In this document: positions 1 to 52,729 of the stretch, piece after piece
Layout of the letters: every line of letters starts with the position of its first letter
Position numbering within the stretch: the first letter of the stretch is position 1
Assembly (NCBI GenBank): GCA_964358055.1
Contig: CAYHNT010000003.1
Coordinates: 1-52,729, forward strand
Length of the DNA: 52,729 nucleotides
Origin: an uncultured archaeon
GTDB taxonomy: Archaea > Iainarchaeota > Iainarchaeia > Iainarchaeales > VGJJ01
Direction: 5' to 3'
Notes under the pieces: model-generated
Told to the model about the DNA's origin: nothing
Seen by the model: the letters and a program-made list of their open reading frames with translations, nothing else
Database searches by the model: none
Made by a program: the position numbers and the translations under genes

Positions 1-3000
1 TTATTGATTCTGCACCCAGCACTTCCAACACTTCCTTGAAGTTGGTTTCTTTTTTGTTCACTGTTTCGGCGTCGAACAGAATCACAATACTCTTGTAGGC
101 CTCAGGGTAAGAGGTTTTGATCTCGTTGAGCTTAGTGTTCAGGCTGCTAATGTAACTCCCTGCGTTGTCTTCGTCCACTTTGTTCATTTCTTTGAGTTTG
201 ACCAACGCTGCACTTTTGGTGGTGCTTGGAGGAGCACTCAAGATGCTTCCTCCTTTGTCTAAGAGGAATGAAAGAATAGGCTTAGAGGTGGCCACCGAGT
301 CGTCCGTAATCTTATGGGTCTCTACTAAGTGCGTGAGCATGTTCTGCGTGTTATAGGTTACACTCACGTCGGAGAATGCTCCTTTCTCTTTGTTCTTCTT
401 GATCATCTGATTGAACGTGTCTATTTTCTTCATCATCCAGATGGTAAATTGGGTGGCGTCGCAGAATTGCACATTACAATTTGGACTCTTGTCCCATGTC
501 CATTCCCACGTTATTTTATCAAATCCGTATTGAGGACGAACATCCGTGCCGGTGAAATAGCCTTCGTTCTCACAGGCTAATGGTTGGAACTGGGCAATGC
601 TGGCGACTTTTCCGGGCTTTGCTACGGTAATCTTGAAAGGCAACTCAACAGGCTGCGTGCTCACGTTAAATGCGGTGCGCGTCACGCTGAGTTCGAGTTT
701 ATTTTCAATAATGGCATCCGTTTGCAACGTGGGGGGTCGTGTAATCGTTACTTGAATGTTTCGTGCCCCTACAATTTTGAACGTGGCCGTGACATTGGGA
801 TTTTGTGCACTCGTAAAGAGGGTGGTTTCCAAATTAGTAAGCGTGTCTCGTCCTCCACAGAACTCATCCCCGACTTTCAACACTTCTCCAGGCGTTTGCG
901 TGGTGATGGTGATACTGGTGCTTCCTTTGAAGTCCTGATCGTCTAATGTAATGTCGGCGAGTGCGAGTGAGTTAATACACTGTTGGAAGTTGGTCAAGTT
1001 AGGATTACCATCCCCAATGTCCAACACTCCTGCTGCTTTGAAGAAGTTCTCGAAAATAACCGGGAAGGGCTTCTGTTGTCCTCCCCCATAGGCATCCAAG
1101 TATTTCACGGAAACCGTTCCATAGGATTCGACGCGATAATATTGTCCTTCTAGGAAGTATTTCAAATCCAATATTTGCTGTCCGATTCCCGCTTGAGGGT
1201 TGGCAAACGGATTGTTTACTTTTTTATAAGTATCAAAGTCAGGGAATATTTGGAATTCTAGTTCCTGTACCGAGTCTCTTCCTTCCCCTCTTGTTTGCAC
1301 GCCGATTAATTGGATGTCTTGCACCATACTGTTGGGCTTTGATTGAGTGGATCCCTTTTCAGTTAACGTGATTTCATCGTTCACGTTGAAGTAGGATGCA
1401 ATCGTGACGGTGTCTGCACTGGGTACTAATCGTACTCCTGCGTTGTAACATTTGTTGATGACTTTTCCTTTCACGGGCTTTTGAATTAATTCGTTGAATC
1501 GGAATTTTGTTTTGTCCAATTGAATACAATCTGCGTTGACTTCCGTGGGGCTCTTGATGAGCACGTCGATGACGGATATTTCAAGTGATGCATCCGTGCT
1601 TCCTTTGGAGCGTGCGCTTACAAACACGGGGTACTTTCCAATACGATATCCGCTTCCCACGCGAATGCGTTCGTTCTGATTGGGTTTGAGTACGAATCCT
1701 GTTTTGCTTACTTGTACGTTAGGATCGGCATCGAGTTCGATTTCGATTTCAGACTGGCAACTGTTTTCAATGCGAATCTCGGTGCTTCCGCACGCAAAGA
1801 ATGCTCCTGCTCCTTGGACGGTGTTGTAATTATCCATGTAGGGGTTGGCATAGGGCCCTTGCATGCTGGAATATCCATTCTGCTGGCTGAACTGTGCGCC
1901 TCCCTGACTGTATCCCCCAAATCCATCGTATCCACTCGCACCGTATTGTGGAGAGAAGGTTCCGTTTCCAAATTGGTAGGAGCCGAATTGTCCGGAGGTA
2001 GATGAAGGTAACAGGCTGCTTCCGCTGGGATTAGTAGTATTATTGAGCGTACTATAGCTTGGATTGTAATACGGCACTCCCGTCGGGCGATACACTTGGT
2101 TGAAATAATTACCCATCTGCCCTGCGCCTGTGTTCATAGGACATGAGTCGATTTCCAATAAGTTGGGCGTGCGGACAATGATGCATTTGCTGAGCGAATT
2201 AACTACAAGATTGACTTTCACTGTCTCTTCCACTAAATCAGGTACTCCATTATCGGTGAGGTTGGTGGCTTGGAAGATAATTTGTGGAGTTGCGAGTCCT
2301 GATTGAATAGCGTGTGGAGAAAAGCTAGTGGTGACCACGACTTCTCCTCCTGCGGGAATCTCGTTGAGGATTGTTTTGAATGCGCTTCCGAGTTCAGTAC
2401 TCTTGTCGCTTGAAACAATAGTAAATGTACCCAGTGCGTCTCCTGAAAGTTGCTTAACTTTGGAGGAGAGGTTGGAGAGTTTGATGGGCACTCCCTTCAC
2501 TGTACAGGTGTTTTTGATTTCAAACGATTGTTGTTTGGTTTCACTGGGGTCTGCGTACACGTCCCATTGTACAGGGTCGACGAGCAAACAGTCTTCGGAA
2601 TCCACTTCTCCACCAAATCCAATTTTCAAGGTAAGAGGGAGCTCGTTCACGAATGTTTTTCCACTGGTTCCGCTTTCAAGTTTAACTAATACACTTCCCT
2701 TGATTGTTTTGGCGACCAATAAGTTTTGTCCCTTCTCTGTGAGGGAGAATGCAAATGTGATGTTTTGATCGTGGTTGACGCCTAATACTTCTCCTACAAT
2801 TTCTTCATTGATCAAATCAAACTTTACAAGTTCGTCAAAGTCTCCAGAGAGGGAGATTTCCTTAATGGTCAACGGTATGCTTGCTAAATTGAGCATGTGC
2901 ACGTCTTTGGTTTTTTTCGTGGTTCCATTCACAATGAGTGTTTCGTTTAATTGGGAGGGAATGAATGCCACAATGTCCGCACCTACTTTCAAGGATAACG

Positions 3001-6000
3001 TAATGGGTTTGAATCCCTGCTTCTGCACTAATACGTTTACTACGTCATTGGCGTTGGGCTCGTTCAGCTCGAAGGGGAACACTCCTTCAATGTCGGTGAA
3101 CCCACTCGTGAGTAATGTTTCATTCAGTTTGACTTCCACGGATGCATTCTCTAATGGAATAGAATCGCTTCCCAATAGTTGGGTGACGTGGATCAATAGT
3201 TGATTGGTGAGTAAAGGCAGAATGGCCTTGGGGACGATTTCCACATCCAATACCCCTGCGGCATTCACTCGAATGAGGAGTTCGCGCGCAAACACTTCTT
3301 TTTTGTTGCTCACAATGGAGAACGAGACTTTTCCCGTTCCTTCTTTGCTCGCGTCCATGTTTACGAATCCAAATACCACGTTGTTCTTTTGTACGGTTCC
3401 AATGGGTATCTCTACTTTGTTTCCGCTCACAATGCCTGACTTTTTTGCCCCTACTGCGTTGGTGACTTCATATGCATTGAGTGTGGCGCTTCCTGAGGTA
3501 GAAGAAAGAATCAAGCTGGTGTCGGCGAATACACTATCGGAGATGCTGGTGAAGGTGAATAATATTTTGTGTTTACTACTAATGTCTACTTCGTAGTCGT
3601 CTAACAAACTAGTCTGGAGTCCGTTTCCAATGTCTTCTCCTACTATTCCTAAACAAAAGTCCTTCGTGCAAGTATGAGTGCCTGCTCCGGTGGAGTAAAG
3701 TTTGACATTGGCGTTCGCGTAAAGTCCTTGTTTCTGTGAAACACTCTCGCTTCCTCCTAATACGGCGTCAACCGGGAATCGCACGTAGCTACCTGTACGT
3801 CCCCATGCACGATAATACAAAGGTAAGTCTGCTCCTTGAATGGTGGAGTCTTTCACCGTAACATCGACTTCTACAATTGTTACGCCTTCTCTTGCGGGTC
3901 CGAATACGACGTTGGCCCACTTAGCATCGGCACTCGTTAAGTGTTGGGAGTCAATTCCCAATCCGGTGGGGGGCGTGTACGTGGTTCCTTTTTGTAACTT
4001 AGAATAGGCTCCGCGTACGTTTCGAATGAACCATCCGTCGTTCTCAATGGGGTTGGTTTGGTCCTCATTTGAGTTACCCGTACGAATGTGAATCCCTGCT
4101 TCATCGTAGTCCGTATTGGGGGGAACCATGAGTGCGAATCGGATGGTATACGTTTGTCCGGGGGATAGTCCTGATTCTTCTAGGATGGGCGTGCCATTTA
4201 CTAATATGGCGAGTGGGATGATTTCCAATCGTGGAATATCCGTGACCATTTCCACGCTCACGTTTTGCGTGATTCCTTTCTTCATTTGCAGGGGCAATGT
4301 GACATAGGGTTCGTGGTTAGGCTCGTTGACTACAAAGTACACGTATCGGTCGGCGCGCAATGTTAACTCGGCGCTTCCATCCACATTCGTGGCGACTTCA
4401 TTTCCCACGTTTGAATGAGTGACACCATCGACTGCTTGAATGGTTGCTCCTGCGAGTGGTTGTCCATCGAATCCATTCACCATGAATGCAACGGTCCCCG
4501 TTCCAATCACTAATTTGATTGTACTTTCCACGTTCTCGCGTGCCTTGACAATGAATAAGTCGGATTTGATTTGGTCGGAGAAACCCGGTTTGTACGCGGT
4601 GGCAAAATAGGTTCCTTCTTCTAAACTCGTGAATTGCACAGTCCCGCTGACTCCTGTAACTTTATTGGCTCCCACGCTCGCACCGGAGGGGGATTTCTTC
4701 AATGCAACAAATGCGTTCTCTACCGGTTGATTCAATTCGTCAATTACTTTCACGGTGACAATTTGGCTATTTTGTAACGTTGCTTTGGTTAATGCAACTT
4801 GCGTGTAGCCCGCGCTTGAAACAGTAACCGGGACTGCACTCTTGATGAGGTACGTAGGGTGATCCACGCTCACCGTTAAACTATTCGGTGATGAAACCGA
4901 GAATGTAACTTGTCCGCCTTCGTTCGTGGTTTTCGTTCCAATGATTTGGGTTCCGCGCGACAATACTACTTTGGCTTGTGCCACGGGCGCGAGGCTTCCC
5001 TCATCGACCATTTGTAAACGCACTTCTCCCACGGATGCAAGTTGTACCGTGAGTGTTTTTTCCACGGGTTGAACGTCATTCACTTCAATGGGTCCCGAGT
5101 CTAATTCTCCATACGTTCCGTCGCTTGCAACGAATACAACATACGTGTCAGGTGCGAGTCCGGTGAACTCAGCAAACCCTGCGGAGTCGGTAAACTTTTG
5201 TGCGAGCTGGTCTCCGAATTTACTTTTGAGAATAAGCGTAAGTCCCGGCACTCCATTGGCGCTTTCATTATACACCGTTACACGCAACACGGCGTTCCCG
5301 GAAGTGGGTGCATTCACGTACAATGTGGAGGTGGTTCCGTCAATGTCAATAATCGTATTTTGCAATGTTAAGGTGGGATCCAATGATTGCACGCTCAATG
5401 TTTCACATTCTGCAGGCAAGTTGAGTGTGATTTGTCCACTTGTAACGGTGCTTGTTTGTTCGAATGAATCACCGGAGCACGCAAACAATAAAGGAATGGC
5501 TTCGTCAAATGTTTGATTCGTGTTTGTTTGATACAATTGAAGTGAGAGTGATTTAGTGACTGCAACCGTGAGTGCGTTTAATGTGCGCGTGTTTTCTCCT
5601 TGGTCCACTACAATGCTTTGGTCTTCAATCGCATACGCGTCATGGTCGCCTGATATAGTTACAAGTGTTCCAATGGGTATTCCCGTGAACGTGACTTTTC
5701 CATCGTTATCCGTTAATCGTTTTTGGAGTGCTTCTCCGCTCAATCCGTTTCCGCTTAATTGTACGGGAATTCCGGCCAAGGGTGTCTGTGTTTCGTCTTG
5801 AACTAAAACAGTAAGGGAGGTTCCTCCTCCAAAAACGGCGGGCAACACAAATGCCCAGAGTGCGCCCACAACCAAAAGTGTGGCGAGCACGGCGACGGGA
5901 AAAGAGGGAATGTTTTGTGCTTCTATTTTGTCAATGACTCCATATACGGGCACATGGTGCGCGTCTAGCCAGTCCAGGAGGGAATAATAGTTGTCCTCCA

Positions 6001-6001
6001 T
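1..6001 (-). CDS. Giant N-terminally membrane-anchored surface protein, paralog of the 2572-aa ORF (partial, at least 2000 aa; C-terminus lies beyond the left window edge)
   Basis: Absent from the supplied ORF track because it is open-ended. I translated the minus strand in the frame of ATG 6001-5999 (plus-strand triplets at positions 2,5,8...). I found no tta/cta/tca triplets in that phase in any line I checked between 6001 and 2. The N-terminus MEDNYYSLLDWLDAHHVPVYGVIDKIEAQNIPSFPVAVLATLLVVGALWAFVLPAVFGG is a short head plus one TM helix. It is followed by repeated ~80-aa beta-sandwich-like modules (LTVLVQDETQTPLAGIPVQLSGNG...). The head, TM, module pattern, Y/G/Q/N-rich insert and C-x3-[FY]-CDA-x-Q motif all match ORF 8723..16441. 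Confidence 0.8.
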   Translation of the reverse strand, partial: MEDNYYSLLDWLDAHHVPVYGVIDKIEAQNIPSFPVAVLATLLVVGALWAFVLPAVFGGGTSLTVLVQDETQTPLAGIPVQLSGNGLSGEALQKRLTDNDGKVTFTGIPIGTLVTISGDHDAYAIEDQSIVVDQGENTRTLNALTVAVTKSLSLQLYQTNTNQTFDEAIPLLFACSGDSFEQTSTVTSGQITLNLPAECETLSVQSLDPTLTLQNTIIDIDGTTSTLYVNAPTSGNAVLRVTVYNESANGVPGLTLILKSKFGDQLAQKFTDSAGFAEFTGLAPDTYVVFVASDGTYGELDSGPIEVNDVQPVEKTLTVQLASVGEVRLQMVDEGSLAPVAQAKVVLSRGTQIIGTKTTNEGGQVTFSVSSPNSLTVSVDHPTYLIKSAVPVTVSSAGYTQVALTKATLQNSQIVTVKVIDELNQPVENAFVALKKSPSGASVGANKVTGVSGTVQFTSLEEGTYFATAYKPGFSDQIKSDLFIVKARENVESTIKLVIGTGTVAFMVNGFDGQPLAGATIQAVDGVTHSNVGNEVATNVDGSAELTLRADRYVYFVVNEPNHEPYVTLPLQMKKGITQNVSVEMVTDIPRLEIIPLAILVNGTPILEESGLSPGQTYTIRFALMVPPNTDYDEAGIHIRTGNSNEDQTNPIENDGWFIRNVRGAYSKLQKGTTYTPPTGLGIDSQHLTSADAKWANVVFGPAREGVTIVEVDVTVKDSTIQGADLPLYYRAWGRTGSYVRFPVDAVLGGSESVSQKQGLYANANVKLYSTGAGTHTCTKDFCLGIVGEDIGNGLQTSLLDDYEVDISSKHKILFTFTSISDSVFADTSLILSSTSGSATLNAYEVTNAVGAKKSGIVSGNKVEIPIGTVQKNNVVFGFVNMDASKEGTGKVSFSIVSNKKEVFARELLIRVNAAGVLDVEIVPKAILPLLTNQLLIHVTQLLGSDSIPLENASVEVKLNETLLTSGFTDIEGVFPFELNEPNANDVVNVLVQKQGFKPITLSLKVGADIVAFIPSQLNETLIVNGTTKKTKDVHMLNLASIPLTIKEISLSGDFDELVKFDLINEEIVGEVLGVNHDQNITFAFSLTEKGQNLLVAKTIKGSVLVKLESGTSGKTFVNELPLTLKIGFGGEVDSEDCLLVDPVQWDVYADPSETKQQSFEIKNTCTVKGVPIKLSNLSSKVKQLSGDALGTFTIVSSDKSTELGSAFKTILNEIPAGGEVVVTTSFSPHAIQSGLATPQIIFQATNLTDNGVPDLVEETVKVNLVVNSLSKCIIVRTPNLLEIDSCPMNTGAGQMGNYFNQVYRPTGVPYYNPSYSTLNNTTNPSGSSLLPSSTSGQFGSYQFGNGTFSPQYGASGYDGFGGYSQGGAQFSQQNGYSSMQGPYANPYMDNYNTVQGAGAFFACGSTEIRIENSCQSEIEIELDADPNVQVSKTGFVLKPNQNERIRVGSGYRIGKYPVFVSARSKGSTDASLEISVIDVLIKSPTEVNADCIQLDKTKFRFNELIQKPVKGKVINKCYNAGVRLVPSADTVTIASYFNVNDEITLTEKGSTQSKPNSMVQDIQLIGVQTRGEGRDSVQELEFQIFPDFDTYKKVNNPFANPQAGIGQQILDLKYFLEGQYYRVESYGTVSVKYLDAYGGGQQKPFPVIFENFFKAAGVLDIGDGNPNLTNFQQCINSLALADITLDDQDFKGSTSITITTQTPGEVLKVGDEFCGGRDTLTNLETTLFTSAQNPNVTATFKIVGARNIQVTITRPPTLQTDAIIENKLELSVTRTAFNVSTQPVELPFKITVAKPGKVASIAQFQPLACENEGYFTGTDVRPQYGFDKITWEWTWDKSPNCNVQFCDATQFTIWMMKKIDTFNQMIKKNKEKGAFSDVSVTYNTQNMLTHLVETHKITDDSVATSKPILSFLLDKGGSILSAPPSTTKSAALVKLKEMNKVDEDNAGSYISSLNTKLNEIKTSYPEAYKSIVILFDAETVNKKETNFKEVLEVLGAESI

Positions 6002-6072
6002 CCCATGGTAAAATTCCTGCCACCCCATACCCTATCACAACCTCACGTTAACTATGAAGCGCGATTAGCCCC

Positions 6073-6081
6073 TTTATATAT
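6073..6081 (-). promoter_or_regulatory. TATA-like box upstream of the partial giant gene
   Basis: TTTATATAT lies in the 131-nt gap between the stop of the 637-aa gene (6133) and ATG 6001. T-rich runs on the minus strand (6091-6125) just downstream of the 637-aa stop could act as an oligo-T terminator. Position only; no transcript data. Confidence 0.3.
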
Positions 6082-6132
6082 GTTGAGGAAAAAAAGCCGT
6101 AAAGGGGTACAAAACAAAAAAGCCCACGTCAC

Positions 6133-8046
6133 TCACGCGGAGGGAACGCATAAGGTGCAGGCGGCGTTGCACGTTTCATCCTGGAGACAACCGGTGGGGT
6201 TGGCAGTGGAATCGCAGGTTTCAGTTGAATCGAGTACTCCATTTCCGCACAAATTTTGTTCCACGCACATACTCACGTCAAATTTACACGCATTGGGTTG
6301 GCCGGGTTTGATGCAATGAAGTTCTCCTCCCGTGTAAACGGTTTCATTGTAGGGTGAAATCGTTTGGCATGTTTTTCCATCCAGTAATTCAGTTCCATTT
6401 ACTGTTCCTGAAAATTCAACATCACATTCTTCTCCCGATTCAATCACTCCATTTCCACATCCGGGAACAGGATTGTATGTTCCTTGCACGGCACACGCAG
6501 TTTGATTGCACGCACTTGCAGATGAAGCTAAATCGGGTCCGTTGATGAACGTGCTTGAAAGCGCTCCAATTGTCACGTCTTCCAAACAATAACTCACGCA
6601 CGTATTTTTGGTAAGAGAAGGAATAAATGAATCCACAATACGCACATCATAATACAATGGTGCGCGATTATCCACGACCACGTAACTCGTATTGGTTTCT
6701 TGGAAACGCAGCGTGACATTCGTGTTGACTAATTTGGAGCATTTTGCTTCCGTGTTTGGAATACCAATCAGTCCTTCGAAAATAATATCCTTGGTTGAAA
6801 AACTACTTACACTGGGTTGAATGTTTAATTGATTCGTGAGTAAAACAAAATCAGGAGACTGTGGAATGGATGCAAGTGAAATGGTCACTTGGTTATTTAC
6901 GATTCCCTTTACTAATGTGGTCAATGCATTTGCGCGCGAGGGTGCAGATGCCGGATCATATTTTGTAATTTCCGCATTGATGGTGCACAATCCTAATGAT
7001 GCGGCGGTTTGGTCACAAATTAAAGGAACGTTCCGTGGATATTCACTTTCAATGGCAGAGAATCCTGCTTGTTCGGCAGGACACAAGTTTCCTCCTTGAA
7101 TGGGCGATGGTGGAGGGTTGGGTCCCAGTTGCAATGCGGCAACCGTAAAGGGGGCGGTGCGATATCCACATACTACTTGTCCGCTTGTATCTACTCCATC
7201 GCACATTCCTACTCCCAATTCAGATAGGTGTGCGTGGAATTGAGGGGAAAGTAATCCGCCTCCTCCTGCTAATGATCCTTGGGCAATTTCGTGTGCGTAT
7301 TTCAACGCTTTGAAAATACGCATGGGCACGTAGATGCGAAATTTTCCTCGTGGAATAACCGGTTCAACGAGTTCTCTCCCGGTTGTTTCATCGTACACGT
7401 GAATCGCAGGGAGTTTTTCGTAATCCGCATCAGTAATGAGTGAAAAATCCAGGTTCACGTAAAACGTCCCCACACAATCTACAGGAGGCGTGTCTTCGTC
7501 GCATTTGACTACTTGTAAAAAATTGGTTCCGTCTCCACTCGTTTGTGAAAGTACGTTTTGGATGGCCTGTTTGATTTCGGGTTCCTGTCCTCCCTTAATT
7601 GAAATAGTGTGTCCTCCAATTTTTCGTGGATTCGATTGCACAATCACGTATAGGTTTGCTGCAATTCTTCCTGCGAGAATGCTTCCGTTTCCTTGTCCAA
7701 AAAAGAAGTTGGAGAAATCATCCTGGACTTGCTGCCATGCGAGTGATTGGGAAGAATAAGGGTAGGCGTTTCCTTGGTTTTGGGAATATTCCTCAATGGC
7801 ATTTCGTATTCCATAATTTACTACTTGCAATGCATCGGCGCGTGTTAAGTCGGCCAGGCTTTGCATGCGGGATTGGGCTTCGACTTCCAAAATAACTTGA
7901 TTGGATATGCGCTCGGAATTAATCATGGTATTCACGAGCAATCCGGCAAGGAGAATGAGCACGATGGATAGCAAAGCCGTGAATAAGGTGAATCCTTTCG
8001 CGTGCATGGGCATCTTATCCGGCTCGAGTATTAATATTCGTGGCAT
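6133..8046 (-). CDS. Large pilin-like protein: class III/prepilin-type N-terminus, large globular region, C-terminal Cys-rich CGNG repeats
   Basis: The N-terminus is MPRILILEPDKMPMHAKG|FTLFTALLSIVLILLAGLLVNTMIN (basic residue, Gly, then about 20 hydrophobic residues). The true start may be Met12 (8013) or Met14 (8007), which would give a short signal peptide. The C-terminus holds two CGNGV(I/L)(E/D)SxExCD units in a Cys-dense ~140-aa tail, resembling the Myxococcus cysteine-rich repeat / DUF4215 pattern. Confidence 0.7.
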   Translation of the reverse strand: MPRILILEPDKMPMHAKGFTLFTALLSIVLILLAGLLVNTMINSERISNQVILEVEAQSRMQSLADLTRADALQVVNYGIRNAIEEYSQNQGNAYPYSSQSLAWQQVQDDFSNFFFGQGNGSILAGRIAANLYVIVQSNPRKIGGHTISIKGGQEPEIKQAIQNVLSQTSGDGTNFLQVVKCDEDTPPVDCVGTFYVNLDFSLITDADYEKLPAIHVYDETTGRELVEPVIPRGKFRIYVPMRIFKALKYAHEIAQGSLAGGGGLLSPQFHAHLSELGVGMCDGVDTSGQVVCGYRTAPFTVAALQLGPNPPPSPIQGGNLCPAEQAGFSAIESEYPRNVPLICDQTAASLGLCTINAEITKYDPASAPSRANALTTLVKGIVNNQVTISLASIPQSPDFVLLTNQLNIQPSVSSFSTKDIIFEGLIGIPNTEAKCSKLVNTNVTLRFQETNTSYVVVDNRAPLYYDVRIVDSFIPSLTKNTCVSYCLEDVTIGALSSTFINGPDLASSASACNQTACAVQGTYNPVPGCGNGVIESGEECDVEFSGTVNGTELLDGKTCQTISPYNETVYTGGELHCIKPGQPNACKFDVSMCVEQNLCGNGVLDSTETCDSTANPTGCLQDETCNAACTLCVPSA

Positions 8047-8636
8047 TTATCGGCCGGATAGTCTTTTTCTTTTTTCCCGTTCAGGTTGGTCAAGGTAGTT
8101 TTCATCCGTAACGATGGGCCTCCCTATTTTGGCCTCCGCGTCTTTCCTCGCATTCCCGGCGACTCCTCCACCCTCTCTCGCTGCCTCTTGCGCACCGTGA
8201 AAACCATGAGCATTCTTTACCCGTGTAATTTCGGTCGTGACGCGCTCTCCTAACATGTTGAAAATAAGCTCTAAGTCATTCATATGGTCGCGAAGGTTTT
8301 CTTTTTGCAAGCCCTTAAGTTTCTTGTATTCCTCCACTGTTTTTCCGAACACTGGACAATCCTGAAACCCCCTTGCGTGTTTACGCAATTCATTCGCTGG
8401 GCGCCACCAGAGGTTTCGATGGAAAGGGTACGTACAATATGTACCCACCCTTCTGCAAGAGGTTCATCGCGTTGTTTCATTTTATTGATATACTGCTTTG
8501 GGTCCCTAGAATCGGTAACAGCTTGAACGATGTCTTCCAGGACAAACCACCATTCTTCTTTGTGCCATGTCCGCCTTATCTTTTTGTCGGCAAATACAAC
8601 TAATGATTCGATTGAATTATTTTTCTCATCAGCCAT
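8047..8636 (-). pseudogene. Decayed Bro-N-type (phage antirepressor / DinD-like) gene: internal deletion plus frameshift
   Basis: Two overlapping minus-strand ORFs in different frames. ORF 8280..8645 (ATG at 8636) gives MADEKNNSIESLVVFADKKIRRTWHKEEWWFVLEDIVQAVTDSRDPKQYINKMKQRD...GGAQRMNCVNTQGGFRIVQ, the N-terminal pattern of a bacterial Bro-N family as I remember it. ORF 8047..8448 gives ...FGKTVEEYKKLKGLQKENLRDHMNDLELIFNMLGERVTTEITR...GGGVAGNARKDAEAKIGRPIVTDENYL, the C-terminal pattern of the same family. The frames switch right after FRIVQ, and the roughly 80 aa that normally lie between the two parts are missing. Confidence 0.55.
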
Positions 8637-8722
8637 GCCGAACACTCTTTCGTAATCTTTATACGCTTACCGACGCCAATCCGCCGAACAAAAAATAACA
8701 GTGTGAGAAGTCGTTTCTCGCA

Positions 8723-11700
8723 TTATGTTTTCCCACAATCATCGAGCCAGCTTGCAGGGGTTACAGTCGCAGAGGGCGAGACGATGTCCAACACTATTTT
8801 GTGGCTCTTCCCGGTCCCCTGTATCGTGCTTACACTAAATTGATAGGTTTGTCCTTTCTCGAAAATCAATTCTTCGGTCTGGGCATCCAACACGTTGCTG
8901 CTTCCAGCATCTAACACAATTTTGTTCTCCACTTCTGTTTTAAACTCATCTCGATACATCGCGTATCCTGCTACGTTGCCTAATCCACCGCACACTAAGT
9001 TTCGTGCGAGTCCTTTCAGTTGGGGTGCTTTTTTGGCTGTAAGGTTTTTTCCTTTCTGGAATAGTGTAGGGTTTGTTTTTTTTGCAATGGTATCTGCTGC
9101 TTTCACGGCTTTGTTAAGTTCAGCGGTGGCGCTATCAAATGCTGTTAGGTTAAGCGGTGCGATTGCTTTTGGGTTGATTGAGGTTGAAATATGTGAGATG
9201 AGGTTTTGTTCGGCATTGTCCAAATTGATAATGGTTGTTTCAATATTCTTGATTACGGGTGCAAATTCAGTGGAGGATAATGCTTTGTATTTGGTTGCTA
9301 ATGCTTCTGCGCCTCTCTTTGCTTTCTGCATTTCAACCGCAAGTGCATCGAGTTCCGCTTGCGTAAAGGGCTTCATCAAATCCACGTTGGGTGTTTTTGA
9401 TTTAATGGTAGAAAAGAATTGACCGGTCTCTGTGAGGGTTCCTTGGTTTGCCACTGCGTGGTTTCCTATTTTTACTTTGTAACGAATTTTGTAGTCGCTT
9501 CCCACCACGTCGATTCGCGTAATAGTGGTGTGAACATCGCTCAGTGCGACTCCTCCTCCCACAAATCGCTGACTTACTTCATTTTGAACTAGTTTCAAAT
9601 CGCTTGGAGAAAGTCCCATATTCAAAATTCCTTCCACACGCGCATTATATGTTTGCAATGCCTGCTTGGCCGCCTCTACACTCGTGAGTTCTTGTGCTGC
9701 AAATGATACATCCAATGCAGTAGGTAGTGCGGGCACATCGTTGGGTTTTGTGGATCGATACACTTTAACTCCTTTCACCACCGAGGCGGTGCTTCCCGCG
9801 ATTAGTGCGGATGCTGCCTCAGGATTCTCTCCGCTTCCCGGAACTACCGTGGACAACGCGTCGCGATAAGTTCCATAGGTAGGTTCAATCACAATGTCGC
9901 GGACTCCTTCCACAACGGGCACTCCATCGAACCCTTCTTTGTGGTTTTCATACAAGCCGACTCCGGTCCCCACACCACAACTGAGTAAGCATTCGGTTGC
10001 ACCTGCGGCCCATCCTGCTCCTGCTGTTACTGCACCTGCGGCTAAGCTGCATATTCCACATGCGGCTGCACAGGTAGCTCCAAATTCAAACATGGCCTTG
10101 TCTTTCTTTTCACCAAATTTCTCTTGATACACGGGGTTGTCGCTCGCGAAGATATTTTGTTCTTGATACGATACGTAGGATTCTCCAAGCTTGTTTCCAT
10201 TCACTGCCTCTTCAATAGTTTGCACGAGTGTTTTACGATCCACATCTTCATCCCAATCCACGGTGGCGTACCAGGTTCCGTTTCCTTTGTTGTAGGCTTT
10301 TGCAATCGCATCATCCGCGTCAAACGTGCACGTACGGAGTTCCAATTTCAAAGGCCCTGCTTTTGTGTCGTCTAAAGTACGCGTGGTGGATGTTTGTACG
10401 GTTTGCTTGTGTACTAATTGTTGCGTGCGCGGGTCGGCGGTGCCGCACAATAATACTTCTTTCTCATACACTTGTGTTTTCGTGTTAAACGTCAAAGGAT
10501 ACTCTGCGTTGTAGGTTATTTTCGCTCCGGCTTTTGCGCTGGTGGGATTTACTTCATACAAATCCAATTGGTTCAATCCATCCAATGCATTTGCTCCGTT
10601 TGGATCAAGTGTGTAAGTAGCTTCGCTTTGAATATCGGATTTAGTGGTGAGCATACAACACGTTTGAATGGAACGCACCACGAGTCCGCCTTCGGGTGAA
10701 TTATCGAGTGGGCATCCCTCATAGGTGTATTGTCCTACGTTTGCAATGGAATAGATTCTCCACGTCTGCTCATCTTCAGTGATACACCCGTTGACGTTTT
10801 TTCCAAGCGAGGTAATTATTTTTCCTGCTTCAATCATGGCTTCATTTTGGACTCTTCCTTGGGTTTGTCGTACAACCGTTACAATGTTCTTGGTCCCGTC
10901 TCCTTTGGTAGCGGGATCAAGAGTAAGTTCCACGATGCTTTGGGACAAGTTTCCTATTTTCAAGTGCATGCGATTGGTTCCCGAGTTTTGTGTGGCGCGC
11001 TCTTTTGAACCAAATACGGTCTCCGCTAACACCTGTGCGGGATCCTCCAATCCTGCGTCGTATTCGACAACCCCGAAGAGTGTTTGGTGACTATTTCCTA
11101 CGCTCAAGGAGCGATCTTTGGGTAAAAAGTTGGCGGCGTTGTATATTTTGTCCTGACATTCTGCGGTCTTTTCTCTATCTTGGACGAGTTTTATTCCGAT
11201 GGTGATTTTGTCTGCCTGCAATTGGTTCGTCACCACTTCGACTCCCCCAATAATGGCCACGCGGTATACCCCGCATCCCCTTATTTCGGGTAAAAATACG
11301 GCGTTACCAAATCCCGTACCTAAGCGTGAAGCAAACACATTATCGGCGCTTTCCCCTTTCAATTGGGGCTCCAAGCTTGTCGCGAGGCTTCCTAATCGGG
11401 GATAAGGACCGGATTTCATCACGTATTCCATGAGATTAGGGGTCAATGAATCGTGTTGTAAATACAAGTCAACGCTGGGGCTGCTGACTCCTAATTGGGA
11501 GAACGTACAATAACGGTTGCTAATATCACAGCTTGTGAATTGGGTGGCGTCGTTTTTCTTGGATTGGGTTTGTTGCAATACTTTGACCATTTGTTTTTCG
11601 ATGATTTCAGATAAGTAATGGGCGGCTTGCTCGGCATCACAATAGGCCTGTCCACATTCATTCTTTTTTGCTTGCACGGGATAACGTACGTTCAATGTTC

Positions 11701-14700
11701 CGCCCTCACACACGGGCACTTGTACGGGATTAGATGCTTGAGAGAACTCCAATTCTTGTTCTCCTAATGCCACATGCACGGGGAGTGTGTTGGATTGGAT
11801 TGTTTTTTGTGAAAGGACCATGATTCCTTTTACTGAAATAGAGAGTTGTGCCTTGTGGGCATTGGCCTTGGTGAGTATTAAGTTGTATTCCACTTCCTCG
11901 TCCTTCTCAATAATATCATTCCCATTCGTGGGGGATAAATCGAATGTGTTCGCCCCAATGCTTTCAGGCTCCACTCCCGTGACGCGTACGGGCTCCAAGC
12001 ATTTGTTTGAAAGTGTCACGTTTTTGGATAGGCTTCCAATGGTTTCGCTTGAAATAAAACTAATTGGGGTGTCGAATGCGGATATTTCTAAACACGAACT
12101 GCTTCCGGTGCGTGCAAATACCTCAATTTCTTTCAAATTCATTCGTCTTCCTTCTACGATTCCTGAAATAATGATGCGTTTCGTTACCACGCTCGATTCG
12201 TCGCGCAAGCTTTCCCCCACAATGGAGAGGGGAGGATAGAGTGTTTGTCCGGGGAGCAATATGCTTTGGTTCCCTGTGTTTTTGTTGGGTGGATTTTCAA
12301 GTTTCAAACTCACATCGTTCACGGCCTCCCCTTCAAGTGTGGCGGTGAGCGAGTAAATGGGTCCTGCTCCAATGTTGGTGATGGGAATGAGTGCCTTGTC
12401 GGTGGCACTTTTGGCATTCGCTTTGATGAGCGTAAGTTCAATACTAGAGGGTGTTTGGATGGCGCGCGATCGATCCCAAAAAGTCACTTCGAATGGAAGC
12501 GTAGCCACTAGTTGAGCGGAGGAGAAAGTAGCAAAATAATTAATTCCAGTGGGAGAAAACCCTGCGTGGAATAATTGATTGGATACTTCGAAGTCCACTT
12601 GTTTTTCTTGTCCCTGTGCAAGCTTGAATGAGGAGTCAATCGCGGCGATTCTGAATCCATCTACTACCGGTTGTCCGTCTTGGGAGGTAATTCCCGGAAT
12701 GAGTGTGAGTTCGGATCCACAATTATTGGTGGCCTTTACACTTACGCGTTTGGTTTCGGGATACTGATATGTTCCGCTTGAGTTGTATCCTATTCCATTG
12801 TATCCTTGACTATTGTACACATCGGATGCGGCTCCCTGTGAGAATCCATAATAGGGCACGTTCGAGTTGAGCGTGGAGGTGGTTCCCCCATAGAGGTTAC
12901 CATAGGGCTGATTTTCCCCCATCACCACGACACTTAGTTTGTCTTTGTTGAATTGTAAACAACTTGAATCGAGTTTCTTATTGTACACCACCGCAACGCT
13001 GGTTTGTCCATGGATGGGAAATGATAATGCTGCATTTCCACTCAATTTCAATTGTGCACTCCCCGTGAGTGTGGCGGTGCTTTCCGTTTCTCCTGAATAT
13101 GTTGCGGTTATGGGTAGTGTTGCTTTTCCATTGGGTGCAATGATGGGAATGGTTCCAATTTCAAGGGTGAATTCATTTGGGAAACCCTCGAATGTGATGA
13201 GTTCTCCCGTGACATTTGTTAGAGAATGTTTCGTCGTGTTCGTCACGCTCACGTTTTGCGTGACTTTGGTTTGTCCAAATGGAATGCTAAGTTCCACTTT
13301 GTCGACTTTCAAGGGCTCCTTGATTCCAATCGCAATGCCTTCCTCCGCATCCGCGTAACCGGGGAGCTTTACTTTGAGTTGGTACAGCCCTGCGTCCAGG
13401 CTTTTGTCAAGGATGTATTTTCCATTCTCGCCCTTGTTCAACGTATTGGTTCCTTTCATGCTGGCGGCGAGTTTTCCTTCGGCGTCCGTGAGGGAAATGA
13501 GTGCGTTTCCTACCGTATTTCCTTCGTCATCCGTGATGAATAGTTCTATTTTTTCTCCTGTCTCAACGAAATCGGCCACCACTACATTCAGGTGTTTGGG
13601 TTGTACAATTTCAAGTGAGAGTGTTTGGTTCCATGCTTCGTTGTTGGAAATAATTTGCAATTGAATGGTGGTTTGTCCTTCTTCTTCCGGCAAAAAGTGA
13701 ATGCGCGCATCGGTCCCGGTGGCGGTGCTTGTCCCTGAGAGTGTGACGGAAATACTCGTGTCTTTGTTTCCATTGTCTTCGAGTTTTCCAAATGTCCCGG
13801 TTTCTGTTTTGGTGAAAACGAGTAATGGGTTTTCATTGGAAGTGGTGGCCTTCACGATGGCCGAACTGGAGGAGGACGTTCCCCCTGTCACTGTGGTGAG
13901 CGGGACCAATCCTTCCCCTGCGGCGGCTTGTCCCGCGACTAAGGGTTTTGCTGTTTGCACGTTCACTTGCAAGGCGTATTTTTTTCCTAACAATGCTTGC
14001 ATGTTTCCAATGGGATACAATCGATTGTCTTCATCCACAAAATGAATCGTCGTGCAAATGCTTCCTTGGCAAAAAGGCAGTGCTTCGTATAACGTGATGC
14101 TGCTGTTTTTGCTTTGCGCATACAATCCTGATTTGGTCGACACATACGAGGCGCTTCCCAGTTCGCTGTCTGTAGGAGTGCGTATGAGTGTGTTTCCATT
14201 TTGAGTGAAGGCACGATAATTTAGTTCGATTGTTCCCGCAGGCGTACCCTCGCGTGCTTTGAGTCGCACGTCAAACGTTTGCGTTCCGGTGGGATTGTTT
14301 ACTACTATTTCCACCCACTTCGAAAAGGATCCTGCCTTTCCTAATGTTGCACGGTCTTTGGTTTCTTTTCCGGGCTTGGGTAATGGGTTCCATGTTCTTC
14401 CATAATTAATCGTATCTGCGTCCCCATTCAGCCCGAATATTCCTACGAATTGAGAGTCAATCGATGTCACGTTGTCCGTTCCCACGCGTACGAACACTCC
14501 CCCTTTCTGCATGTTGGCCGGCCACTTCACAGTGAAGCGTGCAAACCCATCTTCTTGGGGTGAAATACCTGGGATGGGATTTCCATTTGCGCTGAACAAT
14601 CCCTCATAGGTTATTTCGGGCGTGTTGGAGGGAAGGGCGTCCGTGTCTAAAGTAATCGTGTGCTCTTTGTTTGTTCCCACATTGATTGTTTTTTTGTAAA

Positions 14701-16441
14701 TTTTGCCCGTGTTATCGGTGGCGGTGATGGTAACGGTTTCTCCTTTGGGAATGCGTGCAGTGATTTTTCCATTCGTGGTGTTTCCGCTAAACAAGGAGGT
14801 TCCATTGGCGGTGTGGATGGTGATGTTTCCCGTGAAGGGTTGTCCTTGCGTGCTTAACAAAGTAAATTCCACCTCATCAAAATCCGCGTCGAGTGTCAAT
14901 ACCACTTTGTTGAGTCCGCTTACAATAGTAATTTCTTCTTCCGCGGAAACATTTTCTTTTTCCGCGTGCACCAATAATTTTGTTCCTACGGGCAATCGTA
15001 CGGTGAAGCTTCCCACACTATCTACGCCTCTCGGGGCAATGAGGGGGACAAATTCTTCCCCTACTAAATCATACACTTGTAAAGTAGCTTGCGTGGCGGC
15101 CTTTCCGTCTTTCTCGCTTACAAAAACGGCGAGTGTTCCTGAGTTACCGCTCGTAAATGGGACTAATCCCACATTCATTGTTTTCCCGAGTTCCCCTGCC
15201 GCTAGTTGGACCCACTCCACACTCATGCGTTTGGGATAAAAGTTTGGAGAATAAGCGAGCAAATGATACTCATTCGTTTCATTCAATCCAGCGAATTCGG
15301 ATTCTCCTGAAAAATTACTGGTCTGTGAATCCATTTTGTCAAACAGTTCATCCAACAGTGACAACTCTACTCCTTGTAGGGGTTGTTTGGATTGTTCATT
15401 TTGTGTGATCACAAACAAGGAGGTTCCGCCGAAGCTTAGGGGAGTTAAAATGGTTTCTTCGTTGTTGCGGAGTGTTTTTCCTCCGGGGAATTCCGTGTTA
15501 CTGGTGTACGACGTGTATCCTTCTTTGGATACGCTGACACGCACAACGAGTCCTTTGGTTAGGTTTTCAGTGTGTGTTCCCGAGGACGCATCTACATCCG
15601 TGATGGTTTCTCCGCTTTGTGCATTTTCTATTTTGATGTGGACGTTTTCAAGTGGGAGTTGGGTGGTCTTGTCGATGGCCTTGATGAATAACACACTGGG
15701 CCCTTCGCTTGCGCTCGCCTTGGGTGTCATTTCTTTTAGTTTGATTTCGTCTCCCGTGAATAGGATGAAATCAATCAGGTCCTCGTAATTATCCGCACGT
15801 GCAACTAAAGACAGTTCTTGATGGAGGGGCACGCTCAATAGAATAATTCCTTCTTCATTCGCGGACGCAATCACTGGACTCTCGGATCCCGTCCATGTGA
15901 CGCTTACAACGGCGTCCGAAATAATGGTTTGTGTTTCCGCATCAACGAGTTTGAGTTTTCCCACAATGGCATCGTTGCTTCCTTGAAACGATAGTCGTAA
16001 ATTTTCTTCCCCGACAAACAGTGTTCCTTCTTGTGAACCGAATCCTTGTTTGGTTGCTTGGATGGTCAGTTCTTCTTGGGGCGGAAGACTTGATAGTGTA
16101 ATGGACTGTCCATCCGACGCGGTGAGTTCGTCTAATAAGTTTCCTTTCGAATCAAATATTTGAATGGACACATCCTCGAGGGGTTGTCCTTTGTTGTCTT
16201 TCAATGATAACGTGAAGCTTGCATCCTGGGGGGCGTTGGCCATGGAGACGAATGCCATGGATCCAATGAGAATAACCAATAGTGCGGCGGTGAAGGGAAG
16301 TGCGGGTATTCCTTTTTGTTCTAAAAAATCGTTATAGCTCCAGGGGAGGCCGATTCCTTTCTCTTCAAAAAAGTCCAGTACGCCATAATACGCGTCCTCT
16401 ACTTTCACGTATACGTTCCCCAACGACTCGGTGATCCCCAT
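8723..16441 (-). CDS. Giant (2572 aa) N-terminally membrane-anchored surface protein with beta-sandwich repeats, a Gly/Ala/Cys-rich hydrophobic segment and an alpha-helical C-terminal region
   Basis: Uninterrupted 7.7-kb ORF. The head is MGITESLGNVYVKVEDAYYGVLDFFEEKGIGLPW...QKGIPALPFTAALLVILIGSMAFV (TM). About 7 carboxypeptidase-regulatory/Big-like modules follow (FTLSLKDNKGQPLEDVSIQIFDSKGN...). Then comes a long beta-rich region and a Y/G/N/Q/S-rich insert. The motif CGQAYCDAEQ and the hydrophobic ATCAAACGICSLAAGAVTAGAGWAAGATECLLSCGVGTGVGL come next. The last ~430 aa are rich in predicted helix (KAVKAADTIAKK...). Confidence 0.9.
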   Translation of the reverse strand: MGITESLGNVYVKVEDAYYGVLDFFEEKGIGLPWSYNDFLEQKGIPALPFTAALLVILIGSMAFVSMANAPQDASFTLSLKDNKGQPLEDVSIQIFDSKGNLLDELTASDGQSITLSSLPPQEELTIQATKQGFGSQEGTLFVGEENLRLSFQGSNDAIVGKLKLVDAETQTIISDAVVSVTWTGSESPVIASANEEGIILLSVPLHQELSLVARADNYEDLIDFILFTGDEIKLKEMTPKASASEGPSVLFIKAIDKTTQLPLENVHIKIENAQSGETITDVDASSGTHTENLTKGLVVRVSVSKEGYTSYTSNTEFPGGKTLRNNEETILTPLSFGGTSLFVITQNEQSKQPLQGVELSLLDELFDKMDSQTSNFSGESEFAGLNETNEYHLLAYSPNFYPKRMSVEWVQLAAGELGKTMNVGLVPFTSGNSGTLAVFVSEKDGKAATQATLQVYDLVGEEFVPLIAPRGVDSVGSFTVRLPVGTKLLVHAEKENVSAEEEITIVSGLNKVVLTLDADFDEVEFTLLSTQGQPFTGNITIHTANGTSLFSGNTTNGKITARIPKGETVTITATDNTGKIYKKTINVGTNKEHTITLDTDALPSNTPEITYEGLFSANGNPIPGISPQEDGFARFTVKWPANMQKGGVFVRVGTDNVTSIDSQFVGIFGLNGDADTINYGRTWNPLPKPGKETKDRATLGKAGSFSKWVEIVVNNPTGTQTFDVRLKAREGTPAGTIELNYRAFTQNGNTLIRTPTDSELGSASYVSTKSGLYAQSKNSSITLYEALPFCQGSICTTIHFVDEDNRLYPIGNMQALLGKKYALQVNVQTAKPLVAGQAAAGEGLVPLTTVTGGTSSSSSAIVKATTSNENPLLVFTKTETGTFGKLEDNGNKDTSISVTLSGTSTATGTDARIHFLPEEEGQTTIQLQIISNNEAWNQTLSLEIVQPKHLNVVVADFVETGEKIELFITDDEGNTVGNALISLTDAEGKLAASMKGTNTLNKGENGKYILDKSLDAGLYQLKVKLPGYADAEEGIAIGIKEPLKVDKVELSIPFGQTKVTQNVSVTNTTKHSLTNVTGELITFEGFPNEFTLEIGTIPIIAPNGKATLPITATYSGETESTATLTGSAQLKLSGNAALSFPIHGQTSVAVVYNKKLDSSCLQFNKDKLSVVVMGENQPYGNLYGGTTSTLNSNVPYYGFSQGAASDVYNSQGYNGIGYNSSGTYQYPETKRVSVKATNNCGSELTLIPGITSQDGQPVVDGFRIAAIDSSFKLAQGQEKQVDFEVSNQLFHAGFSPTGINYFATFSSAQLVATLPFEVTFWDRSRAIQTPSSIELTLIKANAKSATDKALIPITNIGAGPIYSLTATLEGEAVNDVSLKLENPPNKNTGNQSILLPGQTLYPPLSIVGESLRDESSVVTKRIIISGIVEGRRMNLKEIEVFARTGSSSCLEISAFDTPISFISSETIGSLSKNVTLSNKCLEPVRVTGVEPESIGANTFDLSPTNGNDIIEKDEEVEYNLILTKANAHKAQLSISVKGIMVLSQKTIQSNTLPVHVALGEQELEFSQASNPVQVPVCEGGTLNVRYPVQAKKNECGQAYCDAEQAAHYLSEIIEKQMVKVLQQTQSKKNDATQFTSCDISNRYCTFSQLGVSSPSVDLYLQHDSLTPNLMEYVMKSGPYPRLGSLATSLEPQLKGESADNVFASRLGTGFGNAVFLPEIRGCGVYRVAIIGGVEVVTNQLQADKITIGIKLVQDREKTAECQDKIYNAANFLPKDRSLSVGNSHQTLFGVVEYDAGLEDPAQVLAETVFGSKERATQNSGTNRMHLKIGNLSQSIVELTLDPATKGDGTKNIVTVVRQTQGRVQNEAMIEAGKIITSLGKNVNGCITEDEQTWRIYSIANVGQYTYEGCPLDNSPEGGLVVRSIQTCCMLTTKSDIQSEATYTLDPNGANALDGLNQLDLYEVNPTSAKAGAKITYNAEYPLTFNTKTQVYEKEVLLCGTADPRTQQLVHKQTVQTSTTRTLDDTKAGPLKLELRTCTFDADDAIAKAYNKGNGTWYATVDWDEDVDRKTLVQTIEEAVNGNKLGESYVSYQEQNIFASDNPVYQEKFGEKKDKAMFEFGATCAAACGICSLAAGAVTAGAGWAAGATECLLSCGVGTGVGLYENHKEGFDGVPVVEGVRDIVIEPTYGTYRDALSTVVPGSGENPEAASALIAGSTASVVKGVKVYRSTKPNDVPALPTALDVSFAAQELTSVEAAKQALQTYNARVEGILNMGLSPSDLKLVQNEVSQRFVGGGVALSDVHTTITRIDVVGSDYKIRYKVKIGNHAVANQGTLTETGQFFSTIKSKTPNVDLMKPFTQAELDALAVEMQKAKRGAEALATKYKALSSTEFAPVIKNIETTIINLDNAEQNLISHISTSINPKAIAPLNLTAFDSATAELNKAVKAADTIAKKTNPTLFQKGKNLTAKKAPQLKGLARNLVCGGLGNVAGYAMYRDEFKTEVENKIVLDAGSSNVLDAQTEELIFEKGQTYQFSVSTIQGTGKSHKIVLDIVSPSATVTPASWLDDCGKT

Positions 16442-16461
16442 AGAGTATCGAAACCTCGGGA

Positions 16462-16471
16462 ATTTATAAAT
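16462..16471 (-). promoter_or_regulatory. TATA-like box 21-30 nt upstream of the 2572-aa gene ATG (leaderless-type spacing)
   Basis: The palindromic ATTTATAAAT is the only A/T box in the 66-nt gap between 16441 and 16508. No Shine-Dalgarno-like GGAGG lies between it and the ATG. Confidence 0.35.
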
Positions 16472-16507
16472 GGCCGGGTAAATTCAAAGAGGATTCTCTC
16501 GCCCCGC

Positions 16508-17050
16508 CTAAATGAGTCCTTCTCGTATCAGTTTTTGGTGAACATAAGTCCAATTAACCCATGCCCAATAGAGAAAGGCAAACCCTGCGATGAGAATAAT
16601 ACGAAACAGGATATCATGCGTGAATTCGGCAAACGAATAGGGCGTGTGGACCAGTTGTTGGATGGAAATAATCATGCGTAAAATGTTGAATGCGTACAAT
16701 AATCCCACTCCCACTGCGGCTCCTATTATTTTTTTCTTCCACCCTTCGTTGGGGGTAATTAGAATGACGCTCGCGAGGAGTACCATTTCCAATAATCCCG
16801 AACACAGTGCACTAATTTCAATTAGTTTTCCCTGCGCCCAGAATTGAGTAGAGTTCTCGCTTGTGGTGAATGTTCCCAGCATATTCAACACATTTTGCAC
16901 GTCTACTGTTTCCATTTGTTGCAGTGCGTGCTCCGCTCCGATTCCTTGTAACACGAGAAAAAGTATTCCAGCCAGTACGCCCCATTGTCCTAGGAAGAGA
17001 ATTCCTTCTCTCAAAAGGGCCTTGTTTTGCACGTTGCGCGTGTGAAGCAT
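16508..17050 (-). CDS. Minimal exosortase/archaeosortase-family protein (about 180 aa)
   Basis: Polytopic membrane protein carrying the three family hallmarks in the expected order. Cys is in EISALCSGLLEM, Arg is in YAFNILRMI, and His is in EFTHDILFRI. I trimmed the start to ATG 17050, which is preceded by AGGGAG 9 nt upstream; the track's GTG start is at 17065. Confidence 0.65.
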   Translation of the reverse strand: MLHTRNVQNKALLREGILFLGQWGVLAGILFLVLQGIGAEHALQQMETVDVQNVLNMLGTFTTSENSTQFWAQGKLIEISALCSGLLEMVLLASVILITPNEGWKKKIIGAAVGVGLLYAFNILRMIISIQQLVHTPYSFAEFTHDILFRIILIAGFAFLYWAWVNWTYVHQKLIREGLI

Positions 17051-17106
17051 TATAAACTCCCTCACGTTGGCCTACTTAACTCTGTGTGAGAGGAAAAAAA
17101 AACCTT

Positions 17107-18126
17107 ATGCGTAAAATGATCCACCCTTCCCATACTTCGTTTTCCTATTCTAAATTGTTTGGTAAATCTATTTCTTCCGCCCTGAATGTGGAGTTGCTTT
17201 TGTTGCAGGGAATGACATTGGTTCTTTCAGTATTGGCGTTCCTCGTGTTCACTGGGTTCATGGGACTCATTGTGTACTTGGCTATTCTTCCCTCCCTTGC
17301 GAGTGGCTTTCTTCCTGTATCCGTGTTTGTGGTGTTGTTTGGTTTTGCCGTGTGGGTGTTAGGGATGCTGGCCATCAATGCATTCGTTAATGGAGTGCAG
17401 TTTCATTTGGCCATGCAGGCCGTAACCAAAAAACCATTTGATTTGAATTTGGCATGGAAACTTTCCTCAGCACGATGGCGCGATGCGTTTGTTGTTCAAG
17501 GGAGTTTGTTGGGTTTCATTGTGGGGTTGTTTGTTCTTTCATTGATTGTAAGTCTGTTAGTATCGGGAAACATCAACGTGCTGAGCGTACTTTTCCAACC
17601 TGCGAATTGGACGGGCTCCGCGTTGGCCACCATTTTGGTGATGGGCCTCTTGATTCTGATGTTGCAGCCCTTCCTCATGATGATGCTTCCAATTGTGTAT
17701 TTTGAAAATACGAAGCCCTTGCAGATTACCCAAAAGTTACACGAATACGTGAAGCCGCATTATTGGGCGCTGTTTGGTACGCTCATTTTGTTGATCATAT
17801 TGAATGTCTTCCTCACTTCCATTGCGGATTTCGCCACGCAACTTCCTGCGACGCAGAGTCCTGTACGAGAAACGGCCGTAACGTTTGTTATTTTCACCGG
17901 GTTCGCATTCTTGGTGCAAATACTCGCCATTCTCTTAACATTCACCATTAATTTGAACACGCAAACACTATTGTATTTGCACGTGGGAAAACCCGAGGCG
18001 AATACGCAGTTTGTTACGCAGGGTCCGCTTTCCACGGCCCTTTCACAAATGGCCCGTTCTCATCCTTCTCATTCGGGAATGTTACCCGTGAAATGGAAAA
18101 CTCCGGGTTCGCGCAAAGGGCGCTAA
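17107..18126 (+). CDS. Polytopic membrane protein of unknown function, first gene of the plus-strand pilus arm
   Basis: About 7-8 hydrophobic segments by eye and a basic C-terminal tail (KWKTPGSRKGR). I placed the start at ATG 17107; the track start is GTG 17086. I recognise no family motif and saw no aspartyl prepilin-peptidase motif. Confidence 0.6.
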   Translation: MRKMIHPSHTSFSYSKLFGKSISSALNVELLLLQGMTLVLSVLAFLVFTGFMGLIVYLAILPSLASGFLPVSVFVVLFGFAVWVLGMLAINAFVNGVQFHLAMQAVTKKPFDLNLAWKLSSARWRDAFVVQGSLLGFIVGLFVLSLIVSLLVSGNINVLSVLFQPANWTGSALATILVMGLLILMLQPFLMMMLPIVYFENTKPLQITQKLHEYVKPHYWALFGTLILLIILNVFLTSIADFATQLPATQSPVRETAVTFVIFTGFAFLVQILAILLTFTINLNTQTLLYLHVGKPEANTQFVTQGPLSTALSQMARSHPSHSGMLPVKWKTPGSRKGR

Positions 18127-18176
18127 TCGTAGTGCGCTAACACAACCTATTTTAACGCACATTCAATGATAATGGC

Positions 18177-20483
18177 ATGAAAATTGGCGGATTTGAGGTT
18201 GGACCCTATGCGTTGCGCGAAGAGGGCGGAAAGAAGCACCTCATTTATGCGTGTAAAGATTGTGTGTACGGCGCGAGCCTAGCAGATGATCCGCATTGTC
18301 GTTTCCACATTGTGAGTGTGTTGCAGAAATCCGATGCCGACTTGATCGTACTTGCGGACGTGTATGAGCGCGTGTACAATGAAGAGCAAACGAAGCAATG
18401 GAAGGAAATTGCGGATTTGGTCAATGAACTCAAGGGAAGAGAACTCTGGAGCTACTCTCATTTGGGCGATCCCGAAACGGAAAGCGAAAGTGAATTTGGT
18501 GCGCGCCACGATGAAGTGATGCAAATCACGTTCGAATTATTATCGTATGATCCCATCAAAGCATACTTACGCTGCTTGTCTGCATTGAAACGTGAAGCGG
18601 GTAAAGTAAAAACCGGTGGAAAACCCTCCAAGGTGTACGTTCAAACACTCCAAGAGATTCGTGAGGCGTTTGAGAAAACAAAGTTTATTCAAAAAACAAA
18701 AGAATATTTGTTGCGCTTAGATGAGTTGCCTGAAACCCAGGATTTGTATCGTCATTTCTTTGAGGCGGAAGTCAAACCGAGTTTCATTGGCTCGCGATTG
18801 ATGTTTGGAAATGAAATTGAGAATTTTGAACTCGTGGATGAATACACGGTTGGCAAATCCAACGTGCAAATATTTAATCATCCCAACAAAGTGGCCAAAT
18901 TATATTTCGTAAATCCACCCGAATATTCACTTTCTCCTGAAAAATACTTTTTGCTTTCGAAAACAAAAGAAGTGGTATCAGGATACAACCCTGGAAGAAG
19001 TGGATTGTCCGACATTGCGGCGTCGCGCAACTACTTTACTCGCGTCTACCAAGCGACTATTCGTGACTTGGCGCACCGTAACAATATTGCAATTGAGAAT
19101 GAGGAAATTGAGGAACTTGCAGAGGTTGTTTCACGCTACACGGTAGGATATGGAGTGCTTGAATTACTTCTCTCCGATAGAAAAATCACCGATGTATTTT
19201 TGGACTCTCCTATTGGAGGAAAGCCCGTGTATTTGACGCACTCGGATTATGGACAGTGTATGACGAACATTTTGTACACGGAGAATGAGGCCGAGGCGTT
19301 TGTTTCCAAGCTCCGCGCCATGAGTGGACGCCCCTTTGATGAGGCCCATCCTGTGTTGGATTTTGATTTGCCTGGACAAGAAACCCGTGTGGCGAGCATT
19401 GGAAAGCCCCTTTCTCCCGATGGATTAGCTTTTGCTTTTCGTTTACACAAAACAACGCCTTGGACATTGGAGCAATACATTGACAACAAATTCCTCACGC
19501 CTCTTTCTGCAGGAATGCTTTCTTTTTTCATCGACAATAAAGTCACCATGTTGGTTACGGGTTCGCGTGGAAGTGGAAAAACATCCTTGTTGAGTGCATT
19601 GATGTTAGAGATTTTACAAAACTCTAGAATGATTGTTCTTGAGGACACGCTTGAATTGCCTGTTCCGTACATGAAGGAAGTCGGATTTAATGTTCAGCGA
19701 TTGAAAACGCGCTCTCCCATCGGAGTAAGTAAGAGTGATACGGAAGTTTCTCCCGAGGAAGCGTTGCGTACGGCATTACGTTTAGGTGATTCTGCACTGG
19801 TGTTAGGTGAAGTCCGTTCGGAGGAAGCCCGCGTGCTTTACGAGGCCATGCGTGTGGGTGCGGCAGGAAACACGGTGTTAGGAACCATCCACGCTGACTC
19901 TGCGTACAGTGTGTGGGATCGTGTCGTGAATGATTTGAAAGTTCCTACGACGAGTTTCAAAGCCACTGATTTGGTCGTCGTTGCGCGTCCTATTCGGTTC
20001 TCTGGTTCGTTAAAGTCGCATCGCCGCATGACGCAGATGACAGAGATCAAAAAGCACTGGAACAAGGACCCTGAGCGTGAAGGGGGATTGTTGGATTTGA
20101 TGCTCTATGATGCGCGCACGGACGCATTAGAATTGTTAGAGGATCACTTGAAAGAAAGTGAGTTGTTCGAACGTATCCGCAGACTTTCCGGCCTAACACT
20201 TAACCAAATTTGGGACGACATCCGCACGCTTTCAAATGCGAAATTATTTTTAGTGGAGATGAAAAACCAATACAAGGTTCCCGAATTATTGGAGGCCGAG
20301 TATACCACGCAGGCAAGGGCCAAGCTTGCATTGATGAAAGACATTCAAATTCAGGAACATGGGAGTCCCGATTATCCCGTGTTATTAGATGAGTGGAAAG
20401 CGTGGGTGAAGAAGAATACGTTGCAGGGAATTTTGAACAAAAAGAAACAGCGCGGAAATGAGCCCGATCAGGAAGAGAACTAG
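18177..20483 (+). CDS. Type II/IV secretion-family ATPase (archaeal FlaI/PilB-like) with a ~330-aa N-terminal extension
   Basis: Walker A is LVTGSRGSGKTSLLSAL, Walker B-like is MIVLEDTLEL, and a His-box-like motif is NTVLGTIHADSAYSVWDRV. The N-terminal extension contains CKDC-x12-HCRFH, a possible zinc-binding knuckle. At 768 aa it is longer than typical FlaI (~540 aa, from memory). Confidence 0.85.
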   Translation: MKIGGFEVGPYALREEGGKKHLIYACKDCVYGASLADDPHCRFHIVSVLQKSDADLIVLADVYERVYNEEQTKQWKEIADLVNELKGRELWSYSHLGDPETESESEFGARHDEVMQITFELLSYDPIKAYLRCLSALKREAGKVKTGGKPSKVYVQTLQEIREAFEKTKFIQKTKEYLLRLDELPETQDLYRHFFEAEVKPSFIGSRLMFGNEIENFELVDEYTVGKSNVQIFNHPNKVAKLYFVNPPEYSLSPEKYFLLSKTKEVVSGYNPGRSGLSDIAASRNYFTRVYQATIRDLAHRNNIAIENEEIEELAEVVSRYTVGYGVLELLLSDRKITDVFLDSPIGGKPVYLTHSDYGQCMTNILYTENEAEAFVSKLRAMSGRPFDEAHPVLDFDLPGQETRVASIGKPLSPDGLAFAFRLHKTTPWTLEQYIDNKFLTPLSAGMLSFFIDNKVTMLVTGSRGSGKTSLLSALMLEILQNSRMIVLEDTLELPVPYMKEVGFNVQRLKTRSPIGVSKSDTEVSPEEALRTALRLGDSALVLGEVRSEEARVLYEAMRVGAAGNTVLGTIHADSAYSVWDRVVNDLKVPTTSFKATDLVVVARPIRFSGSLKSHRRMTQMTEIKKHWNKDPEREGGLLDLMLYDARTDALELLEDHLKESELFERIRRLSGLTLNQIWDDIRTLSNAKLFLVEMKNQYKVPELLEAEYTTQARAKLALMKDIQIQEHGSPDYPVLLDEWKAWVKKNTLQGILNKKKQRGNEPDQEEN

Positions 20484-20494
20484 GAGTAGAAAAA

Positions 20495-20812
20495 ATGGCA
20501 AACGCTGGCAGAGGAAGGAGAGTTGGTCGCGGGAAATACAAGAGTACACATAAAGAGGTCCGACGATTGAGGGCAGAGAGTGAAGAAAAGGCTGATAATT
20601 CAACTGCCCAAAAAGCGCTCTTGCAACATTGGAGAAATAGATTCAAAAAAGCACAGGGAATGACAACCGAACATCTGCTACGCCATCAAAGGGCAACAGT
20701 GAAAAAAGCCCCTATTCCCGTTGCTGAACTTGAGCGGATTGCAAAAATGAATATCGAAGAATATAGGGGATACTTGCTAAAGTACATTCTCTCGCAAATC
20801 AAGCAGTTTTAA
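20495..20812 (+). CDS. Small basic protein of unknown function between the ATPase and platform genes
   Basis: AGGAG lies 8 nt upstream of the ATG. The N-terminus is Arg/Lys-rich (MANAGRGRRVGRGKYKSTHKEVRRLRAESEEK) and the remainder looks helical. I recognise no family. Confidence 0.5.
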   Translation: MANAGRGRRVGRGKYKSTHKEVRRLRAESEEKADNSTAQKALLQHWRNRFKKAQGMTTEHLLRHQRATVKKAPIPVAELERIAKMNIEEYRGYLLKYILSQIKQF

Positions 20813-20861
20813 TGAGTGGAAAATAGGGGGCTATAAAAACAATAAGCCCTTTTTTCGGAAC

Positions 20862-23201
20862 ATGCCCACTGGCCGTTTTTCTTCCGATTCGAAAGTAAAG
20901 GCTCCTTCGCGAAACTCGCCTTCTATGGCCAGTCCGTCCATTGGAAAATTATACCGGGATATTCCCGTTGAAAGCGATGCGTTGTTTGTCAAAGAAGATT
21001 TTGCCGTACCCAAGGAACACTGGTATGTTCGTTTTTGTAAAAATATGTACAAGCGCTTTCCCTCCATGGGAAAGGGTGCCTTTTTTGCTCCTAAATATAA
21101 AGAGGCCGTTGCGTTCCTTGGATGGAACCTCAAGCCCGAGGAGTTCTCTTCCGCAGTAAAAGGAAGCATGATTATTGCATTGGTTGCGGGTGCCATTCTT
21201 TCCATTGTGTTGGGAATTCTTTTGTCTGGACCCATTGCTTCCATGTTTGGAATTGACGAAGGAATCGGTCCCATTCTCTATTTGTTTTTTCCCACCATCA
21301 TTGTGGGTGTAGTCATTGCCAATTACATTCAAAGTTTTCCCCTCGCGGAGGCGAAGCGTGAACAGATTCGTGCGCTTACCTACGTGCCTGAAATGATGGG
21401 CTACATGATCATGAGTATGAAACTGGTTCCTAACTTGGAAAAAGCCGTTGAGTTTGCCGCAGACCATGGGAAAGGAAGGATTGCGCAGGAGTTTAGGCGG
21501 ATCATTTGGAATACAAATCTTGGAATATACAACACCCTCGCGGAGGGATTAGATGAGCTTGCGTATTCGTGGGGAAACTTTTCATCGGAGTTCAAACAGG
21601 CGTTGATGAATGTTCGCGCATCGGTATTAGAGAATACGGAAGCGAAGCGTTATCAGTTGCTCGAAAAAACAATGGATGAAATTCTCGAGAGTGTCCAAAA
21701 CAAAATGGAACAATATGCCCGCGATCTTTCGGGGCCTAGCACCACATTGTTTTACGTGGGTGTTTTGCTTCCGCTTATTTTGATTATCATTCTTCCCGTG
21801 GGAAGTGCATTCTCAGGGAGTCCGCTTGCACAGACGGGAATATTGTTTTTTATCTATGATATTTTCCTTCCCATTTTGGTTATTTGGTTCGCGCGCAATC
21901 TGTTGTCTTCGCGTCCCCCCACTTACACGCCTCCCGAGATCTCCGATGCGCAACCCGGGTTGCCTCCTAAGAATACATTCAAGGTGGGAAAAAATGCCAT
22001 GAGCATTTGGGTCCCTGTCGTGGGAATCATTGTGCTGGGTCTTTTGATTTCAGGATATTTGCACCTTTTCGGGTTGGGAATAGGCGATCCGGAGGGGGCG
22101 AATTCATTGTATTTATTGCAGCCCGATAAGACGCTTGAAAACGTACTTTCAATTGACAACAAGCCCGTGGATTATTTTGAGCCGGGCGGGGCGCGTGAGC
22201 AGCAATTGACGGCATTAGGTTATACGGGCGATACCGTTCAAACCACCATTAATACGGAGAGAGCTCGTTTCTTTGCACAAGCAGAGAATGACATTACGCC
22301 TTATAATTTTATTTTTGGCGTCCTCATCGCATTTTCAATTGCCGGCGCCACATTCGTCGAGCTTTCGTTGCGCGAAAAAAGAAAAATTCAGCAGCGCTAC
22401 ATGCAGATGGAGTCCGAGTTCAAGGATTCATTATACGTTCTCGCCTCACGCTTAGGAGAAAATAAACCCATTGAGGATGCGCTGCGCCACACGCAGACTT
22501 TTTTGCCCAACAATATTGTTTCGCAGGAAGTGTTTGGGAAGACCGTGGATAACATCCACATGCTGGGGATGCCATTGGAAAGCGCCGTGTTCGACCCTGC
22601 GTATGGGAGCCTGAAAAATAATCCCTCTCAAATGATTGTAGGTTCCATGAAGATTGCAGTGGATTCCGTGCGCTTAGGTGTGCAGGTGGCCGCGCGGACG
22701 CTCATTTCTCTTTCGCGACAATTAGGAAACTCCGAGCGCGTGAGTAAAATGCTCACCATCCTCATCAAGGACATTACAGGGACCATGAAAACAGTGTCGG
22801 TGTACATTGCACCCGTCGTATTAGGAATTACGACGAGTCTTCAGCGTGTGGTGATCGTCACATTAGTCAGCATTAACGCCACAGGCTCTACTCAGCCTGC
22901 CGTCGATTTATCCTCGACGGGAATTCCGGGTGCCGATTCGTTTGCTAACTCGGATATTAGTTCGTTCATCAAACCGGATGTTATTGCAACGCTGGCAACT
23001 CCTGGGGAATTTTTGGTGATTGTGGCCATCTATGTGATTGAGTTAGTGTTAATCATGAATTATTTCGTTACATTAATTGAGGAAAATAATCCCCTCACGG
23101 CCAAATTGAATGCGGCGAAGAATCTTCCCGTGGCCATTATCATTTTCGTTGTCACCGTCATTATTTCCAACACCATGGTGGCGGGAAGCTTTGGGGGATA
23201 G
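20862..23201 (+). CDS. FlaJ/TadC-type pilus platform membrane protein (two T2SSF-like halves)
   Basis: 779-aa polytopic protein. It has two soluble helical segments of the T2SSF pattern, each followed by TM clusters. The first is REQIRALTYVPEMMGYMIMSMKLVPNLEKAVEFAADHGKGRIAQEFRRIIWN...LAEGLDEL. The second is MESEFKDSLYVLASRLGENKPIEDALRH.... It lies directly downstream of the ATPase. An alternative start is Met22 (20925). Confidence 0.7.
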   Translation: MPTGRFSSDSKVKAPSRNSPSMASPSIGKLYRDIPVESDALFVKEDFAVPKEHWYVRFCKNMYKRFPSMGKGAFFAPKYKEAVAFLGWNLKPEEFSSAVKGSMIIALVAGAILSIVLGILLSGPIASMFGIDEGIGPILYLFFPTIIVGVVIANYIQSFPLAEAKREQIRALTYVPEMMGYMIMSMKLVPNLEKAVEFAADHGKGRIAQEFRRIIWNTNLGIYNTLAEGLDELAYSWGNFSSEFKQALMNVRASVLENTEAKRYQLLEKTMDEILESVQNKMEQYARDLSGPSTTLFYVGVLLPLILIIILPVGSAFSGSPLAQTGILFFIYDIFLPILVIWFARNLLSSRPPTYTPPEISDAQPGLPPKNTFKVGKNAMSIWVPVVGIIVLGLLISGYLHLFGLGIGDPEGANSLYLLQPDKTLENVLSIDNKPVDYFEPGGAREQQLTALGYTGDTVQTTINTERARFFAQAENDITPYNFIFGVLIAFSIAGATFVELSLREKRKIQQRYMQMESEFKDSLYVLASRLGENKPIEDALRHTQTFLPNNIVSQEVFGKTVDNIHMLGMPLESAVFDPAYGSLKNNPSQMIVGSMKIAVDSVRLGVQVAARTLISLSRQLGNSERVSKMLTILIKDITGTMKTVSVYIAPVVLGITTSLQRVVIVTLVSINATGSTQPAVDLSSTGIPGADSFANSDISSFIKPDVIATLATPGEFLVIVAIYVIELVLIMNYFVTLIEENNPLTAKLNAAKNLPVAIIIFVVTVIISNTMVAGSFGG

Positions 23202-23207
23202 GGGGGA

Positions 23208-23693
23208 ATGATTCCAACTAAATTGAATCAAAAGGGACAGGCATTCGAAGCCTATCGTTTGCTCATCGCCATGGTGATTGCGCTTGCGGTGTTAGTGATT
23301 ATTCTTTCGGCCGTGGCGTACTTTGATGATTTGAGAAGGAAGGTGAGTCAGGACACGCTTTATTCTTCGTTCAAGAGTGCAGTGGATTCCCCTAATTCCA
23401 AAGTGGTGAAGGCCACGAGTTTAGCATTTGTTTCCGGATCAACGTATTCCCGTACGCAGTTTGCCCGGCAGACCAGCCTTGAGGATGAGTGTATTCAATT
23501 AGATGGGGATAAGAGCTCGGGCTTTGACCTGGACGACAGTGATCCCTTGCACCCTTTCATACGTGTGGCGAGTTCCATCCAGGGAAGCGTGTATTTCCAG
23601 TGCGACACCTCTAATTTCATTATTCCCCCGGGCCCCGATTCCTGCTTCGTATATTGTATCATCTCATTTGGCAAGGCCCTTACCAGCCCGTAG
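23208..23693 (+). CDS. Pilin-like protein with class III signal peptide (161 aa)
   Basis: MIPTKLNQKG|QAFEAYRLLIAMVIALAVLVIILSAVAYF has a basic residue, then Gly, then a Gln-led hydrophobic helix. The start is 6 nt after the platform gene stop and is preceded by GGGGGGA. Confidence 0.75.
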   Translation: MIPTKLNQKGQAFEAYRLLIAMVIALAVLVIILSAVAYFDDLRRKVSQDTLYSSFKSAVDSPNSKVVKATSLAFVSGSTYSRTQFARQTSLEDECIQLDGDKSSGFDLDDSDPLHPFIRVASSIQGSVYFQCDTSNFIIPPGPDSCFVYCIISFGKALTSP

Positions 23694-23758
23694 GGGCGCA
23701 CCCTCGAAAGCAACCTTTTTATAGGGCGCTGGGATTGTGTGGAGTGGTGATAACCGGT

Positions 23759-24298
23759 ATGAATTCTAGGGGACAAGCGTTTTCGACGTTTCAATTATTG
23801 ATTGCGGCCGTAGTGGCTTTGGCTATTTTGGTTTTACTATTAAACATTATTGGGAGCCTCCCCACGCCCGGAACGACCAAGCCTCAATCGGAGGCCGTGA
23901 ACTTGATCAAGAGTCAAATTAATTCACCCTCTGAATTACGTACAAGCTCGAATGCGGTTATTTTTACTCGCGAAGATTCATTGAACTCCAAGGCCGTCGC
24001 TACAGCCTCGGGCGTGTTAACCTCCAGTCAATTGTGTATTTCCATGGGTGACTTTTTCGATGAAGCAGGAAGCGATTTTGTGGACACGAATCCTTCTGTC
24101 TCCGGAGACATTATTCAATATAGTGGTTCTGGTCAGTTGCGCGTAAAGATGAGCGTCATCTGCGACACGGGAACAGAATTGTCTACTGACTTGCAGAACA
24201 ATGGAATTGATGACTCCACATGGATGCAGTCCGATAAGTGCCAGCAATTATTGGGTCTTTCCCAAACCGCCTGTGTGGTTGCCTTACGCTTTGTATAG
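23759..24298 (+). CDS. Pilin-like protein with class III signal peptide (179 aa)
   Basis: I trimmed the start to ATG 23759 (GGAGTGGTGA upstream), giving MNSRG|QAFSTFQLLIAAVVALAILVLLLNIIG. The track's upstream extension (23654) overlaps the previous gene and lacks pilin character. Confidence 0.75.
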   Translation: MNSRGQAFSTFQLLIAAVVALAILVLLLNIIGSLPTPGTTKPQSEAVNLIKSQINSPSELRTSSNAVIFTREDSLNSKAVATASGVLTSSQLCISMGDFFDEAGSDFVDTNPSVSGDIIQYSGSGQLRVKMSVICDTGTELSTDLQNNGIDDSTWMQSDKCQQLLGLSQTACVVALRFV

Positions 24299-24319
24299 CA
24301 TCCACTGGTTTTTACTTTT

Positions 24320-24484
24320 ATGAGACGTTCAATTTGGTCCGAGACCCGTGCGCAGGGGGAATTCAATTCACTCTACACCATTCTCGTGCTCATCATTGCG
24401 GCGCTATTACTCATTACGGTTATCAAGCCGTTATTTAGGGAATCCCAGAGCCTTGGAAATAAGGTCCCGATTATTGGAAAATAA
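24320..24484 (+). CDS. Untracked 54-aa mini-ORF with a class III signal-peptide-like N-terminus (possible minor pilin)
   Basis: It falls below the 60-aa cut-off of the ORF track. My translation is MRRSIWSETRAQGEFNSLYTILVLIIAALLLITVIKPLFRESQSLGNKVPIIGK, with stop TAA at 24482-24484. The AQG|EF... plus hydrophobic helix resembles the short class III signal-peptide proteins. Position -2 is Gln rather than Lys/Arg, so this is less certain. Confidence 0.45.
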   Translation: MRRSIWSETRAQGEFNSLYTILVLIIAALLLITVIKPLFRESQSLGNKVPIIGK

Positions 24485-24700
24485 CTAATTTGAGTCTGCC
24501 GCAAGCGCGTGTTTCGATTTCATGATGGACAAAATCATATGGGCGGTTTCTTTGCTTGCGTCCAATATTTCGAGCTGGACGATTTTCCCTTCTTTTGTGT
24601 AGTGCGTGATGACGTTATCTTTCTGCTCTCCGTAGTCGGGCTTTCCATTTCCTAATCGGATGAGTAGAATATCGGCTTCCGGGTCGTATTCATATTCCAT
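24485..24700 (-). CDS. DUF2283-family protein (putative antitoxin-like partner)
   Basis: MEYEYDPEADILLIRLGNGKPDYGEQKDNVITHYTKEGKIVQLEILDASK matches the remembered DUF2283 pattern (YD.e.D.l.i.l ... G.iv.iEil.as). It overlaps the upstream DUF4258-like gene by 11 nt. Confidence 0.6.
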   Translation of the reverse strand: MEYEYDPEADILLIRLGNGKPDYGEQKDNVITHYTKEGKIVQLEILDASKETAHMILSIMKSKHALAADSN

Positions 24701-24926
24701 AACGCATGCTCCTTGCTTTATACACGGTTATTACTCTTTTTATGTCTGCCTCGATTTCCACAATCACACGTAGAACGTGACCATTCAGTTTTCGCTGGTA
24801 AATTTTTCTATCAAACCGGCCCTCTGCAATTGAATCGGGGTGTAGTAGAGTTAACTCAACTGCCTCATCCGAAATGCCCAGTTCATCCATACGATGACGT
24901 GCATGAAGAATGTAAGAAATGACCAT
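24690..24926 (-). CDS. DUF4258-family protein (putative toxin-like partner)
   Basis: I trimmed the start to ATG 24926: MVISYILHARHRMDELGISDEAVELTLLHPDSI...VLRVIVEIEADIKRVITVYKA. The HA..Rm.eRgIs opening is typical of DUF4258 as I remember it. Confidence 0.55.
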   Translation of the reverse strand: MVISYILHARHRMDELGISDEAVELTLLHPDSIAEGRFDRKIYQRKLNGHVLRVIVEIEADIKRVITVYKARSMRYGI

Positions 24927-25023
24927 GAGTTGCGAGTCAGCCGAAAATGAGTTAAAACTAGGGAAAATTTTGAAAATAGCCAATCTCCGCTCCACTCTTT
25001 TTGAACATTTCCCACGCTTTTCA

Positions 25024-26058
25024 ATGATGGATGCCCATTTGCACGCTCAGCTTGTTCAAAACGTCTCGGACATTGTGTTCAAGCATATGCACGTGTTGAG
25101 CGGACAAAAAGTGATGGTGATTTTTGACGAGGAGTGTGAACTGTCCAAGATTGTGCTCAAAGCGTATCGCGAGGCACTCGCAACGCATCCCCTCACGCAG
25201 TTTGTGGATTTCAATGCGCATAAGATGGAAGAAGTAGAAGCGTTAGCCAAGACGCTTTCCAAGGATGATTTAGTGGTGATGATTCAATCCATGAGCTTTC
25301 GTGTCTCCGTATATCGCTGGCGCTTGGAATTATTCGATCATGGATTGAAAGTAGTTGAGCATGTGCGTTTGTCTCACAACCTAGAGAGCGAAATACCCGC
25401 TTACATTCATTCGTTGAAATATGATTTTCCTTTTACCAGCACCACTTCTCAAAAGCTTAATGAGCTATTGAAGACGAGCGTGCACATCAAAATCGAATGT
25501 AAAGGAGGGAGCATCCTTACGCTGGATTCGCGCATGGAGAAACCCGTGATTAACACGGGGAATATTGAAACGGAACAGCGCGGGGGCTATTTTCCAATTG
25601 GAGAAATATTCTCTGAACCCATTGAGTTGGATAAAATGAATGGTACAGTAGAAGTGTACGCCTACCCGGGAGAGGACCACCGCATGGTATTCGTGGAGCA
25701 CCCGTTCAAGATTGCAATAGAAAATGGAAACGTCGTGGGTGGAGATTTTCCTGAGAATTTCCAGCCCTTAATTGACATGCTCAAAATGGAAAACGCGGAT
25801 GGAAAGATTCCCGTGAGAGAATTTGGATTGGGATTAAACCGCGGCATTTCTCCCACTCATACGTTGACGGAGGCCACGGCATTTGAGCGTGTGGCGGGTC
25901 TTCATTTGTCCATGGGAATGAAGCACGGGGCGTACCAGAAAAAGTTCAAGAAAAACAAGGAGCTCCAGCAGCGATACCATGTGGACATTTATCCATTAGT
26001 TAAACGTATTTGGATTCAAGACACGCTGGTGTTTGATAGTGGCGCGTTTGTCGTGTGA
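25024..26058 (+). CDS. Aminopeptidase-like protein (possibly peptidase M29 / aminopeptidase T family)
   Basis: I trimmed the start to MMDAHL (25024) to avoid a divergent overlap with the DUF4258 gene. The segments FPIGEIFSEP, NGTVEVYAYPGED...FKIAIENGNVVG, GLHLSMGMKHG and RYHVDIY recall M29 aminopeptidases. This is a weak, memory-based call. Confidence 0.4.
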   Translation: MMDAHLHAQLVQNVSDIVFKHMHVLSGQKVMVIFDEECELSKIVLKAYREALATHPLTQFVDFNAHKMEEVEALAKTLSKDDLVVMIQSMSFRVSVYRWRLELFDHGLKVVEHVRLSHNLESEIPAYIHSLKYDFPFTSTTSQKLNELLKTSVHIKIECKGGSILTLDSRMEKPVINTGNIETEQRGGYFPIGEIFSEPIELDKMNGTVEVYAYPGEDHRMVFVEHPFKIAIENGNVVGGDFPENFQPLIDMLKMENADGKIPVREFGLGLNRGISPTHTLTEATAFERVAGLHLSMGMKHGAYQKKFKKNKELQQRYHVDIYPLVKRIWIQDTLVFDSGAFVV

Positions 26059-26075
26059 GAAAAGAAAAATAATTT

Positions 26076-27119
26076 CTATCCAATAATGCGTCCCTGTCTC
26101 GTTTTATGGCATGCCCCAATCGCAAAGGGAGGCAGTCCATGGAGGGTGGATTGGTAGAGATAATATCCTCCCTCTTCCTTCTCAAAAAAAGTAGGGTTAG
26201 GGGCCCATTTTCCATTTTCGTATAGTTGAAGATGCACCTCGTCTCGTTTTCTTTCGTTTTTCTCCACCCATTTTTTGGGCACTCTAAAATAAAAGGTGAC
26301 ATAAAACGAGTTTTCGTTCCAGGGATGAGTTTGGTGGACATGGATGGTCTTGTATACCGCGTCAATGGTAGGAAGTGTGTATTCTGTTTCGTCCTCGAAC
26401 TCCTGGTGAATAATCAATCCATTTGGTTCCAGTTTTTTCTCGGAACGAATCACTATTTTTTGAATCGCATGCTGTTCAGCTTTGTTGAATCGTAGAAAGG
26501 TGGTTTCTCCCGTGTTGAGCGTAAATCCCATGAATGATTTTTCTCCCGTAGAATCAGATTCATGTCCACCTGCTCCTCCATCACAGGAACCCGTTCCCGT
26601 AGTGTTTCCTGCATCCGCTTCAGCGACATTCATTATGTCCGTGAGTGAAACCACATTGTACTGCCACGTTTCGGATTCCGCCCTCTCTCCGGTGGATAGA
26701 TTAGTGGTGAGTATTTTCCAGTAATAGGTTCCACTCCCCCACGCCGGATTTGGGACATGGGTGTACGTGAACGTTTGGGAGGCGCGCACCGTTCGATCCA
26801 CTACTAAGTATTCTTCCCCATTCACGTTTGGAGGGGTTCCTTTTCGAACGTACAAGCGCATGGAGTAGGTTCCTTCCCTGCTCAGGTTTTGTGCAGTAAA
26901 CACAATGGATTCTTCGCCTTGAATATGAAGTCCATCCACGGGGGTGAGTAGTTTTACTCCTACAGGAGTATCCGTGGCCTGAAATGCGAGCAAATAATAC
27001 CCCGTGGGCTGCTGCGCATGAACATAGAGTGCTGCCGTGGCCAGGGCCAGTACCACCATCACGAATAATGGGAACACAAAAGGTATTCGTGTGGAGGAAG
27101 GAGTTGCAAGGGCATCCAT
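26076..27119 (-). CDS. Secreted or anchored protein with a C-terminal PGF-pre-PGF-like domain
   Basis: Start at ATG 27119; the track start is TTG 27131. The N-terminal hydrophobic signal is IPFVFPLFVMVVLALATAALYVHA. The C-terminal segment FYVTFYFRVPKKWVEKNERKRDEVHLQLYENGKWAPNPTFFEKEEGGYYLYQSTLHGLPPFAIG resembles the archaeal PGF-pre-PGF domain. No C-terminal TM or sorting tail follows. Confidence 0.5.
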   Translation of the reverse strand: MDALATPSSTRIPFVFPLFVMVVLALATAALYVHAQQPTGYYLLAFQATDTPVGVKLLTPVDGLHIQGEESIVFTAQNLSREGTYSMRLYVRKGTPPNVNGEEYLVVDRTVRASQTFTYTHVPNPAWGSGTYYWKILTTNLSTGERAESETWQYNVVSLTDIMNVAEADAGNTTGTGSCDGGAGGHESDSTGEKSFMGFTLNTGETTFLRFNKAEQHAIQKIVIRSEKKLEPNGLIIHQEFEDETEYTLPTIDAVYKTIHVHQTHPWNENSFYVTFYFRVPKKWVEKNERKRDEVHLQLYENGKWAPNPTFFEKEEGGYYLYQSTLHGLPPFAIGACHKTRQGRIIG

Positions 27120-27159
27120 ACTACTGGGCAAATGGGGTTGCGGTATTTAACTCTTCCAG

Positions 27160-27729
27160 CTATTTCAGCAGGTCCGCGGCTCCCGCACCAATGTTCGCGA
27201 ATAGTCCAACGAATACGACGAGTTGAATGCTATCCCCAACTCCCGTAACAACTCCACCCAGCACGCCCATCAAATAGAGCATGACGGCAGCGGTGGAGTA
27301 AGATACGAGCAGCTGCGAGGAAAGGCGTGTGGGGATTATTCCAAAGATTCGTTCCGATTCCACGAGCTGGTATTTGGTATAATAGAGTAAAAGAATGTTG
27401 AACAAAATGGTGACGCCCAGTATGGCCAGGAGGCGGGCAATATCTAGCCCTGCCGATAATCGCCACACTTCTTCGGTGACCGCAATCGGTGCGCTTAGGA
27501 CCATGGCCCCTACAATCTGTTGGGCCAAATCATCCCAGGCAAACTTGTCCGGATGAATGATGGGGGCGGCGAGTAAATGAAAGGGACTCCTTTTGGGTTG
27601 AGGACCCCAGGGTTCGGGGGTTGTTCTGGCATAATTTTTCCGTAAAGGAGGATTCGTCCCCGATGCTACTAATCGTCCCATATTTTTTCCCCTGTATTTT
27701 TTCCTCAAAAAAAACCTATGCCTGACCAT
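27160..27729 (-). CDS. Integral membrane protein, family not confidently identified
   Basis: Basic N-terminus followed by about 4 hydrophobic helices (IVGAMVLSAPIAV..., LLAILGVTILFNILLLYY..., AAVMLYLMGVLGGVV..., LVVFVGLFANIGAGAA). An alternative start is Met17 (27681). Confidence 0.5.
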   Translation of the reverse strand: MVRHRFFLRKKYRGKNMGRLVASGTNPPLRKNYARTTPEPWGPQPKRSPFHLLAAPIIHPDKFAWDDLAQQIVGAMVLSAPIAVTEEVWRLSAGLDIARLLAILGVTILFNILLLYYTKYQLVESERIFGIIPTRLSSQLLVSYSTAAVMLYLMGVLGGVVTGVGDSIQLVVFVGLFANIGAGAADLLK

Positions 27730-27777
27730 TATTCTTGAAGTATTTAATCGAGAAGGTAGGGAAAAAAATAGAAAATT

Positions 27778-27813
27778 AAAAAAAAGTGTAAGCGCGGGTT
27801 TTTTTTCCCCGCA
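27778..27813 (-). terminator. Hairpin plus T8 downstream of the 83-aa gene
   Basis: The minus strand reads GCGGG-GAAAAAAAA-CCCGC, then GCTTACAC, then TTTTTTTT, immediately after the stop at 27823. Confidence 0.35.
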
Positions 27814-27822
27814 CTCAAAATT

Positions 27823-28074
27823 TTAATAATGGCTTCCGTGCACGTTGCAGCATCCGCAGGATTTGAATCCCCACATTTTGCCATACATGACTAATGCTAC
27901 ACCAATAACGTACCATGCGGCGACGCCCCAGTCGAACATTCGTGCAGTCTGGCTAAGTTGGGTGGCGAATCCACCGGCCAAGAACCATATTCCTAATGCA
28001 ATCATAATCACGGATAAGGCAGCTCCGCCCCAGTCGCATGAGCAGGTTTCTTTTTGCATCTTCATTCCCTTCAT
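27823..28074 (-). CDS. Small 2-TM protein with terminal Cys clusters
   Basis: AGGAGGAG lies upstream. The N-terminal motif is CSCDWGG, two hydrophobic helices follow, and the C-terminal motif is SCGCCNVHGSHY. No family recognised. Confidence 0.5.
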   Translation of the reverse strand: MKGMKMQKETCSCDWGGAALSVIMIALGIWFLAGGFATQLSQTARMFDWGVAAWYVIGVALVMYGKMWGFKSCGCCNVHGSHY

Positions 28075-28169
28075 AATTTTTTTCTCCTCCTAGTTGCCCC
28101 AAAAAGGGCTTGGATAGGTTGGCAAAAAAATTGGGGTTTATAATAGAACGCCCGTTTAACGAGGAAAAA

Positions 28170-28628
28170 CTATTTCGTTTTTCCAAATGCCCCTAAGTAG
28201 TGGAGCGTGAATAGCATCATTCCAATACTCACGAGATTAATCCACACCGCGTATTCGGAAAAGAAAGTAATCGCACTCACGGGAAGAAATAATGCACCCA
28301 GACTCGCGCATGCGGGGCACTGGGCCACTAAAAATATTCCAATGGTTCCAATCCCACTCGCTCCGGTTCCTTTTGCTCGCTTCTCCACCGAGCATGTTTG
28401 GGGACTCACCCATAAATGAATTTGGTAGGCCATGGTGATTCCGAAAAGGAGGATAAAAATGCCCAATAGTATTCCATGTCCCAATGGAAGGTTACTTATC
28501 CACACGTCCATGTTGTCCAAGTTCCCCAACAATTGGGTATAGGTATACAGCACCAGCATCCCGGTCATAATTACTATGGCCAATAGGGCATATGCGGGTT
28601 GCCTGAGTATTTTTTCCAAGGGAGTCAT
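28170..28628 (-). CDS. Membrane protein with an intramembrane CPAC motif
   Basis: About 4 TM helices. LVAQCPACASLGALFLPV places a CxxC inside a hydrophobic segment, with a further Cys in SPQTCSVEK. No family recognised. Confidence 0.5.
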   Translation of the reverse strand: MTPLEKILRQPAYALLAIVIMTGMLVLYTYTQLLGNLDNMDVWISNLPLGHGILLGIFILLFGITMAYQIHLWVSPQTCSVEKRAKGTGASGIGTIGIFLVAQCPACASLGALFLPVSAITFFSEYAVWINLVSIGMMLFTLHYLGAFGKTK

Positions 28629-28768
28629 AGGTATAATCGGAGAAAAAGAGGATTTAATGGTTCTCCCAAAATCAAATGAAAAAAACCCTCATTACGCATT
28701 TCTTTATAGACACTCACCCGCCTTTTCATGTAGTGAGCGCTTTCAGGAATGCACGCGGGGAATGATCC

Positions 28769-30334
28769 ATGGATATTATTGTGAAGGGATTGTCCATCAG
28801 CCTGGGGAAACAGGATCTTTTTCATGATGAGAGCTTCGGCATAGCCTATGGGGCCAAGGTCGGGATTATTGGACGAAATGGGGTTGGAAAATCCACCCTT
28901 TTGAAAGCGATTATTGGAAAGACCGATTACAATGGTAAAATTGAGTGCAATGCACGCTTGGGTTATTTTCCTCAACACCCTGAATTGAATCCCAATCATA
29001 CCTTTCGTGAGGAGCTTGAAACAGGGTTAAACGCATCCAAATATGGGGCGCGTATTCAAGAAATTGAATCGTTGATGGCCAACCCTTCCGTGTACAACGA
29101 CATGAAGCGTTTGACCCAACTCACGGAGGAATACTCCCTTCTCCAATCAAAGGCGCACCAGGAAACTCGCTCAACTAACTCTACGAGCGTGGATGACGTG
29201 TTGAAGCGATTAAAAGTGTCTGATTCTATTTTTACCAAAAAGGTATCTGAACTAAGCACGGGACAAAAGGCCATCCTTTCGCTTGCGCGTATTTTTTGTG
29301 CGGATTGTGACGTGCTTCTTTTAGATGAGCCTACCAATCACTTGGATTTTGATCGATTGGATATCCTGGAAAAATACTTATCTTCATTCAAGGGCACCGT
29401 GTTAATCGTAACCCACGATCGTTATTTGTTAAATCGTGTCGCAGATACGGTGTTGAAACTGGAGAACGGAAAAGTAATCAAATACAATGGAAACTATGAC
29501 ACGTATTTGCGTGCACGCACCGAACAATACTCTGCACAGGAAAAGGCATATGAGAATGAGCAGAATTATCGACGTATTCAACTTGAAAAAATTAATAAGA
29601 TTGGCACGGCACCCAAAAATGTTCGCCAGAGTGAGTATCGTAGGAAGATGTTAGACGAGCGTGATGCGGTGGATGTTCCTTCGTTGGATCGGAGTGAGTT
29701 TGAGGTACATTTCTCTTCTCGTCCCATGAAAGCACCGTATGTCATGGAAACCAAAGAGTTGTCCGTGGGATACGAGACTCCCCTTATTTCACGCATCAAT
29801 TTTGCTATTGGAGCGGGTCAGCGTTTCGTAATTATTGGGGAGAATGGGTGTGGGAAGACCACGTTGCTTCGCACCATCGCAGGGAAGCTTCCCAAGTTAG
29901 AGGGGGAAATCGAGTTTGCCAGTGAGGCTGTTACTGGATATGCGGACCAGGATTTGCAGAATTTGAATCCCGAGAAAACATTGTATGAGGAAATCTATGC
30001 CATCCTCAAAGACAAGGCACTCACACGCGCTAATTTATCCATGATTGGGTTTAAGAAAAACGAGGATGTTGAGAAGAAAATTTCGTCCATTTCAATGGGA
30101 GAAAAATCACGTTTGAATTTGTTGAAGGTATTACTCAACAAGCCTAATTTCTTATTGTTAGATGAACCCACTAACCATTTGGATATTGATGCGAGGGAAA
30201 TTATTGAGAATGCCTTCCTGAATTATGACGGAACCATTCTCGCCGTTTCCCACGATCGTTACTTTATTCACAAGGTGGCGCATCGCGTGGTGAAAGTAGA
30301 GAATAAGCGCTTGGTCAACACCACTAATTTCTAG
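28769..30334 (+). CDS. ABC-F family ATPase (two ABC domains joined by a charged linker, no TM domain)
   Basis: First domain: Walker A GRNGVGKSTLLKAI, signature LSTGQKAILSLAR, Walker B LLLDEPTNHLD. Second domain: GENGCGKTTLLRTI, ISMGEKSRLNLLK, LLLDEPTNHLD. The ~80-aa linker YLRARTEQYSAQEKAYENEQNYRRIQLEKINKIG... is typical of ABC-F. Confidence 0.85.
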   Translation: MDIIVKGLSISLGKQDLFHDESFGIAYGAKVGIIGRNGVGKSTLLKAIIGKTDYNGKIECNARLGYFPQHPELNPNHTFREELETGLNASKYGARIQEIESLMANPSVYNDMKRLTQLTEEYSLLQSKAHQETRSTNSTSVDDVLKRLKVSDSIFTKKVSELSTGQKAILSLARIFCADCDVLLLDEPTNHLDFDRLDILEKYLSSFKGTVLIVTHDRYLLNRVADTVLKLENGKVIKYNGNYDTYLRARTEQYSAQEKAYENEQNYRRIQLEKINKIGTAPKNVRQSEYRRKMLDERDAVDVPSLDRSEFEVHFSSRPMKAPYVMETKELSVGYETPLISRINFAIGAGQRFVIIGENGCGKTTLLRTIAGKLPKLEGEIEFASEAVTGYADQDLQNLNPEKTLYEEIYAILKDKALTRANLSMIGFKKNEDVEKKISSISMGEKSRLNLLKVLLNKPNFLLLDEPTNHLDIDAREIIENAFLNYDGTILAVSHDRYFIHKVAHRVVKVENKRLVNTTNF

Positions 30335-30737
30335 GTGCTACTTTTTCTTTTTTTTTCTTCTCATCTTCTTCGGCCTTATCGGCTTCTTTCTTTGTTGCAT
30401 GTACTGTTCCTGGAGGATGTTCAGGGGGAGAATACACCGTGTAGAGTAACAGGTCCTTTCCCCTGGAGGGATTGATCACATTGTGTGTGGTTCCCGCCGG
30501 CACGATAGCCGTTCCTCCGTCCGGGATACGATGTTCTTTTCCATCCATGATAATCTTGGCTTCTCCTTGTTCTACGCGGAAAAACTGGTCAATAGTCGCA
30601 TGGACTTCCATTCCCACTTCTTCGCCCGGGGGAATGCGCATCACCACCAGCTGCTGGTGTTTCGCCGTGAATAACACTCTTCGGAATGCCTTGTTTTCAA
30701 TGGTTAATCGTTCGATGTTTCCAACAAACCCCTTCAT
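30324..30737 (-). CDS. Cupin-domain protein with a Lys/Glu-rich tail
   Basis: The motifs PPGEEVGMEVHATIDQFFRVEQGEAKI and VPAGTTHNVIN are the two cupin His-containing motifs. Its 3' end overlaps the ABC-F 3' end by 11 nt (convergent). Confidence 0.75.
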   Translation of the reverse strand: MKGFVGNIERLTIENKAFRRVLFTAKHQQLVVMRIPPGEEVGMEVHATIDQFFRVEQGEAKIIMDGKEHRIPDGGTAIVPAGTTHNVINPSRGKDLLLYTVYSPPEHPPGTVHATKKEADKAEEDEKKKKEKVAPRN

Positions 30738-30819
30738 ACACGACCACTCTCCTATCTCAACACAGGATTAGAGTGATTCCTTGGTATTAAGGGGATTAGT
30801 AGAAAAAAAAGAGAATAAG

Positions 30820-30891
30820 CGCCCGCTGCGGGAATCGAACCCGCGCCGCCACCGTGACAGGGTGGCATCCTAACCGTTAGACTAAGCGGGC
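30820..30891 (-). tRNA. tRNA-Asp (anticodon GTC), CCA not encoded
   Basis: The minus strand reads GCCCGCTTAGTCTAACGGTTAGGATGCCACCCTGTCACGGTGGCGGCGCGGGTTCGATTCCCGCAGCGGGCG. It has a 7-bp acceptor stem (GCCCGCT/AGCGGGC). The anticodon stem is CCACC/GGTGG with loop CTGTCAC. The T arm is GCGGG-TTCGATT-CCCGC. A TTTATAA box lies about 39 nt upstream (30927-30933). Confidence 0.9.
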
Positions 30892-30951
30892 AGCCCAGTC
30901 GTTAAAGTAAATTGACGAAAAAAGCATTATAAAGGAGCGTCCAAGACCCCT

Positions 30952-31419
30952 CTATCCGTCCAGTGCCTTCAACACTTCTTCAGCATGTCCTTCGGGGGAG
31001 ACGCGGGGGAATACTTTCATGATGACCCCGTCTTCGTCGATAATGAAGGTGGAGCGAATGATTCCCATGAACTTTTTTCCATACATGGACTTTTCTCCCC
31101 AGGCTCCGTATTTTTCGATAACTTTGTGTTCAGGATCCGCAAGCAAGGGAAAGTTGAGTTGGAATTTCTCTGTGAATTTTTGGTGGGATTTTTCATCATC
31201 TTTGCTTACGCCGAAAATAAGGGCGCCTTTCTTTTTTACGCGCGCTAAATTATCTCGAAACTCACAGGCTTCTTTCGTGCATCCTGGCGTGTCATCTTTA
31301 GGGTAAAAATAAAGTACCACTTTTTTTCCGCGCAATGAGGATAATTTTACTTCTTTTCCATTCGTGTCGTTCAACACAAAATCAGGGGCTTTGGTTCCTT
31401 CAATTGGCATCGCGGTCAT
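30952..31419 (-). CDS. bcp: Peroxiredoxin, Bcp type (thiol peroxidase)
   Basis: The active-site context is [25 protein letters not shown]. The 155-aa length is typical. Confidence 0.85.
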
Positions 31420-31458
31420 GACAAATTTACTCCATGGGTTAAAAAAAATTAAATTATT

Positions 31459-31851
31459 TTATGAAAAACTTTTTCCGCATCCGCAGCTTCCATGAACATT
31501 GGGGTTGTTCACGGTGAATCCGCTTCCTTGTAACGATTCAGCGAAGTCAATCGTACTTCCGTGAATCATGGGCTCAGACATTTTGTCCACGTACACGTGT
31601 ACGCCGTAGAATTCTAATTTGATGTCGCTTCCGAGTCCTTCTTTTTCAAAGGTTAATGAATAGGTATAACCTGAGCATCCGCCCGGTAACACTTGTACGC
31701 GCAATCCGTATCCTGCTTTGTTTTCGCTCTGCATGAAGTCCTTGAGTTTGTGAGCAGCTCGTTCGGTTAATTCCACAAGGTGTTTGGTTTCCGTTTTCAT
31801 TTCGGTTTTGCCGACGGTGGCGGTTCCAGTAGTAGTGCAGGCATCATCCAT
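31459..31851 (-). CDS. A-type iron-sulfur cluster carrier (IscA/HesB/ErpA family)
   Basis: RVQVLPGGCSGYTYSLTF plus the C-terminal SCGCGKSFS give the three conserved Cys. I trimmed the start to Met75 (31851, GAGGG upstream); Met92 (31800) is equally possible. The track's 204-aa extension overlaps the neighbouring divergent gene. Confidence 0.8.
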   Translation of the reverse strand: MDDACTTTGTATVGKTEMKTETKHLVELTERAAHKLKDFMQSENKAGYGLRVQVLPGGCSGYTYSLTFEKEGLGSDIKLEFYGVHVYVDKMSEPMIHGSTIDFAESLQGSGFTVNNPNVHGSCGCGKSFS

Positions 31852-32074
31852 AAGGGGTTTCCCTCTATAGGGAGTGGGTGGCAGAAGTTTATAAGGGAAC
31901 TTTAAATCGACGGTGCTTTGGCTTATTTTTGTAAATTTTAAAGATAGATTTAAAGGAGAAAGTGCGAGTAAGATTGGTAACATGAGCCCTAGTGTTCCTT
32001 CGGGGACACTAGATGACTTTTTTTCTCTAAAAATTTTCCGTAGTTTCTTAATGGTTTGGGCCTTGAAGCTCAAA

Positions 32075-32671
32075 ATGCTTCAAAAGTCCGCGCTTGTTTT
32101 TATCGATGCTGGATACTTGTCCAAGATTTCGAAATATTTTGGCAGTGGCAAACATATCAAGCTTGACTTGATTCTTTTTTCAAAACGTCTGGCGGAAAAA
32201 CAAGAGTTGGTGTGTGAGCACGTCTTCTACTACACTGCTCCACCATTTCAAGGGGTCTTTCCTACTCCTCTTGAAATGCGATTAAAGGCGGGATATGATT
32301 CGTTCATGAATAACGTGAAGAAAAGTTCCATGATTACAGTTCGTGAAGGTCGTTTGCAAAAAATTGGAAGTTCATTCACTCAAAAGGGAGTGGATACACT
32401 ATTAACCATGGATTTGTGTCAAGAACCCTTTGATCGTAAAATTAATTGTATTATTCTTTTGGCTGCCGATACCGATTTCGTTCCTGTTCTCAATCAATTA
32501 CGGTTCAAGAATAAAGTGAAAGTCTTTCTTTATTATTTTACAGATCGCATCCGAGGCTCGCTTTTTTCCATGTCGAATCACCTTCTAACAGCATGTAACA
32601 AAAGTATATTATTGACAAAAGAGGATTTCATTTCGAATACGTTGGATAATAAAAATGAGAAGAAAGGGTGA
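32075..32671 (+). CDS. NYN-domain (LabA/DUF88-like) predicted RNase
   Basis: I trimmed the start to ATG 32075. The matching segments are ALVFIDAGYL, QKGVDTLLTMDL and CIILLAADTDFVPVLNQL, which fit the acidic NYN/PIN-like motif pattern. Confidence 0.65.
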   Translation: MLQKSALVFIDAGYLSKISKYFGSGKHIKLDLILFSKRLAEKQELVCEHVFYYTAPPFQGVFPTPLEMRLKAGYDSFMNNVKKSSMITVREGRLQKIGSSFTQKGVDTLLTMDLCQEPFDRKINCIILLAADTDFVPVLNQLRFKNKVKVFLYYFTDRIRGSLFSMSNHLLTACNKSILLTKEDFISNTLDNKNEKKG

Positions 32672-32683
32672 AATACCCTTTCT
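32661..32683. terminator. Perfect 9-bp hairpin between convergent genes
   Basis: AGAAAGGGT-GAAAT-ACCCTTTCT spans the NYN stop codon (32669-32671). It ends 6 nt before the stop of the minus-strand mini-ORF. Confidence 0.4.
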
Positions 32684-32688
32684 CGCTA

Positions 32689-32859
32689 TTACTTGCTTGA
32701 CAAATTGTGCTTCTTAACGTAGGTCCAAATCTTCTTGGTCATTTCGCTCGGTGCGATGGGCTTGCTTCCCATGATCTCTTCAATGGTTTCTTTTCGTCCC
32801 GAAAATGAAATGCTGTATCCGCCAAAGGCCGGTTTTTTCTTTTCCCCAAATATTGCCAT
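32689..32859 (-). CDS. Untracked 56-aa ORF matching the N-terminal half of a SWIB/MDM2 domain
   Basis: It falls below the track cut-off. My translation is MAIFGEKKKPAFGGYSISFSGRKETIEEIMGSKPIAPSEMTKKIWTYVKKHNLSSK; AGGAG lies 11 nt upstream. IMGSKPIAPSEMTKKIWTYVKKHNL parallels the SWIB core (IVG..PMPRTEIIKKMWDYIKENSLQD in chlamydial SWIB proteins, from memory). The ORF stops where the second half of the domain should begin. Confidence 0.45.
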   Translation of the reverse strand: MAIFGEKKKPAFGGYSISFSGRKETIEEIMGSKPIAPSEMTKKIWTYVKKHNLSSK

Positions 32860-32952
32860 ATTCAATCAGTCTCCTGCGCAGGGCGCACTGGTTCTTCGAG
32901 AGAAACCTAATTGAGTTTTAAAAGCCATGCGCTATTTACGAGGGAAAATAAC

Positions 32953-33486
32953 CTAGTTGAGCATCCGGATGGCTTTTTTTATGTAAATTGTTTTTCCTCC
33001 TTGGGGGAGGGACTCGTAGAGAATAAGCTGTCCCGGAACGTGCGTAACCTTGAGAGGAGGGGCGTGTTTTTCGATCAAGGAAGGGAGTGAAATTCTTCCC
33101 GAATTACGTGCCCAGGTGATATGGGGATTGAATTTTTGGGTCAAGTGAGTAGGGACTAGTGTGAATAATTCACCATGCAGTGCCTTCAATCCATGTTGAG
33201 TATCCTCTACTCTCAGGTAGAGAATGCGATTCCCAAACGCCCCTAAGGGAGTGTCGCCCCCGATGGTGAGTTTTTTCACGGAAGGAAGAGGAGTATGGAG
33301 GAAGCGTTCGTGTAGGACTTCATACGCTTTGGGGGTAACATTCCCTACGAAGTGTAGGGTGATGTGCCATTTGTGCGGTGGCACCATGGTGAGTTTTGGA
33401 TGTGAAGTGTAAATGTCATTGTATAGTGGAGTAAACACTTTTAGTGCGCGTGCAGGGAATGGGATTCCGAAAAAGATACGAGTCAT
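32953..33486 (-). CDS. thpR: RNA 2',3'-cyclic phosphodiesterase (2H phosphoesterase, LigT/ThpR)
   Basis: It has two HxT motifs: KWHITLHFVG and NPHITWARN. I trimmed the start to MTRIFFGIPFP (33486). Confidence 0.75.
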   Translation of the reverse strand: MTRIFFGIPFPARALKVFTPLYNDIYTSHPKLTMVPPHKWHITLHFVGNVTPKAYEVLHERFLHTPLPSVKKLTIGGDTPLGAFGNRILYLRVEDTQHGLKALHGELFTLVPTHLTQKFNPHITWARNSGRISLPSLIEKHAPPLKVTHVPGQLILYESLPQGGKTIYIKKAIRMLN

Positions 33487-33539
33487 GCGCTGCGTTTCCT
33501 TTGATTTAGAAAAAATAATAATTGATTCCATTACCGCAT

Positions 33540-33896
33540 TTAGGTTGCAGTAATGGTTCCTATCATTCCGGGTAAGTGTCGGTCACAGATTAATTCGTAT
33601 GTTCCGCTATTTATGATGGGTACATCCACGCTGCTTCCTGCATTTACTTGTGTTTTTGGAAAAACGTCTTGTCCGTTTTGCTTGACATGTATGTCGTGGG
33701 CGAATCCGCTGTTGTTGACGAAGCGCAGTGTTTGTCCTGCTTCTAATGTAATACTACTCGGCACAAATTCAAATCCTTCAATGTCCACTTCCACAATGTT
33801 TCCTCCATTATTGGATCCATTATTAACTGGGGGCGTATTCACGCATCCTAATGCTAGGACCATGATGCTCATGACGAATAGGGCGTACAGTTTCAT
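33540..33896 (-). CDS. Small blue-copper (cupredoxin/plastocyanin-like) protein with a lipobox-like signal
   Basis: The signal is MKLYALFVMSIMVLALGC. The copper-ligand pattern is FAHDIHV ... CDRHLPGM (His, Cys, His, Met). Confidence 0.6.
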   Translation of the reverse strand: MKLYALFVMSIMVLALGCVNTPPVNNGSNNGGNIVEVDIEGFEFVPSSITLEAGQTLRFVNNSGFAHDIHVKQNGQDVFPKTQVNAGSSVDVPIINSGTYELICDRHLPGMIGTITAT

Positions 33897-33994
33897 AGTA
33901 TTCCTCCGTGGTAACGACTATATTTTGGTTTTCTTTCTTTTTATTCCGCTTAGCCCATGTCTCTTTTTTAAGCCCTTTTAGGTTGAGAGTGAGT

Positions 33995-35314
33995 ATGGCC
34001 TCGCCCCTTGCCGACTATTTGTCCAAGCACTCGTTGAGCGCGGGGGACCGTGTCTCTTTGACGTGGAAAAATGCGCCATTAGAGGGAACCATTCTCCCCC
34101 AACCTGCGGAGGAGCATTTGTTTCTCAAAATAAAATTAGATAGTGGATACAATATGGGAGTGGCGCTCACGAATATTCAACGGATTGAAAAAATAGCCCA
34201 TCCTCTCGCTTCCCCCGCCCATCTTCATGATATTCCTGTACCCAATTCTTCTCCTTCCGCCAAACGACCAGGCTTTTCCCTGATTGGGGTGGGCGGTACA
34301 ATTGTGAGTAAGGTGAACTATGAAACGGGGGGCGTTATTGCCAAGATGACCCCCGCGGAACTTTCATCCATTGTTCCGGGGATCAAGGAGTTTTCCGAGA
34401 TACGAAACGTGGTGTCTCCTTTTACTAAAATGAGCGAGGACAACAATCCCTCCGATTGGGTGCGCATTGCTCAGGCGTGTCATGAGGAATTAATCAAACC
34501 TGATGTGGAGGGAGTGGTGGTTTCTCACGGCACGGACACGTTACACTATACAGCGGCCGCACTTTCATTCATGCTTCCCTCTCTTTCCAAGCCCGTGGTA
34601 GTGGTGGGTTCCCAGCGCAGCAGTGACCGCGGAAGCAGTGATGCGGAAATGAATCTTATTTGTGCGGTGCGCTTGGCCGTGAGTGATTTTGCCGAGGTGG
34701 GGACGTGCATGCATGGGGATACATCGGATAGTTTTTGTTTTTTTATCCGCGGGAGCAGTGTGAGAAAAATGCACACCTCGAGAAGGGATGCGTTTCGTCC
34801 CATCAATCGTCTTCCTCTTGCTAAGGTGTGGCAGGATGGGAAAATAGAGGTGCTCTCTCCATTTCATAAACGCTCAACAGGTGAAACCAAGCTCGATGCG
34901 GTGTTTGAAGAGAATGTGGCATTAATCAAATTCTTTCCTGGAATGTCCCCCTCCATGTTGGAGGATCATGTGAAGCGTGGATGCAAGGGCTTTGTGATTG
35001 AAGCCACTGGATTGGGGGGCGTGCGCAAGGAATTGATTCCGGCCATTCATTCCGTTACCCAAAAAGGGATTCCTGTTTTCATTGTGTCTCAGACCATTTA
35101 TGGTCGGGTCAACCTTAACGTGTATTCGTATGGAAGACAATTACAGGAAGCGGGTGCAGTGGGTTTGGAAGACATGCTCTCCGAAACGGCCTATGTGAAA
35201 TTAGGGTGGGTATTAGGTCATACGAAAGATATGCTGAAAGTCAAGGAAATGATGCTCACCAATTATGCTGGGGAAATTTCCCTCACAAGTCGTGCAGATA
35301 CCTTCCTAAATTAG
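33995..35314 (+). CDS. gatD: Glutamyl-tRNA(Gln) amidotransferase subunit D (asparaginase-fold, archaeal)
   Basis: I trimmed the start to ATG 33995 (439 aa). The matching segments are LIGVGGTIVSKVNYETGGV, VVVSHGTDTLHYTAAALSFML and KPVVVVGSQRSSDRGSSDAEMNL. A ~90-aa N-terminal domain characteristic of GatD precedes the asparaginase fold. Confidence 0.8.
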   Translation: MASPLADYLSKHSLSAGDRVSLTWKNAPLEGTILPQPAEEHLFLKIKLDSGYNMGVALTNIQRIEKIAHPLASPAHLHDIPVPNSSPSAKRPGFSLIGVGGTIVSKVNYETGGVIAKMTPAELSSIVPGIKEFSEIRNVVSPFTKMSEDNNPSDWVRIAQACHEELIKPDVEGVVVSHGTDTLHYTAAALSFMLPSLSKPVVVVGSQRSSDRGSSDAEMNLICAVRLAVSDFAEVGTCMHGDTSDSFCFFIRGSSVRKMHTSRRDAFRPINRLPLAKVWQDGKIEVLSPFHKRSTGETKLDAVFEENVALIKFFPGMSPSMLEDHVKRGCKGFVIEATGLGGVRKELIPAIHSVTQKGIPVFIVSQTIYGRVNLNVYSYGRQLQEAGAVGLEDMLSETAYVKLGWVLGHTKDMLKVKEMMLTNYAGEISLTSRADTFLN

Positions 35315-35383
35315 TCGTATTTTGATGAATCTTTTCCTAAAAGGTTCGTAGACTATTATATACCCCTTTTTTCTGGTGAAGAC

Positions 35384-36013
35384 ATGGTAACCGAGCAGAT
35401 TATGGCCTCAATCGAGGATGCGTTTTTTTCTTTTTCATTTGCGGATGTCCTACAGTGGCTTTCGTACGGCCTCGCGCTCGCGGCCTACCTCATTCTCATC
35501 TTTTTCTTTTATCGTTTCATTTCACATCGGGACATTTTCAAGAAGAAGATCACATTTGAGCATCCGGGAATCGTTGGTTTGATGGAGGATTTGGTGTTAT
35601 CCATTCTTCGCCTCATTCATTATGGGGTGTTGTTTCCCATTATTTCGTTTCTATGGTTCTTTGGTTTTGCAGCATTGCTTTTTTTGATTGTTCAGAATCA
35701 AACGGTGCATCAAATTACACTCATTGCCATTGCATTAGTTACGGGTGCACGATTGTTGGCGTACTATAACGAGGAGGCTTCCCAAGAATTAGCCAAGACG
35801 GTTCCTGTTGTTATTTTAGGTGTGGCATTAATTGAGCCTGACTTCTTCCAATTTGAATTGGCCTATGAGCGTTTTCTCGCATTGCCTGCGTTGAGCATTA
35901 CGCTATTGCAATTCATCGTGTATCTTTCCGCCCTTGAGTTGGGTTTGCGTTTCTTGTATCATTTGAAGATGGCTGTTTTCGATGACCGTTTGGGTACGAG
36001 AGAAAAAAAGTAA
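35384..36013 (+). CDS. Membrane protein of unknown function
   Basis: About 5-6 hydrophobic helices. TTATATA lies 22-28 nt upstream and GGTGA 7 nt upstream of the ATG. No family recognised. Confidence 0.5.
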   Translation: MVTEQIMASIEDAFFSFSFADVLQWLSYGLALAAYLILIFFFYRFISHRDIFKKKITFEHPGIVGLMEDLVLSILRLIHYGVLFPIISFLWFFGFAALLFLIVQNQTVHQITLIAIALVTGARLLAYYNEEASQELAKTVPVVILGVALIEPDFFQFELAYERFLALPALSITLLQFIVYLSALELGLRFLYHLKMAVFDDRLGTREKK

Positions 36014-36034
36014 GTGAATGAAAAGTAGTCTAAA

Positions 36035-39000
36035 CTAGATCGGGAAGATGAGTCTCCAGAATAGGATGAATACTAACGCGAATGGGCTCAATCCCACGAG
36101 TGCATAATCCACCACGTCTCCTACAATGGCATTGGCGCAGAGTCCGGGGCAGATGCCTCCGCAGTCCACGTCTTCTTCTCCCAGATCATAGACGCCGTTC
36201 GAGCATGTTAATGTAATGGGTAGTGCACAGTCTTCGTCTACTTCCTCATCGCAATCATTGTCGATTCCGTCGCACAGTTCTAATGAGGGCTCACACGAGT
36301 CACCACTTCCGCCTGATCCAGAACCACCACCACTACCTCCACCGCCGCCACCGCCTCCGCCGCCGCCTCCGCCGCCGCCTCCACTGCCGCCTTCATTTCC
36401 GCCTGATGGGGGCGTGGAGGTATAATCGGGTGCTTCTTCACAGCTCGTGTTGGATAGCGCTGCTCCTAATACGTTGCGTGCCTTGACGGCAAAGCAATAG
36501 GTTTCTTTGGGGTTTCCTGTAAATGCATACGGACTCGTGGTTTGGGTGTTGACCACCCATGCTTGTGTGCTATCAAACTCGCTTGTACTAATGATTCCGT
36601 CTTCCATGATGGGATCGCTATTCAGTATTCCGCGTAGCTCGTAAACAGGAGTGGGTTTTCCTGCAGAGTCGGTCCATGAGATATCAATGAGCCCCGTCAC
36701 GCTTGAACTGGCATCCGTGCTTAGGATGAAGGGCCCCGGAGGGGAGTCAGGTATGTTTGCAATATCACAATCCGTTGTGGAGTAGGAGCTTCCTACCGTG
36801 TTGCTTGCTTTTCCTGCGAAGCAATATTCGGTTCCCGGTATTCCCGTGTAGGTGAATGGGTTGAGTGGGTCGACGGAATTGTATATCCATTTGCCCGTGT
36901 TAAGTGGATCTTCAAATTCGGTGGAGTCAATGATTCCATCGTTTGCAATCGGGTCGCTCTTGAGTACGCCTTTCAAATTATAGGCTACGGGTGCGGTTCC
37001 CCCTGCGAGTGACCAAGTAACATCCACGTGTCCGGTTCCCGTTCCTTCGTTGGTTGTCACGTCAAATGATCCGGGTGCAGTGGGTCCTCCCGTCGAGGCG
37101 TCGATGACCAAGTTCACGGATGCGGAAATGAATCCCACGGCATTCTTGATTCGCACAGGGTATGTTCCAGGTCCGCCTAGTGTTACAATTTCTGCACTTG
37201 AAAGATTAATGCGCATGAAGTCATTGAGCCCTCCCACAACCGTGGGTGTTTTTTCAGGGAGCGTACCCACGAGTGCGGTGGCATAGGTTTGTATTTTTGT
37301 TCCCGTGAGTGTGAGCGTGTAGCCTTGTCCTTCTACAATGGGATTGGGTGTGACGCTTTGTAACGTAGGAGTGGCTTCTGTTATTCCGAGTGAAATCGAA
37401 TTAGACGACTGGCTTCCGTTCGTCACGCGCACAGAATGGTTTCCTACGCCCAATGTTTTGGTTTGTGCGGCGCTTAATGAAAAGGCGAGGGATAGGTTGT
37501 TCCCTGCAACGCTTGTTGGAACTATCCCGACAATGCTTCCTACGGTGACGGTGGAATAGGTTTGGAGTTTCGTTCCCGTGAGTGTAATGCTGGTAGTAGA
37601 GTCCCATACGACGGAAGGGGGATTGCTTGAGCTGAGCGTGGGAACAGGATCCACGATGGAAAGTGTAGTGGTGTTAGAGAGTTTCCCTGCGTTATCCACT
37701 TGCACGGCGTGCACTCCCACTCCTAACGAGTTGATTTGCGCAGAGGTTAATGTGACGCGCAGCACAGTGGGTGAAACAATCGTGGGATTTGTAATCGTGA
37801 GTGCTCCAATTTTGACTTGAGGGGCGCTACCAAAGAATGTTCCCGTTAAGTCGAGTGTGGGCGCGGAGTTGTATTCCACCTGGTTGGGGCTTATGGTTGA
37901 GAGTGTGGGGTTGCTCACGGTGAGTGAGAGTGCATTGCTTGTTTGACTGCTCACGGTTACGGTAAGTGCGTGCGTTGCTGTGTTCAATGTTTGTGTTTGC
38001 GCTGCGGAGAGAGAGAATGTGATGCTGGTGGCGCTTGCAACGGTGGGGTTTGATATTACCACTTGGTTTGCCCCCGTTCCAATGGTTACGGTGGCAGGGC
38101 TTGCAAAATTCGTTCCCGTGAGAGTAATGGTTCCGCTGGCCGCGTTGTAGGCAATCGTACTTGGGCTTACATTCGTAAGTGTTGGAGTGCTGGTACTGGT
38201 AATACTAAATGGAATGGTGTTTGAAATAATGGTTCCGCGTTCAACGTCCACGGAAGAATTGCCGGCTCCCACTGTAACCGTTTGGGCTGCGGTCAGGCTG
38301 GTGCGAATGAGTGTGGAGCTTACAAATGTGGAAGCAACAAATACTTGTCCAGTGGGTCCCCTGAACTTTACCAAGTCACCAGATTGGAACCCTGTTCCTT
38401 GGAGTGCGAGTAGGGCGGAGTTTTGGTTGTAGGGGGTGGAATTGGGAGTGATGCTGACAAGAGTAATGGGTGGGGGTGCTTGGATGGAAAGGGTAATGGT
38501 GTTGGAGGAATTGCTTCCTTGAATAATTTTCGCCGAATGACTTCCGTTTCCTAATGTGGTGGTGTGCGCACTTGTGAGTGTGGCAATCAAGTTAGGTCCA
38601 CTTGTACTAATTGGCAAATTTACAATCGTGGTGGGTGCTCCTTGTTTGGTAATTTGAAGCGTATCTCCGGATAGTAATCCATTTCCTGTTACGGTAAGCG
38701 TGTAGGGCCCTTGTCCCGTGATGATGGGAGTGGGGTTGCTGGTGATGCTGCTTAAGAAAAATGCGGACGATGCACATTGGCAGGATGCAATAGGCAGTGG
38801 CACTCCTGCAGGAGAGCATAGGAAACTGGGACATGAGTTGACTCCCCCTGGTCCAGTTGTGACGTTTTGCGGAACGTAGTCGCACGTTTCTGGAGTATTC
38901 ACTACTTTGTTTCCACAAAAAGATTGTCCAAAGCACAGCCCATTGGTATAGCACAGGGGATCATTACAATTCAACAGTCCATTGCAGTTGTTTTCTTTTG

Positions 39001-41632
39001 AATCTGAGCAATTTTCTCCGGCTGCCGGGTGCATGCTTCCATCCGTATCATTACAGTCTCCCGCACACGTGGTGTAACCGTCTCCATCTGCATCCGTACA
39101 TGAATTAGTAACCTTTGCAGTGGGGATGTTGGCAAAGAAGGTGAGTCCGCAGATGATTTCATCATCTATTTCATCCAATCGGACTCCCCATTGGTCGGGG
39201 CTGGGGAATGGGTTGGGTTGAATATTATTTAGCCATATTCGCTCGAATGTCTTTTTGATGTCCGCATAATAGGTGGGGTAATCGGGAATGTAGCTCGGAT
39301 CCGTTTGTCGAATCAGGTTGGCTGCTTGCATTTCAGCACATATCCCCGGCCACATCTGTTGTTCGGGTAAATAGTGATATGTGTCGTTCTCGGAACCAGG
39401 TGCTGCATCGGCGATAATGATTTTACCAAATGGGGCAAGTCCTCCTTGTCCCTCATTTTGTGATCCACTCGCACCGTTCACAAATGGTTTTCCATTCACC
39501 ACTTGTTCAGGGGTCTTGTGCATGTAAGTAGTAAGAAACCATATTCCGTCTTCGATAATGGTTTTGAGTTGGATTGCCCCCGCGTCGGTGGGCTTAAACA
39601 TGTCCCGATAGGCTGCACCGAGTCCGTGTCGCACGTGGGCTTCTTCAAATGGTTGTATTTTTTTACAGCCTGTACAGCCGGGTGCTTCGTTGGTGTAATA
39701 TTTTACGGGATACGGTTCTCCCGTGTAGGGATTGATTCCGGCCTCTCCTTCGTTTTGATTATTCATTGTTTTGCGTATCAAATCCACGAATTGGGTGCCG
39801 AGTGGATTTTTGTAATCATTATCATTCGTCACCATGTAGGCCAGCACAATATTTTTGAGTGCTCTTCCGCGCGAGCGGCCGGTGATTCCGTACCATTGTC
39901 CTCCGTTTACCGTGTTGCTTGAATAATAGTAATAGGGCGACGCCGCGGAAATATCTACTCCATGCAACCCGAGCGTGCGCGCACTCCAGTCTCCGGTGAG
40001 CATCCAGCGATAGAGTTCCATTCCAAGCGAAAGATGGGAAGGGGGTCGCATCTGCCATCCGTGAAACGCATTTAGCGACCAAAGAAAAGTTCCAGAATCA
40101 TCCGTTAAATGTGGAGCCAGGTTTGCAGTCCCAGAGTTTGGATTGGACGTGTCGCATAATCCAAATGCATCGCTTGCGGAATAAACCAATGAGCAGTTTC
40201 CATTTGTCTGGACAATGGGGGGTGATTGGTAATAATCCATGTTGCTTTTAGGGTGTTCCATGAAGTCGAATCCTGGTAGCTGATCGGCCGTTTGTGCGCT
40301 CCCGTACATGTGAAAGCGTAGCACGTCCAGGTATTCTTTTTGGCATCGTGTTTGACAGGAGAACAAGTATCGAACTAATTCCATGGGCTCTTGTCGGTAA
40401 TGGAGGAAGGTGTAGGAGGTATTTCCCATGTTTTTACTCTCATAATCGTACCATCCCCATCGGTGAGCGTTCCCAATGTTGTTCATCAGGCCCACTCGTG
40501 CGTTCCACGTGTTGGTGGCGTCGTTGCTGAAACTAAAATTGGGCTCAATTGCGTCGGGTCGTGGGAAGTCTTCGAAGAAATAACTATTCACTTTGCTCCA
40601 TCGCGAAAGGGATTGTCCTGATTCAATCATGCGCTCTTCGACAGGATGCGATGCGCTGCCGCTTCCTCCCGTGTATACTACGAATTTACTCATGAGTCCC
40701 TGCATGAAGCCGATGTAGTTATTCGTAAAGTTAGGCCCTTCTCCAATCGTCCCTAAAAATTGTTGTCCGTCTGTGGGCATGATGTAGTAGTCGGTTTGCG
40801 AGCCGCTGATGGACTCAACGTAGGAGGGCTGAATGTACGTGGCGTCCGTCAAATAGAATTCGTGTGCGCCTGAAGTAGTAATGGAAATTTTAGCATCGTC
40901 ATAAAAAAAACCAGGATATTGTCCATTCGCATAGTCGGGTCCATTGTTGAAAGGTCCCCCGGTGGCTGACATGGTATCTTCTTTCAGGTTCCCTGAGCTG
41001 TACAGAATATGATCCACTAAAACATAGTCTTTTCCTGAAACAATGGTAATGAAAAATTCGGAGGTGAAAAGATAAACCAAGTTCTCCGTAACACCGCCTG
41101 CAACTGGAGTGTGTCTCTTGGTGATGTGATACACGCGCGTCACGGGGCCGTTTTCTAATATTTCACACGTGGTGGAGGGGCAATTGTCAATGTCCACGGT
41201 CATGTCATAGGTTCCACCCAACACATCTCTTGTCTGCGCTTTCATTCCTCCATTTCTCAAAAAGTTTTCAACCGTTGTAACGGTGCTGAAGGCTGAGCTT
41301 GAGCCCGTGGTAATGGGAAGAATGGATTCCAACCCGGGTCCAACGCTTGCAAGTACGTGCATCACGGCCGTGCGGACTTTTCCATCTTCATAATAGGAGG
41401 TTGCCACTCCCTGCGTGTTGAGTCCCCCAATCTTCACATTGGCGAGGCCTGCCACCGTCATGTTGTCTGCTTTGGTAAAAGAAATGGGAATGTTGACCAG
41501 GTCGTTGGACAGGAATTGCGTGGTGCCATTCTTGATGAACACCTCCGTATCGGAGAGTGTTTGGGCGAATACGCTTTGGGAAAGCAGCACAAGCGTGGCT
41601 ACCATTAACAAAATGCATATTCCTCTCCCCAT
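36035..41632 (-). CDS. Giant (1865 aa) mosaic surface protein: signal peptide, ~850-aa globular region, Cys-rich modules, 6 IPT/TIG-like and 2 FN3-like repeats, G16 linker, Cys-rich knot, C-terminal TM tail
   Basis: The signal is MGRGICILLMVATLVLLSQSVFA. Cys-rich metal-binding-like motifs are CTDADGDGYTTCAGDCNDTDGSMHPAAGENC and CDGIDNDCDEEVDEDC. The C-terminus VGDVVDYALVGLSPFALVFILFWRLIFPI is a hydrophobic helix plus a short tail. Confidence 0.9.
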   Translation of the reverse strand: MGRGICILLMVATLVLLSQSVFAQTLSDTEVFIKNGTTQFLSNDLVNIPISFTKADNMTVAGLANVKIGGLNTQGVATSYYEDGKVRTAVMHVLASVGPGLESILPITTGSSSAFSTVTTVENFLRNGGMKAQTRDVLGGTYDMTVDIDNCPSTTCEILENGPVTRVYHITKRHTPVAGGVTENLVYLFTSEFFITIVSGKDYVLVDHILYSSGNLKEDTMSATGGPFNNGPDYANGQYPGFFYDDAKISITTSGAHEFYLTDATYIQPSYVESISGSQTDYYIMPTDGQQFLGTIGEGPNFTNNYIGFMQGLMSKFVVYTGGSGSASHPVEERMIESGQSLSRWSKVNSYFFEDFPRPDAIEPNFSFSNDATNTWNARVGLMNNIGNAHRWGWYDYESKNMGNTSYTFLHYRQEPMELVRYLFSCQTRCQKEYLDVLRFHMYGSAQTADQLPGFDFMEHPKSNMDYYQSPPIVQTNGNCSLVYSASDAFGLCDTSNPNSGTANLAPHLTDDSGTFLWSLNAFHGWQMRPPSHLSLGMELYRWMLTGDWSARTLGLHGVDISAASPYYYYSSNTVNGGQWYGITGRSRGRALKNIVLAYMVTNDNDYKNPLGTQFVDLIRKTMNNQNEGEAGINPYTGEPYPVKYYTNEAPGCTGCKKIQPFEEAHVRHGLGAAYRDMFKPTDAGAIQLKTIIEDGIWFLTTYMHKTPEQVVNGKPFVNGASGSQNEGQGGLAPFGKIIIADAAPGSENDTYHYLPEQQMWPGICAEMQAANLIRQTDPSYIPDYPTYYADIKKTFERIWLNNIQPNPFPSPDQWGVRLDEIDDEIICGLTFFANIPTAKVTNSCTDADGDGYTTCAGDCNDTDGSMHPAAGENCSDSKENNCNGLLNCNDPLCYTNGLCFGQSFCGNKVVNTPETCDYVPQNVTTGPGGVNSCPSFLCSPAGVPLPIASCQCASSAFFLSSITSNPTPIITGQGPYTLTVTGNGLLSGDTLQITKQGAPTTIVNLPISTSGPNLIATLTSAHTTTLGNGSHSAKIIQGSNSSNTITLSIQAPPPITLVSITPNSTPYNQNSALLALQGTGFQSGDLVKFRGPTGQVFVASTFVSSTLIRTSLTAAQTVTVGAGNSSVDVERGTIISNTIPFSITSTSTPTLTNVSPSTIAYNAASGTITLTGTNFASPATVTIGTGANQVVISNPTVASATSITFSLSAAQTQTLNTATHALTVTVSSQTSNALSLTVSNPTLSTISPNQVEYNSAPTLDLTGTFFGSAPQVKIGALTITNPTIVSPTVLRVTLTSAQINSLGVGVHAVQVDNAGKLSNTTTLSIVDPVPTLSSSNPPSVVWDSTTSITLTGTKLQTYSTVTVGSIVGIVPTSVAGNNLSLAFSLSAAQTKTLGVGNHSVRVTNGSQSSNSISLGITEATPTLQSVTPNPIVEGQGYTLTLTGTKIQTYATALVGTLPEKTPTVVGGLNDFMRINLSSAEIVTLGGPGTYPVRIKNAVGFISASVNLVIDASTGGPTAPGSFDVTTNEGTGTGHVDVTWSLAGGTAPVAYNLKGVLKSDPIANDGIIDSTEFEDPLNTGKWIYNSVDPLNPFTYTGIPGTEYCFAGKASNTVGSSYSTTDCDIANIPDSPPGPFILSTDASSSVTGLIDISWTDSAGKPTPVYELRGILNSDPIMEDGIISTSEFDSTQAWVVNTQTTSPYAFTGNPKETYCFAVKARNVLGAALSNTSCEEAPDYTSTPPSGGNEGGSGGGGGGGGGGGGGGGGSGGGSGSGGSGDSCEPSLELCDGIDNDCDEEVDEDCALPITLTCSNGVYDLGEEDVDCGGICPGLCANAIVGDVVDYALVGLSPFALVFILFWRLIFPI
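36302..36406 (-). repeat. Gly/Ser low-complexity linker including 16 consecutive Gly codons
   Basis: My codon-by-codon reading gives SGGNEGGS-G16-SGGGSGSGGSG. The G16 is encoded at 36335-36382 by an imperfect GGN array (plus strand acc tcc acc gcc gcc acc gcc tcc gcc gcc gcc tcc gcc gcc gcc tcc). Confidence 0.9.
36430..37095 (-). repeat. Two tandem ~105-113-aa FN3-like modules
   Basis: The two units align. The first is PGSFDVTTNEGTGTGHVDVTWSLAGGTAPVAYNLKGVLKSDPIANDGIIDSTEFE...TYTGIPGTEYCFAGKASN. The second is PGPFILSTDASSSVTGLIDISWTDSAGKPTPVYELRGILNSDPIMEDGIISTSEFD...AFTGNPKETYCFAVKARN. Confidence 0.6.
37100..38757 (-). repeat. Six tandem ~92-aa IPT/TIG-like modules
   Basis: The recurrent pattern is P(T/I)L.S(V/I)(S/T)PN....(Y/W)...........L.LTGT.F......V.(I/V)G ... 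(L/F)SAAQ(T/I)..LG.G.H.V.V. Example units begin PTLTNVSPSTIAYNAASGTITLTGTNFASPATVTIG, PTLSTISPNQVEYNSAPTLDLTGTFFGSAPQVKIG, and PTLQSVTPNPIVEGQGYTLTLTGTKIQ. Boundaries are approximate. Confidence 0.65.
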
Positions 41633-41708
41633 AATGGGGTGAAAGCCGCTTAGGCTTTTTAAGGATGCTTAATCGTCTTCCTTTCACCCGCATATAGGGT
41701 TGCTTTCT

Positions 41709-42407
41709 ATGATTCAACTCATACGTAACACCCAGCATCACCGCTCCGCACACTCTTGGCTGACTTCGTTTCATCACTTTTCATTCGACCAATATTATGA
41801 TCCCACCAACATGAATTGGGGAAAGTTGAGAGTGTTTAATGAGGATTTCATCTCTCCTGCATCAGGTTTTCCTTTACATCCTCATCATGATATGGAAATT
41901 GTCACATATGTGTTGAGCGGTGAATTGAAGCATGAGGATAGTTTGGGAAATAGTGGAATCATTCACGCGGGGGAAATTCAATATATGAGTGCGGGAACAG
42001 GAGTGTTGCACGCGGAGTTCAATGCTTCCAAAACCCATCCGCTTCACTTGATTCAAATGTGGGTGCTCCCTGAGAAGGAAGGCCTTACTCCCTCATGGGG
42101 ACAGCAAACGGTTTCGCGTGAAGAAAAAATGAATCGCTTATTGTGTGTGGTGTCGAAAAAGAAAAGCGACGCCATCATGCGCATCCATCAAGATGCTTCG
42201 TTTCACGTTTCCATTTTGATGAAGGGAAAAAAAATCGAATGGAAACCTGAATATTCTCACCAGTATCTTTTCGTGATTGACGGGAGCATCCGCGTGAACG
42301 GCGCGACGATCAACAAGCAGGACTCGGCTAAAATAATGGAAGAGAAGCAACTCACCATTGAAGGATTGGAGAACGCCCATTTTGTTTTGTGGGACATGGC
42401 AGAATAA
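41709..42407 (+). CDS. Pirin-family protein (cupin; YhhW-like)
   Basis: The motifs are SGFPLHPHHDMEIVTYVLSGELKHEDSLGN and GEIQYMSAGTGVLHAEFN. Start at ATG 41709; the track start is TTG 41700. Confidence 0.8.
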   Translation: MIQLIRNTQHHRSAHSWLTSFHHFSFDQYYDPTNMNWGKLRVFNEDFISPASGFPLHPHHDMEIVTYVLSGELKHEDSLGNSGIIHAGEIQYMSAGTGVLHAEFNASKTHPLHLIQMWVLPEKEGLTPSWGQQTVSREEKMNRLLCVVSKKKSDAIMRIHQDASFHVSILMKGKKIEWKPEYSHQYLFVIDGSIRVNGATINKQDSAKIMEEKQLTIEGLENAHFVLWDMAE

Positions 42408-43151
42408 TTACGCTCCAAAAACACTTGGATTAATTTTTCCCATTGCCAAAAGTAGTCCAATCAACACGGGTTGGTGTACAAAATAAATCATTAGTGATTT
42501 TCTTCCCAACTCTGCAAAAAGATTCGTGATTACGTTTGTCTTTTTCCACCCAAGCAAAGAATGGGGGTTCCCTTGCGGATACAAATAATTTCCCGCGCTC
42601 ATTCCAAGCAAAAAAACGCCCAACCATGGGAACAATGGAAAATAATCAAACGTTTGAAAGGACACGGGAAGAAGGATGGGCCAGAATGGAAGAGTGGAAT
42701 GAAGAATGGTGGAAAAAAGAACTCCCAATCCAGTGAATAATATTCCAGCCAGCAACGTGAGTGTTGGTCGATGCACAAGAAACGCGCCCACAATCAGGGA
42801 CACCCCCATCAAGTGTAGCACGCCAAACCAAATGGCATATGCGGGAAACGTAATATACGTGATGAGTGAAATAATCATTCCCAATCCTAGAATGAAAATT
42901 CCCTTTTGCACCAATGCTCGCCACTTTTCCGTATACGCATGCGCGGAGCGGTGCGCACTCAGCGTAAGCGAGAGTCCGGCGAGTCCGATGAAAAGTGCAG
43001 CCGTGAATCGTCCGAAGTAAAACCACCACCCCTGATTCAAATCTACGACGGGTTGTACGAAAAAGTTCCAGTCAAAAATAAAATGATAGACAATCATGAA
43101 TACGATGGCAATTCCACGTAGCACATCGAGTTCCAGAAAGCGAGGGGGCAT
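42408..43151 (-). CDS. DUF1624 / heparan-alpha-glucosaminide N-acetyltransferase-like membrane protein
   Basis: I trimmed the start to MPPRFLELDVLRGIAIVFMIVYHFIFDW (43151), the typical opening of this acyltransferase-like family. It has about 7 TM helices. Confidence 0.55.
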   Translation of the reverse strand: MPPRFLELDVLRGIAIVFMIVYHFIFDWNFFVQPVVDLNQGWWFYFGRFTAALFIGLAGLSLTLSAHRSAHAYTEKWRALVQKGIFILGLGMIISLITYITFPAYAIWFGVLHLMGVSLIVGAFLVHRPTLTLLAGILFTGLGVLFSTILHSTLPFWPILLPVSFQTFDYFPLFPWLGVFLLGMSAGNYLYPQGNPHSLLGWKKTNVITNLFAELGRKSLMIYFVHQPVLIGLLLAMGKINPSVFGA

Positions 43152-43185
43152 ACGTGATTCTTGTTTGTCGTGAATAAAAAGGCCC

Positions 43186-43491
43186 TTACAAGATATCCAC
43201 GAATGTTCGAATGAATCGTTGCTTGGCGGTTTTGTACACTTGCTTTCCCTCATCTGTAAGCGAATACACCACGGTTTTTCCTTTTTTTATTTCCTTGATT
43301 AATTCGAGTTCCTTCATCATTTTCAATGCAGGATAAATGGTCCCTGGACTGGGTCGTTCGCCTTTTCGTTTTTCCAATTCATCTGCGATTTCCTGCCCAT
43401 GCATGGGTTTTTTGGATAATAGAAAAAGGATGAGGAAGGTGAGGAAGCCCCGCATGTCGCAGCAATATGCTTCTTTCTCGTCTTTACCCAT
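43186..43491 (-). CDS. PadR-family transcriptional regulator
   Basis: I trimmed the start to ATG 43491. MRGFLTFLILFLLSKKPMHGQEIADELEKRKGERPSPGTIYPALKMMKELELI is the PadR winged-helix pattern. Confidence 0.7.
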   Translation of the reverse strand: MGKDEKEAYCCDMRGFLTFLILFLLSKKPMHGQEIADELEKRKGERPSPGTIYPALKMMKELELIKEIKKGKTVVYSLTDEGKQVYKTAKQRFIRTFVDIL

Positions 43492-43492
43492 A

Positions 43493-43560
43493 CATATGTA
43501 TCGGGTATCCGATGCATTTAAATATTTCCATGCATGAATATCGTATGTCCGATACACATG
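43493..43560. promoter_or_regulatory. Operator-like inverted repeats in the PadR / mini-ORF divergent intergenic region
   Basis: CATATGTATCGG (43493-43504) and CCGATACACATG (43549-43560) form an 11/12 inverted repeat. Nested inside are two ATGCAT palindromes (43512-43517 and 43530-43535) and a central TTTAAATATTT A/T box. Confidence 0.4.
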
Positions 43561-43573
43561 GAGGTGTATGTTC

Positions 43574-43738
43574 ATGAATGGCTGCTGCAATACCACTAGT
43601 TCCTACCCCGGAAGAGGATTCCTTACCGCGGAGGAAAAAATTGAAATGCTGAAGGAATACAAAGAGCAATTGGAGCTCGAATCCAAGGGCGTGGGGGAGA
43701 AAATCAAGCAATTGCAAAAAGCGGGAGAACCCAATTAG
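43574..43738 (+). CDS. Untracked 54-aa ORF, DUF5320-like
   Basis: It falls below the track cut-off. GGAGGTG lies 7 nt upstream. My translation is MNGCCNTTSSYPGRGFLTAEEKIEMLKEYKEQLELESKGVGEKIKQLQKAGEPN. The RGF(L/Y)T.EE.IE.LKE...LE.EL..v.e.I..L pattern is how I remember DUF5320. Confidence 0.45.
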   Translation: MNGCCNTTSSYPGRGFLTAEEKIEMLKEYKEQLELESKGVGEKIKQLQKAGEPN

Positions 43739-43804
43739 ATGAATCCCGCACCACTTGCTTTCCAAACACCCCCTCCTAAAATTCCTTTTCGCCCCGTACC
43801 CAAT

Positions 43805-43847
43805 CCTAACACGGATTCACCCCTCATTCCCACCCATTAGTGTTAGG
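43805..43847. terminator. Hairpin followed by a T-rich tract between convergent genes
   Basis: CCTAACAC (43805-43812) pairs with GTGTTAGG (43840-43847). CGGGGGCGTTTTTCTTTTTTT follows. The 27-nt loop is long, so confidence is low. Confidence 0.3.
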
Positions 43848-43867
43848 CGGGGGCGTTTTTCTTTTTT

Positions 43868-45100
43868 TCACAAGTAAACCAAATCAAACTGGTGGGTTTT
43901 CCCTGCGATCTTTCGCGCCAGTTGATGCGCGGCCATCACACAAATCACTTGGGATCCGGCTGCGGCGAAGGCATAGGTGTTTCCTTTTTGTTCAATGAGC
44001 GGGCGATGGTTTTCGGTGGTGCCATAGGTGGCCGACCATACATACTCGATGTTAATCTTCAAGTAGGGGAAAAGCTGCCTCAACCATCGTTTGCCACGAA
44101 TCGTATGCGGAATGTGGGTTTTCAAATAAGTGAAAAGTCGGTTCAGCCACGACTTGGCTACGGCCATACGAGAAAGGCGAGAATTTTTGGCTGAAAAGTT
44201 CTTGCCCACCTTAGTATCGCCTATCCCTATCAACAGGCGATTGTCTTTCGTGACTTTGGCGTAGCCGTAGTATTGGTTTGTGTCCCAAATGATTTTCTTT
44301 TTATTCAACCCCGTGCGTTTCAGCTCGCTCGTTGTGAGTGGTCGTGTAATCAGGATGGTGGTTTTGTTATTTTTCACATGGGGATTGGGATGCGCTGCGT
44401 CAATGGCCCAGATGATTTTTTTGAATGTGATAGTTCCATGCGGCGTGACCGCAGTGTTTCCGCTCACGCGCAATACGGGCGTGTGTTCAAAAATTTGAAT
44501 GCCTTTCTTTGCAACCACGCGTGCCAAGTTTTGAGTGAGCTGCATGGGGTTCACGGACACTCCGCTTTTGGGAGAAAAGATGGATTTGGTGAACAATGGA
44601 CTATTGAGTTCTTTCTTCAGTTCTTTTCCCTGGATGATTTTAGCAGTAGGGGTGAGTTTCTTCACGTAGTCATATTCTTCGTGCAAGATGTCTTCGTGTT
44701 TTTCATTCAAACTGCAGTACATCGTGTCCTGCTCCTCAAAGTCGCAGGGGATTTTTTCTTTTTTGATGATGGACTTGATATCGTTAAGTGTTTCTCCGAC
44801 CATTTTCCAATGCGCGAGGCTTTTTTCCACTCCGTGTTTGTGCACCAATTCGCTTAAGTCGATTTCCGCACTCGCAACTAGGCTTCCTGCCGCGTTTCCA
44901 GTGGCTCCTGAAGCAATCATGTTTCGTTCAACTAAAATTACGTTCTTGATTCCTTCTCCTGCGAGAAAATACGCAAGGGAGACGCCCGTAATTCCTCCTC
45001 CTACAATCAAATATTCACAACTCGTGGAGGCGTTCAAATACGGGAAGGGTTGGTGGTGGGGGTTTTTCCAAAACACTTCATGTTTCATCATAGGGCGCAC
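43868..45100 (-). CDS. FAD-dependent oxidoreductase (DAO family)
   Basis: The N-terminal dinucleotide-binding motif is YLIVGGGITGVSLAYFLAGEG...VILVERN, followed by ASGATGNAAG. Confidence 0.7.
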   Translation of the reverse strand: MRPMMKHEVFWKNPHHQPFPYLNASTSCEYLIVGGGITGVSLAYFLAGEGIKNVILVERNMIASGATGNAAGSLVASAEIDLSELVHKHGVEKSLAHWKMVGETLNDIKSIIKKEKIPCDFEEQDTMYCSLNEKHEDILHEEYDYVKKLTPTAKIIQGKELKKELNSPLFTKSIFSPKSGVSVNPMQLTQNLARVVAKKGIQIFEHTPVLRVSGNTAVTPHGTITFKKIIWAIDAAHPNPHVKNNKTTILITRPLTTSELKRTGLNKKKIIWDTNQYYGYAKVTKDNRLLIGIGDTKVGKNFSAKNSRLSRMAVAKSWLNRLFTYLKTHIPHTIRGKRWLRQLFPYLKINIEYVWSATYGTTENHRPLIEQKGNTYAFAAAGSQVICVMAAHQLARKIAGKTHQFDLVYL

Positions 45101-46252
45101 CTAGTTTATTTTTTTCCCGTTCTCGTATACAATCATTTTTCTTTTTTTGAGTTCTTTGAAAAAGTACGCTGGGGGGACAATGGCTTCTGGGGCAAAGCTT
45201 CCTCTTTGAGTGATAATTTTATCCTTAATCATTTGTCCCATAATGCTCGCGGGCATTCCCGTGTCGATGTTGCATCCTGCATCCTCCCACCCGGGGAGCG
45301 TATTCACGATGCATTCAATCAGCGTGGTTTTGCGCTTGCCGTTTTTCTTTCCATAGATGCGCACCCACAGGTTTTCTTTTTCGGTGTAGCCCGGTGGATA
45401 CTTTACATCCTTGAGTGTAGCGGTCACCATGTCAATGGGTCGAATCATGTGTCCATCAATGGGAATGGGTTTCTGGTTGGCAAAACCTAATTCAATCAGC
45501 TTCTCTATCACATCAAAGGAATGCGGTGGAAACTCGGCGTAGAAGCGGACGTTCTTCACTCCTTTGTGTTTGAAATAGTGATAAAACGTGTAGGTTTCAG
45601 GATGGCGTACGTACATTCGTTCTTCTTTTCCCACAAAGGGTTCTTTTTTCAAAACTAATGAGTCCAAGGGTCGTATTTTGGTGAATTTTCCATCCTTGAT
45701 GTTGGTGGCAGGCTCGGTGAACTCCTCAATGATGCTCTCCATGGAAAAGGGTACCACAAACTTTTTGATGTTGGAGTTCCAGGCAAACCCTACTTCAATG
45801 GAATGTAAAGAGTCAAATTTTTCCGCGGCATGATTGAGCATGACGTTACCAATTCCCGGTACTGATCCCGCGCCCGTGATGTGAGTGAGTCCTTTGCGTT
45901 TGAGTGCGTCGTGCAGGGCGAATTGTTTTTTCGTGAGGGGAATTTCCGAGCCCAAGTCAATGGAGTGCATGCCCGCGGCCCTGCAGGCTTTAAGCACGTT
46001 CAAATTAAAATCTCCTTCCACGCAATTGATGAGGATGCCCGCCCCGGAGGGTTTGAAAATTTTTGTAATCTCCTCAATGTTTCGCGCATCAACAAAGGCG
46101 AATTTGGTTTTCTTGTGCTTCTTCAACAAGTGCTCTACTCTTTTCTTGTCGCGCCCGCACAACAAGACAGTGTGTCCGTTCTCAAGTAGGTCGCGTGTAA
46201 CAATGCGCCCTTGCATGCCGGTGGCGCCCATCACGACAAAATCGTACTTCAT
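45101..46252 (-). CDS. Saccharopine dehydrogenase-like NAD(P)-binding oxidoreductase
   Basis: I trimmed the start to MKYDFVVMGATGMQGRIVTRDLLENGHTVLLCGRD (ATG 46252), a Rossmann motif. The stop abuts the start of the downstream FAD oxidoreductase, so the two are probably co-transcribed. Confidence 0.6.
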   Translation of the reverse strand: MKYDFVVMGATGMQGRIVTRDLLENGHTVLLCGRDKKRVEHLLKKHKKTKFAFVDARNIEEITKIFKPSGAGILINCVEGDFNLNVLKACRAAGMHSIDLGSEIPLTKKQFALHDALKRKGLTHITGAGSVPGIGNVMLNHAAEKFDSLHSIEVGFAWNSNIKKFVVPFSMESIIEEFTEPATNIKDGKFTKIRPLDSLVLKKEPFVGKEERMYVRHPETYTFYHYFKHKGVKNVRFYAEFPPHSFDVIEKLIELGFANQKPIPIDGHMIRPIDMVTATLKDVKYPPGYTEKENLWVRIYGKKNGKRKTTLIECIVNTLPGWEDAGCNIDTGMPASIMGQMIKDKIITQRGSFAPEAIVPPAYFFKELKKRKMIVYENGKKIN

Positions 46253-46322
46253 GCGGAGGATATTCGAGGCGAGTATAAAAGGATGGGGCGTCAGACGTGT
46301 TGATTTTGGAGAAAATAATCCC

Positions 46323-47393
46323 CTATTTCTGCATGGCACCCTTAATGACATCCAGTGCGCTTTCCAAAATAAGGGGGCCAAAGACGAATCCGAATATTCC
46401 AAAGAAATTAATCCCGCCGAATACGCCAATCATCATGACAAACGGATGAATGCGGGTGTGGTCGCCAATCCACTTGGTGTAGAGCAATACCTCTACTCCA
46501 ATCGTGAGGATGATGCCTAAAATAATCATTCCAATGGCCACGTCGTATTGCTGGTTGGCCAAGTAGAAAATGGCGAGGGGCACCCATACCATGACGGGGC
46601 CAATACTCGGGATGAACGCCAGTACAAACATCAGCACGGCAATGATGAGGCTGGATTCAATGCCCAAATAAGTGAGTCCCACGTACGTGATGAAGAATTC
46701 CACAATGGCCATGCCCATGGTGCCAAACAAAATAGCGCGGGTGTTTTCATTCAGCTCTTGGATAATCCGATCCTTGTTGGTAGAAGGAATGTATTTACGC
46801 AACTCCGTTGAGAGTGATTCCCAGGCGCAGAGAAAGTAATACATTCCAATGAGCGTGATGAGAAGACCCAATGCTAAATTGGGCAATGCTACGAGTAGGG
46901 AGGCCGTGATGTCGGTGATCCATTGGTTGATTTGGTTTTGTAATGTAATGGAGTTGAGTCGAAAACCATGCAGGAAGGGGTGCGTGGCGATGAGTACCAC
47001 GTATTTGGAAATACTCTGCCGGCTCACCGCGGTGCCGGCCTGTTCGAGCATGCCCATGAGTACAAAAGTTACAGGTACCACCACCAAAATAATTGCCACC
47101 GCCACACATACGGCAGCGGCGAACTTGCGGTTAAGTTTAGGGGTTAATTGCACGCACAAGGGGCGGGCCACGTAGGCAAGTAAATACGCGGAGACAATAG
47201 CAACCATAAAGGGCCACACGAGAAAAGCAGCCAAGAGTATGAGTCCCAGAATAACGACCCAGAAGAGGTATCCCTTGAGTTGGAATTGTTGAATGAAGAG
47301 CACGCAGGGGGAATATTCTTCTACTTGAAAAGGCTGACGGATACAAGGAAACGAGGAAAGGAAATTAAAGTCGAAAGGAGAGAAAAATTCCAT
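46323..47393 (-). CDS. AI-2E family transporter (PerM/UPF0118)
   Basis: It has about 8 TM helices. The C-terminal pattern AFIPSIGPVMVWVPLAIFYL...ILGIILTIGVEVLLYTKWIGDHTRIHPFVMMIGVFGG is typical of the family. The chosen start at Met40 (47393) is uncertain. Confidence 0.7.
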   Translation of the reverse strand: MEFFSPFDFNFLSSFPCIRQPFQVEEYSPCVLFIQQFQLKGYLFWVVILGLILLAAFLVWPFMVAIVSAYLLAYVARPLCVQLTPKLNRKFAAAVCVAVAIILVVVPVTFVLMGMLEQAGTAVSRQSISKYVVLIATHPFLHGFRLNSITLQNQINQWITDITASLLVALPNLALGLLITLIGMYYFLCAWESLSTELRKYIPSTNKDRIIQELNENTRAILFGTMGMAIVEFFITYVGLTYLGIESSLIIAVLMFVLAFIPSIGPVMVWVPLAIFYLANQQYDVAIGMIILGIILTIGVEVLLYTKWIGDHTRIHPFVMMIGVFGGINFFGIFGFVFGPLILESALDVIKGAMQK

Positions 47394-47411
47394 ATAGGAG
47401 GGTTGATTCTC

Positions 47412-47786
47412 ATGACGTATGTGGATGGATATGTGATCCCAATTCGAAAAGACAAGGTTTCGGCCTATAAGAAAATGGCCAAATGGGGTGCTAAATTGTG
47501 GAAGAAGCACGGGGCACTGGATTATTATGAGTGTATAGGGGACGATTTGCGCGTGAAGAAGGGAGAAGGGCAGGGCTTCAAGAAGATGGCCAAGCTCAAG
47601 TCCAATGAGACCGTGGTGTTCTCTTTCATCGTGTACAAGTCACGCAAACATAGGGATGAAATAAACAAGGAGGTCATGAAGGAAATGATGAAAAACATGA
47701 CCCAGAAGGACGTGGAAGAAATGAGTGAAGTGTTTGACATGAAGCGCTTCTCCAAGGGCGGATTCAAGACGATTGTGGAATGGTAA
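47412..47786 (+). CDS. DUF1428-family protein
   Basis: I trimmed the start to MTYVDGYVIPIRKDKVSAYKKMAKWGAKLWKKHGALDYYECIGDDL. ETVVFSFIVYKSRKHRDEINKEVM follows, matching the remembered DUF1428 consensus. Confidence 0.7.
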   Translation: MTYVDGYVIPIRKDKVSAYKKMAKWGAKLWKKHGALDYYECIGDDLRVKKGEGQGFKKMAKLKSNETVVFSFIVYKSRKHRDEINKEVMKEMMKNMTQKDVEEMSEVFDMKRFSKGGFKTIVEW

Positions 47787-47842
47787 TTTTCACTTCCCGC
47801 GCCGGGAAATCGCGGCGCACCTTTTTATTTTCAGGTGACCAC

Positions 47843-48094
47843 ATGAGCAAAAAAGCAAATGCCACGGGTAAGTTGCATTCAATGCCCGCCGATTTACGCA
47901 AGGCTATTACCAGCATTCCCGTGACGCGAAAAATATGGGAGGACATTACTCCCCTCGCACGCAATGAGTGGATTTGCTGGGTCACGTCGGGTAAAAAAAC
48001 GGAAACACGAAGTATTCGAATTGAGAAGGCACTCTCGAAGATGAAAGGGGGAATGCGCCGTCCCTGTTGTTGGGCCGGTTGCCCTCATCGTTAG
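47843..48094 (+). CDS. YdeI/OmpD-associated family protein
   Basis: Start at ATG 47843 with AGGTGA upstream. MPADLRKAITSIPVTRKIWEDITPLARNEWICWVTSGKKTETRSIRIEKALSKM fits the family pattern. Confidence 0.6.
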   Translation: MSKKANATGKLHSMPADLRKAITSIPVTRKIWEDITPLARNEWICWVTSGKKTETRSIRIEKALSKMKGGMRRPCCWAGCPHR

Positions 48095-48153
48095 AAAAGA
48101 GAGGTCTTCGTTTCTCTTTTTGGTTTAAGAATTCTTTCCCTCGTTGAAGATGT

Positions 48154-49176
48154 ATGGAAATCATCGAATGGGCCATCATCGTGATCGAGGTGGTGGTGAT
48201 TGGCTACCTGGGAAGCGTCCTTGGAAAACTCATTCACGCAGTCATTTTGAAGGGAATGAGGTTCCTTTCCAAGCGCACGGCCCTCACTCTGGATGATATT
48301 CTTCTCCAGTACATCGAAAATCCCCTTCGTTTGAGCATCATCGTATTGTCCGTCCTCTTCATGTCAGGGATCGTCCCCAACCTCTTCGTGGTGCAGGCGG
48401 CCATGATGACGTATGGGTTGGCCATCCTCATTGTACTGGTCTCCTACACGCTCTCGGAAACAGTAGGGGCGGTGCTGCGGTGGTACTATGAGATATCTAA
48501 GACGCGCCAGACGCAGTTTCTCGATTTGACACTTCTTCCTTTCATTCGAAAAATTACGCGCATCGTGTTCATTACTGTAGGAAGTGTCATCGCGCTCTCG
48601 GTAATTGGAGTGGAAGTGTCGGGTCTCCTAACCATTACAAGTATTGGGGTACTGATTCTCGGACTGGCCTCCCAGGAGTCTCTTGCTAATATTTTCGCTG
48701 GACTTGTGTTACAATTGGATCGTCCCGCGGCGTATGGGGATTATGTGCGCACGCTCAATGGGGATATTCTTCGGTTGCAAAAAATAGGTTCTCGTTCGGC
48801 CAAGTTCTATGACTTGAATGGAAATGTAGTCGTCATGTCAAATAGTGAGATGGCCAAGCAGCGCTTAACGAATCTTTCCGTTCTCAACAGGGGGTTTCAA
48901 ACTAGCATTCTGGCAGAAATTCCTGGAAAGGTCTCCCCTGAACGTATTGATGAAATTCTTTCCCAGTTTTTCAAAAAGGAATTCGCCAAGAAGTCAACCT
49001 CGCGTGCGAGTCCCATTCTGGTGGAAAAAATAACTAAGGAAGGATACGTTCTTTCTATTCCCATTACCGTAAAGGACACTGAGAATTTTCTCTCCATTCG
49101 TGACAAAATAAACCGTGTTATTTTAGAAGAGTGCCAACGCGTCAAGGCTCATCCTGCATCTGCTGAAAAAGAATAA
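48154..49176 (+). CDS. Mechanosensitive ion channel family protein (MscS-like)
   Basis: It has about 4 N-terminal TM helices. The pore-helix/beta-domain junction GLASQESLANIFAGLVLQLDRPAAYGDYV follows. Confidence 0.7.
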   Translation: MEIIEWAIIVIEVVVIGYLGSVLGKLIHAVILKGMRFLSKRTALTLDDILLQYIENPLRLSIIVLSVLFMSGIVPNLFVVQAAMMTYGLAILIVLVSYTLSETVGAVLRWYYEISKTRQTQFLDLTLLPFIRKITRIVFITVGSVIALSVIGVEVSGLLTITSIGVLILGLASQESLANIFAGLVLQLDRPAAYGDYVRTLNGDILRLQKIGSRSAKFYDLNGNVVVMSNSEMAKQRLTNLSVLNRGFQTSILAEIPGKVSPERIDEILSQFFKKEFAKKSTSRASPILVEKITKEGYVLSIPITVKDTENFLSIRDKINRVILEECQRVKAHPASAEKE

Positions 49177-49178
49177 AA

Positions 49179-49535
49179 TTATTTTTTCTTGGCTTCGTTT
49201 TGTTTGATTCCGGCTTTGAGTAGTTTTTTGATTAACATCACGGGGAGCTTTTGGTTATATGGAAGTTGAATGGCGGCTTTGGATGTGTGATAGTCTTTCG
49301 TGTCGGCTTTGTGGTTTTGTAATACGGGTGGCATCACGTACAACCCTATGTGGTGTTTGGCGAATGCCATGTAGGCCAGTCTTCCTTTGTAATGGAAATA
49401 GGGCATTCCGTAACTGATTTTTTCTTCCACCTTGGGTGTAACTGTTTTGATTATTTTTCGAAGTTGAACTAGTTTCGCCTGGCTTTCTTTAGGGGCGGAT
49501 TTGATATATGCATCCACACTCGTTGCTCGTTTCAT
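49179..49535 (-). CDS. DUF1801 (YdhG-like) domain protein
   Basis: [60 protein letters not shown] matches the remembered DUF1801 pattern. Confidence 0.6.
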
Positions 49536-49903
49536 AGTTGCTTCCTCAAGATTTTATCCATTGTTCTGCCCTTCGCTAATTCATCAATTAATTTATCCAA
49601 ATAGCGAACTTCCCGCATAATGGGGTCTTTGATCTCTTCAATTCGGACACCGCAAATCACGCCCATGATTAATTTTCGCGCAGGGTTAAGCTTAGGGGCT
49701 TTCGTAAAGAAGTCCTCCATGTTTGTTCGTTTTTCCAGTTGGGTTTCAAACTTTTTCTGAGTATACCCCGTTAACCATCGAATAATCGTGTCTACTTCTT
49801 CTTTCGTTCGTCCTTTTTTCTCAGCTTTTGCAATGTAGTGAGGATAGACTCCTGCGAAGCTCATGGCATAGACTCGTTTGGTTGACGCATCGTTTTCTTT
49901 CAT
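49532..49903 (-). CDS. DUF2200-family protein
   Basis: [32 protein letters not shown] is the DUF2200 signature as I remember it. It overlaps the downstream gene by 4 nt. Confidence 0.6.
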
Positions 49904-49950
49904 AAATAATTACCGAAAAAGGTACTTATTAAATCCGCTCTCAGGATGAG

Positions 49951-49980
49951 AAAAAAAATAGCTCCCGGTTTTGCACCGGG
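49951..49980 (-). terminator. Hairpin plus T8 downstream of the DinB-like gene
   Basis: The minus strand reads CCCGG-TGCAAAA-CCGGG, then AGCTA, then TTTTTTTT, starting 11 nt after the stop at 49991. Confidence 0.4.
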
Positions 49981-49990
49981 GTGATTTGAA

Positions 49991-50476
49991 TTACGTATAT
50001 TTCATGGCTTCTTTTGTATGGTATTTTTTCAGAAATCCAAGTTGACCAATTTCATAACTTTCGTGTTGGACAAAAAAGGCCAATGCTCCAAAATTGGTTT
50101 GTTCTTCGATTGGAAGGGGAAACGGAGGACTCTTTCCCAATGCCTCTGAAGAGGGAGACACGAGAGCAGTTTTCAACAAAGCGGAAACATTTTCCCATTC
50201 TTTTTTGACTTCCTCTAATGAAGGAAAGACGTCCTTGGTGTCGTAGGGTCGCTGATTGGCAAATAATTCATGATACGGGCTTTGAGCGGGCTTCCCGAGA
50301 AGAGTAAGAAACAAGTAGCGTGAACTCACCACGTGGGCGGCAATCCATTTGAGAGGATTGTTATGGCCGCTCATGCGCGCATCCCAGTGTTCTTCCGTGA
50401 TTCCTTCAAGCGTGTTGGTAAACAGGCGCGTGTTCAAATTCAAAATAATCTGCATGGATTTCAAGTCATTCATCAT
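49991..50476 (-). CDS. DinB-superfamily (four-helix bundle) protein
   Basis: His-containing helices are NPLKWIAAHVVSSRY and FFVQHESYEIGQLGFLKK. The 161-aa size fits DinB_2-type proteins. Confidence 0.5.
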   Translation of the reverse strand: MMNDLKSMQIILNLNTRLFTNTLEGITEEHWDARMSGHNNPLKWIAAHVVSSRYLFLTLLGKPAQSPYHELFANQRPYDTKDVFPSLEEVKKEWENVSALLKTALVSPSSEALGKSPPFPLPIEEQTNFGALAFFVQHESYEIGQLGFLKKYHTKEAMKYT

Positions 50477-50581
50477 AGGGTTTCATTCTCCATAGTCTCA
50501 TTTTGTCGTGAAATCATTAATAATGATTCGGATGCAGTTTCGCCGAAAAGAGGAATCTAAAGACGGAATCTTCGAATAAGG

Positions 50582-50602
50582 ATTAGTCCCGCCTCCCGGA
50601 CT
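50582..50602. repeat. Copy 1 of a 21-nt direct repeat with hairpin potential
   Basis: ATTAGTCCCGCCTCCCGGACT has stem AGTCC/GGACT and an 8-nt loop. It is preceded by AGG. It matches 52408-52428 at 20/21 positions. Confidence 0.85.
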
Positions 50603-50692
50603 CGCGACCGTGGTTTTATTCAAAAGCTCGTCCTCTTGGGACTCGCCGACGTTAGTGCAGTTAGTGCTGTTATTCAATAGATGCATCTGAAC

Positions 50693-50977
50693 TCACCTTT
50701 TTTGATATATGTTGTCGTGATGGTCAAAGTCAAGGAACAAAATGAACTTCTTTGTCTTATCGTATTTGAAAGTTAACACAAAACTGCCATCTATGTGGAC
50801 CCGTTTTCGGTCACTTAATTCATGACGTAAATTCTTGTAGTGTTCAATCGTAAACTCATCTGAATTAATGATTTGTTTTACTTTCTTGTAAATAATGTCA
50901 GCCCTTCGAGGGTCTTTTTTAGCTAGTTTTTGGATAATATCCTTTAACTTATCCGTAAACGCGTAGGCAAAAGGCAT
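50693..50977 (-). CDS. RelE/ParE-superfamily toxin-like protein
   Basis: The 94-aa product reads FTDKLKDIIQKLAKKDPRRADIIYKKVKQI...YKNLRHELSDRKRVHIDGSFVLTFKYDKTKKFILFLDFDHHDNIY. This fits the RelE/StbE layout (helical N-terminus, then beta strands, ending h.H..iY). It starts 6 nt after the upstream small gene. Confidence 0.55.
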   Translation of the reverse strand: MPFAYAFTDKLKDIIQKLAKKDPRRADIIYKKVKQIINSDEFTIEHYKNLRHELSDRKRVHIDGSFVLTFKYDKTKKFILFLDFDHHDNIYQKR

Positions 50978-50983
50978 TTGATT

Positions 50984-51244
50984 TCACTTTCCAAAAAGAG
51001 CATCTAATTCCGCATCATTCATTTTCTTGTAGCCATATTTCTTGAAGTGTTCATCTTCAATTTTCAACAGCTTTTTCACATATTCTTCAGATGCTTCTCT
51101 ATCTACAAACTCGCCTCCAAACATCTCAGCAAACTTATCCAAAGCTTCGCCTTTATCGCGCAAACCATACTTTTCCTTTACTACGCCCAAGACACGGGAG
51201 GTGTAGTCCTTCACTTTCGTATTGATGGCTACCGAATTACCCAT
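50984..51244 (-). CDS. Putative antitoxin partner of the RelE-like gene
   Basis: 86 aa and acidic, positioned immediately upstream of the toxin-like gene. The family is not recognised with confidence. Confidence 0.45.
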   Translation of the reverse strand: MGNSVAINTKVKDYTSRVLGVVKEKYGLRDKGEALDKFAEMFGGEFVDREASEEYVKKLLKIEDEHFKKYGYKKMNDAELDALFGK

Positions 51245-51259
51245 ATAATATCACCTAAC

Positions 51260-51282
51260 ACTAACTTAGTTAAACTAACTTA
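51260..51282 (-). promoter_or_regulatory. Operator-like repeats upstream of the antitoxin/toxin pair
   Basis: ACTAACTTA occurs twice (51260-51268 and 51274-51282), separated by GTTAA. This creates a TTAGT-TAA-ACTAA inverted repeat. It adjoins a CTTATAAGG A/T box about 39 nt upstream of ATG 51244. Confidence 0.35.
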
Positions 51283-51299
51283 TAAGGATTTCTCTATCC

Positions 51300-51500
51300 T
51301 TACGTTTCAGCCCCTTCTTTGATCGTTTCGAACGCATCCCACATAATGCAATTTGCACAGAAAGGACTGTAGTCAGGACACGGTTTGCCAAAATTCTTCG
51401 CAATGTATTCTCGCAGATTACGAACGAACTTTTGCTCCTTTGCTCTTTTCTTTACCATTTTTCTTGCCTCCTTTTTCCAGTCTCTTTTCATAGTCGTCAA
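51300..51500 (-). CDS. Small hypothetical protein with a C-terminal Cys cluster
   Basis: The 66-aa ORF has a basic N-terminal half followed by GKPCPDYSPFCANCIMWD. Its 5' end overlaps the upstream ORF by 83 nt, or by 41 nt if it starts at Met15 (51458). Confidence 0.35.
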   Translation of the reverse strand: MTTMKRDWKKEARKMVKKRAKEQKFVRNLREYIAKNFGKPCPDYSPFCANCIMWDAFETIKEGAET

Positions 51501-51924
51501 TTAAATCAATTCCACTTTGCAAAAACCCTTCAGGATAAAGGTATACAATGTAATCATCTTCTTTCAAACCCTTTTTATTTACCCAGAATTTGTGAATCAC
51601 ATTCGAGAAAGTCTCATCCAAGGAACCATATCCCTCCATTTTCATTATCTCCCGTGCAGTTGAAAGAGTTTTTTGGTCCAAATCCACTTTTAATTTGACT
51701 AATGGGGTAAAATCAGATAAGATGAATTCCTTATTGCCCTTTGGTTTTAGTTTTCCGGCCATAAAAGGACGCAGATTAAACTCGTTGGCTACGCTTTTCG
51801 AAATAGGCACGAAGTATTTACCATTGACGACTTTGACTCGGGTTTCAAAGCTCATTTCGATCACCGCAAAGACAACGGTCATTGAAACCATAACCCTTAG
51901 TTTGGAGGGACCCCAAACCGCCAA
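51418..51924 (-). CDS. Hypothetical protein
   Basis: 168-aa ORF. Likely starts are Met11 (51894) or Met23 (51858, MSFETRVKVVNGKYFVPISKSVANEF). It has a Lys-rich tail. No family recognised. Confidence 0.4.
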   Translation of the reverse strand: MAVWGPSKLRVMVSMTVVFAVIEMSFETRVKVVNGKYFVPISKSVANEFNLRPFMAGKLKPKGNKEFILSDFTPLVKLKVDLDQKTLSTAREIMKMEGYGSLDETFSNVIHKFWVNKKGLKEDDYIVYLYPEGFLQSGIDLIDDYEKRLEKGGKKNGKEKSKGAKVRS

Positions 51925-52087
51925 TGATCGCCGAGAAAAGTGTTTAAATTAGAAAAATATATAAGAGTATGAAACGAAAAATAGGTCAAAAAGAGCTCGC
52001 CGCTTTTCACAAGTTAATCAAAGGGCACGAGAAACTCCTCGAAGCCATCGGCAAGCTGTAAAGGAAAATTTAATATCAAGAAATTTC

Positions 52088-52327
52088 TTATCTTTTTTTG
52101 CCACGTTTGGTTTCAGGTCTAACCGATTTTTTAGCATTGCGCGCAACTTGCGAATCCATCAACATCTTAGCTGTAGCTTGGTCGGTAAAGCGATGGGTGC
52201 GCCTAACCATATTTTCAACCGCATCATTGTGCCAACCAATTCTACTATCCGGTTTGTGAACCCAATTTATCTTGCCAACTAAATTTCCTTTTTTCGATGT
52301 TGTTTTAGACGAGCGCGGTCGAACCAT
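52088..52327 (-). CDS. Small basic hypothetical protein
   Basis: I trimmed the start to ATG 52327 (MVRPRSSKTTSKKGN...); the track start is TTG 52372. A TTTATTTAAAG box lies 18-28 nt upstream. The tail is basic (KKSVRPETKRGKKR). Confidence 0.35.
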   Translation of the reverse strand: MVRPRSSKTTSKKGNLVGKINWVHKPDSRIGWHNDAVENMVRRTHRFTDQATAKMLMDSQVARNAKKSVRPETKRGKKR

Positions 52328-52407
52328 AAACTGAAATACCTTTTCTGCTTTAAATAAATAGATGAGAGTCAATGGTTGCGATAGACCGAAGTTTGAGCGT
52401 TTGAGGT

Positions 52408-52428
52408 ATTAGTCCCGCCTCTCGGACT
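52408..52428. repeat. Copy 2 of the 21-nt direct repeat
   Basis: ATTAGTCCCGCCTCTCGGACT is preceded by AGGT. The single difference from copy 1 lies in the predicted loop, so the AGTCC/GGACT stem is preserved. Confidence 0.85.
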
Positions 52429-52729
52429 TGATGTCATAAATCGAGTTTTGGCGAAGGGTATTAAATAAAGGGCCCTAAGTAATAGTGGTATGTACCAGAG
52501 ATCAGTTCAAATAGAAAGAGCTTATTCAAAGGCAGAGCTCGAAGCAATCAATCGAGCATTTGCCACCCTAAAAAGGATGAGCAAGCACAAGGAAGCTAAA
52601 GAATACGTCCAGGAAGTAAAAGCTCGTTTGAGAGCCTAAAGTTCTTTCAGTTTCAAAAATCGCGGGGTCTGATACATTTTTTCTTTGTTTATTTTCTCAT
52701 AAACGCTTTTGGCTGGGCCGGACTTCATG

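Follow-up and report, generated by a model that had tools for sequence, protein, structure and literature searches.

Does a pair of divergent gene arms, one coding for a pilus motor and the other for an archaeosortase-like enzyme and giant proteins, build a single apparatus, or do unrelated systems happen to lie side by side? The question is raised by a 24-kb island of an Iainarchaeum-type uncultured DPANN archaeon in which these genes are joined by that of a pilin-headed protein, p637. The island was analyzed within a stretch of 52,729 nucleotides (the window), of which it makes up 46.4%, close to the 46% given in an earlier note on this DNA. Every gene listed in that note turned out to be present where it had been placed, with small start-codon corrections, and the features are as follows.

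2 to 6028, minus strand: giantB, a B-type giant whose gene continues past the left window edge, leaving 2,009 aa from the N terminus
6133 to 8046, minus strand: p637, pilin-headed protein with a class III-like head
8047 to 8645, minus strand: Bro-N-like remnant in two overlapping frames
8723 to 16441, minus strand: giantA, an A-type giant of 2,572 aa
16508 to 17050, minus strand: sortase-like gene (exosortase/archaeosortase superfamily), 180 aa counted from ATG
17051 to 17106, no strand: divergent intergenic region of 56 bp that separates the sortase-like gene from the plus arm
17086 (GTG) or 17107 (ATG) to 18126, plus strand: 346-aa polytopic membrane protein
18177 to 20483, plus strand: TadA/CpaF/FlaI-like secretion ATPase of 768 aa
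20495 to 20812, plus strand: 105-aa basic protein, pI 10.7
20862 to 23201, plus strand: TadC/FlaJ-like platform protein of 779 aa
23208 to 23693, plus strand: 161-aa pilin-like protein with a class III-like head
23759 to 24298, plus strand: 179-aa pilin-like protein with a class III-like head
24320 to 24484, plus strand: 54-aa Flp-sized pilin candidate with a class III-like head
36035 to 41632, minus strand: 1,865-aa secreted protein with "choice-of-anchor Z" repeats, outside the island

The ATPase matched the Pfam T2SSE model (E=1.4e-18; 67 bits versus a cutoff of 24.9) and the FlaI and TadA models (E=1e-40 each), and its closest PDB relatives were afGspE (2oap, E=3e-30), CpaF, and FlaI. Its Walker A (GSRGSGKTS) and His box (GTIHADSA) motifs were kept among orthologs, as was, in 22 of them, an N-terminal extension of about 290 aa with CxxC...CxxH, a domain that is Zn-ribbon-like as judged from its sequence. 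The platform protein of the window remained under the Pfam cutoff for T2SSF (E=1.1e-3; 19.4 bits versus 25.2), while seven of nine orthologs matched the model (best E=3.4e-5); its roughly 10 hydrophobic segments, position, and size fit a T2SSF-type platform, and sequence search detected no PDB relative. The 105-aa basic protein gave no family match in profile searches, and its position was kept, with a gene for 107 to 119 aa at the equivalent site in orthologous loci. The 346-aa polytopic protein, with about eight hydrophobic segments and no GxGD motif, gave no family match in such searches either; its gene was confined to Iainarchaeal loci, being missing from L001, L002, L021, and L022, and is therefore not part of the core.

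The earlier note had assigned class III signal peptides to the pilin-like proteins. The 161-aa protein starts with NQKG↓QAFEAYRLLIAMV (arrow, proposed cleavage site), in which G, Q, and F are invariant within the family, and the 179-aa protein, a paralog from the same cluster, with NSRG↓QAFSTFQLLIAAV. The 54-aa candidate, whose head RAQG↓EFNSLY is kept in seven loci, would be 41 aa long after cleavage. Orthologs conserve [KR]G↓Q[AS]F.., AQG↓EFNSLY, and [KR][GA]↓FTL.., each with a hydrophobic helix behind it, and this supports the assignment; curated predictors do not, as none of the heads was recognized by the Pfam Class_IIIsignal and Flp_Fap models, the NCBIfam pilin models, or a PDB search. 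The heads are called class III-like on the basis of these conserved motifs. When all 277 stop-defined ORFs of the window were scanned with a crude class III-like rule, three of the four island heads were recovered, together with one spurious internal start elsewhere. The absence of a prepilin peptidase was upheld, with no Peptidase_A24 match among the window ORFs scanned; an unannotated 351-aa ORF (26076 to 27131) was rejected as a candidate, having a single hydrophobic segment and no GxGD motif. Nor was such a gene found in related loci, barring one possible GSGD polytopic ORF in L075. In archaea, the prepilin peptidase gene is often located elsewhere in the genome.

The plus arm is named for what it resembles, a divergent Tad/Epd-like type IV filament system. 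Archaeal Epd-like pili are thought to be the ancestors of bacterial Tad (Flp) pili (Denise et al. 2019, PMC6668835; Makarova et al. 2016, PMC4858521). Shared with these pili are an ATPase that is closest to TadA- and FlaI-type models and to the CpaF and afGspE structures, a polytopic platform that is putatively of T2SSF type, a Flp-sized 54-aa pilin candidate whose residue at −1 is G and whose residue at +6 is aromatic, and two paralogous pilin-like proteins of about 160 to 180 aa with Q at +1. A Q at this position is typical of EppA-dependent pilins. The island differs from the known Tad/Epd loci in the 768-aa length of its ATPase with the conserved 290-aa N-terminal extension, in its platform being a single 779-aa protein, in lacking a prepilin peptidase at the locus, in having pilins that escape the Flp_Fap and Class_IIIsignal models, and in the tight linkage of an archaeosortase-like gene and giants of about 2,500 aa, neither of which is known from any described Tad/Epd locus.

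The archaeosortase-like identity proposed for the 180-aa protein held. It scored 48.2 bits against TIGR04178 (cutoff, 23) and has four TM segments and the catalytic residues Cys83, Arg125, and His145, all invariant in 19 homologs; by these sequence features it is a true, active-looking member of the exosortase/archaeosortase superfamily. It fell far below the cutoffs of all the named subfamily models (ArtA to ArtH, XrtX, pacearchaeosortase, and others), and XrtX (48.1 versus 170), ArtD (45.9 versus 125), and pacearchaeosortase (21.4 versus 80) were rejected accordingly. The systems credited to Haft et al. 2012 in PMC8416519 include ArtA with PGF-CTERM and the small ArtD, ArtE, ArtF, and XrtX types. 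The island enzyme is like them in passing the superfamily signature with its Cys, Arg, and His invariant, in being a small four-TM form similar to ArtD or XrtX, and in being encoded beside very large surface proteins. It is unlike them in its distance from every named subfamily and in its neighbors giantA, giantB, and p637, which end without a motif, TM segment, and basic tail; conventional-looking substrates occur only among other secreted proteins with C-terminal TM segments. No such C-terminal sorting signal was found in A- or B-type giants in general, a point against the idea that the enzyme acts on the giants. In the window, the only candidate for a conventional substrate is the 1,865-aa CoaZ protein (36035 to 41632), which has a Sec-type N terminus and a C-terminal TM segment and matched CoaZ_rpt_PGGG (E=3e-28). 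Other secreted proteins with C-terminal TM segments were found in L027, L028, and L037, and no recognizable motif was common to them and the CoaZ protein.

The giants are built to one plan. In giantA, an acidic head of 45 aa is followed by IPALPF, one TM segment (residues ~47 to 65), beta-sandwich domain arrays, a conserved Cys/Gly/Ala hydrophobic helical hairpin (~2103 to 2166), then a variable coiled coil, and a C-terminal beta domain of about 90 aa. giantB starts with the head MGWQEFYHGMEDNYYSLLDWLDAHHVPVYGVIDKIEAQNIPSFP and a TM segment, and profile search identified in it CarboxypepD_reg (five copies), SdrD_B, SpaA, bMG3, and Big_1 domains; the closest full-length relative found was P0049 (2,552 aa), of the B-type ortholog group. 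The N-terminal 45-aa head common to both giants, which the IP[SA]FP motif and the TM segment follow, had no match in Pfam, NCBIfam, or the PDB. An exhaustive search found it in 594 protein clusters, always at residue 1 and mostly in proteins of 2,400 to 3,100 aa, its identity to the window sequence being 51% versus 25 to 35% for the rest of the giant.

Since CarboxypepD_reg, SpaA, SdrD_B, Big_1, and bMG3 are extracytoplasmic families, the giants appear extracellular in character. As in giant repetitive adhesins, tandem Ig-like/beta-sandwich domains extend over more than 2,000 aa, presumably exposed at the surface. An AF2 model of giantA residues 1400 to 2572 (pLDDT 74) retrieved with Foldseek only tandem Ig/MG/ASH-type beta-sandwich arrays, at TM-scores around 0.1, and the likeness to complement-MG, PrgB, and AgI/II domains is one of single domains only. 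There was no match to S-layer families (e.g., PF05123, S_layer_N). Iainarchaeal giant orthologs are collinear and 57 to 63% identical, versus 47 to 56% for the sortase-like enzyme; being collinear and more conserved than the enzyme, they fit a structural role better than that of a fast-evolving adhesin. With an acidic head (pI 4.1) and balanced charges on either side of the TM segment, an N-in topology is insecure.

Encoded between the two giants is p637, for which a prepilin-like head had been claimed. The head itself, (MPM)HAKG↓FTLFTALLS, is present and is kept in orthologs as [KR][GA]↓FTL[FY]TALLS, but the true start is probably M12 or M14 (8013 or 8007), giving the leader MPMHAKG or MHAKG. 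In an AF2 model (pLDDT 82), a 70-residue helix (20 to 89) that begins directly after KG↓F, at the predicted cleavage site, precedes an alpha/beta globular part with no PDB fold match at E≤1e-3; the C terminus carries Cys-rich CGNG..E.GEECD repeats. The 41 homologs came from Diapherotrites, Iainarchaeum, and Micrarchaeota, all the named ones being "hypothetical." The protein sits between two giants in Iainarchaeal, Micrarchaeal, and unassigned loci, and it ties the pilus arm and the giant arm together. As a large protein with a pilin-like head it is comparable to TadG. Large DUF2341-containing proteins have been predicted in Methanococcus Epd loci (PMC4858521), and p637 fits the PilY1/DUF2341 pattern of a large secreted protein in a pilus locus that is predicted to decorate the filament. 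It differs from that pattern in lacking both DUF2341 and, despite a confident model, any PDB fold match, while the giants differ from it in being five times larger and in that a unique N-terminal head and signal-anchor take the place of a class III or Sec signal.

Recurrence of the linkage of the giants and the sortase-like gene to pilus genes had been set beforehand as the refutation test, and related genomes gave a positive outcome. In all 14 species-level GTDB loci, the sortase-like gene was followed by a giantA ortholog wherever the contig continued and had the pilus ATPase on its other side wherever the upstream flank was present. A wider metagenome scan, anchored on the giant N-terminal head, yielded, after dereplication, 35 loci in which at least 3 kb precede giantA; of these, 33 had the sortase-like gene and 31 the ATPase; with at least 5 kb, the numbers were 26 and 25 of 27. 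The order giantA, p637, giantB recurred too, Micrarchaeota included, so that ATPase, sortase-like gene, and giant array are co-retained across deep divergence, the crude median pairwise identity in the scan being 26% over the first 150 aa of the giants. Platform and pilin genes stood beside this set in about half of the loci, and in several the ATPase abutted the sortase-like gene and giantA although platform and pilins were elsewhere. In L068 all the genes are co-directional; the linkage therefore survives rearrangement. At least three loci break it in part: no sortase-like gene precedes giantA in L073 or L079, an ATPase is missing within 10 kb as well in L073, and L027, which shares its contig with L039, keeps the sortase-like gene but lacks an ATPase over the same distance.

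The view that the island is a single co-regulated unit read from the shared 56-bp region was not supported. giantA has its own TATA box (16462 to 16470, minus strand; TTTATAAAT) about 27 nt upstream of the ATG, kept in orthologous loci, and giantB a TATA-like element (6073 to 6081, minus strand; TTTATATAT / ATATATAAA) 45 to 53 nt upstream of its ATG, one of only three exact TTTATAWAT matches in the window. Since each giant has a TATA box, the minus arm is probably not one transcription unit starting from the 56-bp region. TATA-like elements precede several other genes, among them AATATTAATA about 25 nt upstream of the probable p637 start; on sequence reading, TTATAAAC is found about 30 nt before the GTG at 17086.

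With function read from gene context, the island stands out as a strong candidate for a machine of the cell surface or of cell contact, and we give an even chance to its being one conserved multi-operon DPANN surface apparatus built around a Tad/Epd-like type IV filament machine. In such an apparatus, a prepilin peptidase encoded elsewhere would cleave the pilin heads after [KR]G, and the motor would polymerize the short 54-aa pilin into a filament primed by the 161- and 179-aa minor pilins; p637, comparable in this to TadG or PilY1, would be a large minor pilin or form the tip. The giants would span the membrane with their N terminus inside the cell and some 2,450 aa exposed, their heads docking to the machine from the cytoplasm, at the ATPase N-domain or at the platform, and their fibers, tens of nanometers long, standing beside the filament or being loaded onto it. 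The sortase-like enzyme would have its active site on the external side of the membrane, where it may trim or re-anchor a component: the giants at their juxtamembrane segment, or else secreted proteins with a C-terminal anchor, the CoaZ protein being an example. The apparatus would likely let the cell attach to other cells or surfaces, or make contact with them, and a part in host attachment or episymbiosis may be envisaged. We also suggest, tentatively and as a doubtful extension, that the head-bearing giants are direct clients of the pilus-type motor: the head would be a docking handle for the Zn-ribbon N-domain or the platform, the motor would load, erect, or extrude the ~2,500-aa fibers, and the archaeosortase-like enzyme would act on a signal that is not C-terminal. 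If so, this would be a new class of ATP-driven giant-protein deployment system, widespread in DPANN, and a candidate for the still missing hardware of symbiont-host contact.

Rather unlikely, in our judgment, are two independent neighbors, i.e., an ordinary adhesion pilus and a sortase module that has secreted substrates and large envelope proteins of its own, still adjacent because gene order is inherited in small genomes that rearrange slowly. In close relatives, housekeeping genes beyond the pilins (an aminopeptidase-like gene and ABC-F) are syntenic as well, so the Iainarchaeal linkage could partly be inherited gene order; separate TATA boxes for the giants, with that of giantA conserved, agree with independence, as do the lack of an upstream platform gene in 15 and of an upstream pilin gene in 11 of the 27 loci with at least 5 kb upstream of giantA and the L073 giants without ATPase or sortase within 10 kb. 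Yet the linkage persists at about 26% crude median giant identity, in at least two DPANN phyla, and despite the changed gene order and strand in L068; the pilin-headed p637 lies inside the giant array in every lineage examined, and the ATPase still adjoins the sortase-like gene and giantA where the platform has moved away.

We also consider unlikely a type II secretion-like deployment machine, whose short pseudopilus would mainly pull the N-terminal helices of the giants out of the membrane and push or release the giants to the surface, perhaps exporting Cys-rich secreted proteins too; the head plus [KR]G-IP..FP would then be a long class III-type leader and the sortase-like enzyme a releasing protease. 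A-type giants do have a prepilin-like [KR]G directly before the hydrophobic segment and giants a conserved Pro-containing motif just outside the TM segment, conservation in the giant peaks at the head, and the ATPase is linked more tightly to the giants than to the pilins. Against this stand the B-type giants, mostly with N at −1 rather than G, A, or S, the Pro at +2 and +5, which to our knowledge is absent from known class III signals (FlaFind rules), the lack of precedent for a conserved 45-aa leader, and the failure to find a peptidase in the loci. Least probable is a constitutive envelope scaffold, with the giants as pseudoperiplasm spacers, stalks, or a fibrous coat and the pilus genes and sortase-like enzyme serving envelope assembly: full-length collinearity and higher conservation of the giants than of the enzyme, strong consensus TATA boxes, three or four giant paralogs per locus, and an estimated share, from gene sizes, of roughly 3 to 4% of a ~1-Mb genome would suit it, but the abundant S-layer protein of Micrarchaeota is a different, 101-kDa one (bioRxiv 10.1101/2021.04.28.441871), and the variable C-terminal add-ons of some head-family members, such as a CAP domain, are more typical of interaction proteins.

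The single surface apparatus that we favor has partial counterparts elsewhere. Nanohaloarchaeota, as ultrasmall symbionts, reportedly possess giant surface proteins, named SPEARE. Giant membrane proteins are also known from the CPR bacterium Vampirococcus (PMC8080830). These, too, are several-thousand-residue proteins with adhesion-type domains in genome-reduced organisms that have type IV pili; they are lineage-specific, and no conserved operon that unites them with a pilus ATPase and a sortase-like enzyme is reported, whereas the island family is collinear and conserved across phyla, and the likeness drawn here is one of kind rather than of homology. DPANN loci with FlaI, TadC, and "specific surface proteins" have been reported as type IV pilus "dark-matter" islands, and their unannotated signal-peptide proteins were read as divergent pilins (Makarova, Wolf and Koonin 2019, PMC6393860). 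The text of that report mentions no archaeosortase-like gene, N-terminal head family, or arrays of ~2,500-aa paralogs, and a 2026 preprint census of archaeal TFF (10.64898/2026.04.22.720090) mentions neither the sortase-like gene nor the head family nor giant arrays. The gene set was not mentioned in the archaeal pilus surveys searched, and the earlier impression that no described system has it appears correct from that literature; our verdict is that the island is an apparently undescribed variant of type IV filament systems.

The decayed Bro-N-like gene noted earlier between giantA and p637 was recognized again, its two overlapping frames giving a marginal Bro-N match (E=1.8e-5; 25.7 bits versus a cutoff of 25.6). 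In orthologous loci the gap between giantA and p637 is only about 55 bp, and the remnant is, as far as the sequences tell, an insertion specific to this window.

An ORF map of the window reproduced the gene layout of the earlier note, with a minus arm and a plus arm of divergent genes, as follows.

Features of the island, from the ORF map
16508..17050, minus strand: sortase-like enzyme, 180 aa
8723..16441, minus strand: giantA, 2,572 aa
8047..8645, minus strand: Bro-N remnant, two overlapping ORF fragments (Bro-N match, E=1.8e-5)
6133..8046, minus strand: p637, 637 aa
2..6028, minus strand: giantB, 2,009 aa, still open at the left edge of the window
Plus strand, in order: 346-aa polytopic protein, 768-aa ATPase, 105-aa basic protein (pI 10.7)
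Plus strand, continuing: 779-aa polytopic protein, then three small ORFs (161, 179, and 54 aa)

Outside the island, the window carries archaeal housekeeping and miscellaneous genes (GatD, ABC-F, a peroxiredoxin, an Fe-S assembly protein, and others). The Bro-N-like gene, which lies in two overlapping frames (8047-8645, minus strand) and separates giantA from p637, has the look of a degraded insertion derived from a mobile element; the orthologous loci have only ~55 bp at this site.

Recurrence of the linkage between the giant, sortase-like, and pilus genes in related genomes had been named as the test of the island's unity, and it was borne out in both GTDB and metagenome loci. A protein search returned 19 homologues of the sortase-like protein, all of 167-183 aa. 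In each of six genomic contexts a giant gene lay downstream of the sortase-like gene, with the ATPase or a 340-aa membrane protein divergent on the other side wherever the contig reached that far and a ~600-aa protein after the giant where the contig continued. All 14 loci found in a scan of GTDB species representatives fit the sortase-like/giantA/ATPase arrangement, and in other lineages, including a Micrarchaeota genome, the array ran from giantA through a p637-like protein (490-610 aa) to giantB and further giants. A metagenome scan anchored on the A-type head, the 45-aa N-terminus common to the giants, gave 76 loci, of which iterative classification and dereplication at 90% identity left 60 distinct ones. 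Where at least 3 kb of upstream sequence was present (35 loci), the sortase-like gene was detected in 33, the ATPase in 31, the platform in 15, and pilins in 11; with at least 5 kb (27 loci), the counts were 26, 25, 15, and 11, respectively. The ATPase was on the strand opposite to the sortase-like gene in 36 of the 36 dereplicated loci with both detected, a set that does not include locus L068.

The rival explanation that the pilus and giant/sortase genes are merely neighbours has to be weighed against these counts. Several loci have the ATPase gene immediately beside the sortase-like gene and giantA, with no platform or pilin gene adjacent. Three exceptions to the linkage were found, namely a locus with giants only (L073), one lacking a sortase-like gene in the ~5 kb upstream of giantA (L079), and one with a sortase-like gene and large proteins with pilin-like heads and no ATPase within 10 kb (L027, on the same contig as L039). 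Because the close Iainarchaeal relatives share the order of unrelated neighbour genes as well, it is the divergent loci that carry the weight in the argument for linkage, together with L068, in which the genes for the ATPase, the platform, two pilins, the sortase, giantA, and p637 are all co-directional. The gene set, found in Iainarchaeota, Micrarchaeota, and unassigned lineages, is real, recurrent, and DPANN-wide rather than peculiar to one contig.

The 768-aa ATPase is a T2SSE protein (E=1.4e-18) that gave the same score with FlaI and with TadA-type models (E=1e-40), and the solved structures closest to it in sequence were afGspE, CpaF, and FlaI. Its first ~290 residues (18177-19050, plus strand) form an extension with a CxxC...CxxH motif, which is conserved in 22 orthologues and matched no Pfam family. 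The 779-aa protein matched T2SSF below the Pfam cut-off, and seven of its nine orthologues matched that family (best E=3.4e-5); it is probably a divergent TadC/FlaJ-type platform. Searches of the PDB by sequence and fold with the pilins, the platform, p637, and the head of the giants gave no significant match. In five loci (L049, L056, L057, L061, and L071) the gene for the 770-aa ATPase stands alone beside the sortase-like, giantA, and p637 genes, lacking adjoining platform or pilin genes, and unrelated genes (clusters of ~636 and ~255 aa) converge on it.

Each of the three small proteins and p637 begins with a short leader that closes with [KR]G or QG and leads into ~20 hydrophobic residues. 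The class III signal peptides previously proposed for them stood up in part: the head motifs ([KR]G|Q[AS]F..., AQG|EFNSLY, and [KR][GA]|FTL[FY]TALLS) are conserved in alignments of orthologues, but no curated model matched any of these pilin-like heads, so the assignment is based on their pattern, position, and conservation. In size and layout the 54-aa protein corresponds to a Flp pilin, and Q at +1 is reminiscent of EppA-dependent archaeal pilins. As noted earlier, the window yielded no prepilin peptidase. The 346-aa polytopic protein was considered for this role and rejected, as it has no GxGD motif or family match and is absent from many loci. The plus arm probably belongs to the Tad/Epd pilus superfamily and probably resembles a Tad/Epd pilus in its working; of the four features that define such pili, it has the T2SSE ATPase, has a candidate platform and candidate class III subunits, and lacks the prepilin peptidase, which is missing from the locus. 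A second rival explanation holds that the genes encode a secretion or deployment machine.

All 41 homologues of p637, from Diapherotrites, Iainarchaeum, and Micrarchaeota, are unnamed or labelled 'hypothetical', and the pilin-headed protein of the gene set is about 500-640 aa long. The AF2 model of p637 was confident (pLDDT 82, pTM 0.69), except for low-confidence Cys-rich repeats at the C terminus, and predicts a 70-residue helix from F19, immediately after the KG, followed by an alpha/beta globular body. This model had no match in the PDB at E<=1e-3.

GiantA and giantB matched extracytoplasmic beta-sandwich families (CarboxypepD_reg, SpaA, SdrD_B, Big_1, and bMG3), and each has a single hydrophobic segment near residue 45-65; neither has a C-terminal TM segment or sorting signal. 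Directly before the TM segment lies the common head, M..l...Y.k.EDkYY..LDwLd.KGiPvY..vD.iE.k(G/N)IP[SA]FP, which has no relative in Pfam, NCBIfam, or the PDB. A word-indexed protein search with the 80-aa head found two fragments only, and the head had to be sought exhaustively with a profile among 1.84 billion representative proteins; this search detected it in 594 clusters at E<=1e-3 and 166 at E<=1e-10. Among the matches listed, the head started at residue 1 in most and otherwise within ~50 residues of the predicted N terminus, and one match carries the name Candidatus Micrarchaeota. Full-length-looking head-bearing proteins were mostly 2,400-3,100 aa long, some reaching 4,511 aa, and the long best-ranked matches included two groups of orthologues, one A-type with 48 members and one B-type with 33. 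The A-type giants are collinear over their full length across 38 representatives, and the head is their best-conserved part, with 51% identity to the window sequence versus 25-35% elsewhere. Iainarchaeal orthologues of giantA share 57-63% identity across residues 1-2250, more than those of the sortase-like enzyme do (47-56%).

An AF2 model of giantA residues 1400-2572 (pLDDT 74) predicts mixed beta-sandwich domains and then a helical hairpin formed from a conserved Cys/Gly/Ala hydrophobic segment, C-terminal of which come a helical region that varies in length and is predicted with low confidence, and then a small beta domain. Foldseek with this part of giantA returned only generic tandem Ig/MG/ASH beta-sandwich arrays (TM-scores ~0.1). 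A lytic-transglycosylase-like C-terminal domain suspected by eye in some A-type giants was unsupported by Pfam. In locus L026 (10001-19141; Candidatus Micrarchaeota, GCA_043803815.1) a 3,046-aa B-type giant carries a C-terminal CAP (cysteine-rich secretory protein) domain (E=2e-14), the only such domain to be confirmed and an example of the variable C-terminal add-ons in the giant family. The topology of the giants is not secure, given an acidic head and balanced charges on the two sides of the TM segment; the density of N-glycosylation sequons failed to tell the giants apart from cytoplasmic proteins. L025, L028, L083, and L089 each have three or four consecutive head-bearing giants, and the island therefore probably extends past the left edge of the window. 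A third rival explanation casts the giants as an envelope scaffold; as an S-layer protein they were rejected, having no S-layer domains, and a different protein fills this role in Micrarchaeota according to an S-layer study (bioRxiv 10.1101/2021.04.28.441871).

The 180-aa enzyme passed the exosortase/archaeosortase signature model (48 bits versus a cut-off of 23) and fell far below the cut-off of every archaeosortase/exosortase subfamily model; judged by these scores, it is a superfamily member outside all named subfamilies, and we class it as a new archaeosortase subfamily. Cys83, Arg125, and His145 are invariant in its 19 homologues. It has four hydrophobic segments, and its basic N terminus, TM2-TM3 loop, and C terminus would, by the positive-inside rule, place the three catalytic residues at the outer membrane face. 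Prepilin cleavage takes place on the cytoplasmic side, and we infer that the enzyme does not substitute for the prepilin peptidase. Archaeosortase sorting systems act on substrates with a C-terminal signal, whereas the conserved neighbours of this enzyme have none, and the A-type and B-type giants, both lacking a C-terminal TM segment, were rejected as classical substrates. One candidate substrate is the Pro-containing segment just outside the TM segment of the giants (NAPQD, AQPID, or LLPG). Other candidates are secreted proteins with a C-terminal TM segment, including those adjoining the sortase gene in L037, L027, and L028 and a 1,865-aa protein of the window (36035-41632, minus strand), the only conventional-looking candidate within it. 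The latter contains five 'choice-of-anchor Z' repeats (NCBIfam CoaZ_rpt_PGGG, E=3e-28) together with a MopE-like Cys motif and a Gly/Ser run of ~30 residues, and its TM segment is C-terminal.

As judged from sequence, the island is plausibly a surface or contact apparatus. A Tad/Epd-like motor would build a filament from the 54-aa pilin, with the 161-aa and 179-aa proteins as putative minor pilins and p637 as either a large minor pilin or the subunit at the tip. The giants would be signal-anchored, with ~2,450 aa outside the cell, their conserved cytoplasmic head docking them to the machine, and the sortase-like enzyme would act at the outer membrane face on a candidate substrate.

The two arms had been proposed to be co-regulated from the 56-bp region between the sortase-like gene and the plus arm (17051..17106), which turned out not to be the sole promoter region. 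TATA boxes were read directly from the sequence, since a sigma-70 promoter scanner is unsuitable for an archaeon. GiantA has a consensus TATA box, TTTATAAAT (16462-16470), about 27 nt upstream of its ATG, and most of the orthologous Iainarchaeal loci (L002-L024) keep this box in the form (C/G)ATTTATA(T/A)ATTC. The exact string TTTATAWAT has three matches in the window: the giantA box accounts for two, one per strand, and the remaining match precedes giantB (6073-6081). Across the loci, boxes of this kind lie about 30-45 nt ahead of the giant genes, which implies that the 5' leaders are short and that each giant is transcribed independently. Ahead of p637, the platform gene, and the gene for the 179-aa pilin there are TATA-like elements as well; that of p637 favours M12 or M14 as its start. 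With giants having TATA boxes of their own and other genes TATA-like elements, the proposal is unsupported; co-regulation of the arms is possible, but the sequence gives no indication of it.

A large share of archaeal diversity falls to the DPANN archaea, the majority of which are believed to live attached to other cells; to our knowledge, few of the molecules making this contact have been identified. In a cryo-ET study of a Micrarchaeon and its host, the observed structures could not be matched to proteins (PMC11329633). Term searches brought up no passage on the gene set in a 2016 census of archaeal type IV pili (PMC4858521), a 2019 note on DPANN pilus 'dark-matter' islands (PMC6393860), a 2026 archaeal TFF census preprint (10.64898/2026.04.22.720090), the Micrarchaeota S-layer and cryo-ET studies, or a Thermococcales Ig-protein module study, and the word 'sortase' occurs in neither pilus census (2016 and 2026); an earlier description is possible, subscription journals having been mostly outside the scope. 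New here are a variant of type IV filament system, two unannotated families (the head-bearing giants and p637), and an archaeosortase subfamily. A searchable gene set is now defined (the 770-aa ATPase, the new archaeosortase subfamily, the pilin-headed protein, and two orthologous groups of ~2,500-aa giants with the head), which offers direct targets for annotation models, for proteomics, and for antibody or cryo-ET labelling in cultivated Micrarchaeota. Three to four giants per locus would occupy an estimated 3-4% of a ~1-Mb genome. Two questions are raised, namely what role an exosortase-family enzyme plays when its conserved partners have no C-terminal sorting signal, and why a short head, predicted to be cytoplasmic, is conserved better than any other part of a giant extracellular protein.

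Several loci carry further genes near the sortase-like gene. Between it and giantA lie an opposite-strand gene of 246-248 aa in the Iainarchaeal loci L003 (8553-9293) and L007 (741-1487; a Peptidase_S51 gene) and, in L093 (4015-9863, plus strand), genes for 885- and 1,054-aa proteins with a textbook class III head, RAQG|TIEYLVIIAVVVV. Just upstream of it in the divergent L027 (7365-8640, plus strand) are genes for three tandem small cytoplasmic paralogues (107-142 aa, N termini MAKEEI.KE.M.L...NQ) and a 135-aa TM and zinc-ribbon protein. On the other flank of the window's island, a DUF2283 and DUF4258 gene pair (24485-24995, minus strand), likely a toxin-antitoxin-type module, is an insertion that directly follows the 54-aa pilin gene and is not present in the orthologous loci. 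In the close relatives L001, L002, L011, L020, and L021, a gene for a 379-aa cytoplasmic protein (24919-26058, plus strand), which had no Pfam match and by eye looks like an M29-type aminopeptidase, and the ABC-F ATPase gene (28769-30334, plus strand) are syntenic with the island, so general gene order is conserved among them.
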